From: an uncultured Dehalococcoidales bacterium
GTDB taxonomy: Bacteria > Chloroflexota > Dehalococcoidia > Dehalococcoidales > UBA5760
Assembly: GCA_964644205.1 (NCBI GenBank)
Contig: CAZXVG010000001.1
Span: 1 to 24,579 of the forward strand
Direction: 5' to 3'
DNA: 24,579 nucleotides
Shown here: positions 1 to 24,579 of the stretch, piece by piece
Layout of the letters: every line of letters starts with the position of its first letter
How positions within the stretch are numbered: position 1 is the stretch's first letter
Position numbers and translations under genes: made by a program
Notes under the pieces: generated by a model
The model's input: only the letters and a program-made list of their open reading frames with translations
Told to the model about the DNA's origin: nothing
Databases searched by the model: none

Positions 1-1563
1 GGCGGCCACAACTTCTTTCGCATCAGGGTCGCTGATTCCGAAATCGGGGCCGTTAGCGAGCCGATAGATATCCTGCTGGCCCTGAACCAGGAGAGCCTTG
101 AACTGCATAAGAACGAGCTATCGGGGGCGGGAGTGGTTATCTTTGACGAGGCGAGGGTGAAGGCTACCGGCGGCGAAAGATTTCTCCCGGTTCCCATGGA
201 CAGGCTGGCCGAGGAGAAGGCCGGCAGCCGGATAATGGCGAATACGGTAGCCCTGGGGGACTGCCTCGGGCTAACGGACTACGACCTTGAGCTTCTGGAT
301 GGCGTCCTGCGGGACTATTTCGGTGAGGGGAAGCTTAGCGAGGCTAATATCGAGGCGGCCCGGGCGGGCTATGAATACGCACGGGAGAATTTCAAGAAGA
401 TTTCCCCGGTTAGGCTGGGGACGCTGCGCCGGAAGAAGGGGCTGCTGCTTAACGGAAGCGACGCCCTGTCCCTGGGGGCCCTGGCCGCCGGGTGTAGATT
501 CATGGCAGGCTACCCCATGACCCCGGCCAGCCCCATTCTGGAGTATCTGGCGTCTAAGGCTGAGGCGATGGGCCTGGTGGTGGTGCAGCCGGAGGACGAG
601 ATTGCCGCCATTAATATGGCCATCGGGGCCGCTTACGCCGGAGCCAGGGCAATGACGGCTACCTCGGGCAGCGGTTTCTGCCTCATGGTGGAGGGGCTGG
701 GGCTGGCCGGACTAACCGAGACCCCGCTGGTGGTGGTGGATGCCCAGCGCCCCGGCCCGGCGGTGGGTCTCCCCACCAGGACCGAGCAGGGCGACCTTCA
801 GTTCGTGCTTAGTGCCCACCACGGTGACGTCCCGCGGGTCGTCCTGGCACCGGCTACGGTAGAGGATGCCTTCTGGCTGACGGTTAAGGCCTTCAATCTG
901 GCGGATAGATACCAGTTACCGGTTATCATCCTTACCGACCACTACCTGGCCACCTGCTACGCTACGGTTGGCGGTTTCAGCCTTTCTCAGGTAACCATCG
1001 ACCGGGGCGAGCTCTTTTCGGGTAAGCCGGAGGAGTATAAAAGGCACGCCCTTACCGAGTCCGGCATCTCTCCGCGGGCCTTTCCCGGGCTGAGCCCGGC
1101 CCTGGTGGTGACCGACTCCGACGAGCACGACGAGGCGGGCCACCTCACCGAGAGCGCCCGGATAAGGGCTGAGCAGGTAGCCAAGCGGCTGAGAAAGATG
1201 GTCTCGCTGAGAGGTGAGATTTCGCCCCCGGAGCTCTACGGGCCGAAACAGGCCGAGCTTACCCTGGTGGGCTGGGGCAGCACCTACGGGGCCCTCCGGG
1301 AGGCGGTGGACGTGCTGGCTAAGGAGATTAAATTAAACCTGCTCCACTTCCGGGAGCTCTGGCCCTTCCCGGCTGAGGCGGTAAGCGAGGTGCTTAGCGG
1401 CACCGGGAGGCTCTGTGTCGTGGAGAATAACGCCACCGGACAGCTGGCCCGCTTAATCAGGGCGGAGACGGGCCGGGGGATTCCCTGGAAAATCCTGAAG
1501 TATGACGGCCGCCCCTTTACCCCGGCTTACATTATTGAGGAACTAAGGAAGGGGGAAAGCTAG
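1..1563 (+). CDS. korA: 2-oxoacid:ferredoxin oxidoreductase subunit alpha (5'-truncated by window edge)
   Basis: Frame 1 is open from base 1 (GGHNFFRIRVADSEIGAVSEPIDILLALNQ, gamma-type domain), so the CDS starts upstream of the listed 133 start. Motifs GYPMTPAS, EDEIAAINMAIGA, TATSGSGFCLMVE, QRPGPAVGLPTRTEQGD. The 2-oxoacid specificity cannot be read from sequence. Confidence 0.92.
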   Translation, partial: GGHNFFRIRVADSEIGAVSEPIDILLALNQESLELHKNELSGAGVVIFDEARVKATGGERFLPVPMDRLAEEKAGSRIMANTVALGDCLGLTDYDLELLDGVLRDYFGEGKLSEANIEAARAGYEYARENFKKISPVRLGTLRRKKGLLLNGSDALSLGALAAGCRFMAGYPMTPASPILEYLASKAEAMGLVVVQPEDEIAAINMAIGAAYAGARAMTATSGSGFCLMVEGLGLAGLTETPLVVVDAQRPGPAVGLPTRTEQGDLQFVLSAHHGDVPRVVLAPATVEDAFWLTVKAFNLADRYQLPVIILTDHYLATCYATVGGFSLSQVTIDRGELFSGKPEEYKRHALTESGISPRAFPGLSPALVVTDSDEHDEAGHLTESARIRAEQVAKRLRKMVSLRGEISPPELYGPKQAELTLVGWGSTYGALREAVDVLAKEIKLNLLHFRELWPFPAEAVSEVLSGTGRLCVVENNATGQLARLIRAETGRGIPWKILKYDGRPFTPAYIIEELRKGES

Positions 1564-1564
1564 T

Positions 1565-2419
1565 ATGGTGACCATGGATGATTATACCGGCCTTGAGCCC
1601 GCCTGGTGCCCCGGGTGCGGTAACTTCGGCATACTGAGAGCCCTTAATAAGGCCCTGGTCGAGCTTAAACTCAAGCCGCATCAGGTGCTCATGGTTTCCG
1701 GTATCGGGCAGGCCGGGAAACTGCCCCACTACAGCCGGGGTAACGTCTTTAACTCCCTCCACGGCCGGGCGCTGCCGGTGGCCGTCGGGGCCAAGATGGC
1801 TAACCCGGAGCTTACCGTTATCGCCATCGGCGGCGACGGCGACGGCTACGCCGAGGGAGGTAATCACTTTGTGCACTCCCTGCGCCGTAACCACGATATC
1901 ACCTACCTGGTGCACGATAATCAGGTATACGGGCTTACCAAGGGACAGGCCTCGCCGACCAGCGATGAGGGCTTCGTCACCAAGACCACGCCCCAGGGCG
2001 CCTCCCCGGCGATAAACCCGGTGGTGCTGGCGATAGTTGCCGGCGCTAGCTTCGTGGCCCGTGCCTTTGCCGGCGATATCGATTACCTCTCGGAGCTTAT
2101 CCAGAAGGGGATTCGGCACCGGGGTTTCTCCCTTATCGACATCCTGCAGCCCTGCGTTACCTTCAACCATAAGAACACCTTTAAGTGGTACCGGGAGCGG
2201 GTCTACAGGCTGGATGAGGAGAAGGGCTACCGCCCCGGTGATAAAAAGCAGGCCCTGGAGAAGGCCTGGGAGTGGGGAGAGCGCATCCCGATTGGCCTAA
2301 TCTACGAGCAAAAACGCCCTGCCTTCGAGGACAGACTGCCCACCCTTGGGAAGGGGAGCCTGGTTAAGCAGAGGCTTAAGCCGGTAAGGGTAAGGGCGCT
2401 TCTCAAGGAGTTCGAGTAG
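1565..2419 (+). CDS. korB: 2-oxoacid:ferredoxin oxidoreductase subunit beta (TPP-binding)
   Basis: WCPGCG, HGRALP, GDGD TPP motif, DNQVYGLTKGQASPT, QPCVTFN; starts 1 bp after the alpha stop. Confidence 0.93.
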   Translation: MVTMDDYTGLEPAWCPGCGNFGILRALNKALVELKLKPHQVLMVSGIGQAGKLPHYSRGNVFNSLHGRALPVAVGAKMANPELTVIAIGGDGDGYAEGGNHFVHSLRRNHDITYLVHDNQVYGLTKGQASPTSDEGFVTKTTPQGASPAINPVVLAIVAGASFVARAFAGDIDYLSELIQKGIRHRGFSLIDILQPCVTFNHKNTFKWYRERVYRLDEEKGYRPGDKKQALEKAWEWGERIPIGLIYEQKRPAFEDRLPTLGKGSLVKQRLKPVRVRALLKEFE

Positions 2420-2428
2420 AAAGCAAAG

Positions 2429-2470
2429 GCCAGCCGGGCCGAGCTTGCCGGGAGGTAGCTGGCTCTTCTT
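2429..2470 (+). terminator. possible weak intrinsic terminator between convergent korB and usp
   Basis: GCCAGC (2429-2434) / GCTGGC (2458-2463) stem followed by TCTTCTT; large loop, not folded computationally. Confidence 0.3.
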
Positions 2471-2526
2471 GACTCAGCCGCCCTGATTAGAGAGGCAATA
2501 TACCCCTTCCCTTGAGAGACCGGTAT

Positions 2527-2994
2527 CTATTTGTTGGTGATTCTACAGCCCGGCGGGGTCACCACCAGCACCGGGGTGAGGGACTGACTGACCACCTTCT
2601 CGGCGACGCTGCCTGACCACCAGCGGGAGACCCCGGTCTTACCGTGGGTACTCATCACGATGAGGTCTACCTGCTTCTCGTAGGCGTAGTCCAGTATCTC
2701 GTCGGCGGGCAGGCCGACGGCGATATCGGCCTCCGCGGCGATACCCTCCGCCTTCAGCCTGTCTACCATCTCGTTCAGGTAGTTCTTCGCCTGGACCTCA
2801 GCGGTCTCCTTGGCGTCGCGGTAGTCGCCTTCAGCCATCTCACGGGGGAGATAGCCGGGCAGACTGACCGGCTCGATTACCCGCAGCAGAATCACGGTGG
2901 GCACCTGACAGCCGGTGGCAATTGATTTCACATGCTCCAGGACGCACTCGGCCAGCTTGGAGCCGTCCATGGGCACCAGTATTTTTTGGTACAT
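2527..2994 (-). CDS. universal stress protein (UspA family)
   Basis: MYQKILVPMDGS N-terminus and DLIVMSTHGKTG...GSVAEKVV ATP-binding-type motif; AAGGAG RBS. Confidence 0.93.
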   Translation of the reverse strand: MYQKILVPMDGSKLAECVLEHVKSIATGCQVPTVILLRVIEPVSLPGYLPREMAEGDYRDAKETAEVQAKNYLNEMVDRLKAEGIAAEADIAVGLPADEILDYAYEKQVDLIVMSTHGKTGVSRWWSGSVAEKVVSQSLTPVLVVTPPGCRITNK

Positions 2995-3044
2995 CTCTAT
3001 CTCCTTCGCAGCTTTTCTGTTGGGGCGGGGTAGCTCGTAACGTG

Positions 3045-3539
3045 CTATTTACTTGCCTTTTCCTTCTTTTTCTTAGCCGAGACGGTGACCTTCTTGGCTT
3101 TAGCCTCGGCCTTCTTGGGCAGGGTGACCTCGAGGACGCCGTCTTCGTAATCGGCCTCAATCTTCCCGGCATCCACCTTGCTGGGGAGGGATATGGAGCG
3201 GTAGAAGCTGCCGTAGGAACGCTCGCAGCAGTAGTAGCTCTCCTCCTTAACCTCGCTCTCCGATTGCTTCTCTCCCTTGATGGTCAGCATGTCGCCCTCT
3301 ATGGAAACGTCGATGTCCTTTTCCTTTACCCCCGGGAGGTCTGCCTTGACCACAAACTTGTCTTCCTTCTCGAACACCTCCACCGCCGGGGCCCAGGCCA
3401 TCTCCCGTACCGGGAAGCGCCGCCACACGGCCGGGGCAAAAGGCCGGCCGAAGATGTCCTCGAAGCGCCGTTCCATCTCTTCCAGCTCCCGGAACGGTCT
3501 CCAGGGGGCGACTCCCCGGGACGGTTGCCATCTTTCCAT
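3045..3539 (-). CDS. small heat shock protein, Hsp20/alpha-crystallin family
   Basis: PAVEVFE...VVKADLPGV...IDVSIEGDMLTIKGE...ERSYGSFYRSISLP...ADYEDGVLEVTLPK; AAGGAGG RBS upstream. Confidence 0.95.
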   Translation of the reverse strand: MERWQPSRGVAPWRPFRELEEMERRFEDIFGRPFAPAVWRRFPVREMAWAPAVEVFEKEDKFVVKADLPGVKEKDIDVSIEGDMLTIKGEKQSESEVKEESYYCCERSYGSFYRSISLPSKVDAGKIEADYEDGVLEVTLPKKAEAKAKKVTVSAKKKKEKASK

Positions 3540-3595
3540 GGTTATAACTAATACCTCCTTTGCTTTGGTTAATCAGTGCTACCCCGCCTCTTTAG

Positions 3596-3660
3596 AGATT
3601 AGTCGATAAATGGTGACAAAGTCATAAAATGCAGGGCGAAAAAATAAAATAGTCGTGACA
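3596..3660 (-). promoter_or_regulatory. 65-bp shared promoter module, copy 1 (hsp20-usp)
   Basis: Minus strand reads TGTCACGACTATTTTATTTTTTCGCCCTGCATTTTATGACTTTGTCACCATTTATCGACTAATCT; -10 TAATCT; aligns without gaps to six other copies. Confidence 0.75.
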
Positions 3661-3706
3661 TATTCCAGGGGGTTTTGTCGGCCGGTCTTTCCGGATGTGA
3701 TATAAA

Positions 3707-3771
3707 TGTTATAAATCTTTTATCTTTTGGGGTTGGATTTTACAACAAATCTACACCCGGTGTGTTAAACT
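3707..3771 (+). promoter_or_regulatory. 65-bp shared promoter module, copy 2 (stand-alone receiver)
   Basis: TGTTATAAATCTTTTATCTTTTGGGGTTGGATTTTACAACAAATCTACACCCGGTGTGTTAAACT; -10 TAAACT; an extra half-site TGTGAT lies 11 bp upstream (3696-3701). Confidence 0.7.
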
Positions 3772-3826
3772 TTCACCTAAATCCTGTTCAGGGTAAGGGT
3801 GGCAGTCTGTTCGTGAGATAGGCGAG

Positions 3827-4177
3827 ATGAAGCAGCGGGTACTGGTAGTTGATGACGACCTGAGGATAGTAAGGTTTATCCGGCTCAAGCTTACCGCCAG
3901 CGGCTATCAGGTGTCTGCGACCACTGATGGAGGGGAGGCGCTGGAACTGGCGCGGGCAGAGCAACCCGATGTCACGGTTCTGGATATCATAATGCCCGGT
4001 ATGGACGGCTTTGAGGTGCTAAGGAAGCTGCGCGCCTTCTGCGACCGGCCGGTGATTGTCATCAGTGCCCGGTCGGAAAACGGCCCGGAAGCCCTTAAGC
4101 TCGGGGCCAGCGATTTCATGTTAAAGCCCTTTGACATTAACGACCTGGTGGCCCGGATTCAAAGAGCGCTGGGCTAG
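3827..4177 (+). CDS. single-domain response regulator (receiver only)
   Basis: VLVVDDD, phospho-acceptor DVTVLDIIMP, ISAR, FMLKPF; stop immediately after the receiver, no output domain. Confidence 0.9.
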   Translation: MKQRVLVVDDDLRIVRFIRLKLTASGYQVSATTDGGEALELARAEQPDVTVLDIIMPGMDGFEVLRKLRAFCDRPVIVISARSENGPEALKLGASDFMLKPFDINDLVARIQRALG

Positions 4178-4183
4178 GGCGAT

Positions 4184-4199
4184 GGGTGGCTGGCTACCC
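4184..4199. terminator. small GC hairpin between convergent receiver and kinase genes
   Basis: GGGTGGC-TG-GCTACCC with one G.U pair; no clear U-tract. Confidence 0.3.
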
Positions 4200-4205
4200 C
4201 CCGGC

Positions 4206-6959
4206 TCAGGCTCGGGGACTCTTTCCCAGGGGGATAGTGAACAGGAAGGTAGTGCCTTCCCCGGGTTTTGATTCCACCCAGATACGGCCGCCGTGAGCCT
4301 CCACCAGCCGCTTGCAGACTACCAGACCCAGGCCGGTCCCCTTGGTTTGGGCCCCTCCCAGCCGGCTGAAGGGCTCGAACAGGCCCTCTTGCTCCTCGGG
4401 CGGTATCCCCGGGCCGTGGTCGCTGACGCCGATGACCACGTTCTTCTTCTCCTGCCGGGCAAAGACCCTGACCTCGCTGCCCTGGGGAGAGAACTTGCAG
4501 GCGTTATCTATGAGGTTATAGAGGGTGCTCTCCAGCCTGACCGGGTCGACAATCACCCGGGGAAATTTATCGGGGATAGCAAGCGAGACCGGGTGTCTCG
4601 GGTGCTGACTGGCCGCCGCCAGCACGGCTTTGCCGGCGATTTCTCTGATGCTGACCGCCTTCTTATTCAGCTTCAGGCGGTCGGCCTGGTATCTCGATAG
4701 CTCTAATAGGTTATTGAGTATCGCGGTCAGCGACTCGGAGCCCCAGACCGCGTCCTCAAGGAGCTGGCGCCTTTCTTCTTGAGGGATTCTATCGTCCATG
4801 GCCGTCCTGATAGCGCCGTTTACCACGGTAAGAGGCGTCCTCAACTCGTGGGAGACGAGGCCGATGAACTCGTCTTTCAGTTGCTCCACCTTCTTGAGCT
4901 CGGTGATGTCCTGCCCCTGAGCGATGGTGGCCAGGGGGGTCCTGCCGTCGGTATCGAAGATTGTTGCCGAGTTCCAGAGGACGGTGCGCACAGAGCCGTT
5001 AACATGCCGAATGGGGACCTCGACGACCTCCCATCGTTCGCCCTCCCTGGTAGTAGAGTCTATCTTCTTCAGCGCCTCATCCAGTTTGTCCGCCGGGATG
5101 AGGATATCGACCTTTTTGCCCAGCACTTCATGGGCGCTGCGTCCCGTGAGCCGCTCGAAGGCGTGGTTAAAGCGGGTAATCTTTAGTTCCGGGTCCCAGA
5201 CGATAATCGGGGCATTGGCATGGGCAAACAGGTTATCCAGATAGTCACGCGTCTGGCGCAGGTTCTCCTCCATCTTCCGGCGCTCGGTGACGTCCTGGGC
5301 GGTGCCGAAGCCGCCTTTAAGCATGCCCTCCTCGTCGAACTCCAGCTCGGCTCTATCGCGCACCCATCTTATCTCATCTCCCACTATGATGCGGTGCTCG
5401 GCGTCGTACTCCTCGCCCTGGAGGGCTGCCTGCCACCTGCTGTCGACGTATTCCCGGTCTTCCGGGTGCACGCAGGAGAGGAACGTCTCGTAGGTCATGG
5501 GCTTACCCCTGGGGATGCCGAAGATACGGTGGGTCTCATCGGACCACAGGAGTTCATTACGCTGGACATCCAGACGCCAGCTGCCGGTTTGAGCCACCGC
5601 CTGAGCACGGTTCAGGTCCTGGTGGGCTTTCTGCAGCTCTGCTTCCGCCTCCTTGCGCTCGGTGATGTCACGATTGGAAGCACGGCGCCCCAGGAGATTG
5701 CCCTCGGCATCCAGAGCCGGTTGGCAGGCATGGCTTATCCAGCGCTCCTGTCCGTCGCGCCGTATTATCCGGAATTCAAGCTCGACCCCTTCCCGGTGGT
5801 GCATGTCTTCCTTCATGTGCGCCCTTACCCGCTGGCGGTCGTCGGGGTGCATTATGCTCAGGTAGAGCTTGGGGTCGCTGACAAACTCGGCGCTGGTATA
5901 TCCCGTGAAGCGTAGGCATGACGGCGAAACATAAAGGAACCGGTCATCCGGGTTGCGCCAGTACTCCCAGTCATAGGCGAACTCGGACACTATCCGGAAC
6001 TTTTCCTCGCTCTTTCTTAACGCCTCCTCCGCCTGCTTACGCTCGGTGATGTCGTTACCGTATATATTTACGTATCCCGCGCTGGTTACGGGAACAAAGT
6101 TCATCATAAATACGCGGTCTTTACCTGCGGCTTCGATTACCCGGGACGAGCCGCTGTCCAGCACCTCGGCGGCTATCTCTCGGTAGCGGCTAGGCAGCAG
6201 TTGCCCCGGCCGGCACTTGAAGGAAGGCAGCTGGGAGCAGACGGTATTGGCGAACAGGATGGAACCGTCCCTATCCACTCTCAGTACGGGACTGGGGTTT
6301 TCCTGGGGGAACCTGGCTAAATCTTCAAGCTGCAGGTTAGCCTGGGCAAGCTTGCTTTGCGCCTGTTTGTAAATAGCACTCTCGATGGTGTCCCACTTGT
6401 CATCCTGCTTGACCAGGGCAAACTGGTGGTTCTTGACCACGTCTATTACGGCGGCGCCGTCGCATTTATCCAGGCAGTAGCTACATATTGCCAGCATCCG
6501 GTATTTTCCGATAACAGCATTTACCTTGGCTTCATACTCGGTGAAGGCCCGCCAGTGATTTCTCCCCAGCCAGAAGGCGTTGCCGCTCAGCCGTAGACCG
6601 GCGTAGCCCCTGGCGAGAGCCTGTTCCAGTTTGCTGAGCCAGCCCTTGAGCACCCGGTCTTCGTTAAAGGTGCCCCCCGCTAGATACCATTCCCGGTAGG
6701 GCGATATCTCGATGCCGCCCTGGCTCAGGTGTTGGTCGAAACCCGGCACCGCTTCTCTCATGGCTTCTTGCGCCTCGGCGACCGTGAGCGGTTCCGAGGT
6801 AACCCACAGGCAGAACTCGTTACTCTCCAGGCCGGCCCGGAAATAGGGGACGAGGATACTAATCAGGTCCTGTTTGGTGCGGTAGAACTGGCAGAAGTGC
6901 GTTCCCCAGGGCACGCTGCCAATCACCTCGATGCCGCTGTATCGCGTTTCGCTTTCCAT
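4206..6959 (-). CDS. soluble sensor histidine kinase: MEDS domain + four PAS domains + HisKA + HATPase_c
   Basis: N-terminal PWGTHFCQFY...GYAGLRLSGN...MLAICSY (MEDS); PAS starts ENPSPVLRVD, YDWEYWRNPD, TGSWRLDV, NAPIIVWD; H-box SHELRTPL, N-box NLIDNACKFS, DHGPGI, LFEPF, GTGLGL; no transmembrane stretch. Confidence 0.92.
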   Translation of the reverse strand: MESETRYSGIEVIGSVPWGTHFCQFYRTKQDLISILVPYFRAGLESNEFCLWVTSEPLTVAEAQEAMREAVPGFDQHLSQGGIEISPYREWYLAGGTFNEDRVLKGWLSKLEQALARGYAGLRLSGNAFWLGRNHWRAFTEYEAKVNAVIGKYRMLAICSYCLDKCDGAAVIDVVKNHQFALVKQDDKWDTIESAIYKQAQSKLAQANLQLEDLARFPQENPSPVLRVDRDGSILFANTVCSQLPSFKCRPGQLLPSRYREIAAEVLDSGSSRVIEAAGKDRVFMMNFVPVTSAGYVNIYGNDITERKQAEEALRKSEEKFRIVSEFAYDWEYWRNPDDRFLYVSPSCLRFTGYTSAEFVSDPKLYLSIMHPDDRQRVRAHMKEDMHHREGVELEFRIIRRDGQERWISHACQPALDAEGNLLGRRASNRDITERKEAEAELQKAHQDLNRAQAVAQTGSWRLDVQRNELLWSDETHRIFGIPRGKPMTYETFLSCVHPEDREYVDSRWQAALQGEEYDAEHRIIVGDEIRWVRDRAELEFDEEGMLKGGFGTAQDVTERRKMEENLRQTRDYLDNLFAHANAPIIVWDPELKITRFNHAFERLTGRSAHEVLGKKVDILIPADKLDEALKKIDSTTREGERWEVVEVPIRHVNGSVRTVLWNSATIFDTDGRTPLATIAQGQDITELKKVEQLKDEFIGLVSHELRTPLTVVNGAIRTAMDDRIPQEERRQLLEDAVWGSESLTAILNNLLELSRYQADRLKLNKKAVSIREIAGKAVLAAASQHPRHPVSLAIPDKFPRVIVDPVRLESTLYNLIDNACKFSPQGSEVRVFARQEKKNVVIGVSDHGPGIPPEEQEGLFEPFSRLGGAQTKGTGLGLVVCKRLVEAHGGRIWVESKPGEGTTFLFTIPLGKSPRA

Positions 6960-7008
6960 AGCGTCTCCCCGGGGTTAGTTTAGGAGAAGCCTCTCTGGCT
7001 TGCATCAC

Positions 7009-7037
7009 ATATTACCATTGCCTCTGCCCGGTTTCAA
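7009..7037 (-). promoter_or_regulatory. canonical sigma70-type promoter of the MEDS kinase
   Basis: TTGAAA (7037-7032) - 17 bp - TAATAT (7014-7009) with a TGn extension, about 50 bp upstream of the ATG. Confidence 0.65.
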
Positions 7038-7070
7038 CTGGCGGCGTTCTGTCGAAGGGCTTTAGTTAAA

Positions 7071-7135
7071 TGTCATGAAAACGTAATAGATTTCAGCTTC
7101 CTTTTATGACTTTGCAACGGGGTATGTCCTAAAGT
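7071..7135 (+). promoter_or_regulatory. 65-bp shared promoter module, copy 3 (gerW operon)
   Basis: TGTCATGAAAACGTAATAGATTTCAGCTTCCTTTTATGACTTTGCAACGGGGTATGTCCTAAAGT; -10 TAAAGT. Confidence 0.78.
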
Positions 7136-7221
7136 AACTGATGACCGGTAGCGTTTGAGCATCCGGTCAGCCGGCCTCTCTAAAGAGGCCGGGCAATATT
7201 TAAATGTCTAAGGAGGACAAC

Positions 7222-7587
7222 ATGGAAGACTTAGCGGCACTGGTAAAGTCCACGGTAGACGAAATCCAGAAGGTAATCTCTTCAGCCTCGATTGTGGAAG
7301 AACCAACGGTCGTCGGGGAGACCACTATTCTCCCTCTGGTGAGCACCGGCTTCTGGTTTGTCGGTGGCGGCGGACACGACAGGTTAACCGAGAAAAAGGT
7401 CAAGGAAGGTGAGAAATACGGTACCGGTGGTGGCGCCGGCATCCGGGCGGTGGCACTGGTAATCATAGATAAAGAGGGAACCAGGGTCGAGCCCATCAGG
7501 GGCCTTGTCTCGGGTACCATCGAGAAGATAGCCGAGAAGGTACCGGAGATGGTTACCGCCTTCCGGGGACAGCAGAAGCAGGGTTAG
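7222..7587 (+). CDS. GerW/YtfJ family protein
   Basis: EPTVVGETTILPLVSTGFWFVGGGG...GTGGGAGIRAVALVII pattern. Start moved from 7204 to ATG 7222, which has AGGAGG 5 nt upstream. Confidence 0.85.
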   Translation: MEDLAALVKSTVDEIQKVISSASIVEEPTVVGETTILPLVSTGFWFVGGGGHDRLTEKKVKEGEKYGTGGGAGIRAVALVIIDKEGTRVEPIRGLVSGTIEKIAEKVPEMVTAFRGQQKQG

Positions 7588-7591
7588 ACGA

Positions 7592-8167
7592 TTGGTTGCC
7601 GGTATCGTAGTTGGCAGTATAGTCGGCGCTATTGCCTTAGTACTGTGTATCCCGTTCTACGGGTCGATTGAGGTAAGGGCTGAGGAAACGTTCGACTTCA
7701 GACTGAGACTGAGGTGGCTGTTCGGCGCCTTCAAGCGGCAGTTTCCCGGCGCGAAGCCGGAGCCGGCGGGGGGCGAAGGCGGTAGGCGCGTCCCCGAGAA
7801 ATACCGTCCCCGGCTCGTGTCTGGGGTGCTTGGCGATAGCGAGGACAGAGCCAGTTTGAATAGGCTAGTGAGCGCCTTGGTTCGCTCCGTCCGGGTGGAG
7901 AGCCTTGAGGCCGATTTCAGGCTGGGGCTCGAAGACCCGGCGGACACGGCGCTTGTCTTCGGGCCCGCCGGAGCCGTCTCAGTGCTCATTAATCTCTATA
8001 CTGACCACAGTATCTGGCTGATTCCCGACATGGAGGGTGAGAGCCTTCAGGGACACCTGAACGCCAGATTTCGCTGGCGGCCGATACGATTGTTTCGCCC
8101 CGTGATGGGTTTCCTTTTCTCCGGGACGGGAAGAAGGATGGCAAAAAGGGCGCTCTTACGAAGATGA
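7592..8167 (+). CDS. DUF2953 (YtfI-like) protein with N-terminal membrane anchor
   Basis: Hydrophobic N-terminus; FRLGLEDPADTALVFG motif typical of DUF2953; adjacent to gerW as in ytfI-ytfJ; TTG start. Confidence 0.75.
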   Translation: MVAGIVVGSIVGAIALVLCIPFYGSIEVRAEETFDFRLRLRWLFGAFKRQFPGAKPEPAGGEGGRRVPEKYRPRLVSGVLGDSEDRASLNRLVSALVRSVRVESLEADFRLGLEDPADTALVFGPAGAVSVLINLYTDHSIWLIPDMEGESLQGHLNARFRWRPIRLFRPVMGFLFSGTGRRMAKRALLRR

Positions 8168-8469
8168 TAAAGCAGGAAAGAATCGTGGTGGAGGTGCCGC
8201 TTAGGAGCCGGGCCGTAACTGTGGTTACGGTAAGCGAGGTTACGGGCGACTATCACTTCGGTGATGACGACGTAAGCTTCTACTGTTTTAAGCGGCCGGT
8301 GGCGGTAGCCGTGGCTACCAGGGAGGGAGTCAGAGCCTTCGATAACGATGGTGAGGAGATGGAGACTGCCGAGTTCATCGGCAGGTTCCCGGATGCCAAA
8401 CCCCTGCTCGAGAAGAGACTGAAATCAAGGCGGAAACCTCAGAAGGACGCCAAGGGAGGAAAGGAGTGA
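8164..8469 (+). CDS. hypothetical protein, probable divergent GerW-like paralog
   Basis: 4-bp ATGA overlap with the upstream stop; KRPVAVAVATREGVRA resembles GerW IRAVALVIIDKEGTRV by eye. Confidence 0.7.
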   Translation: MIKQERIVVEVPLRSRAVTVVTVSEVTGDYHFGDDDVSFYCFKRPVAVAVATREGVRAFDNDGEEMETAEFIGRFPDAKPLLEKRLKSRRKPQKDAKGGKE

Positions 8470-8548
8470 CCCTGGCTGGCTCTCCCGCCCTTTCATTATA
8501 GGGGTGGGATTCCGGTCAGGGTTAATAGCCTGGCCAAACCCAACCAAG

Positions 8549-8590
8549 AACAAGGCGAGTAGTGCTCCACGCTAACTCGCCTTGTTTTGT
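8549..8590. terminator. probable bidirectional intrinsic terminator
   Basis: Perfect 12-bp stem AACAAGGCGAGT (8549-8560) / ACTCGCCTTGTT (8575-8586), 14-nt loop, followed by TTGT; lies between convergent genes. Confidence 0.7.
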
Positions 8591-8622
8591 AACCTTACGC
8601 TTATCCGGTGGCTTGAGTTTAG

Positions 8623-9063
8623 CTATTCCCCTAAAAGGAGCTTCAGTTCCGTGATATGCTCCTGCTCGTCCTGGATTACGTGCCGCACGGTGTGTTCCAG
8701 CTGGAAGTATTCGTACTTGAGCTCGTCACGCATCTCCCGGATCTTGTCCAGTATCCCCAGATAAAAGTCAACGGCGTGCTTTTCGTCGTTAAGATTGACC
8801 TTGAGGATGTTGTTCGTTTCCTTGGCCGGATGGGTTTCCGCGATGCCCATCGACGGTACGCCGCCGAGGTAGGCGCCGATTAGTTCGCGGAACATGTCCT
8901 CGTGGCCTTTCTCGTCGTCGGCAAGCTCCTTCAGCCGGGCGATTATCGGCTCGGCGTTTATCCCGCTGACGCACTCGGCATGAGAGAGGTACTGTATCCG
9001 CGCCGCGTGCTCTAGCTCGAGGGCCTGGTTCATCATCCGAAGTAGTTCATCCTTTTTCGCCAT
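8623..9063 (-). CDS. ferritin-like / bacterioferritin-like diiron protein
   Basis: Four-helix ferroxidase pattern: ALELEHAARIQY, DEKGH, DEKHAVDFY, DEQEH; AAGGAGG RBS. Confidence 0.85.
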   Translation of the reverse strand: MAKKDELLRMMNQALELEHAARIQYLSHAECVSGINAEPIIARLKELADDEKGHEDMFRELIGAYLGGVPSMGIAETHPAKETNNILKVNLNDEKHAVDFYLGILDKIREMRDELKYEYFQLEHTVRHVIQDEQEHITELKLLLGE

Positions 9064-9096
9064 TATATGGTCACCTCCTTTATTTCTGGCACCCCC

Positions 9097-9161
9097 ATTT
9101 TAGGTAAGCGGCTATTGAAAAGTAATAAAATTAGTGGCCAGGAAGTTACAAAAAGATAACA
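9097..9161 (-). promoter_or_regulatory. 65-bp shared promoter module, copy 4 (ferritin-like gene)
   Basis: Minus strand reads TGTTATCTTTTTGTAACTTCCTGGCCACTAATTTTATTACTTTTCAATAGCCGCTTACCTAAAAT; -10 TAAAAT. Confidence 0.78.
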
Positions 9162-9218
9162 TTTCGCTGAAGTTTACCGGGAAGGCCGATTTTCTGTTCC
9201 TGAATGGGCCCGGTTATC

Positions 9219-10133
9219 TCATTTACCCTCCCTCAAATCCCTCAGCCTTTGCTGGGCCCTTTCCAGGGAAGTGGCGCCGCGCCACATACCCTGCCAGGGG
9301 TCTTTTTTCTGAGAGAGGCGGCGGAATATGTTCTTAATGTTGTAGCTCCGGGAGTTAAAATTCGGGGCGGTTACCCCCTCCCAGTCCACGGGGGCCGCTA
9401 CCGGCGCCCCGGGCCTGGCTCTTACCGCGTAGGGCAGTACCGCAGTCTGCCCGTAGCTGTTGCGGAGATAGTCCAGAAAGACCCGCCCCCGCCTTTTGTC
9501 CTTACGCTGTTCGCTGGTTAGCGCCTCGGGTTCCTGCTCCGCTAGTGTCCTGGCTACCTCCTGAGCGAAGCCGTGCACCTCGTCGAAGCCGGCGCTCCCG
9601 TTCAGGGGGACGACCACGTGAAGGCCGCGCGAGCCGGTGGTCTTTACCCGGGGCGCAAGCCCCAGCCCTTCCAGGAGCTTTCTTAGGGAAAGCACCGCCC
9701 ACCGGACGGGCTCAAAGTCATCGTCCGGGGGGTCGAGGTCGAAGACGGCTAGGTCGGGTTGGTCCAGGTGGCCCTTGCGGCTCAGCCAGGCGTGGGGGGT
9801 TATGCAGGCCTGGTTAGCCAGGTAGACCAGGGTGGCCGCATTCTGGCAGGCCACATGGCTAGTGCTGCCGCCCTCCTTTTTCACGGTGATGCGCTCTATC
9901 CAGTCCGGGAAATACTCGGGCGCCTCCTGCTGGTAGAACCCGTTCCCGTTTATGCCGTCAGGGAAGCGGTGCAGGGTGAGGGGTCTATCCTTGACGTAGG
10001 GGAGCATTACCCGGGCAATCCGGCGATAGTAGTCTATCAAATCGCCCTTGGTGAGGCCGCTTTCCGGATAAAAGAGCTTGTCCGTGTTGGATAGCTCTAT
10101 GGTGTGGTGACCGATAGCGAGCTTGTTAGCCAT
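9219..10133 (-). CDS. stand-alone LigD polymerase (primase-polymerase) domain protein
   Basis: LSNTDKLFYP, LTLHRFPDGI, DLAVFDLDP, KTTGSRGLHV, FLDYLRN. Start set at ATG 10133 (MANKL), an 8-bp overlap with the upstream stop. Confidence 0.92.
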   Translation of the reverse strand: MANKLAIGHHTIELSNTDKLFYPESGLTKGDLIDYYRRIARVMLPYVKDRPLTLHRFPDGINGNGFYQQEAPEYFPDWIERITVKKEGGSTSHVACQNAATLVYLANQACITPHAWLSRKGHLDQPDLAVFDLDPPDDDFEPVRWAVLSLRKLLEGLGLAPRVKTTGSRGLHVVVPLNGSAGFDEVHGFAQEVARTLAEQEPEALTSEQRKDKRRGRVFLDYLRNSYGQTAVLPYAVRARPGAPVAAPVDWEGVTAPNFNSRSYNIKNIFRRLSQKKDPWQGMWRGATSLERAQQRLRDLREGK

Positions 10134-10716
10134 GCCCTGACTCCAGCTGCTCAAGGGTTCTTCCGCTGAGGACAGACTTTGGCTCCGTTTTCACCGGGTT
10201 CCGTCTATCGTCCGCCTTTTCATCACGCATCTTGACCAGCAGCCACTTCTTCCTGTCCCCCAGCGCCGTCAGGGCATAGCCGCCCTCCAGCTTCTTCCCC
10301 TTGAGCCAGACGGCGATATGCCCCTTTTTCAGGGCTTCTGCCATCGGGGTTTCCCGGCCCTTTTCTTCTGTCAGGTTGTGGTAGGTGCCGCTGTCCCAGA
10401 CTATCACCTTACCGGCGCCGTACTCCCCTTCCGGTATCATCCCCTCGAAGCCGGCATACTCCAGGGGGTGGTCTTCGGTGCGCATGGCCAGGCGCTTCTC
10501 AGCCGGGTCTGTCGAGGGGCCTTTAGGCACCGCCCAGGAAACGAGTACCCCGCCGATTTCCAGACGGAAATCGTAGTGGAGGCTTGAGGCGTCGTGCTTC
10601 TGGACAACGTATCTCGGCAATTTGGCCGGTTCCGCGCCCTCTTCCCCGGAAGGCTCTGAGGTGCGCCCGAAGTCTCGTTTCCGCCGGTACTCTCTCAAAG
10701 ACCCTTCTTTACTCAT
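10126..10716 (-). CDS. stand-alone LigD 3'-phosphoesterase domain protein
   Basis: LREYRRKRDFGRTSEP, YVVQKHDASSLHYDFRLE, SWAVPKGPS, RTEDHPLEY, YGAGKVIVWDSGTY. Confidence 0.93.
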   Translation of the reverse strand: MSKEGSLREYRRKRDFGRTSEPSGEEGAEPAKLPRYVVQKHDASSLHYDFRLEIGGVLVSWAVPKGPSTDPAEKRLAMRTEDHPLEYAGFEGMIPEGEYGAGKVIVWDSGTYHNLTEEKGRETPMAEALKKGHIAVWLKGKKLEGGYALTALGDRKKWLLVKMRDEKADDRRNPVKTEPKSVLSGRTLEQLESGHG

Positions 10717-10726
10717 ATTTCTCTCC

Positions 10727-11479
10727 TTACGGATTACCCGTCTGGCTGCCTCCCAGCATTTCTTTTAGCTTCAGGGCGTTCTCGGCGGCATATCCCTTTT
10801 CATCGTTGTCAAAGTAGCAGTATACCTCTTTCCCTTCGCCGGCCCAGTTGGAAAACGACTCCGCCCAGTCTGTGAGCGCTTCCTGGCCATAGCTTCCGGT
10901 ATAGGCGCCGTCCGGGCCGTGCAGCCTGACATAGACGAAGTCGCTGGTTACCGAACGCGGCGACTGTCTTCCCTCGAAGTCGTATATGCAGAAGGCGGCG
11001 CCCCTTTCGGCCAGGGCGTCTTCGGTCTGCTTACCGAACCAGCTCGGGTTACGGAACTCGAAGGCGTATCTACGACCCTGGGGCAGGGCCCTGAGGAAGC
11101 CCTCCAGCCTCTCGATGTTTGGTTTCCAGTGCGGCGGCAGCTGAAACAGGATTGGCCCCAGTTTATCCCCCAGCGTGGCTACCCGCTCCCCGAGGTTGGC
11201 CAGCGGCTCTGCCGGGTCCTTGAGCTTTTTCATATGGGTCATATAGCGGCTGGCCTTGACGGAGAACCGGAAGCCCTCCGGCACCGAGTCCCGCCACCTG
11301 GCGAAGGTCTCCTTCTCCGGCAGCCGATAGAAGGTGTTGTTGATTTCCGCGGTCTGGAAGTGCTGCGCATAGTATTCCAGCATGCGGCTGTCGGGCAGTT
11401 CTCGGGGGTAGAAGGGGCCCTTCCAGTGCTGGTAGTGCCACCCGGACGTCCCGATGTGTATCGATTTCGGTTCTCTCAA
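10727..11479 (-). CDS. DUF72 (YecE/YunF-like) TIM-barrel protein
   Basis: IHIGTSGWHY, EINNTFY, FSVKASRYMTH, LFQLPP, AFEFRNPSW, YVRLHG, YCYFDND; TTG start. Confidence 0.92.
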   Translation of the reverse strand: MREPKSIHIGTSGWHYQHWKGPFYPRELPDSRMLEYYAQHFQTAEINNTFYRLPEKETFARWRDSVPEGFRFSVKASRYMTHMKKLKDPAEPLANLGERVATLGDKLGPILFQLPPHWKPNIERLEGFLRALPQGRRYAFEFRNPSWFGKQTEDALAERGAAFCIYDFEGRQSPRSVTSDFVYVRLHGPDGAYTGSYGQEALTDWAESFSNWAGEGKEVYCYFDNDEKGYAAENALKLKEMLGGSQTGNP

Positions 11480-11543
11480 TCTGCTCTCTCTTGCTTCTAT
11501 AATGGGACACGCCTTTAGGCTGAGCCATTGGCCGCGCAGCTAA

Positions 11544-11608
11544 ATTCAACATCCTTTCCCGTGTAAAAATCATAAAATCGGGCCCTTGAATCTGACATTT
11601 GTGTAACA
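11544..11608 (-). promoter_or_regulatory. 65-bp shared promoter module, copy 5 (DUF72-LigD operon)
   Basis: Minus strand reads TGTTACACAAATGTCAGATTCAAGGGCCCGATTTTATGATTTTTACACGGGAAAGGATGTTGAAT; half-sites conserved, -10 weaker (TTGAAT). Confidence 0.62.
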
Positions 11609-11637
11609 TTTTACACCTACGTTTCCCGCATCCAAAA

Positions 11638-11702
11638 TGTCATGGTTTTGTAAGTTTTTGCCCCGCGGTTTTATGACTTTTTGATGCCGTCGGGTGTAGA
11701 TT
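11638..11702 (+). promoter_or_regulatory. 65-bp shared promoter module, copy 6 (Lrp-domain/HesB-like/usp operon)
   Basis: TGTCATGGTTTTGTAAGTTTTTGCCCCGCGGTTTTATGACTTTTTGATGCCGTCGGGTGTAGATT; -10 TAGATT. Confidence 0.78.
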
Positions 11703-11742
11703 ACCTATCGGCTTGCGGGAATCTTGGAGAAGGAGGTGGCAC

Positions 11743-12030
11743 ATGCTGTCCAAGGCTTTTGTCCTCATTGAGACGGAGAGGGGTAAGGCTAGAGAGATTA
11801 ACCGGTTGCTGCGCAGGTTCAAGGAGATAATGTCAACCGACCTGGTGACGAACCCCTATGATATAATAGCGCTTGTCGAGGGAAGGACGGAGAAACAGCT
11901 TGAGGACTTTGTCAGTCAGGAACTGCGCTCGATTGACGGTATTACCCGGATGGTATTTTGCGAGGTAGTGCCGGCGGTGAGTCAAACGATGAGCCAAAGA
12001 GGGGTATCTAGGAGCCCGCTTTTGCTCTGA
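11743..12030 (+). CDS. Lrp/AsnC ligand-binding (RAM) domain-only protein
   Basis: KAFVLIETERG...LVTNPYDIIALVE...IDGITR; no HTH. Start moved to ATG 11743 with AGGAGG RBS. Confidence 0.85.
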   Translation: MLSKAFVLIETERGKAREINRLLRRFKEIMSTDLVTNPYDIIALVEGRTEKQLEDFVSQELRSIDGITRMVFCEVVPAVSQTMSQRGVSRSPLLL

Positions 12031-12083
12031 AGATACCATCGACCCGCGAAGTTCGTAGGGAATAAAGCCGGGAGGTCTGGCCA

Positions 12084-12371
12084 ATGATTAACTTGAGTGA
12101 CGATGTAAGATGGCTTCTAAAGGACGGGCGTGGGGAGTACTGCGCTAGCGAAGAAATATGTTTCCGGCTCATGCCGCCCACAGGCGGAAGGGTTACCCTT
12201 ATGCTGGACGTGCCGGAGGACGATGATGTCGTCGTGGAAGACGGCGGTGTTATCTTGCTTCTCGTGGGGCGTGGCGTCGCCTCAACCCTGGAGGGGACGA
12301 CCCTGGGTATCCAAGAGACCGAAGCTGGGCCGAGGCTGGTTATAAATCAGCCGTCGGCGGTGCTGGTGTAG
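12084..12371 (+). CDS. HesB/IscA-like fold hypothetical protein
   Basis: Pattern CFRL...LMLDVPEDDDVVVEDGGVILLLVG...LEGTTLG...GPRLVI resembles HesB-like small proteins; GGAGG upstream; lacks the canonical C-terminal CGC. Confidence 0.55.
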   Translation: MINLSDDVRWLLKDGRGEYCASEEICFRLMPPTGGRVTLMLDVPEDDDVVVEDGGVILLLVGRGVASTLEGTTLGIQETEAGPRLVINQPSAVLV

Positions 12372-12374
12372 CTA

Positions 12375-12818
12375 ATGTTTAAAAAGATTCTGGCGTGCCT
12401 GGATGGTTCCAAACTGGCGGAGCAAATCTTGCCTTATGCTGGAGAGCAGGCCTTACGCTTTGAAAGCCAGCTCGTCCTCCTGCATGTACTAGCCCCGACG
12501 GATTTGCCCCCCGCTGCGGGGATAGGGGTCGGAGAGCTCATGAGAAAACAGGCTCAGGCGGAAGCAAAGTTCAAGACTTACCTTGAGCAACTGGCGGAGA
12601 GATTGCTCCGGGAGTATGATTTGCGGGTGGAGAGCGCCGTCGAAAGGGGAACTGTGGGGGAGACTGTTATCAATTACGCCACCCGGAATAGCGTTGAACT
12701 CATTGTGATTGCCACTCACGGCGAGGGCGGGCTGAAAAGGTTATTATTCGGAAGCGTCGTCGATTCTGTGCTGCGAAACTCTGATATACCCGTGCTGGTG
12801 ATTAGACCCGCTGCTTAG
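12375..12818 (+). CDS. universal stress protein (UspA family)
   Basis: MFKKILACLDGS, LIVIATHGEGG...GSVVDSVLRNS. Confidence 0.92.
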   Translation: MFKKILACLDGSKLAEQILPYAGEQALRFESQLVLLHVLAPTDLPPAAGIGVGELMRKQAQAEAKFKTYLEQLAERLLREYDLRVESAVERGTVGETVINYATRNSVELIVIATHGEGGLKRLLFGSVVDSVLRNSDIPVLVIRPAA

Positions 12819-12972
12819 CCTTTTTGTCGCCGCCCCGGCCTTCTATTCTACTCTCTTTGCCTTCAAGCACCTTTTAGGTTTTGAAGAAGCCCCCTATTTC
12901 CGCTGGCCAGTGTTTCTGGGCTTGAGGAATGTCATCTATCCCATCAAATCCGGGTTCGGCAACCGGTACTGC

Positions 12973-15900
12973 TCACTCCCCGAGGTCGAATTGCAGCGTC
13001 TCCCCCGGCGCTAGCTCAAAGGTATCGTCTCCGAAGCCGACGGTTATCGGGGCCAGGGCATAACGCCGTGTGCTTACCGTGAGACGATTCTGGGTGATGA
13101 GCAGGTTTATCCAGTGCTTACGGTAGAGAATGTCAAACCGTAGCTCCTTTAAGTCGCTGGGCAGGGATGGGTTAAGCTGCAGCCGGTCCTGGCGGGCTTC
13201 GATTCCGGCATAACAGCGCTGAACCAGGTCAACGGTGCCCGCCATGGCCCCGAGGTGAATCCCTTCGGGGGTGGTGCCTCCCTGGGTGTCGGAGACGTCG
13301 CTCTCCAGGGCTTCCTGGAACAGGTGCCAGGAAAGCTCGCGCTCCGAGCGGGCCAATACCCAGGCGTGAACCACCCGGCTTAGGGTAGACCCGTGAGAGG
13401 TGCGTTTCAGGTAGTATTCGATGTTCCGGGGGATGGTCTCGTGTTCGAAAGGGTAGTCGAGACGCCGGAATATCTCCCCCAGCTCGTCGGCGGAGAGGAG
13501 ATAGAAGAGCATGAGCACATCGGCCTGTTTGGAGAGTTTATAGCGGTTGGGGGTGTCCCCCTCCGCTTCGAGGATGCGGTCCAGCCGCTGGACGTCCCCG
13601 TACTTTTTCTGGTAGCCCTCCCAGTTAAACTCTGCAAGCTGCTCATAGCCCTCGAACTGGCTGATGATTCCGTCGCCGTGAAAGACGACCCGCATCTTGC
13701 GGCTGATGTCTTCCCAGTGCTCCACCTCATCCCGCCTCAGAGCGAGCTTGTCCCACAGCGCCTCGCGGCGGTCGCCGGGAAGAAGCTCGATTGTCTCCAG
13801 GGCGCGGCACAACACCCAGACGGCCATGATATTGGTGTAGGCGTTGTTATTGATTCCCGGCTCGGCGGAATCGGGATAGGCGTCGTGAAACTCGTCGGGG
13901 CCCATGACGTTATGAATCTCGTAGCGGCCCAGGGAGCGGTTGTAGCGGGCGATACTTGCCCAGAAACGGGCAATCTCGATGAGCATCTCCGCTCCGTAGA
14001 AGGAGAGGAAGTTGATGTCGCCGGTAACCTGGTAGTAGAGCCACACATTGTAGGCGATGGCCAGGTTGATATGGCGCTGCAACTGGGAGTTATCCGCTAT
14101 CCAGCGCCCGGAGCACGGGTTCAGGTGCAGCTTCTGGCTCTCCTCGCGGCCGTTGCTGCCGCTCTGCCAGGGATACATGGCTCCCTGGTAGCCGGCTTGC
14201 CTGGCTGCCCACTGGGCCTCGGGAAGCCGGCGGTAGCGGTACATCAGCAGGGCGCGGGTAATATCTGGAATCCTGAAATTGAGGAAGGGGAAGATAAATA
14301 GCTCGTCCCAGAGGACATGCCCCCGGTAGGCTTCCCCGTGCAGACCCCGGGGCGGGACGCCGGCGTCCACCTCGATGGTGTGCGGTGACACGGTCTGCAG
14401 CAGGTGGAAGATGTGCAGATTGAGGATAAGCGCCACGCGTTCGCTGTCCTTGATGGCGATGTGACTGCGCCGCCACAGGAGGTCCCAGCTCAGGACGTGC
14501 TGCTTGAGCAAATCGTCAAAGCCCGGGGCGTGCCTAAGCTGCTGACACGACTCGATGACGCTTTCCGAGATGGCATGGTCTCGGGAGGTATAGAGGGCGA
14601 TAATCTTCTCGATGGTGGCCTCTTTCCCCTCCTTAAGCTCAAGGGAAAACTCCTGGGCAATGTAGCCCGGTTCTGCTATTACCCGGGGCTTTAGGGAGAG
14701 CCGCTCACCGCCGCAGAACAGCCTGGTTCGTGCCGCCTCGGCGATAAGGATATGCGACTGGTTCGTCTCCATGTGGAGGTAGACCGTTTCCTGGTCAACC
14801 GATTTGGTGCTCACGGGACTAAGGTGGCGGTTTTCTAGCTGCCGGTAGCGCGCCACCCCGCTGTTGGTCACCCGTCCGTCAAGGGCCGAGCTGACGGAGA
14901 TGCGTCCCCCCCAGTTCTCGGGGACGATGGTTGTTTCCAGTCCGGCCAGGTGGGGACTGGCCATGCTGACAAAGCGGCGCTGGAATATCCGTGTTCGGCG
15001 CCCCTTCTCGTCGGCAAAGCGAATCAGTCGGCTGAGTACGCCCTGGCGTATGTTTAGCTCCTGACGGTATTCCAGGAGGTTTGCCTGCTCGACGCTAAAC
15101 CAGTCCCCGTCCTGGAAGCGGAGGTTAACGGGTAGCCAGTTGGGCAGGTTCACCAGGCTCTCGTTCTCGATGGTCTGTCCCTTGACCTCGGTCTTAAGGC
15201 GGTTGTAACAGCCGGCGGCGTAGCTCCCCGGATAGTGGACGCCGTCGGCGCTGGCTTCCGGGGCGGCGCCCCGGGTGGCAAAATAGCCGTTTCCCAGCGT
15301 GCACAGCGCCTCCCGCAGCCCTTCCTCTTCGGGGGCAAAGTTATCATAGGCTATCACCCAGGTGCCCCGGGCGGTCTCCTTTTCGGCCCTCGCCAGAAGC
15401 TCCTCCAGGAACGCCCTGACCTCTTCCGGGCTGCGTAGCGCATAGTGAGCGCTTGTCTTACGATTGCCCCCGCCGACCACGATAGAGATGCCCCGGTCAC
15501 CAATGGCGCCAAAGGCGTCTTCGTCAGTAGTGTCGTCGCCGATGTATACCGGCAGGACCCGTCTCCCGTCGGCGTGTAGCGCCTCGATAAGGTGCATTAG
15601 GGCCTTGCCCTTGTCCCAGTCGATATCCGGTCTCAGTTCCAAGACCTTCTTACCGGCGGACTTCCGTAGTTCCGGGTAGTGTCGGGCTACCTCGTCGAAC
15701 TGCTGCCGCAGCACGTCCAGGTCGGCGGTCTTAACCTGACGGTAGTGGACGGCGATGGCAAAGCGCTTGCGCTCCACCCAGGCTCTGGCTACCTTTAGCC
15801 TCTCGCGTAGCTCCGCCTCCGCCTTGTCCAGCGTGGCCAGGAAGGGTTTACCCACCTCCTGGTCCCGGTACCGTCCCTCCGGGCCGGCGATGTCGAAGCC

Positions 15901-16941
15901 GTGACTGCCGGCGTAGGCAATGTCGCTGATGCCGACCATGTTCTGCACGTCACCGAGGTCGCGGCCGCTGACGATGGCTACCGAGTAATGGTCAGCTAGC
16001 CTTCTGATTACCCGCCTGGTTTCCTCGGGGAGGATGGCCTGGGCGGGCCGGGCGACAATCGGCGTCAGCGTGCCGTCGTAATCGAGAAAGATGACCGGCG
16101 TGTGCTCCCGCAGCCGCTTTAGTATCGCCTCCTTTTTCTCCAGGGCGGAATCAAGGCTCCTTATCGCCCTTGGCCTGTCGGATTTACGGGGCCCGGCCTT
16201 TCCCGTTGCCAGCTCGGATAAATCCCGCACCACGATATCGGCGCCCCGTTTCTTCATCTCTCTAGCCTGACACGTCCGGTCCACCCCGATAACCAGCCCA
16301 AACCCGCCGCGGCGGCCGGCCTCGACGCCGGCCAGCGAGTCCTCCACGATGGCCGTCTTATCGGGGCTCGCGCCGAGGCGCCGGCAGGCTTCGAGGAAGA
16401 TGGCCGGGTCGGGTTTACCCTTCAGCTTGAGCCTGGCGGAATCGACACCGTCCACCTTGACTTCGAAGAGCTCACTGGCCCCGGCTGCCGCGAGCACGGC
16501 CTCGGCGTTACGGCTGGCCGAGATGATTGCGGTATGGATGCCCCTCTTTTTCAGGTTTTTGACTAGTCTGACAGAGGACGGGTAGGCCCGTCCCCCCTCC
16601 TTCTGGAGCCGTTCCAGGAAGTACCGGTTCTTCCGGTTGCCGAGCCCGCAGACGGTATCCCGGTCCGGGCCGTCACCCGGCTTTCCGCGGGGTAGCGAGA
16701 TACCCCGTGAGTCTAAGAAGCCCTTCACCCCGTCGTAGCGCGGCTTACCGTCTACGTAGCGGCGGTAGTCGGTCTCGGCGTCGAATGGCTGAAAGCCCCG
16801 CTCGCCGCCCTGTGCGGCGCGCCGCTTGAGGTAGTCGTCGAACATCTGCTTCCAGGCGGCGGCGTGGATACCGGCGGTGTCGGTTATCACCCCGTCCATA
16901 TCGAAGATTACCGCCTCTATATTCTTAAGGCTAAACCCCAT
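12973..16941 (-). CDS. three-domain fusion: beta-phosphoglucomutase-like HAD + trehalose-6-phosphate phosphatase + GH65 phosphorylase (OtsB1/Rv2006-like architecture)
   Basis: IFDMDGVITDTA, GKPDPAIF, VEDSLAGV (beta-PGM-like); FLDYDGTLTPI, VSGR, KGKA, GDDTTDEDAF (T6PP); LCTLGNGYFATRG, GEAYRGHVLWD, GPDEFH, KQADV, GIHLGAMAG (GH65). Confidence 0.92.
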   Translation of the reverse strand: MGFSLKNIEAVIFDMDGVITDTAGIHAAAWKQMFDDYLKRRAAQGGERGFQPFDAETDYRRYVDGKPRYDGVKGFLDSRGISLPRGKPGDGPDRDTVCGLGNRKNRYFLERLQKEGGRAYPSSVRLVKNLKKRGIHTAIISASRNAEAVLAAAGASELFEVKVDGVDSARLKLKGKPDPAIFLEACRRLGASPDKTAIVEDSLAGVEAGRRGGFGLVIGVDRTCQAREMKKRGADIVVRDLSELATGKAGPRKSDRPRAIRSLDSALEKKEAILKRLREHTPVIFLDYDGTLTPIVARPAQAILPEETRRVIRRLADHYSVAIVSGRDLGDVQNMVGISDIAYAGSHGFDIAGPEGRYRDQEVGKPFLATLDKAEAELRERLKVARAWVERKRFAIAVHYRQVKTADLDVLRQQFDEVARHYPELRKSAGKKVLELRPDIDWDKGKALMHLIEALHADGRRVLPVYIGDDTTDEDAFGAIGDRGISIVVGGGNRKTSAHYALRSPEEVRAFLEELLARAEKETARGTWVIAYDNFAPEEEGLREALCTLGNGYFATRGAAPEASADGVHYPGSYAAGCYNRLKTEVKGQTIENESLVNLPNWLPVNLRFQDGDWFSVEQANLLEYRQELNIRQGVLSRLIRFADEKGRRTRIFQRRFVSMASPHLAGLETTIVPENWGGRISVSSALDGRVTNSGVARYRQLENRHLSPVSTKSVDQETVYLHMETNQSHILIAEAARTRLFCGGERLSLKPRVIAEPGYIAQEFSLELKEGKEATIEKIIALYTSRDHAISESVIESCQQLRHAPGFDDLLKQHVLSWDLLWRRSHIAIKDSERVALILNLHIFHLLQTVSPHTIEVDAGVPPRGLHGEAYRGHVLWDELFIFPFLNFRIPDITRALLMYRYRRLPEAQWAARQAGYQGAMYPWQSGSNGREESQKLHLNPCSGRWIADNSQLQRHINLAIAYNVWLYYQVTGDINFLSFYGAEMLIEIARFWASIARYNRSLGRYEIHNVMGPDEFHDAYPDSAEPGINNNAYTNIMAVWVLCRALETIELLPGDRREALWDKLALRRDEVEHWEDISRKMRVVFHGDGIISQFEGYEQLAEFNWEGYQKKYGDVQRLDRILEAEGDTPNRYKLSKQADVLMLFYLLSADELGEIFRRLDYPFEHETIPRNIEYYLKRTSHGSTLSRVVHAWVLARSERELSWHLFQEALESDVSDTQGGTTPEGIHLGAMAGTVDLVQRCYAGIEARQDRLQLNPSLPSDLKELRFDILYRKHWINLLITQNRLTVSTRRYALAPITVGFGDDTFELAPGETLQFDLGE

Positions 16942-16987
16942 GCCGCCTTTCTCCCGTTACCCGGATAGGCCCCATCCAGTTAGGTCT

Positions 16988-16996
16988 AGTCTACCA
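16988..16996 (-). promoter_or_regulatory. extended -10 (TGGTAGACT) upstream of the trehalose fusion gene
   Basis: TGn-TAGACT about 47 bp upstream of the ATG; no recognisable -35 and no copy of the shared module. Confidence 0.4.
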
Positions 16997-17235
16997 CATT
17001 TTGGGGCTTGCTTTTAGCCAAAGAGGCGGTGTCAGTCACGCTGGTACCGAGAAGCCTGGCTAACGCTTCCCGGGTATTGAAGGCGTCGTGGGTGGTGACG
17101 ATGGCTCTTGCCTGGTGAACCGGCGTATGCCCGGCGAACAGGGTCTCTAGACTCCGTCCCCTGGTAATAGCTCCGCCTCATCTCCGGTTCCCGGCCCTTC
17201 CGGGGGCCCATCGAGCCCGGCGGCTTACCCTGCCG

Positions 17236-17655
17236 TTAGCTAGCCGGTTCTATCGTTACCGTGAATATCTGGTCTTTGAGCGGTGCGCCCCCGCCGACCA
17301 GTTGGTAGGAAATCGTCACCTCTGTCTCCCCGGGCTGAAGCGCCTGGAAGCGGGCCAGACTGACCACAGACGGGCCAACCAGTGGGCAATAGCCGGGAGC
17401 AATGGAGCAGGCGCTTTCCCCCGATACGCAGGTAGCACACACCGTCTCCTTCAGCTCGAGCAGGGTCTCATCGTAGTGCTGCTCCCAGGTGGTGGGGTCG
17501 GAACAGGCGAGTTCCACGGCTATATTGAACTCCTGCCCTGCCTCTACGGTAACGGGGATGCTCGGGTCCGTGTAAGTATTTATAGTGCCTCCCGCACAGC
17601 CGACCAGTGGCCAGATGCCGACCAGGGCCGCTAACAGTAAAAGTGGTTTCCTCAT
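17236..17655 (-). CDS. lipoprotein with chagasin/I42-like Ig fold and Cys-rich insert
   Basis: Signal peptide with lipobox LVGC; VTVEAGQEFNIAV...DPTTW...RFQALQPGETEVTISY...FTVTI follows the I42 pattern; GGAGG RBS. Confidence 0.7.
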   Translation of the reverse strand: MRKPLLLLAALVGIWPLVGCAGGTINTYTDPSIPVTVEAGQEFNIAVELACSDPTTWEQHYDETLLELKETVCATCVSGESACSIAPGYCPLVGPSVVSLARFQALQPGETEVTISYQLVGGGAPLKDQIFTVTIEPAS

Positions 17656-17667
17656 TCTTGGTCCTCC

Positions 17668-17695
17668 ATATTTACTACAATATATTTACTACAAT
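17668..17695. repeat. perfect 14-bp tandem duplication (ATATTTACTACAAT x2)
   Basis: 17668-17681 equals 17682-17695, abutting the GGAGG RBS of the lipoprotein gene. Confidence 0.9.
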
Positions 17696-17725
17696 AGAGT
17701 AAGCAGCCAATATCTCGGAGTGCTC

Positions 17726-17911
17726 TTAGGTCTTTTTGACTGCCGCCTTCACCTTCCTGGTCATCTCCGGAGACTTTAGCTGTTCCTCGGTGAGTCCGTG
17801 AGACTCTCTGCCGTGCTGTTTTGCCTTCTCGATTACCTCCTGTTCGGTATCACCCTCGGCGACAAACGGGCAATGAAATCCTACCTGGCTACAGGCGAAC
17901 TTGTAGGGCAT
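17726..17911 (-). CDS. DUF1059 small putative metal-binding protein
   Basis: FACSQVGFHC (CxxxGxxC), AEGDTEQEV, HGRESH (HxxxxH); AAGGAGG RBS. Confidence 0.88.
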   Translation of the reverse strand: MPYKFACSQVGFHCPFVAEGDTEQEVIEKAKQHGRESHGLTEEQLKSPEMTRKVKAAVKKT

Positions 17912-17975
17912 GTTTCCCTCCTTGGCTGTTTATTCGGTGCGATTTGCGCTCCCAGGTCGTTAAAGACCTAAATCG

Positions 17976-18040
17976 AATCTACTATAAGAACGATAAAAAA
18001 GTCATAAACTTGGCCGTGAAATAGTTACAAACTTGTAACA
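17976..18040 (-). promoter_or_regulatory. 65-bp shared promoter module, copy 7 (DUF1059-lipoprotein)
   Basis: Minus strand reads TGTTACAAGTTTGTAACTATTTCACGGCCAAGTTTATGACTTTTTTATCGTTCTTATAGTAGATT; -10 TAGATT. Confidence 0.78.
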
Positions 18041-18105
18041 TCTCGTCTCGGTAGCTTCGACCGTGTCGTGGCTGCCCCGTCTCGGGGGTTGGTTGGGAGG
18101 GGGGG

Positions 18106-18696
18106 TCAAAAGGCTAAAGTTCGGGAGCGCTCCCTTTTCCGGTAGAAGTAGCCGGCCGCCAGCCCGAAGGCCAGACCGCCCAGGTGGGCCTGCCAGGCGA
18201 CGTTGGGCAGCAGGGAAAGAATCACAAAGCCACCCACCACCGCCCCCCACAGGGGTACCGGGACGGGCACCGGGAAGATTATCACCCTTAGCTTCGGCCT
18301 CATCACGGCCAGGGCCCCGCCCACGGCGAAGACTGCTCCCGAGGCACCGACAGCTATGGAGAGGGGTGGGGCCAAGAGCACGTACATCAGGCTGCCCATG
18401 AGGCCGCCGATGAAGTAGACAATAAGGAAGCCCCTGGAGCCGATGAGCAGCTGCAGGTTCTTCCCGAAGAAATAGAGGGTAATCATGTTGCCCAAGATAT
18501 GGCCGAGGCTGGCGTGCAGGAAGAGGCTGGTGAACAGCGTCCATGGTCTGAATGCGACATATAGGGGAACGAGACCGAAGGCCAGAATTATCTGGGGACT
18601 AGCCAGGCCGACGATGAATAGTATCACGTTGAGCCCGATGAGTAACCATACCGGGCTGAGTCCCCTTCGTTGGCGCGGCTGATAGGCTCTATACAC
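18106..18696 (-). CDS. rhomboid family intramembrane serine protease
   Basis: PWTLFTSLFLH, HILGNM, catalytic GASGA and AHLGG. Start moved to in-frame GTG 18696 (MYRAYQ) because the longer ORF would overlap the divergent fba gene. Confidence 0.9.
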   Translation of the reverse strand: MYRAYQPRQRRGLSPVWLLIGLNVILFIVGLASPQIILAFGLVPLYVAFRPWTLFTSLFLHASLGHILGNMITLYFFGKNLQLLIGSRGFLIVYFIGGLMGSLMYVLLAPPLSIAVGASGAVFAVGGALAVMRPKLRVIIFPVPVPVPLWGAVVGGFVILSLLPNVAWQAHLGGLAFGLAAGYFYRKRERSRTLAF

Positions 18697-18765
18697 CCCA
18701 ATATGATAAACGGGGAGAGACCGCCATAGCAAATACCTGTCTAAATACCTTCGCTTATGGCATTG

Positions 18766-18774
18766 TGGTAAAAT
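18766..18774 (+). promoter_or_regulatory. extended -10 (TGGTAAAAT) for fba
   Basis: TGn-TAAAAT 30 bp upstream of the ATG. Confidence 0.45.
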
Positions 18775-18804
18775 GGTTAAGATTACAGTAAAGGTGGTGG
18801 TAAA

Positions 18805-20094
18805 ATGAAAGCAGAGAAACAACCGGGTGGCGGCCAGGCTGTCCCCGGGGACAGGATAGGCAGCCTGGTAAAAGAGGCCGTCTTCGGTGCCGATGACCGG
18901 GCGAAAGAAGAGCACCGGCGGCTGATTCGCGAGATGGCTTTCGATTGGGGGGCCTATCCGGCCAGCATTCAGGGCTTATACCAGGCGGCGGGCAAGGGGC
19001 TCTATCACGGCATCACCGTCCCGGCGATTAATATCCGCGGGCTTACCTATCAGGTAGCCAGAGCCGTTTTCCGGGCGGCGCGAAAACACAAGACCGGCGC
19101 CTTTATCTTTGAGATTGCGCGCTCCGAGATAGGCTATACCAAACAGAGGCCGATGGAGTATACCGCCTGCCTGCTGGCGGCGGCGGTCAGGGAGGGGTTC
19201 CGGGGGCCTGTTTTTATTCAGGGAGACCACTTTCAGTTCAATCGGGGTAAATACCGCTCGGAACCGGAAAGCGAAATAAATGCCATCAAGCAGTTGATAG
19301 AGGAGGCGGTAAACGCCGGGTTTCTGAATATCGATATCGACGCCTCCACCCTGGTCGATTTGGAGAAGCCGAGCCTTGAGGAGCAGCAGCGGGACAACTG
19401 CCTGGTCACCGCGGATATGACCCGGTTTATCCGCGGCATTGAGCCGGAGGGAGTGACCATCTCGGTCGGCGGCGAAATCGGGGAGGTGGGCAAGAGAAAC
19501 AGCACCGTGGAAGACCTCAGGGTCTTTATGACCGGGTATCTCGCCGAGCTGGGCTCGGGTATAGCGGGCATATCCAAAATCAGCGTGCAGACCGGGACGA
19601 CGCACGGCGGGGTGGTCTTACCCGACGGGTCGATTGCTAAGGTCAAGCTCGATTTTGAGACGCTTGGGAGGCTGTCTCAGGCGGCCCGTGAGGAGTACGG
19701 CCTGAGCGGCGCGGTACAGCACGGGGCGTCTACCCTCTCCGACGATGCCTTTGATATGTTCCCCAAGGTGGGGGCGGCGGAGGTTCACCTGGCCACCGGG
19801 TTTCAGAATGCCATCTACGACAGCCCCTATTTCCCCGGGGATTTGCTGCAGAGGATAAACCGGCACCTTCTGGAGAACTACCAGGGTGAGCGAAAGCCGG
19901 AGGATACCGAGGACCAGTTCCTGTATAAGACGCGGAAGAAGGCATGGGGTGATTTCAAGAAGGAGATATGGAGCATCCCGGAAGAGAGCCTCAGGGAGAT
20001 AGGGGAGACGCTTGAGGAGCGCTTTTCCCTACTCTTTCGCAAGCTGAACGTGGTGGAAACCGTCGACCTGGTCGGTCGGTTCGTTGCCAGGTGA
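18805..20094 (+). CDS. fba: class II fructose-bisphosphate aldolase (long form)
   Basis: TVPAINIRG, IQGDHFQ, IDIDAS, EIGEVG, TGTTHGG, VQHGAS; three metal-ligand His present. Confidence 0.85.
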   Translation: MKAEKQPGGGQAVPGDRIGSLVKEAVFGADDRAKEEHRRLIREMAFDWGAYPASIQGLYQAAGKGLYHGITVPAINIRGLTYQVARAVFRAARKHKTGAFIFEIARSEIGYTKQRPMEYTACLLAAAVREGFRGPVFIQGDHFQFNRGKYRSEPESEINAIKQLIEEAVNAGFLNIDIDASTLVDLEKPSLEEQQRDNCLVTADMTRFIRGIEPEGVTISVGGEIGEVGKRNSTVEDLRVFMTGYLAELGSGIAGISKISVQTGTTHGGVVLPDGSIAKVKLDFETLGRLSQAAREEYGLSGAVQHGASTLSDDAFDMFPKVGAAEVHLATGFQNAIYDSPYFPGDLLQRINRHLLENYQGERKPEDTEDQFLYKTRKKAWGDFKKEIWSIPEESLREIGETLEERFSLLFRKLNVVETVDLVGRFVAR

Positions 20095-20121
20095 CCCCGT
20101 ATCGGGACAGGCCTCGGGTGC

Positions 20122-21117
20122 CTAGCCGAATAGACTCAGTTTATCCAGCCGCTCGAAGTTGTGGATGGCGTCAATCCAGCGGACGGTGCCGGAGCGGGAG
20201 CGCATGGCGATGGACTGGGTCTGGGCCCCCCTGCTGAAGTAGCGTACCCCCTTGAGCAGTTCGCCGCTGCTGACGCCGGTAGCGGCGAAGAATACCTCGT
20301 CGCCCTTTATCAGGTCCTCGGTGCGGTAGACCTTGTCCAGGTCGATGCCGGCCGCCTCCGCTGCTTGGGTCTCCTGCTCGTTACGCGGCCACGCCTTACA
20401 CTGAATAATGCCCCCGATGCAGTGGATGGCCGCGGCGGTAAGCACCCCCTCGGGGGTGCCCCCGATACCCATGAGCACGTCGGTGCCGGTTTCGGGGAGC
20501 GCCGCCTGCAGGCCGGCGACGATGTCTCCGTCGGGGATTAGCTTGACCCGGGCCCCGGCCTCCCGGATTTCCCTAAGTAGCTGCTCGTGGCGCGGCCTGT
20601 CCAGGACCACCACGGTTAAATCCGCTACCTTTCGCCTCTTGGCCCGGGCGATGTTTGCTAGGTTATCGGCCACGGGAGCAGTGATGTCGATGACGTCTTT
20701 GGCCTCGTGTCCGGTCACTATCTTGTCCATGTAGACGCAGTGTCGGGGACACTCCATGGTGCCTCTGCCGGCCAGGGCCACCACCGAGATGGCCCCGGGG
20801 AGACCCTTGGCGACCAGCGAGGTGCCGTCGATAGGGTCGACGGCGACGTCGACCTGCGGCTCGCTGCCGTCGCCGATGCGTTCCCCGATATAGAGCATGG
20901 GGGCCTCGTCCTTCTCTCCCTCCCCGATGACTACTACCCCGTCCATGCGGACACAGTTCAAGACGGAACGCATGGCGTCTACCGCCGCCTGGTCGACCAT
21001 CTCTTTGTCACCCATCCCCATGTGACGGGCCGCCGTCATGGCGGCGGCCTCGGTGACCCGCACCAGCTCCATGGCGATGTTTCTCTCAATAGGCTGACAG
21101 GATGGCATTGCTTTCAT
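20122..21117 (-). CDS. glpX: class II fructose-1,6-bisphosphatase
   Basis: ELVRVTEAAA, VIGEGEKDEAPMLY, VDPIDGT, MDKI, LDRPRH, GIGGTPEGV, FAATGVSSG. The start may instead be ATG 21108. Confidence 0.95.
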   Translation of the reverse strand: MKAMPSCQPIERNIAMELVRVTEAAAMTAARHMGMGDKEMVDQAAVDAMRSVLNCVRMDGVVVIGEGEKDEAPMLYIGERIGDGSEPQVDVAVDPIDGTSLVAKGLPGAISVVALAGRGTMECPRHCVYMDKIVTGHEAKDVIDITAPVADNLANIARAKRRKVADLTVVVLDRPRHEQLLREIREAGARVKLIPDGDIVAGLQAALPETGTDVLMGIGGTPEGVLTAAAIHCIGGIIQCKAWPRNEQETQAAEAAGIDLDKVYRTEDLIKGDEVFFAATGVSSGELLKGVRYFSRGAQTQSIAMRSRSGTVRWIDAIHNFERLDKLSLFG

Positions 21118-21195
21118 AGTAATAATCCCCTTCTCAGGTTTATTATCGAATCCAGCATACTACATCTTGGCCAGCGGGGCAATCCTGATTGAGCG

Positions 21196-21687
21196 TTATC
21201 CGTCTTTGTCTCTTCCCGGGCTGTGCGGCATTACTGCCTTGGGGAGGCTGCGGCGCCGGGTAAGTCCTCTATCCTGTTTGCCCTTTTTCGGGGAGTGGGC
21301 CTTCGGGGGTCTGGCGGCGGTAAGCTTATCAATGGTGCTCAGCAGCTCTTCCGAGTTAAAGGGCTTGGTTATGTAGCCGTCAGCCCCCATCATTTCACCG
21401 AGCTTCACGTTGAGCGGCTGGTTTATGGCGGTAAGCATGACTACGGGAATGGCTCTGGTTTCCGGGTCTTTCTTGATGGCGTAGCAGCTGTGGTAGCCGT
21501 CCATTCTGGGCATCATGATGTCCATCAGGATGAGGTCCGGCCTCTGGCTGGTGGCCATTAGTACCGCCTCCTCGCCGTCGCTGGCCTCGATTACCACGTA
21601 GTGCTTACCGAGCAGCCTGCGGAGCAGCTTTATCACGGTCGGTTCGTCGTCAACGATGAGTACCTTTTTCTTGGCTGTCTTGCTCAT
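21196..21687 (-). CDS. single-domain response regulator with basic low-complexity C-terminal tail
   Basis: VLIVDDE, LILMDIMMP, MLTA, YITKPF, then about 40 Lys/Arg/Pro-rich residues. Confidence 0.88.
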   Translation of the reverse strand: MSKTAKKKVLIVDDEPTVIKLLRRLLGKHYVVIEASDGEEAVLMATSQRPDLILMDIMMPRMDGYHSCYAIKKDPETRAIPVVMLTAINQPLNVKLGEMMGADGYITKPFNSEELLSTIDKLTAARPPKAHSPKKGKQDRGLTRRRSLPKAVMPHSPGRDKDG

Positions 21688-21700
21688 TTGCGGGCGACCT

Positions 21701-22735
21701 CTATTCCGTTTGTCCCGGTATTTTCTCGGTGATAGGTATCCTGGGCATGCTGAAGAAGGCCTTGACCACTGCCGGGTCGAACTGACTGCCGCTGCATCGT
21801 TTGATTTCGGCTTTGGCCGCGGCTAGCGACATCCCCGAACGATAGGGGCGGTTGGAGGTCATGGCGTCGAAGGCGTCGGCCACGGCCAGGATTCTGGCCC
21901 CCAGCGGTATCTGCTCGCCCTTTACCGTTTGCTCATGGCCGGTGCCATCGTAGTGGTCGTGGTGGTGAGAGATGATTTCGACTATCTTATCATCCACCAG
22001 CGGGCTGACGATGTGGGGGCCTATCTGGGCGTGAACCATAACCCGCCGGTACTCGTCGGAGGTGAGCTTCCCCGGTTTATTCTGAACAGCCGGGTCAACC
22101 GCAATCTTGCCCACGTCGTGGAGCAGGCTTCCCCAGTACAGGCGTTCCATTTCATCCTCGGGGAGGCCGAGCTGGCTCCCGATCTCCATGGCTATCCTGT
22201 TTACCGACCTTGAGTGTCCGGCGGTATACTTGTCCTTAGCCTCGAGGGCAAAGATAAGCGACTCGATGGCCCCCAGGAAAATCCTCCGAATCTCCCCCGT
22301 TTGCGCTTCGACCTTTTTCTCCAGTTGCTGTTGGTATTTCCTTATATCAAGCTCCAGCCTTTTTAACTCCAGGGCCCGGTTGACGCTCGTTAGAACCTCA
22401 TTGAGTTCGAAGGGTTTGCATATGTAGTCCTGAGCACCTTCCCTCATGCACTCGATGATGACGCTGGCTTCGATGACGGCAGTAGCCATGATAACCGCCG
22501 TGTTAGGGTATGTCGTTCTGATTTCGGGCAGTAGCTCGCGCCCGGATTTCCCCGGCATCATGATGTCAAGTATCACCAGGGCGGTTTGGTTGTTTTTTAG
22601 CTGGTCTAAGGCCTGTTCGGCGTTACCGGCTTCGAGGCAGTGGTAGCCCGCCCTGAGCAGCTTCTCTCTGAGAACCCTTCTCAGGGTCTCCTCGTCGTCA
22701 ACAATGAGTACGGTATCCTTGGTTGCGGTAACCAT
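21701..22735 (-). CDS. response regulator receiver + HD-GYP phosphohydrolase (RpfG-like)
   Basis: Receiver IVDDE/ILDIMMP/YICKPF; EAKDKYTAGHS, LLHDVGK, HHDHYDGTG, ARILAVADAFDAMTSNRPY. Confidence 0.92.
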   Translation of the reverse strand: MVTATKDTVLIVDDEETLRRVLREKLLRAGYHCLEAGNAEQALDQLKNNQTALVILDIMMPGKSGRELLPEIRTTYPNTAVIMATAVIEASVIIECMREGAQDYICKPFELNEVLTSVNRALELKRLELDIRKYQQQLEKKVEAQTGEIRRIFLGAIESLIFALEAKDKYTAGHSRSVNRIAMEIGSQLGLPEDEMERLYWGSLLHDVGKIAVDPAVQNKPGKLTSDEYRRVMVHAQIGPHIVSPLVDDKIVEIISHHHDHYDGTGHEQTVKGEQIPLGARILAVADAFDAMTSNRPYRSGMSLAAAKAEIKRCSGSQFDPAVVKAFFSMPRIPITEKIPGQTE

Positions 22736-22808
22736 TTTCTCACCACCTCCCTGAAACGTGATTATCGGTCGGTACCAGGTGTGGTACGGTCTTATATCGC
22801 CTTTTCGC

Positions 22809-23201
22809 TTATTTAGCGGACTTCTTAATGATTTTGATAAGCTCTTCGGGGGTAAACGGCTTGGGCAGGAACGGCCGGTTCACCCCCGCTAAGAAGTTTT
22901 TAATCTCCTCGCTCAATATATCACCGGTGGTGAAGATAACCCTGTCTGCCAGCGGCTTATGCTCGCTTTCCAGGTACCGGTAGAACTCTATGCCGTTCAT
23001 TTTGGGTAACCTGATATCGGTGAGACAGAGGTCATAGTCCTTCTTCCGGACCATGTTCCGGGCAATATCCCCGCTAGTGGCAACATCAACCTCAAATCCG
23101 TGGGCGGTGAGCACCCTGACGCATATCCGGGTGATTACCGGCTCGTCCTCAATCACCAGGATTCTTTTAGCCTTTTTCCCCTGTGCCCGAGACTGTTTCA
23201 C
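22809..23201 (-). CDS. single-domain response regulator
   Basis: ILVIEDE, LCLTDIRLP, FTTG, FLPKPF; 4-bp overlap with the upstream kinase stop. Confidence 0.9.
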   Translation of the reverse strand: MKQSRAQGKKAKRILVIEDEPVITRICVRVLTAHGFEVDVATSGDIARNMVRKKDYDLCLTDIRLPKMNGIEFYRYLESEHKPLADRVIFTTGDILSEEIKNFLAGVNRPFLPKPFTPEELIKIIKKSAK

Positions 23202-24579
23202 GAGGTTTCTCCTGATTCTTCGTTGCTTATCGGCAGCTCCACGACAAAGGTAGCCCCCCTGTCCGGGTTATTCTGGGCGTATATCTTGCCGCCGTGTTCG
23301 GTCACTATCCCGTAGCAGATGCTGAGCCCCAGCCCGGTGCCTTTACCCACCTCTTTGGTGGTGAAGAAGGGGTCGAAGATATAGGCGAGGTTCTTGCGGG
23401 GAATCCCGGGCCCGTCGTCCCTGAAGGAGATCTTGATACTGCCGCCGGCCCTTTCGGCGGTGATGGTCAGGGTACCCTTTCCGTTGGCGTCTACCATGAC
23501 GCTTTCGGCATTGAGCACGATGTTAAGAAAGACCTGTTGCAGCTGGTGATAATCGGCCATAATCTCCGGGAGCTCGGGGTCGAGGCTTGTTTTAACCGTG
23601 ATGTCGTTCACCCGGTGCTCGTAGGCGCGTAGCTGCATGACGTCGTCGATGATATTGCTCACCTGGGTCATTTTTCTGACCGCGGTGTGCTTACGGGCAA
23701 AGGTGAGCATATTCCTCACGATGGCCGCCGCTCGCTTCGCCTCTTTATAGATGTCTCGGATGTCTTCGGCTATCTCATCTGGCATCTCACCGTTCAGCAT
23801 TACCTGAGATAGGCCGATAATACCGGTCAGCGGATTGTTGAGCTCGTGGGCCACGCCCGAGGCCATTTCGCCGATTGAAGCCAGGCGGTCGGTGAGATAC
23901 AGCCTCTCCTGCCTCTCGCTCTCCTCCGTTACGTCCTGGAAGATTATCAGGGTCTCCTTTTCCTGCATGGGGGTGATGCTGGCGACCAGCATTCGTTTCG
24001 AGTTATTGATGGGATAGCTGAACTTAAAGCCGCGGTTCGGCTGCTTGGTGGAATCAACCTTGGCTACCGCCTGCGCCAGGGAGGGCTCGCAGATGATGTC
24101 GTTCAGCTGCTTCCCTAAGACGTCGGATTCGTCCTGATGAAAGTATTCCTGGAAGGCTCTGTTGGCCAGCTTGATACCCTGGTCGCGCCCCAGTACCACT
24201 ATCGAGTTGGGTGAGGTCGACAGAATGCGGTCGATAAACTCCTTCTGGGCTATTAGTTTGGCTTCCGCCTCGCGGCGCTCGGTGATATCGCGGATAATGG
24301 CAAAAGCGCCCTCGATTACGCCTGGTTCGCGGTACAGGGGGCCGTAGTAGCCTTCAAAGAATCCCGCCCGGCCTGTTTCCGCTATGAAATACGGTTTCTC
24401 GGTAGCCACCGAGACCTTCCCCTTGAGGGCGTCTCCGAAGAGCTTGTCCTCGCCGGTTTCTTTGATGTGGGGAAACATATCGAAAGCACATTTCCCCAGC
24501 ACCTGTGACTTATTAACCCCGGAGATGCGTTCCATTCCCGGATTCCACAGGGTATAGTTGTAGTTAAGGTCGATGGCCA
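23198..24579 (-). CDS. PAS-PAS histidine kinase (5'-truncated by window edge)
   Basis: Frame stays open to the window end (AIDLNYNYTLWNPGMERISG, PAS). H-box AHELNNPL, N-box NIVLNAE, DDGPGI, IFDPFFTTK, GTGLGL. Confidence 0.92.
   Translation of the reverse strand, partial: AIDLNYNYTLWNPGMERISGVNKSQVLGKCAFDMFPHIKETGEDKLFGDALKGKVSVATEKPYFIAETGRAGFFEGYYGPLYREPGVIEGAFAIIRDITERREAEAKLIAQKEFIDRILSTSPNSIVVLGRDQGIKLANRAFQEYFHQDESDVLGKQLNDIICEPSLAQAVAKVDSTKQPNRGFKFSYPINNSKRMLVASITPMQEKETLIIFQDVTEESERQERLYLTDRLASIGEMASGVAHELNNPLTGIIGLSQVMLNGEMPDEIAEDIRDIYKEAKRAAAIVRNMLTFARKHTAVRKMTQVSNIIDDVMQLRAYEHRVNDITVKTSLDPELPEIMADYHQLQQVFLNIVLNAESVMVDANGKGTLTITAERAGGSIKISFRDDGPGIPRKNLAYIFDPFFTTKEVGKGTGLGLSICYGIVTEHGGKIYAQNNPDRGATFVVELPISNEESGETS

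Follow-up and report, generated by a model that had tools for sequence, protein, structure and literature searches.

A conserved promoter module heads stress-protection genes in a salt-marsh Dehalococcoidia bacterium and adjoins an OmpR/PhoB-type response regulator gene in its relatives

In a 24,579-nt stretch of DNA from a salt-marsh Dehalococcoidia bacterium (hereafter the window, i.e., the whole stretch analyzed), seven units of stress genes lie behind copies of one promoter module, and the cluster therefore looks like a co-regulated stress program. We think it reasonably probable that a stress-protection regulon common to the class Dehalococcoidia, and driven by an OmpR/PhoB-family response regulator (RR), has been built up here in a lineage-specific way.

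The module spans 80 nt and reads AAATGTCATA-N4-TGTAAC-TTTT-N9-ATTTTATGACTTTT-N15-TAnAAT. The strict pattern ATGTYAY-N26-TTTATKAYTTT matched six times in the window and not once in 100 shuffles, every match being intergenic and oriented toward the next gene. A weight matrix (PWM), which gave no score above 0 on 20 shuffled versions of the window, located a weaker seventh copy ahead of a receiver-only RR gene. The seven copies are not chance occurrences (none is expected by chance), and the original prediction that the units are headed by a shared module was borne out by these six strict copies and one weaker one. By their coordinates, the predicted leaders run about 27-62 nt from module to gene. 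In all window copies, a TAnnnT lies exactly 18 nt past the hexamer ATGACT, which matches TTGACA at 4/6 positions, is placed at -35 and is embedded in a conserved -35-region box, TTTTATGACTTTT. Boxes 1-2 (AAATGTCATA-N4-TGTAAC), positioned farther upstream at about -74 to -55, permit two readings, one as direct repeats spaced 11 bp apart and one as a 6-4-6 palindrome. Scanning the region for generic sigma-70 promoters showed no enrichment, and a universal stress protein (USP) paralog operon from the same sample, with the same GC, has a TTGACA-17-TATCAT promoter and no module; the module is not a generic promoter.

All gene families named in the original prediction were found where it had placed them (Pfam, NCBIfam). 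Module A (3587-3666, minus strand; strict pattern, PWM 72.1), with boxes ATGTCAC and TTTTATGACTTT and a TAATCT 18 nt after ATGACT, heads the genes for an Hsp20 small heat-shock protein (3045-3539, minus; PF00011, E 3.6e-26) and USP1 (2527-2994, minus; PF00582, E 1.6e-28). Divergent from it, module A' (3701-3780, plus; PWM 43.7) heads the receiver-only RR gene (3827-4177, plus), whose product matches PF00072 only, lacks a DNA-binding domain and has sequence features that place it with the receiver-only paralogs in two related loci (L014 and L111). Module B (7065-7144, plus; strict pattern, PWM 63.9), divergent from a histidine kinase gene, heads an operon encoding a YtfJ/GerW family protein (7204-7587, plus; PF09579, E 2.3e-13), a DUF2953-like membrane protein with a predicted N-terminal TM helix (7592-8167, plus) and, last, a 101-aa protein without a Pfam or NCBIfam match (8164-8469, plus). 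When this operon was checked as a YtfJ-YtfI sporulation pair, YtfJ was clear by Pfam, scoring under the TIGR02874 equivalog cut-off (43 vs 116 bits; NCBIfam), and the adjoining DUF2953 match was weak and below the Pfam cut-off (PF11167, E 4.2e-4, 20.8 bits vs 22). No sporulation genes are in view in the window. A hairpin terminator (8547-8588; dG -25.4 kcal/mol, z -5.8, then UUUUG) lies between the YtfJ operon and the convergent gene of a 146-aa ferritin-like protein (8623-9063, minus; PF00210, E 3.8e-12), which is headed by module E (9088-9167, minus; strict pattern, PWM 63.5).

Modules F (11535-11614, minus; strict pattern, PWM 54.8) and C (11632-11711, plus; strict pattern, PWM 78.6) are arranged back-to-back. 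Module F heads the LigD operon, in which a DUF72 (YecE-like) gene (10727-11479, minus; PF01904, E 2.7e-78) is followed by stand-alone LigD 3'-phosphoesterase (PE; 10126-10716, minus; PF13298, E 6e-45; TIGR02777 above cut-off) and polymerase/primase (Pol; 9219-10154, minus; PF21686, E 8.7e-91; TIGR02778 above cut-off) domains; both the ligase domain and Ku are absent from the window (Pfam, NCBIfam). Module C heads genes for a RAM-only protein (the Lrp/AsnC ligand-binding domain with no HTH; 11743-12030, plus; PF01037, E 6.9e-10), which bears a weak likeness (25% identity) to the RAM-only protein encoded first in the relatives' core operon, a 95-aa protein with no family match (12084-12371, plus) and USP2 (12375-12818, plus; PF00582, E 7.5e-31). 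Finally, module D (17967-18046, minus; strict pattern, PWM 76.5), whose boxes 1-2 form the perfect palindrome GTTACA-N4-TGTAAC, heads a DUF1059 small protein gene (17726-17911, minus; PF06348, E 4.3e-15), a family also module-headed in L018, L143 and L224, and probably also that of a lipoprotein (17236-17655, minus; lipobox LVGC) with a weak, below-cut-off chagasin/I42 inhibitor match (PF09394, E 1.2e-4).

An OtsB1-like trehalose gene had also been counted in this stress set. The gene is present: a fusion of HAD (beta-PGM-like), trehalose-phosphatase and GH65 domains (12973-16941, minus; 1322 aa), with the domain order of OtsB1 (Rv2006) over ~1,320 aa (Pfam, NCBIfam). Its homologs, at 59-76% identity, are named Chloroflexota/Dehalococcoidia. 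The Rv2006 protein itself has 1,327 aa. The fusion gene follows the DUF1059/I42 unit on the same strand after a gap of 294 nt, with an extended -10-like TGGTAGACT ~55 nt ahead of its ATG, but a module upstream of it is absent both here and in four relatives (L245, L251, L252 and L253). The test for regulon membership was thus negative, and the fusion is treated here as a neighbor of the regulon.

The module is not specific to this island. At least 20 public-genome loci carry it, all of them, among the matches listed, in MAGs labeled Dehalococcoidia, Dehalococcoidales or Chloroflexi, and it was found by DNA pattern alone in at least 120 metagenome contigs. With a loose pattern (at least 119 genome matches), the 20 matches bearing these labels had PWM scores of 52.6-83.3 and the other 99 scored at most 29.6, a separation that is partly circular because the PWM was trained on Dehalococcoidia matches. 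When synteny was compared, a core locus common to the relatives emerged, in which a histidine kinase gene diverges from an RR gene that is followed by a module and then by RAM, DJ-1, USP, Hsp20 and KorAB genes (HK<>RR-module->RAM-DJ-1-USP-Hsp20-KorAB). This core is kept, but the other module-headed genes are scattered. The window is a rearranged core locus that additionally has YtfJ/GerW, ferritin-like, DUF72-LigD PE/Pol and DUF1059 units headed by modules, and among the loci examined only this organism's own strains have the LigD/DUF72, YtfJ and ferritin units arranged like this. The "compact island" of the original prediction is therefore lineage-specific, its relatives conserving the core only.

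As read from crude gene calls (greedy ORFs), the families headed by the module in relatives include a GlgC-like nucleotidyltransferase (at least 11), Hsp20 (at least 5-6) and a 4Fe-4S ferredoxin (at least 5). SDR, glycosyltransferases, an M50/CBS protease, a CBS pair, glyoxalase, DJ-1 and DUF1059 are found there as well, as are ferritin/rubrerythrin/hemerythrin, BON, Asp23, RNR and PRTase+DLH hydrolase, and in L197 Ku and then full-length LigD lie under the module. In L253 (Dehalococcoidia), USP-M50-USP and the trehalose fusion with LigD PE/Pol occur together with zero modules in 24 kb, so these genes can be associated in the absence of this regulator.

A candidate regulator is encoded beside the module. 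Among the contigs listed, 36 of the 104 with sufficient room carry a REC+Trans_reg_C RR gene that is co-oriented with the module and ends 35-72 nt upstream of it, a count obtained with a strict search pattern that favors the best-conserved copy, i.e., the RR-adjacent one. This RR (PF00072, E 1e-31; PF00486, E 5.7e-16) is the sole DNA-binding protein of the conserved core locus, and its closest solved structures are Mtb PhoP first and RpaA second, and also RegX3, MtrA and KdpE. In at least 16 of the 36 contigs, a MEDS kinase gene is divergent from that of the OmpR-type RR, and its N-terminus is 72-81% identical to that of the window kinase (4206-6959, minus; Pfam), a MEDS(iKaiC)-3xPAS-HisKA-HATPase histidine kinase that is cytoplasmic, with no TM segment predicted. 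The MEDS model (pLDDT 87, pTM 0.88) has a KaiC/RecA-like fold, with Foldseek matches to FlaH (1.2e-8), KaiC CI (TM 0.66) and PH0186; in the literature MEDS is termed 'iKaiC' (inactivated KaiC) (PMC5847659). The MEDS region lacks the Walker A motif GxxxxGK[ST], its beta1-alpha1 loop having the sequence HFCQFYRTKQD, and is therefore not expected to act as an ATPase or clock. No DNA-binding RR is encoded in the window, and a search for the source organism's copy did not find it.

In the mechanism that we favor, each unit would be transcribed from a specialized sigma-70-type promoter, with a TAnAAT -10, an 18-nt spacer and the weak -35 ATGACT. The most likely regulator is the OmpR/PhoB-family RR, which would be phosphorylated by the window's cytoplasmic MEDS(iKaiC)-PAS kinase, presumably in response to redox or energy state. 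The phosphorylated form would occupy the boxes and, like PhoB, bring in RNA polymerase as a class II-type activator, and the gene products would help the cell to survive stress or non-growth. In most relatives, the RR gene is flanked by the kinase gene and the first module; here it is outside the window and would have to be encoded elsewhere. The module-driven receiver-only paralog may serve as a phosphate sink or a feedback element. The adjacency of RR and module could also reflect core-locus synteny and not a regulator-operator pairing.

This layout recalls PhoB/PhoP-type regulons, in that the RR is of the REC+Trans_reg_C type with Mtb PhoP as its closest solved relative, the 7-bp units at -74 to -55 can be read with an 11-bp period (ATGTCAT-N4-TTGTAAC, in which a palindrome is also readable), and a single related box covers the -35 and replaces a good -35 element. 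The E. coli Pho box is CTGTCAT-N4-CTGTCAT. The module differs in having the extra pair at -74 to -55, readable as a palindrome, besides the single -35 box; moreover, the cargo here consists of stress genes, not phosphate genes, and the kinase is a cytoplasmic protein containing an iKaiC domain.

The region had originally been likened to the mycobacterial DosR gene set. In M. tuberculosis, about 50 units, some scattered and some clustered, are controlled by the DosS/DosT-DosR two-component system through a shared box near -35. The module system is similar in its box near -35, in its presumed two-component system and in its gene families, and because we followed module-headed genes through relatives, the overlap became wider than first seen: Hsp20, USPs, 4Fe-4S ferredoxin, RNR, M50/CBS protease, the CBS pair and PRTase+hydrolase. 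Members of the DosR regulon include hspX (Hsp20), many USPs, a ferredoxin, nrdZ (class II RNR), the Zn-metalloprotease Rv2625c, the PRTase Rv0571c and otsB1 (PMC7753917). However, the system is unrelated. DosR is of the NarL/LuxR type (REC + GerE HTH), whereas the RR linked to the module in relatives is of the OmpR/PhoB type and that of the window is receiver-only; DosS/DosT are GAF-haem kinases, whereas the window kinase combines MEDS, three PAS, HisKA and HATPase domains and has no GAF; and DosR has otsB1 in its regulon, whereas here the OtsB1-like gene only adjoins. Searching the window for GGGAC-N4-GTCCC gave a single match with 1 mismatch, at 23408 within a coding region (chance expectation 1.74), and no DosR box upstream of the members. 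The original prediction was right, then, that the operator is not the DosR palindrome and that the regulator class differs, being probably an OmpR/PhoB-type RR with a MEDS(iKaiC)-PAS kinase, and the resemblance to DosR is convergent, not homologous.

The same overlap with the DosR set (PMC7753917) bears on whether the module regulon could serve as a true dormancy/quiescence switch with a function equivalent to that of DosR, induced on growth arrest or a redox/O2 shift and needed for non-replicating cells to survive, a tentative reading that we find rather unlikely. It gains from the frequency of storage-carbohydrate genes (GlgC-like, glycosyltransferases) under the module, from the recruitment of NHEJ genes twice independently (in the window and in L197) and from a kinase that is a cytoplasmic PAS/iKaiC sensor, yet generic stress regulons such as those of sigma-B and RpoS consist of the same families, the OtsB1-like gene is outside the regulon, and neither a hibernation factor nor respiration-switch genes were seen under the module. 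As for NHEJ, stress-inducible forms are found in Bacillus (sigma-G ykoUV) and Sinorhizobium (general-stress-controlled ku/ligD). The likeness lies in LigD-type genes under a stress/quiescence regulator, as DUF72-PE-Pol here and as Ku-LigD in L197; the difference is that the window holds Pol and PE only, co-operonic with DUF72, for which we know of no role. Similarly, the low-oxygen-activated (lxa) locus of Burkholderia cenocepacia is reportedly compact, rich in USPs and Hsp20 and proposed to act in anoxic persistence. It is likewise a chromosomal cluster with USPs and Hsp20, but belongs to another phylum and has another regulator, and to our knowledge a comparable shared promoter module has not been reported from it.

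On genes alone, the system can also be set beside KaiC-SasA/CikA-RpaA output in cyanobacteria and the KaiBC stress systems found in non-phototrophs, with which it shares an RR whose second-closest relative is RpaA and a kinase with an iKaiC domain. It differs in that the window lacks KaiA, KaiB and KaiC and its MEDS lacks Walker A; in L150, the only locus in which KaiC-KaiB was seen, the same RR adjoins genuine KaiC-KaiB and a GAF-PAS kinase. A bolder scheme, which we consider unlikely, would give uncultured sediment Dehalococcoidia a survival switch shared by the class. Energy, redox or time of day would be sensed by a MEDS/iKaiC kinase (in some lineages by genuine KaiBC), and an RpaA/PhoP-like RR would turn on, through the tripartite module, a gene set that has converged on DosR in seven or more protein families and has repeatedly taken up NHEJ and storage-carbohydrate genes.

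The promoter architecture itself admits other regulators. An OmpR-type RR or another protein might act as a repressor, occluding the -35 and looping to the upstream palindrome, so that the genes fire on derepression. Box 3 does overlap the -35, the promoter could work unaided because ATGACT is 4/6 to TTGACA and the -10 is good, and the palindrome of boxes 1-2 (GTYAYA-N4-TGTAAC) is perfect in module D and in L099. We nevertheless judge repression quite unlikely, as OmpR/PhoB-family regulators bound at -35 usually activate, and the 18-nt spacer and imperfect -35 suit an activator-dependent promoter. That palindromic reading also suits a dimeric HTH protein, and a transcription factor other than the RR, the latter being a mere syntenic neighbor, might bind the module, either a factor encoded elsewhere or a small (~90-105 aa) Crp-like wHTH protein (weak HTH_Crp_2 match, E 4e-5) that is the first module-headed gene in L007, L014, L111, L157, L167, L197 and L232. 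This appears distinctly improbable, since neither the window nor most module loci encode the small wHTH, and the OmpR-type RR adjoins the module far more often (the 36/104 contigs listed). Lastly, the module might be an activator-independent promoter of an alternative sigma factor, having an extended -35 together with UP-like T-tracts. This would fit the long, highly conserved -35-region box and its fixed spacing to the -10, but is highly improbable given the sigma-70-like -10 (TAnAAT), the conserved boxes at -74 to -55 that sigma recognition leaves unexplained, and the recurrence beside modules of the two-component pair and not of sigma/anti-sigma genes.

The stress regulon under an activating OmpR/PhoB-family RR thus remains our preferred reading, and RNA from its genes is found in the environment. 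Within 19.9 kb, full-length, near-identical RNA contigs occurred in four metatranscriptomes for only the Hsp20 gene (4/4; 99-100% identity) and the ferritin-like gene (1/4; 0 mismatches, run X28), a basis of assembled contigs from few runs that is too sparse to show induction. In a fifth metatranscriptome, from which Hsp20 is absent, KorA, FBA and the 95-aa gene are present; an RNA contig of the 95-aa gene spans 12075-12315 (run X29).

Pfam and NCBIfam models placed every gene family named in the original prediction, which had likened a dormancy or persistence island at 2527-17911 to the mycobacterial DosR gene set: two USPs, Hsp20, a ferritin-like protein and YtfJ/GerW, a DUF72 gene followed by stand-alone LigD polymerase and 3'-phosphoesterase domains, and a 1322-aa fusion of HAD, trehalose-phosphatase and GH65 domains (12973-16941, minus strand). 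The DUF2953 partner of YtfJ was a weak match only, and the same models detected neither Ku nor a ligase domain in the window. Left out of that list were two genes that proved central, located between those of Hsp20 and YtfJ: a receiver-only response regulator (RR; 3827-4177, plus strand) and a 917-aa MEDS-3xPAS histidine kinase (HK; 4206-6959, minus strand), in which no membrane segment was predicted. The window constitutes an entire MAG contig of 24,579 nt. The named closest relatives of its proteins belong to Chloroflexota, Dehalococcoidia and Dehalococcoidales, and the source population is frequent in metagenomes of salt-marsh sediment.

When TTTATGAC was used as an anchor, six intergenic regions fell in register, and the pattern ATGTYAY-N26-TTTATKAYTTT had six matches in the window versus none in 100 shuffles, all of them intergenic and each directed at the adjoining gene. 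An 80-nt weight matrix, which never scored above zero on shuffled sequence, located a seventh, weaker copy at 3701-3780 (plus strand), before the receiver-only regulator. Since a TAnnnT hexamer lies exactly 18 nt past ATGACT in every copy, we regard the module as a complete promoter, consisting of box 1 (AAATGTCATA, at about -74 to -66), box 2 (TTTGTAAC, at about -62 to -55, then a T-tract), box 3 (ATTTTATGACTTTT, spanning -35) and a sigma-70-like -10. For the seven copies, transcription is predicted to start near 3589 (minus), 3778 (plus), 7142 (plus), 9090 (minus), 11537 (minus), 11709 (plus) and 17969 (minus). The module differs from the organism's ordinary promoter: a control USP paralog on another contig (L246; same sample, same GC, at least 90% identity) carries TTGACA-17-TATCAT upstream, without a module. 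This ordinary promoter ruled out the L246 contig as a second regulon site, and the contig thus became a negative control. The paralog is the first gene of an operon there (10001-15189), whose further genes encode three rubrerythrin-domain proteins, a PRC/DUF2171 protein, a disulfide oxidoreductase and a DOMON protein; given its TTGACA/TATCAT promoter, this operon would seem to be another oxidative-stress unit, under separate control. A generic sigma-70 scan of the region showed no enrichment (6 promoters versus 5.7 expected), and the generic sigma-70/terminator scan missed a long-loop terminator at 8547-8588. Back-to-back divergent module pairs were frequent, with upstream ends 5-110 nt apart (window 3587-3780 and 11535-11711; also L158, L228, L071 and L178 among relatives' loci), so that one regulator assembly might serve the two promoters of a pair.

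A riboswitch or sRNA as the cause of the intergenic conservation was ruled out, as there was no Rfam match. Horizontal acquisition of the island was likewise ruled out by its even GC, its lack of tRNA and mobile genes, and the clade-wide occurrence of the element. A loose pattern scan of one genome per species matched at least 119 stretches, and 20 of those listed came from MAGs labelled Dehalococcoidia, Dehalococcoidales or Chloroflexi; among the matches listed, the full module architecture was seen only in these 20. Their weight-matrix (PWM) scores were 52.6-83.3, versus at most 29.6 for the other 99 listed, a separation that is partly circular as these sites served to train the matrix; the other 99 are AT-rich chance matches. 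A stricter pattern, run over metagenomes, recovered at least 120 contigs that carry at least 157 module copies and span 37 to 60% GC.

These metagenome contigs were picked by DNA pattern alone. In 36 of the 104 listed contigs with enough upstream sequence, a same-strand OmpR/PhoB-type RR (REC + Trans_reg_C) ended 35-72 nt upstream of the module, and in at least 16 of the 36 a MEDS kinase was divergent from it, its N-terminus 72-81% identical to that of the window kinase. The recurrent locus reads HK<>RR-module->RAM-only protein-DJ-1/PfpI-USP(1-3)-Hsp20-KorA-KorB, with this RR as its only DNA-binding protein. Environmental data are very rich in members of the RR family (3982 matches at E<=1e-40); the homolog search returned only environmental proteins, 77-85% identical, and reached no cultured Dehalococcoides. 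Among solved structures, those of Mtb PhoP, RpaA, RegX3, MtrA and KdpE are the nearest. In the window, the core pieces (KorAB, USP, Hsp20, HK, RAM-only, USP) are present in rearranged order, with additional module-headed units inserted. The DNA-binding RR is missing from its usual site between the kinase gene and module B; a receiver-only paralog, which might serve as a phosphate sink, is found instead, convergent with the kinase gene, an arrangement also present in the relatives' loci L014 and L111, the latter with a weak module before its receiver gene as well.

The MEDS domain has been classed as an inactivated KaiC domain (iKaiC) (PMC5847659), in agreement with our AlphaFold model (pLDDT 87, pTM 0.88), which resembles FlaH, the KaiC CI domain and archaeal KaiC-like proteins; beyond this classification, the searchable literature held nothing relevant on MEDS kinase function. 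The domain (window 6360-6959) is 54-63% identical across phyla, and H21, C23, C50, C159, C166 and H178 were invariant in 35 MEDS domains from many phyla of bacteria and archaea; we speculate that these six residues could form a metal, Fe-S or thiol redox site. The OmpR-type RR and the iKaiC-PAS kinase are the candidate regulator pair that would act through the module. On balance, we favor the reading that the two govern a class-wide regulon, read via the tripartite promoter module and amplified locally here. In one metagenome relative (L150:3235-8091), the place of the MEDS kinase beside the module-linked OmpR-type RR (65% identical) is taken by a GAF-PAS histidine kinase, together with KaiB and a genuine KaiC (PF06745, E 6e-102), suggesting that KaiBC-coupled and iKaiC-fused inputs are interchangeable.

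We tallied the first genes behind the relatives' modules by Pfam and by similarity. Among the contigs and genomes listed, these encoded GlgC-like nucleotidyltransferases (at least 11) and glycosyltransferases, Hsp20 (at least 5-6), SDR (at least 4), a 69-aa 4Fe-4S ferredoxin (at least 5), an M50/CBS protease, a CBS pair, glyoxalase, DJ-1/PfpI, DUF1059, ferritin-like, rubrerythrin and hemerythrin proteins, BON, Asp23, ribonucleotide reductase (RNR), small CxxC proteins, a small winged-helix protein, and an operon of PRTase, a dienelactone-hydrolase-like protein and hemerythrin. At L197, a recognisable module heads Ku and then a full-length LigD. Proteins of 57-93 aa with a conserved FCPxCKxLxT-like motif, outside any Pfam family, were among the commonest first genes (about 13 cases among the loci listed, e.g., L127:451-624, L157:1404-1631 and L111:5436-5663). 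A 238-aa protein of L228 was dropped as a hibernation factor, having a cold-shock domain only. In none of the other module-bearing loci listed did we find homologs of the window's YtfJ, DUF2953-like, 101-aa, 95-aa, DUF72 or I42-like genes, so that these units would seem to have been recruited recently.

Strain-level contigs repeated the predicted island exactly, whereas more distant relatives did not: they keep the core, with the peripheral genes scattered. The trehalose gene has no module before it in the window; 294 nt separate it from the DUF1059/I42 unit upstream (17236-17911, minus strand), and it has its own extended -10-like sequence. Its homologs are 59-76% identical. At L251 the fusion is surrounded by unrelated genes, and at L252 and L245 it is within a GlgB-GH57-GlgE-TreS/Mak cluster, where the sole nearby module heads a HisKA_3 kinase. 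There (L252:1-16480, L245:1477-8002), the fusion closes the cluster; next come genes for a NarL-type RR, a receiver-only protein and the HisKA_3 kinase, the last of them immediately preceded by a very strong module (PWM 83-84). In another Dehalococcoidia relative (L253:3668-15599, GCA_046538235.1), the fusion directly precedes LigD PE and then LigD Pol, close to USP-M50/CBS-USP, with no module copy within 24 kb. The association of the trehalose fusion with LigD PE/Pol and USPs thus recurs independently of the module. The USP-USP-M50/CBS arrangement at L253 resembles Mtb Rv2623-Rv2625c.

Among the DosR members are fdxA, hrp1 and hspX. The gene observation behind the proposed DosR parallel was borne out and its interpretation in part: compared with a published member list (PMC7753917), the family overlap is wider than first listed (Hsp20, USPs, ferredoxin, RNR, a Zn-metalloprotease with CBS, a CBS pair and PRTase), but no module heads the OtsB1-type gene. 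The DosR system has a NarL-type regulator, a GAF-haem kinase and the Dev box as operator; we sought these hallmarks and found none here. As predicted, the shared module is not the DosR operator, no Dev box having been found, and the regulator class is another, probably OmpR/PhoB rather than NarL. A fair statement is that of a convergent, two-component-controlled stress regulon that might govern dormancy and whose regulator class differs from that of DosR. This family-level convergence suggests a recurrent toolkit for non-growing cells, and that LigD/Ku genes were recruited more than once favors a place for end-joining repair in quiescence programmes.

Public metatranscriptomes were searched as assembled contigs. 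Full-length matches of 99-100% identity within 19.9 kb were confined, in four runs, to Hsp20 (4/4) and the ferritin-like gene (1/4); in a fifth, KorA, FBA and the 95-aa gene were seen and Hsp20 was not. This pattern is compatible with, rather than a demonstration of, module genes being strongly expressed in a condition-dependent way.

In anoxic sediments and the subsurface, few bacteria are as abundant as Dehalococcoidia, which grow extremely slowly and of which almost none, to our knowledge, have been cultured. The searchable literature yielded no described Dehalococcoidia stress regulon and no prior description of the module element or its regulon. A module recognisable in sequence makes the whole regulon readable in any MAG and names a candidate regulator pair for biochemistry, with Hsp20 and the ferritin-like gene as marker transcripts for the stress state in metatranscriptomes.

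A second signalling cluster lies at the right end of the contig (21196-24535, minus strand), with no module copy within it: a PAS histidine kinase, a receiver-only RR, an RR with HD-GYP (HD_5) and another receiver protein, suggesting cyclic-di-GMP signalling. Exact sequence look-ups found no identical record for the RR-HD-GYP, a 130-aa RR or the 1322-aa fusion. The longest rhomboid ORF (18106-18915) overlaps the start of a class II aldolase-like gene (18805-20094) by ~110 nt, an overlap that disappears with the shorter, 208-aa rhomboid of metagenome gene calls (18106-18732). Finally, on a sister contig extending to the left of the window, a flavodiiron-type protein (Lactamase_B + ODP + flavodoxin; L120:12021-13189) is encoded just past KorA, consistent with an oxygen-sensitive anaerobe having O2/NO detoxification.

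Follow-up and report, generated by a model that had tools for sequence, protein, structure and literature searches.

The window, by which we mean the whole 24,579-nucleotide (24.6-kb) stretch of DNA from an uncultured Dehalococcoidales bacterium, carries genes for a histidine kinase and a receiver-only response regulator, several operons, and seven copies of a 65-bp promoter module lying ahead of its genes (Table 1). The class Dehalococcoidia consists of strict anaerobes that are abundant and for the most part uncultured, and to our knowledge almost nothing has been learned about their global regulation beyond the regulators of reductive dehalogenase genes. An earlier note on this DNA had described the seven segments as a gapless alignment, and we confirm their coordinates and strands as well as the invariant columns it listed: TGTYAY at 1 to 6, T14, A16, TTTA at 33 to 36, A39, AY at 47 and 48, T60 and T65, with A61 in six of the seven. 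The module reaches 3 nt further upstream than the earlier note had it, with A.A preceding TGT. Copies 5 and 6 are divergent and 29 bp apart. Each copy faces an open reading frame, as had been claimed, and every module-facing frame has a strong AAGGAGG-type Shine-Dalgarno sequence. The distance from column 65 to the start codon, previously given as 33-86 nt, narrows to 33-68 nt, a range that takes the gene of copy 6 to start at ATG 11743, with AAGGAGG ahead of it, and not at TTG 11713.

Table 1. Modules and genes of the window (gene families by Pfam; gene coordinates within units are given in the last column)
Feature	Positions	Strand	Module score	Predicted target or content
Module copy 1	3596..3660	minus	56 bits with relatives' matrix	drives Hsp20 + Usp
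Module copy 2	3707..3771	plus	39 bits	drives receiver-only response regulator
Module copy 3	7071..7135	plus	35 bits	drives ytfJ-like operon
Module copy 4	9097..9161	minus	50 bits	drives ferritin-like gene
Module copy 5	11544..11608	minus	29 bits	drives DUF72 + split-LigD operon
Module copy 6	11638..11702	plus	65 bits	closest of the seven to class consensus
Module copy 7	17976..18040	minus	52 bits	drives DUF1059 + genes downstream
Copy 1 operon	2527..3539	minus		Hsp20 3045-3539, universal stress protein (Usp) 2527-2994
Receiver-only response regulator, 116 aa	3827..4177	plus		module-driven (copy 2)
Histidine kinase, 917 aa	4206..6959	minus		MEDS + 3 PAS + HisKA/HATPase
Copy 3 operon	7204..8469	plus		YtfJ/GerW-like 7204-7587, DUF2953-like 7592-8167, hypothetical 101-aa protein 8164-8469
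Copy 4 target	8623..9063	minus		ferritin/Dps-like protein
Copy 5 operon	9219..11479	minus		DUF72 10727-11479, LigD 3'-phosphoesterase 10126-10716, LigD primase-polymerase 9219-10154
Copy 6 operon	11743..12818	plus		small Lrp/AsnC ligand-domain protein (probable start 11743, end 12030), hypothetical 95-aa protein 12084-12371, Usp 12375-12818
Copy 7 unit	12973..17911	minus		DUF1059 17726-17911, I42-like protein 17236-17655

The seven copies stand apart from everything else in the window. A pattern made of the invariant columns only, through column 48, has exactly these seven matches in the whole window and none in 100 dinucleotide-preserving shuffles. When each copy is held out and scored with a matrix from the others, it ranks 7th of about 49,000 positions on both strands (18-47 bits), and the 8th-best position of the window reaches only -2.5 to -9 bits. 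The distal block (columns -3 to 18) alone recovers the seven, with one copy ranking 8th, as does the proximal block (columns 31 to 49), with one copy ranking 43rd; the spacers between the blocks score no better than background in the same leave-one-out scheme. When the matrix is derived instead from relatives, with more than 100 sites, it again finds exactly the same seven in the window.

Mapping the module onto a genome collection, we obtained 119 loci. About 73 of these loci come from Dehalococcoidia or Chloroflexota metagenome-assembled genomes (MAGs) and hold 122 sites above 8 bits, and the other 46 are chance pattern matches, at or below 15 bits with the full matrix, except for one (L118), a module locus of the same kind from an unclassified MAG. 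That unclassified locus aside, the scan found no module outside Dehalococcoidia or Chloroflexota MAGs. The modules of relatives keep the same spacing and precede different genes in many species, so that the check in relatives proposed with the original alignment shows the module to be class-wide and not particular to this genome.

The class consensus reads AAATGTCATAgTTTTGTAAC-N14-TTTTATGACTTyTyCAY-N11-TAnnAT. It contains four hexamers of the form T-K-T-n-A-Y, at columns 1-6, 12-17, 32-37 and 43-48, followed by the -10 at columns 60-65; the hexamers are grouped in two pairs, each with an 11-bp period, and a C-rich spacer of 14 bp lies between the pairs. The 11-bp half-site geometry, first read from the seven copies, holds over more than 100 sites, where the matrix of half-site 1 has its best direct self-matches at +31, +11 and +42, and A5, A16, A36 and A47, which occupy equivalent hexamer positions, are each at least 98% conserved. 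The half-site is nearly self-complementary (GTnAC) and its inverted orientation also scores, at +35, +12 and -1; direct and inverted orientation therefore look the same by sequence alone. The third half-site can be read in two ways, as TTTTAT (32-37) or as TATGAC (35-40), and the proximal element is weakest in copy 2 of the window, where it is TTTTACAAC. Spacing is tight, with the proximal element at the exact canonical offset in 107 of 112 strong distal matches and the -10 at its canonical offset in 89 of 100 sites and at -1 from it in another 10, a rigidity inflated by the fixed-spacing pattern used to pick the motif-first loci but matched by about 45 sites that were not pattern-selected. 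Many columns absent from that pattern are strongly conserved as well, including A-3, A-2, A7, T10-T12, G13, T14, A15 and T19-T22 and, further downstream, A31, T41, T42, T44, T60, A61, A64 and T65.

The proximal pair, whose last column is 48, stops 11 bp short of TAnnAT, in keeping with the earlier proposal that it replaces the -35. At this place the module has a degenerate ATGACT, compared with TTGACA at the promoter of the regulator gene described below; since the organisms' own consensus is TTGACA, ATGACT is a poor -35, as expected of an activator-dependent promoter. The module promoters are missed by a simple sigma-70 scan. Tandem repeats and -35 replacement together support an OmpR/PhoB-type, activator-dependent promoter architecture.

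The genes predicted to be under module control serve stress protection, namely Hsp20, Usp, ferritin, DJ-1, rubrerythrin, LigD and trehalose genes. Neither in the window nor in relatives do the targets include a pst, pho or phosphatase family, which bears out the view that they are not phosphate genes. Several targets of the window recur elsewhere. Hsp20 and Usp genes are also module targets in relatives, ferritin genes lie within module-driven operons at two relative loci (L205 and L210), at the first of which a DUF1059-ferritin operon is module-driven, and small AsnC-ligand-domain genes follow modules at L071 and L208. The DUF72 orthologue at L004, 74% identical, likewise has the module, with three copies beside it; L001 to L003 (DUF72 76% and 71% identical) have none and lie within long operons without intergenic space, and an exact-protein look-up of the window's DUF72 gave no match. 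A 1322-aa HAD/trehalose-phosphatase/GH65 fusion (12973-16941) probably belongs to the unit of copy 7 by co-transcription across a 294-nt gap.

The existence of a trans-acting activator of OmpR/PhoB type, encoded elsewhere, had been inferred from the module alone. There is indeed no DNA-binding regulator of that type within the 24.6 kb, and the gene neighbourhood of one regulator orthogroup in relatives supports such an activator. This 232-aa OmpR-family response regulator (REC plus Trans_reg_C) is encoded in 19 of 74 motif-selected 8-kb loci; the module is adjacent to its gene in all 19 and lies 1-80 nt past its stop codon, on the same strand, in 17. Its recognition helix is nearly invariant across the orthogroup. 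The reverse test gives the same picture: in five of five independent loci fetched via regulator orthologues alone, the module lies 45-105 nt past the stop codon, scoring 63, 9.5, 73, 70 and 72 bits. No module is found in 80 control loci (609 kb) around other OmpR-family regulators, which were taken from a metagenome scan with generic receiver-domain peptides and are mostly non-orthologous; the best score there is -13 bits. Two relatives at 67-73% (L125 and L126) are uninformative, one being cut by a contig end and the other having a different context. We assume that the regulator is present in this particular genome. The module-linked regulator is an orthogroup specific to Dehalococcoidia that carries no name of its own, many of its members being labelled 'KdpE' by automated annotation.

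In four to five of five loci, the regulator gene is preceded by a near-consensus TTGACA-17-TATnAT promoter of its own, and the intergenic regions between kinase and regulator contain neither a module nor a lone half-site pair. The regulator gene is usually upstream of the module, not downstream, and is therefore not visibly autoregulated. The lack of visible autoregulation removes one classic line of evidence for assigning a regulator to a site.

In relatives, the genes divergent from the module-linked regulator encode kinases homologous to the window's MEDS-PAS kinase, and at L208 the divergent gene is itself a MEDS-PAS kinase. By BLASTP, the window kinase is 42-62% identical over full length to the kinases of L035 and L117 and 40-57% identical over large C-terminal parts to those of L113, L027, L074, L115, L105 and L038. 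These neighbourhoods make the MEDS-PAS kinase the probable sensor of the system and partner of the regulator. The receiver-only protein, a probable phosphate sink or feedback element, shares 50-54% identity (BLASTP) with the receiver domain found in the module-linked OmpR-type regulators, and the convergent kinase/receiver-only pair recurs at L074, L027, L115, L017 and L208.

Considering gene neighbourhood and promoter architecture together, we think it likely, with some room for doubt, that the phosphorylated 232-aa OmpR-type regulator binds and activates the modules of a class-wide stress regulon. Each module would be an activator-dependent promoter read by the housekeeping sigma factor. With a start about 7 nt past the -10, the half-site pairs would span about -71 to -55 (distal) and -40 to -24 (proximal), the latter pair standing in for a proper -35 and ending 11 bp ahead of the conserved TAnnAT. 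The phosphorylated regulator would bind as one dimer per pair and recruit RNA polymerase as PhoB does at Pho boxes. A soluble PAS-type histidine kinase, in the window the MEDS-PAS kinase, would phosphorylate it, and the receiver-only protein probably drains or relays phosphate as feedback. The input is possibly oxygen, redox or energy stress. The output would be the co-induction of Hsp20, universal stress proteins, ferritin, rubrerythrin, DJ-1/PfpI, DUF1059 and non-homologous end-joining enzymes, along with trehalose and NDP-sugar enzymes and secondary CRP-type regulators. We give an even chance to a wider reading, taken as a whole, in which a single dedicated two-component system, and not an alternative sigma factor, runs the general stress or survival response of Dehalococcoidia. 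Such a system may combine a constitutive OmpR-family regulator with interchangeable sensor modules (MEDS, PAS, GAF, MASE3) and a receiver-only feedback protein; its promoter may be a rigid, roughly 60-bit array of four half-sites on which two dimers three helical turns apart replace the -35; and CRP-type proteins, stand-alone 85-100-aa CRP HTH domains among them, may form a second regulatory tier.

Could other proteins read the same module? A CRP/FNR-family binder would take the distal GTYAY-N6-GTAAC, with its AAA/TTT flanks, as a 5-6-5 palindrome near -62.5, a class I position, leaving the proximal TTTTATGACTT as merely a T-tract and a -35. The left half AAATGTCAT is one base off the E. coli CRP consensus half, which is AAATGTGAT, and 8 of 12 position pairs about column 9.5 are complementary; moreover, HTH_Crp_2 is the commonest family among the first genes 3' of modules (7/96), and CRP-like genes are present in 12 of 74 loci. 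Yet these genes sit downstream of modules, as targets do, and come in two unrelated forms, full-length and 84-101-aa HTH-only, with quite different recognition helices. More than 100 sites keep the asymmetry of the distal halves (C4 versus A15, T6 versus G13). Columns 7 and 10-12, 'spacer' on this reading, rank with the best-conserved columns, unlike in CRP sites, and the proximal pair and the conservation at columns 44-48 are left unexplained. In the regulator-first loci, a CRP-like gene occurs in one of five and the module in five of five. We consider this binder very unlikely and demoted it when the link to the OmpR-type regulator was found, the CRP-like genes being downstream targets of two kinds. 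Recognition might also be split, with the OmpR-type regulator on the distal pair only, as an upstream activator site, and the proximal TTTTATGAC...YCAY read by a dedicated sigma factor, by the alpha C-terminal domain with sigma region 4, or by HTH-only CRP-type proteins. The proximal block does contain a -35-like TGAC at a suitable distance of 18 bp from the -10, along with a T-tract at the place expected of a proximal UP subsite, its hexamers differ systematically from the distal ones (TTT/YTY-type versus TGT-type), and the 14-bp C-rich spacer keeps the two pairs from being contiguous. Against this division, the best direct self-match of half-site 1 (+31) falls inside the proximal block, the nearly invariant adenines sit at equivalent positions in both pairs, and the end 11 bp before the -10 fits the Pho-box arrangement, in which the proximal site ends about 10-11 bp ahead of the -10. 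Sigma genes are not enriched near modules, with one ECF gene in 74 loci, and the -10 is an ordinary TAnnAT, which also led us to reject an alternative-sigma promoter. Split recognition is unlikely, and we retain the OmpR-type regulator on both pairs.

That regulator could in principle act as a repressor, with the proximal pair over the -35 blocking RNA polymerase until release. The site overlaps the -35 region, and some OmpR-family regulators, e.g., RpaB, repress from promoter-proximal sites (PMC6525291). However, both pairs are rigidly phased with the -10 over more than 100 promoters, and the -35 is degenerate in organisms whose consensus is TTGACA; these are hallmarks of activator dependence, and a repressor could do without a fixed register or a distal pair. 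Repression is thus highly improbable, and activation by the OmpR-type regulator is kept. A last doubt concerns the module itself, as the intergenic regions of the window are AT-rich in a 58.6% GC genome and might produce chance resemblances, or the copies might belong to a repeated or mobile element. The empty shuffles, the held-out copies scoring far above all other positions, the recurrence ahead of different genes across species, and conservation limited to specific columns with unconstrained spacers, which is the signature of a protein-binding site and not of repeat copies, rule this out for practical purposes. A known RNA family or repeat element was likewise rejected, since no Rfam model matches the window and the spacers are unconstrained. 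Two further candidates were also excluded: an archaeal BRE/TATA promoter, prompted by the TTTTAT box, the MEDS domain and PFOR genes, by the AAGGAGG sites, GlpX, HD-GYP and Dehalococcoidia homologues; and a forespore or SigB-type sigma promoter, prompted by YtfJ and LigD, by the unfit hexamer spacing, the TAnnAT -10 and the Chloroflexota lineage.

Taken together, the module has the look of a switchboard for stress protection throughout the class, with a regulon whose predicted reach extends over oxygen and redox defence, DNA end-joining repair, compatible solutes and chaperones. Full-text searches of the literature library used here found no description of the motif or regulon, which appears to have been described by nobody so far. 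Module, candidate regulator and sensor would give a computational handle on the stress regulon in thousands of MAGs and, if our reading is true, the entire regulon could be read straight from any MAG of the class. The analysis also flags stand-alone CRP-type HTH proteins as putative regulated targets, and it would add to the cases of PhoB-like '-35 replacement' one that is well populated and has two putative, non-contiguous dimer sites.

Several known systems resemble parts of this one. CRP class I promoters share the 22-bp distal block with AAA/TTT flanks and a centre near -62, but in the module the asymmetry and the central bases are conserved, the second block is obligatory and the linked regulator is of OmpR type. 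The regulons of mycobacterial DosR, SigB and RpoS overlap in output (Usp, alpha-crystallin-type Hsp20, ferritin-like proteins and carbohydrate reserve enzymes), and PAS- or GAF-type kinase input is shared with DosR and general stress regulons. DosR is a NarL/LuxR-type regulator acting on a 20-bp palindrome, the other two are sigma factors, and the likeness is one of functional analogy only.

RpaB gives the best NCBIfam match of the regulator (NF045944, 206 bits, below the cut-off of 330) and is, as the candidate would be in our reading, an OmpR-family regulator of global reach, with over 100 target promoters and with stress- and redox-linked targets. On the other strand, the module repeats GTTACAAA and ATGACATT come near the cyanobacterial HLR1 repeat (G/T)TTACA(T/A)(T/A), of which HLR1 has two 8-nt copies 2 nt apart (PMC6525291). 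HLR1 sites, however, have a 10-bp period, one pair per site and variable positions (-51 when activating, near +1 when repressing), whereas the module has an 11-bp period, two pairs and a fixed register. We rejected identity with RpaB/HLR1 on the score and the period.

KdpE (4KFC/4KNY) is the best PDB match of the regulator (E 5e-44 over full length), and both have the recognition-helix pattern xLRxYxxxLRxKLE. The kdpFABC operator has T-rich half-sites ending in AC, which resemble the module's TTTTRTRAC. The regulator nevertheless scores 161 bits against an NF007820 equivalog cut-off of 325, its partner is a soluble PAS or MEDS kinase and not KdpD, it would serve many targets in place of one operon, and no kdp genes were seen among its annotated neighbours; the KdpDE system was rejected for the low score, the lack of a KdpD partner and the lack of kdp neighbours.

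The Pho regulon of E. coli and other Proteobacteria differs in its regulator, as the module-linked protein reaches 165 bits against the TIGR02154 cut-off of 296, differs from PhoB at most base-contacting positions of the recognition helix and is not visibly autoregulated by the module. It differs also in its sites and targets: the two pairs of the module are non-contiguous, with the 14-bp C-rich spacer between them, and pst, pho and phosphatase genes are absent. PhoB/PhoR identity was rejected on the equivalog score and the absence of phosphate-acquisition targets. What the module shares with the Pho box is architecture: tandem half-sites, here read as direct, with an 11-bp period, a half-site TGTCAT(A) identical to the core of the Pho-box heptamer, a proximal site that takes over from a weak -35 and stops about 10-11 bp short of the -10, and, if our assignment is right, an OmpR-family two-component activator paired with a PAS-type kinase.

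The seven intergenic segments from which the earlier note had built a 65-bp promoter module (distal half-site pair, spacer, proximal pair, and -10 at columns 60-65) align without gaps and hold every invariant column that it listed, with A.A preceding TGT, so that the module starts 3 bases earlier than noted. Each is directed at a gene, as had been claimed: an ORF with an AAGGAGG-type ribosome-binding site lies 33-68 nt past column 65. The window (24,579 bp, 58.6% GC) has AT-rich intergenic regions, and the objection that the note had raised against itself, equally good matches in shuffled sequence, did not materialize: a pattern of invariant columns only (through column 48) matches solely these seven places in the window and nothing in 100 dinucleotide-preserving shuffles. 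In leave-one-out scoring, every held-out copy took rank 7 among ~49,000 positions, with the 8th-best position 21-56 bits below it. Scored alone, the distal and proximal blocks each recovered the seven copies (exceptions: ranks 8 and 43, for one copy each), and the module spacers carried no information. Because the two blocks recover the copies independently and the spacers are uninformative, chance and copying of a repeat element are rejected as explanations of the seven modules.

Modules, targets and neighboring features of the window
Feature	Position	Strand	Target or content
Copy 1	3596-3660	-	Hsp20 + Usp
Copy 2	3707-3771	+	receiver-only response regulator
MEDS-PAS histidine kinase	4206-6959		among module-driven genes; convergent with receiver-only gene
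Sigma-70-like promoter	7009-7037	-	TTGAAA-17-TAATAT, extended TG; module-independent; position suits MEDS-PAS kinase gene
Copy 3	7071-7135	+	YtfJ-like operon
Leader, copy 3 to ytfJ-like start	7142-7193	+	two strong hairpins (-33 kcal/mol, z = -4.6); the second a GC-rich stem, then an A/U-rich stretch
Copy 4	9097-9161	-	ferritin-like protein
Split LigD	9219-11479	-	phosphoesterase and primase-polymerase genes overlapping 29 nt, both behind DUF72
Copy 5	11544-11608	-	DUF72 + LigD phosphoesterase + LigD primase-polymerase
Copy 6	11638-11702	+	small AsnC-ligand-domain protein + hypothetical protein + Usp
1322-aa ORF	12973-16941	-	HAD/beta-phosphoglucomutase-like + trehalose-phosphatase + complete GH65 phosphorylase
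Copy 7	17976-18040	-	DUF1059 + I42-like protein + probably the 1322-aa fusion
Rhomboid (-) and class-II aldolase (+)	18805-18915		called 5' ends of divergent ORFs overlap ~110 nt
Second signalling cluster, no module	21196-24535	-	PAS kinase, receiver-only protein, REC-HD-GYP, further receiver protein

The leader hairpins behind copy 3 may act as an attenuator or stabiliser. Neither a ligase domain nor a Ku gene was found in the window, and a 1366-aa equivalent of the 1322-aa fusion lies near LigD_N on another Dehalococcoidia contig. Given the ORF overlap and a homologue alignment beginning only at residue 18 of the aldolase, at least one of the rhomboid and aldolase starts is probably mis-called.

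The DUF72 protein has its closest homologues in Dehalococcoidia and Chloroflexota MAGs, and one relative's locus (L004, DUF72 74% identical) carries three modules of identical spacing before three different genes. In another (L001 1-20738), DUF72 sits within one long co-directional array, almost without intergenic space, of glycolysis genes, Usp, PolX, NAD-ligase, Fpg, PPDK, PFOR and ADP-forming acetyl-CoA synthetase; no module was found within its 20 kb. A scan that took a single genome for each GTDB species, using a pattern satisfied by 7 of 10 sites (seven from the window, three from L004), matched at least 119 loci, ~73 of those listed being Dehalococcoidia, Dehalococcoidales or Chloroflexi MAGs. 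The 46 listed matches in other phyla reach at most 15 bits with the full matrix and are AT-rich chance matches; the one exception is the unclassified L118, a MAG of the same kind. The Chloroflexota loci contain at least 122 sites, many not satisfying the scan pattern, and columns outside that pattern are also strongly conserved, giving the consensus AAATGTCATAgTTTTGTAAC TTTT -(C-rich)- ATTTTATGACTTyTyCAY -N11- TAnnAT. The architecture is rigid: the proximal element lies at the exact canonical offset in 107 of 112 strong distal elements, and the -10 keeps its canonical position 89 times and lies one base closer 10 times. Single MAGs can hold many modules (e.g., 12 in six blocks of one MAG), and the set is thus a predicted regulon, not a local peculiarity. 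Between the pairs, columns 23-30 (e.g., window 11660-11667) are unconserved in sequence but strand-asymmetrically C-rich (C 38-49%, G 16-34% on the promoter strand), which may reflect a DNA-shape requirement.

What binds the module? The activator had been placed outside the window, and indeed no DNA-binding regulator was found there, either in the scanned ORFs or in a six-frame search for CRP-like genes. A CRP/FNR regulator was our first suspicion, since GTYAY-N6-GTAAC, centred near -62, is a possible reading of the distal block and HTH_Crp_2 is the commonest family among first genes downstream of modules (7/96). However, these CRP-type genes lie downstream of modules as targets, and the reading became much less likely once a link to an OmpR-type regulator was found. 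They encode full-length proteins and, with another recognition helix, HTH-only proteins of 84-101 aa. The latter (L027 3533-3787, L074 2997-3260, L115 6129-6392, L107 1051-1356, L009 992-1291) lack a cNMP or dimerisation domain, carry a helix D-W-G-x-V-H-M unlike that of CRP or FNR, match no NCBIfam model, and are typically first after the regulator-adjacent module.

The OmpR-type candidate is one orthogroup of 232-aa REC plus winged-helix proteins with an almost invariant DNA-binding helix, D-x-Q-x-L-R-T-(W)-x-S-R-(L)-R-x-K. It is encoded in 19 of the 74 loci found by module pattern, where we infer that chance would place it in ~0.3 of 74 random 8-kb blocks if each ~2 Mb genome has one such gene. 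In 17 of the 19, a module starts 1-80 nt past the regulator stop codon on the same strand; upstream of and divergent from the regulator is a PAS kinase, a homologue of the MEDS-PAS kinase in the window. Each of five independent loci fetched via regulator orthologues only (77-80% identity to the query) carries a module 45-105 nt past the stop codon, scoring 63-73 bits in four, whereas none occurs in the 609 kb of 80 control loci that surround other OmpR-family regulators (best score, -13 bits). No enrichment of sigma-factor genes was seen near modules. One regulator-first contig of Dehalococcoidia also carries a heliorhodopsin gene ~5 kb from the kinase/regulator pair (L208 4332-5108).

In the regulator-first loci, the regulator gene itself is preceded by a near-consensus TTGACA-17-TATnAT promoter. 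The conserved form of this promoter without a module, cTTTGACAc-N17-TATCAT/TATTAT (L205 9624-10000, L208 9812-10000, L209 9834-10000, L210 9934-10000), suggests that the regulator is constitutively expressed and not autoregulated. The same promoter shows that module-bearing organisms have a canonical housekeeping consensus, by comparison with which the module's ATGACT is a poor -35; a simple sigma-70 scan did not call the module promoters. Promoters served by an RNA polymerase-contacting activator, such as PhoB at Pho boxes, are recognised by a weak -35, a good -10 and sites fixed in register with that -10. From these features we propose that two dimers of phosphorylated regulator, assumed to be encoded in the window's own genome, would cover about -71 to -55 and about -40 to -24 relative to an inferred transcription start. 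They would sit 31 bp apart on one face of the DNA, and the proximal one would substitute for the -35. The best direct matches of the half-site 1 matrix, at +31, +11 and +42, recover the four T-K-T-n-A-Y hexamers proposed earlier, each with A at position 5 conserved in at least 98%. Yet the half-site is nearly self-complementary, with inverted matches at +35, +12 and -1, so that sequence does not fix the orientation of the half-sites or the exact frame of half-site 3, and the regulator may bind the distal pair only. The module-driven receiver-only protein, which shares 50-54% identity with the receiver domain of the regulator and is encoded next to the kinase also in L074, L027, L115, L017 and L208, could plausibly act as a phosphate sink providing negative feedback.

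Across loci, module targets include DJ-1/PfpI (the commonest gene immediately after the regulator), Usp, Hsp20, ferritin, rubrerythrin, DUF1059, NDP-sugar transferases, DUF488, short-chain dehydrogenases, flavin reductases, metallo-beta-lactamase/ODP proteins, cupredoxins, ribonucleotide reductase and CRP-type regulators. Farther along the same strand, the arrays following the regulator-adjacent module contain superoxide dismutase, glutaredoxin and thioredoxin-reductase-like genes. The predicted target set is one of protection and survival with a strong oxidative-stress flavour and, in agreement with the earlier note, contains no phosphate genes. Kinase input domains differ by locus (MEDS-PAS, MASE3-PAS-GAF, GAF-PAS or none), so that oxygen, redox or energy stress is no more than a guess at the signal.

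Full-text literature searches turned up no account of the motif, regulator or regulon. The regulator has more than 3,000 database matches at E <= 1e-60, nearly all of those listed being 232 aa long. Its closest solved relative is KdpE, and it falls below every curated cut-off of named equivalogs (RpaB 206/330, MtrA 189/300, PhoB 165/296, KdpE 161/325). The predicted regulon is of the two-component, OmpR/PhoB type. In its working the module can be likened to the Pho box, with which it shares a TGTCATA core, but the system is distinct from the Pho regulon and from the KdpE system. It also differs from RpaB/HLR1, whose 8-nt repeats, separated by 2 nt, occur at variable positions (PMC6525291). What is unusual here is a rigid, information-rich composite promoter distributed class-wide, and by analogy the regulon would be a functional counterpart of the DosR or general-stress regulons.

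What the first reader, a model, noticed from the sequence alone, without database searches (positions are those of the whole stretch)
12973..16941. Three-domain fusion could make trehalose from glucose-6-phosphate without OtsA or nucleotide sugars
Seen: intact-looking DxD motifs in both HAD domains (DMDGV, DYDGT) and the GH65 acid motif GPDEFH; no otsA in the window. Established chemistry: beta-PGM interconverts Glc6P and beta-Glc1P, GH65 trehalose-6-P phosphorylase reversibly joins beta-Glc1P and Glc6P, and T6P phosphatase releases trehalose. The same architecture occurs in M. tuberculosis Rv2006 (OtsB1), whose role is unresolved. Inference: a single-polypeptide, NTP-sparing trehalose synthase suited to an energy-limited anaerobe, or the reverse mobilisation route.
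Basis: partly seen in the sequence, partly recalled or inferred. Interest (0 to 1): 0.68.

Follow-up and report, generated by a model that had tools for sequence, protein, structure and literature searches.

The report
Fused three-enzyme trehalose-making module
One 1322-residue protein of a salt-marsh Dehalococcoidia bacterium joins three intact sugar-phosphate enzymes that together could turn glucose-6-phosphate into the stress sugar trehalose without nucleotide sugars, and the same trio recurs fused or side by side across many bacterial and archaeal phyla, but its activity and direction are still untested.

Summary
Window 12973-16941 (-) is one intact 1322-aa ORF with three domains: a beta-phosphoglucomutase-like HAD, a trehalose-6-P phosphatase (TPP), and a GH65 phosphorylase. 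There is no otsA, treS or glgE in the window.

All catalytic residues of the three domains are present. They are essentially invariant in 116 homologs of 59-76% identity. The GH65 domain carries the phosphate-binding site of phosphorylases. It matches 5 of 6 published specificity residues of trehalose-6-P phosphorylase (SQGQDE vs DQGQDE); control enzymes gave their own motifs.

The trio is a conserved module. In 86 loci from more than 10 phyla, including Archaea, it is fused in about 36 and split into adjacent genes in the same order in about 29.

Neighbours point to trehalose and alpha-glucan synthesis, gluconeogenesis and stress. Uptake or catabolic genes were never found nearby.

It is not shown. 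Genome-wide absence of otsA could not be tested, and OtsA sits next to the module in 5 of 87 loci.

The family is the uncharacterised OtsB1 type. Many mycobacterial members have a decayed first domain; this one does not.

The parts
12973..16941 (-). Single ORF of 1322 aa encoding the three-domain protein (beta-PGM-like HAD, T6P phosphatase, GH65 phosphorylase)
   Evidence: 116 full-length homologs at 59-76% identity, named Chloroflexota/Dehalococcoidia where a name is given.
16942..17235 (-). 294-nt upstream intergenic region with the RBS GGGAGAAAGG. The gene probably has its own promoter.
   Evidence: No sigma-70 consensus match and no terminator in the flanks. Neighbours differ between relatives, which fits a monocistronic gene.
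16207..16920 (-). Domain 1, aa 8-245: HAD-IA beta-phosphoglucomutase-like domain with a long cap insertion
   Evidence: Best solved match is 8h5s 'Beta-phosphoglucomutase', E 1.7e-64. I take 8h5s to be the validated M. tuberculosis beta-PGM Rv3400, from my recollection of that sequence. Passes TIGR02009 PGMB-YQAB (158.9 vs cutoff 153.35). Does not reach the TIGR01990 bPGM equivalog cutoff (105.5 vs 189.4).
16888..16902 (-). DMDGV, aa 14-18: D14 nucleophile and D16 acid/base of the mutase domain
   Evidence: Aligned to D8/D10 of L. lactis beta-PGM. D14 is kept in 115/116 and D16 in 116/116 homologs. Coordinates checked.
16093..16206 (-). Linker, aa 246-283, poorly conserved
   Evidence: 39% mean identity, against 59-81% in the domains.
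15397..16092 (-). Domain 2, aa 284-515: HAD-IIB trehalose-6-phosphate phosphatase
   Evidence: TIGR00685 T6PP equivalog 179.4 vs cutoff 68. M. tuberculosis OtsB2 (5gvx) E 1.2e-51, with all four HAD motifs aligned. E. coli OtsB tblastn hit at 15397-16089.
16069..16083 (-). DYDGT, aa 287-291: D287 nucleophile and D289 of the phosphatase
   Evidence: D287, D289, T291, S325, R327, H347 and K444 are 116/116; D469 is 115/116 and D470 is 114/116.
14572..15360 (-). GH65 N-terminal beta-sandwich domain, aa 528-790. It includes the N-loop with E594-S595 (specificity position 64 in CsKP numbering).
13231..14418 (-). GH65 (alpha/alpha)6 catalytic domain, aa 842-1237. Phosphate site: R873, S1185-T1186, H1229. 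Specificity residues: Q926, G928, Q936, D950, E1127.
13885..13902 (-). GPDEFH, aa 1014-1019: E1017 is the general acid
   Evidence: Aligned to the GPDEFH/GPDEYH motif of CsKP and 9lb6. 116/116 conserved.
14092..14166 (-). aa 926-950, QSGSNGREESQKLHLNPCSGRWIAD: the stretch holding four of the six specificity-determining positions (Q926, G928, Q936, D950)
   Evidence: Positions defined by De Beul 2021, PMC8537180. Mapped, with CsKP and E. coli YcjT as controls.
13015..13200 (-). GH65 C-terminal beta-sheet domain, aa 1248-1309
12375..12818 (+). Context only: universal stress protein gene, convergent, 154 nt from the 3' end of the fusion gene
   Evidence: Pfam Usp 7.5e-31. Usp genes lie within 10 kb of the module in 21 of 87 loci, 18 of them Actinomycetota. 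A functional link is not shown.
18805..21117 (.). Context only: class II aldolase-like ORF (18805-20094, +) and GlpX fructose-1,6-bisphosphatase (20122-21117, -), which are gluconeogenic steps towards Glc6P
   Evidence: FBP aldolases of other classes lie next to the module in L007 and L009, a GAPDH gene lies near it at the P0035 locus, and PEP synthase/PPDK lies within 10 kb in 16 loci. A functional link is inferred, not shown.

Best explanation
The protein is a cytoplasmic three-step trehalose synthase module.

(1) The N-terminal HAD domain acts as a beta-phosphoglucomutase and interconverts Glc6P and beta-Glc1P. D14 is the nucleophile and D16 the acid/base. R68, S143, R144 and N145 hold the distal phosphate.

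[quoted passage not shown] E1017 is the general acid. R873, S1185, T1186 and H1229 form the phosphate site.

(3) The central HAD-IIB domain hydrolyses trehalose-6-P irreversibly to trehalose + Pi, with D287 as nucleophile.

Net reaction: 2 Glc6P + H2O -> trehalose + 2 Pi, with no NDP-glucose.

Steps 1 and 2 together lie close to equilibrium, so the T6P level follows roughly [Glc6P]^2/[Pi], and step 3 pulls the flux. The module would therefore work as an overflow from the hexose-phosphate pool into trehalose when Glc6P rises, for example under gluconeogenic, growth-arrested, osmotic or desiccation stress in a salt marsh.

Shown: domain identities, intact and conserved catalytic residues, the specificity signature, conservation of the module, and its gene neighbourhoods. 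Inferred: every activity, the direction of flux, and the physiological trigger.
For: All three domains are intact.

Domain 1 matches 8h5s 'Beta-phosphoglucomutase' at E 1.7e-64. I take 8h5s to be Rv3400 from my recollection of that sequence. Rv3400 is reported to be a beta-PGM in vitro, and its deletion raises beta-Glc1P 30-fold. Domain 1 keeps the mutase-specific distal phosphate site.

Domain 2 matches M. tuberculosis OtsB2 at E 1.2e-51, with all four HAD motifs.

The GH65 domain keeps the Lys/Arg-His-Ser-Ser phosphate site that defines GH65 phosphorylases. It has SQGQDE at the six specificity positions. DQGQDE is the motif of the characterised Caldithrix T6P phosphorylase and of 9lb6. Control kojibiose phosphorylases give EEAPWE and -EAPAS.

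Catalytic residues of all three domains are invariant or nearly so in 116 homologs, while the linker drifts.

The trio is fused in about 36 loci and split but adjacent, in the same order, in about 29 of 86 loci from more than 10 phyla including Archaea. TPP-GH65 and bPGM-TPP two-domain forms also exist.

Neighbourhoods fit synthesis. L005 has GlgB-GH57-GlgE-TreS/Mak-[module], tightly spaced on one strand. L021 has TreS/Mak-GH13-GH13-[module]-[TPS-TPP]. L040 has [module]-OtsA-glucokinase. L009 has PpsA-PfkB-aldolase-[module]. PEP synthase/PPDK lies within 10 kb in 16 loci from at least six phylum- or class-level groups. MscS channels are present in 5 loci. Probes for PTS TreB, trehalase TreA and TreR found nothing in the 87 loci.

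Thermodynamics: trehalose phosphorolysis is unfavourable, with at most 26% yield, so synthesis from beta-Glc1P is favoured (GH65 review). From textbook values as I recall them, 2 Glc6P -> T6P + Pi is near equilibrium and T6P hydrolysis is strongly exergonic.

The same enzyme pair, T6PP plus beta-PGM, is already used in vitro to make T6P.

The source is salt-marsh sediment, where an osmoprotectant makes sense.
Against: No activity has been measured for any member of this family, and OtsB1 remains biochemically uncharacterised.

Characterised T6P phosphorylase/beta-PGM pairs are catabolic (L. lactis). Reviews list GH65 enzymes as mainly degradative and TrePP only as a T6P degradation route. Rv3400 itself serves trehalose catabolism.

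bPGM-GH65 fusions without TPP are more numerous than three-domain forms: 41 vs 6 of the 150 best 50%-identity clusters.

OtsA or TPS-TPP lies beside the module in 5 of 87 loci, so the module does not always replace OtsA.

Overall identity of the GH65 domain to 9lb6 (33.6%) is no higher than to kojibiose phosphorylase (34.4%). The specificity call rests on signature residues, and position 64 is S rather than D.

Domain 1 misses the strict beta-PGM equivalog cutoff.

Whether this genome lacks otsA could not be tested.
Confidence: 0.55

Rival explanations
1. T6P homeostasis or salvage hub. T6P is made elsewhere by OtsA. The protein then offers two exits: dephosphorylation to trehalose (TPP), or phosphorolysis plus mutase back to 2 Glc6P (GH65 + bPGM). 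This keeps the toxic T6P low and sets the split according to Pi and Glc6P. Net flux through the GH65 domain is degradative.
For: Known TrePP/PgmB pairs are catabolic, and GH65 enzymes are mostly degradative in vivo. Rv3400 works in trehalose catabolism. OtsA or TPS-TPP genes lie next to the module in L021, L022, L024, L040 and L066. The bPGM+T6PP pair is near equilibrium, so at low Glc6P and high Pi it would consume T6P (inference from textbook thermodynamics).
Against: Fusing two enzymes that compete for one substrate is unusual. Consecutive steps are the commoner reason for a fusion. In L021, L022 and L024 the neighbouring OtsA already carries its own TPP domain, so the module's TPP is not needed as its partner. 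82 of 87 loci have no OtsA within 10 kb. The contexts with gluconeogenic genes, glucokinase and TreS/Mak/GlgE fit supply of trehalose better than clearance of T6P.
Confidence: 0.25
2. The GH65 domain has a different acceptor specificity: another phosphorylated or neutral alpha-glucoside. The protein then makes or degrades something other than trehalose-6-P.
For: Overall identity to 9lb6 and to kojibiose phosphorylase is the same, about 34%. Signature position 64 is S, not D. A subclade with a different motif (RAPD..) nests within the same broad clade in a rough NJ tree. 9lb6 is deposited under the name 'hydrolase', and its biochemistry could not be found.
Against: 5 of 6 signature residues, plus the R/S-T variant of the phosphate site, match 9lb6 and the published T6PP motif and no other characterised motif. 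32 of 86 related modules carry the exact DQGQDE motif. The fused partner is a bona fide TPP by equivalog score and shows about 46% identity to E. coli-type and OtsB2-type enzymes. The module sits next to trehalose genes (TreS/Mak, TPS-TPP).
Confidence: 0.1
3. Only the TPP domain matters, as the current 'trehalose-phosphatase' annotation implies. One or both of the other domains are inactive or regulatory, as may be the case in mycobacterial OtsB1.
For: NCBI names the family 'trehalose-phosphatase'. Many Mycobacterium and Gordonia homologs have a degenerate or truncated first domain. M. tuberculosis OtsB2 keeps a remnant of that domain with no known activity.
Against: In this protein and in 116 Dehalococcoidia homologs, every catalytic residue of all three domains is conserved. 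The GH65 catalytic domain is the most conserved part, at 81% mean identity. GH65 catalytic residues are intact in all 86 loci.
Confidence: 0.05

Closest known systems
OtsB1 (Rv2006) of Mycobacterium tuberculosis and its actinobacterial relatives
   Same: Same size class (1327 aa) and the same HAD - TPP - GH65 order. Full-length Nocardia and Mycobacterium homologs are 46-52% identical to the window protein. They lie among stress and dormancy genes: Usp, a GAF sensor kinase, WS/DGAT, nitroreductase and PfkB in the actinobacterial loci, and Usp, Hsp20, a ferritin-like gene and LigD here. Function is unknown in both.
   Different: Many Mycobacterium and Gordonia members have lost the nucleophile and cap of the first HAD domain or are N-terminally truncated, and a few have altered TPP residues (M. 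innocens D->N). The window protein has all three centres intact. Rv2006 itself could not be fetched, so its own residues were not checked.
Lactococcus lactis trehalose-6-phosphate phosphorylase (TrePP) with beta-phosphoglucomutase (PgmB)
   Same: The same two reactions and enzyme families, with beta-Glc1P as the shared intermediate. The T6PP specificity signature is shared.
   Different: There the enzymes are separate and act after PTS uptake of trehalose as T6P, in the catabolic direction. Here they are fused to a T6P phosphatase, which would waste the substrate in catabolism. No PTS or trehalase gene is nearby in any of 87 loci.
OtsA/OtsB (TPS/TPP) trehalose pathway, including bifunctional TPS-TPP proteins
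   Same: The same last step and the same intermediate, T6P. The TPP domain is homologous to OtsB/OtsB2. TPS-TPP is also a fusion of the T6P-forming and T6P-hydrolysing enzymes.
   Different: T6P would be formed by a phosphorylase from beta-Glc1P rather than by a GT20 transferase from UDP- or ADP-glucose. No GT20 gene is in the window.
M. tuberculosis beta-phosphoglucomutase Rv3400, which I take to be PDB 8h5s
   Same: 8h5s is the closest solved relative of domain 1 (E 1.7e-64). Both share the long cap insertion and the DGKxR motif in place of KGxxR. Rv3400 is reported as a beta-PGM in vitro and confirmed by deletion.
   Different: It is a stand-alone 260-aa enzyme acting in trehalose catabolism. 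That 8h5s is Rv3400 rests on my recollection of the sequence, not on a tool result.
In vitro one-pot synthesis of T6P with maltose phosphorylase, T6P phosphorylase and beta-PGM (Taguchi 2020, cited in PMC11442529)
   Same: It shows that T6PP and beta-PGM together can run towards T6P.
   Different: It is an engineered cascade fed with beta-Glc1P from maltose. There beta-PGM runs beta-Glc1P -> Glc6P, and no phosphatase is included.

Membership tests
GH65 trehalose-6-phosphate phosphorylase (EC 2.4.1.216) | GH65 N-terminal, (alpha/alpha)6 catalytic and C-terminal domains | tested here: met
   Pfam PF03636 1.4e-72, PF03632 2.3e-130, PF03633 2.4e-10. 9lb6 E 5e-133 and CsKP E 3.5e-112.
GH65 trehalose-6-phosphate phosphorylase (EC 2.4.1.216) | General acid Glu in the GPDE[FY]H motif | tested here: met
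   E1017 aligns with the motif in CsKP and 9lb6. 116/116 conserved.
GH65 trehalose-6-phosphate phosphorylase (EC 2.4.1.216) | Phosphate-binding site (Lys, His, two Ser) that separates phosphorylases from GH65 hydrolases | tested here: met
   The site is defined in PMC8626586. The query has R873, H1229 and S1185-T1186, identical to 9lb6, while kojibiose phosphorylases have K/S-S. All are 116/116 conserved. Absence of a hydrolase-type general base was judged only from the alignment (Q1220), not from a structure.
GH65 trehalose-6-phosphate phosphorylase (EC 2.4.1.216) | Specificity signature DQGQDE at CsKP positions 64, 392, 394, 402, 416, 585 | tested here: inconclusive
   5 of 6 positions match (SQGQDE; S595 follows an invariant E594). 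Controls behaved as published: CsKP EEAPWE, E. coli YcjT -EAPAS, 9lb6 DQGQDE. Position 64 among 116 close homologs is S in 82, C in 27 and D in 7. 32 of 86 diverse loci have the exact motif.
GH65 trehalose-6-phosphate phosphorylase (EC 2.4.1.216) | Reversible reaction T6P + Pi = beta-Glc1P + Glc6P | not testable with these tools
   Needs an enzyme assay.
beta-phosphoglucomutase (EC 5.4.2.6, HAD-IA) | HAD motifs I-IV with DxD, and the distal phosphate site (R49, S116, K117, N118 of the L. lactis enzyme) | tested here: met
   D14, D16, T22, H26, G65, R68, S141, S143, R144, N145, K176, E200, D201. K45 is replaced by D64, as in 8h5s.
beta-phosphoglucomutase (EC 5.4.2.6, HAD-IA) | Score above the curated equivalog model TIGR01990 | tested here: not met
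   105.5 bits vs cutoff 189.4. The broader TIGR02009 PGMB-YQAB subfamily is passed (158.9 vs 153.35). The closest solved relative, 8h5s, which carries the same cap insertion, is deposited as a beta-phosphoglucomutase, so the miss probably reflects that insertion.
trehalose-6-phosphate phosphatase (OtsB, HAD-IIB) | Curated equivalog score and the four HAD motifs | tested here: met
   TIGR00685 179.4 vs cutoff 68. The motifs FLDYDGTLTP, SGRD, RPdidwdKG and GDDtTDEDaF align with M. tuberculosis OtsB2. They are 114-116/116 conserved.
OtsB1-type three-domain proteins (Rv2006 family) | HAD - TPP - GH65 in one polypeptide of about 1300 aa | tested here: met
OtsB1-type three-domain proteins (Rv2006 family) | Orthology to Rv2006 itself, and the same state of the catalytic residues | not tested
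   The Rv2006 sequence was not among the fetched loci. Other Mycobacterium members differ in domain 1.
OtsA/OtsB pathway | A GT20 trehalose-6-phosphate synthase partner | tested here: not met
   No OtsA hit in the 24.6-kb window. The rest of the genome is not available.

The most novel reading that the evidence does not exclude
The bPGM-TPP-T6PP module is a sixth route to trehalose that needs no nucleotide sugar: 2 Glc6P -> trehalose + 2 Pi. It is spread by fusion, fission and transfer across more than 10 phyla of Bacteria and Archaea. It would also give a function to the long-unexplained OtsB1 of mycobacteria. Where it is clustered with TreS-maltokinase-GlgE (L005, L021, L066), it would feed an alpha-glucan pathway from Glc6P that costs one ATP per two glucose units and bypasses ADP-/UDP-glucose altogether.
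Probability: 0.4. Interest if true: 0.8.

Novelty: new variant of a known kind. Interest (0 to 1): 0.62.

Why it matters
Reviews up to 2025 list five routes to trehalose (OtsAB, TreYZ, TreS, TreT, TreP) and treat T6P phosphorylase only as a degradation enzyme.

If this module runs as proposed, there is a further route that spends no nucleotide triphosphate beyond making the hexose phosphates. Its rate would rise steeply with the Glc6P pool.

It would also give a testable function to OtsB1 (Rv2006). OtsB1 is a DosR-regulon, starvation-specific protein of M. tuberculosis whose role has been open for about twenty years.

It would correct the names 'trehalose-phosphatase' and 'alpha,alpha-trehalase' now attached to many database entries.

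A single polypeptide that makes trehalose from Glc6P would also be a compact part for metabolic engineering.

Tried and rejected
1. Papers. Nine full-text searches looked for a published function of OtsB1/Rv2006, for a GH65 'T6P hydrolase' (9lb6), and for a T6PP-based trehalose synthesis. None was found in the searchable library. The search combining Dehalococcoidia with trehalose returned only plant and insect papers.

2. Genome-wide otsA absence. The window is the whole contig.

3. Expression. No RNA run holds the gene. Only salt-marsh DNA runs do.

4. Promoter and terminator scan of the locus. There were no promoter-like sites, and the two terminator-like hits lie inside the ORF, fewer than the shuffled expectation. 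This was uninformative.

5. Overall sequence identity as a guide to GH65 specificity. The query is 33.6% identical to 9lb6 and 34.4% to CsKP, so identity does not discriminate. I relied on signature residues instead. The NJ tree is rough and has only one T6P-type anchor.

6. 'Reverse mobilisation route'. Rejected as the main role because T6P hydrolysis is irreversible and no trehalose-phosphorylating system or transporter accompanies the module.

7. Split genes as assembly frameshifts. Rejected because the same split point recurs in about 23 loci, including isolate genomes (Kineobactrum, Thioalkalivibrio, Desulfuromonas), and bPGM-TPP proteins of about 530 aa form 15 separate 50% clusters.

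8. Structure prediction was not run. The protein exceeds the 1200-aa limit, the folds are already certain from sequence, and the tool does not report inter-domain confidence.

9. A thermodynamic constant for T6PP was looked for in two reviews and not found. The near-equilibrium argument rests on textbook values recalled by me.

Full report
**Observation.** The window holds one uninterrupted minus-strand ORF at 12973-16941 (1322 aa, ATG start). A GGGAGAAAGG ribosome-binding site lies 5 nt upstream, after a 294-nt intergenic region.

Pfam places a HAD hydrolase domain at aa 8-213, Trehalose_PPase at 285-505, and the three GH65 domains at 532-787, 842-1237 and 1248-1309. E-values range from 1e-10 to 1e-130.

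No OtsA, TreS, maltokinase, GlgE, GH57 or GlgB homolog is detectable in the window by tblastn. None of the plausible ORFs carries a GT20 or GH13 domain. The window is the entire contig, so nothing can be said about the rest of the genome.

**Origin.** Homologs of 59-76% identity over the full length number more than 120 clusters. Where they are named, they are Chloroflexota/Dehalococcoidia, annotated 'trehalose-phosphatase' (NCBI) or 'alpha,alpha-trehalase' (JGI). Near-identical DNA is found only in salt-marsh and marsh metagenomes. No RNA run holds it.

**Domain 1 (aa 8-245).** The best solved match is 8h5s, deposited as 'Beta-phosphoglucomutase' (E 1.7e-64). I take it to be M. tuberculosis Rv3400, from my recollection of that sequence. 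Rv3400 is reported to be a beta-PGM in vitro, and its deletion raises beta-Glc1P 30-fold.

Against the L. lactis enzyme, the nucleophile and acid/base (D8, D10), hinge T16, H20, G46, R49, S114, S116, K117, N118, K145, E169 and D170 correspond to D14, D16, T22, H26, G65, R68, S141, S143, R144, N145, K176, E200 and D201. The R68/S143/R144/N145 group is the distal phosphate site that a mutase needs.

The strict NCBIfam beta-PGM model is not reached (105.5 vs 189.4), but the PGMB-YQAB subfamily model is. The window protein and 8h5s share a long cap insertion, which may explain the shortfall.

**Domain 2 (aa 284-515).** It passes the T6P phosphatase equivalog model (179 vs 68). It aligns with M. 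tuberculosis OtsB2 at E 1.2e-51, with all four HAD motifs conserved.

**Domain 3 (aa 528-1310).** The best solved matches are 9lb6, deposited as 'trehalose-6-phosphate hydrolase' (E 5e-133), and Caldicellulosiruptor kojibiose phosphorylase (E 3.5e-112).

GH65 phosphorylases are set apart from GH65 hydrolases by a phosphate site made of Lys, His and two Ser (PMC8626586). The query has R873, H1229 and S1185-T1186, exactly as 9lb6 does, and the general acid E1017.

De Beul et al. defined six specificity-determining positions. They gave DQGQDE as the motif of the T6P phosphorylase they validated, and EEAPxx for kojibiose, TRIGPP for trehalose and KV[MF]NES for maltose phosphorylases. My mapping returns SQGQDE for the window protein and DQGQDE for 9lb6. 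The controls behaved as published: EEAPWE for CsKP and -EAPAS for E. coli YcjT.

Overall identity does not discriminate (33.6% to 9lb6, 34.4% to CsKP). The T6P assignment therefore rests on 5 of 6 signature residues plus the shared R/S-T variant of the phosphate site. A rough NJ tree puts the query with 9lb6 and apart from the kojibiose phosphorylases.

**Are all three domains under selection?** In 116 full-length homologs, every catalytic or substrate-site residue listed above is kept in at least 111 of 116 sequences, and most are kept in all 116. Mean identity is 67% (bPGM), 63% (TPP) and 81% (GH65 catalytic domain), against 39% in the inter-domain linker. None of the domains looks like a relic in this lineage.

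**The trio is a module.** A profile-free search of 1.84 billion cluster representatives gave 4250 hits at E<=1e-30. Among the best 150, the architectures are 72 GH65 alone, 41 bPGM-GH65, 15 bPGM-TPP (about 530 aa), 6 bPGM-TPP-GH65, 4 TPP-GH65 and 1 GH65-bPGM. Most carry the QGQDE-type signature. Named members include Nocardia transvalensis (three domains) and Mycolicibacterium cosmeticum 'otsB1' (TPP-GH65).

The best 80 loci come from:
- Archaea: Methanomassiliicoccus, Methanobacteriota, Ca. Ethanoperedens, Ca. Argoarchaeum.
- Bacteria: Desulfobacterota, Actinomycetota, Binatia, Bacteroidota, Bacillota, Nitrospirota, Planctomycetota, Cyanobacteria, and Alpha- and Gammaproteobacteria.

I reconstructed ORFs in 86 loci (corrected for identical ORF starts):
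- about 36 fully fused;
- about 23 with a bPGM-TPP gene immediately followed by a GH65 gene;
- about 6 with three separate or otherwise split genes in the same order;
- about 10 with TPP plus GH65 only;
- about 8 with bPGM plus GH65 only.

TPP catalytic residues are complete in 67 of 77 loci, and GH65 residues are complete in all. 32 loci have the exact DQGQDE motif and 28 have SQGQDE.

Repeated fusion and fission of the same three genes, always in the same order, is strong comparative evidence that they act in one pathway. A T6P phosphatase joined to a T6P phosphorylase makes sense only if T6P is the product of the phosphorylase, or if both drain a T6P pool made elsewhere.

**Neighbourhoods.**
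- In the window, the gene lies among two Usp genes, Hsp20, a ferritin-like gene, LigD polymerase and phosphoesterase genes, DUF72, sensor kinases and response regulators, a class II aldolase-like gene and GlpX FBPase.
- In L005 (74% identical protein), it is the last gene of a tightly spaced GlgB - GH57 - GlgE - TreS/maltokinase cluster. TreS and maltokinase pass their curated models.
- In L021 the order is TreS/Mak - GH13 - GH13 - [bPGM-TPP][GH65] - [TPS-TPP].
- In L040 it is [bPGM][TPP][GH65] - OtsA - glucokinase, and the last two overlap.
- In L066, TreS/Mak precedes the module and OtsA follows on the other strand.
- In L009 (Methanomassiliicoccus) the order is PEP synthase - PfkB kinase - DeoC/LacD aldolase - [module].

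Clustering of 1142 neighbour proteins shows these families within 10 kb:

| Neighbour | Loci | Note |
|---|---|---|
| Usp | 21 | mostly Actinomycetota |
| PEP synthase/PPDK | 16 | at least six phylum- or class-level groups |
| DosS-like GAF kinase | 11 | |
| WS/DGAT | 11 | |
| Nitroreductase | 9 | |
| PfkB | 7 | |
| MscS | 5 | |

Probes for PTS TreB, trehalase TreA and TreR found nothing in the 87 loci. The context is therefore trehalose/alpha-glucan synthesis, gluconeogenesis and stress or dormancy, not uptake or catabolism.

**Mechanism proposed.** Glc6P is converted to beta-Glc1P (domain 1). Then beta-Glc1P + Glc6P gives T6P + Pi (GH65). Then T6P is hydrolysed to trehalose + Pi (domain 2). 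The net reaction is 2 Glc6P + H2O -> trehalose + 2 Pi.

The GH65 review notes that phosphorolysis of the alpha,alpha-1,1 bond is thermodynamically unfavourable (maximum 26% yield), so synthesis from beta-Glc1P is favoured. From textbook values as I recall them (Glc6P hydrolysis about -14 kJ/mol, trehalose hydrolysis about -12 kJ/mol), 2 Glc6P -> T6P + Pi is close to equilibrium, and the phosphatase step is strongly exergonic.

It follows, by inference, that T6P would track [Glc6P]^2/[Pi], and that the module would drain a full hexose-phosphate pool into trehalose. At low Glc6P and high Pi, the first two steps would instead run backwards. This is why the T6P-homeostasis rival cannot be dismissed, especially where OtsA is adjacent (5 of 87 loci). 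In three of those five loci, however, the OtsA gene already carries its own TPP domain. There the module is a second, parallel set of enzymes rather than the phosphatase partner of OtsA.

**Comparison with what is known.** The family is the OtsB1 (Rv2006) type. A 2024 review calls its function unknown. [quoted passage not shown] I found no paper proposing a phosphorylase-based synthesis. A 2025 review lists TrePP only as a T6P degradation route.

The window protein differs from many mycobacterial members. L036, L039, L041, L042, L044, L045, L053, L061 and the Gordonia locus L073 have lost key residues of domain 1 or are truncated. L053 (M. innocens) has D->N at the TPP nucleophile. Rv2006 itself was not among the fetched loci and was not checked.

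**Verdict.** The feature is real and well conserved.

Three limits remain: activity and direction are unproven, 'without OtsA' is untested for this genome and not universal, and the link to energy-limited anaerobes is not specific.

I put the biosynthetic reading at about 0.55, the T6P-homeostasis reading at 0.25, another GH65 specificity at 0.10 and a TPP-only role at 0.05. I rate it as a new variant built from known enzyme kinds, of moderate to high interest, because it makes the old OtsB1 question directly testable.

Noticed in passing
window 2527-12818 and 21196-24535: The gene sits in what looks like a stress or dormancy island. It holds two Usp genes (2527-2994, 12375-12818), Hsp20 (3045-3539), a ferritin/Dps-like gene (8623-9063), a YtfJ spore-protein-like gene (7204-7587), LigD polymerase (9219-10154) and LigD phosphoesterase (10126-10716) genes without a ligase domain, DUF72 (10727-11479), a MEDS-PAS histidine kinase (4206-6959) and four response-regulator genes. 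The actinobacterial loci carry the DosR-regulon-like set instead: tandem Usp, GAF kinase, WS/DGAT, nitroreductase and PfkB.
   Followed up: partly
PDB 5gvx (M. tuberculosis OtsB2) vs window protein aa 184-261: The N-terminal region of OtsB2 (chain residues 91-168) aligns with the C-terminal half of the beta-PGM-like domain and the linker (E 5e-10 on its own). The essential OtsB2 therefore looks like a decayed bPGM-TPP two-domain protein.
   Followed up: partly
L036, L039, L041, L042, L044, L045, L053, L061, L073 (Mycobacterium, Gordonia): In these OtsB1 homologs the first HAD domain is degenerate or truncated: the nucleophile Asp is replaced by N/E/G/V and the cap is missing. The GH65 domain is always intact. 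M. innocens (L053) also has D->N at the TPP nucleophile. This could bear on reports that mycobacterial OtsB1 lacks phosphatase activity.
   Followed up: partly
L005 1-13927 (Dehalococcoidia MAG GCA_964396965.1): A one-strand cluster GlgB - GH57 - GlgE - small ORF - TreS/maltokinase fusion - PolX N-terminal fragment (HHH_8, 123 aa) - three-domain gene. This is a complete GlgE alpha-glucan pathway next to the module in a Dehalococcoidia genome.
   Followed up: partly
window 18805-20094 (+): A 429-aa ORF next to GlpX matches class II FBP aldolase only weakly (55 bits; TIGR00167 38 bits vs cutoff 215) and touches GatZ/KbaZ. It is an unusually long and divergent aldolase-like protein.
   Followed up: no
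L009 5238-13936 (Methanomassiliicoccus MAG); also L028 and L084: In L009 the order PEP synthase/PPDK - PfkB sugar kinase - aldolase sits directly upstream of the module. PEP synthase/PPDK and PfkB genes also lie near the module in L028 (Mycobacterium) and L084 (Competibacteraceae). The substrate of the PfkB kinase is unknown.
   Followed up: partly
L008 (E. coli K-12 1979753-1982387): In E. coli, uspC lies convergent to otsBA, just as a Usp gene lies convergent to the three-domain gene in the window, and as Rv2005c (from my recollection of the M. tuberculosis gene order) lies next to Rv2006. This may be coincidence or an old association of Usp with trehalose genes.
   Followed up: no
PDB 9lb6/9lb7: The closest solved GH65 structure is deposited as 'trehalose-6-phosphate hydrolase', yet it has the phosphorylase-type phosphate site (R, S-T, H) and the exact T6P phosphorylase signature DQGQDE. 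No paper on it was found, so the name may be an annotation carry-over.
   Followed up: partly
P0153 (871 aa): A protein made of four tandem beta-PGM-like domains, each about 50% identical to domain 1.
   Followed up: no
window 133-2419: 2-oxoacid:ferredoxin oxidoreductase alpha and beta subunit genes at the contig start, consistent with an anaerobic host.
   Followed up: no
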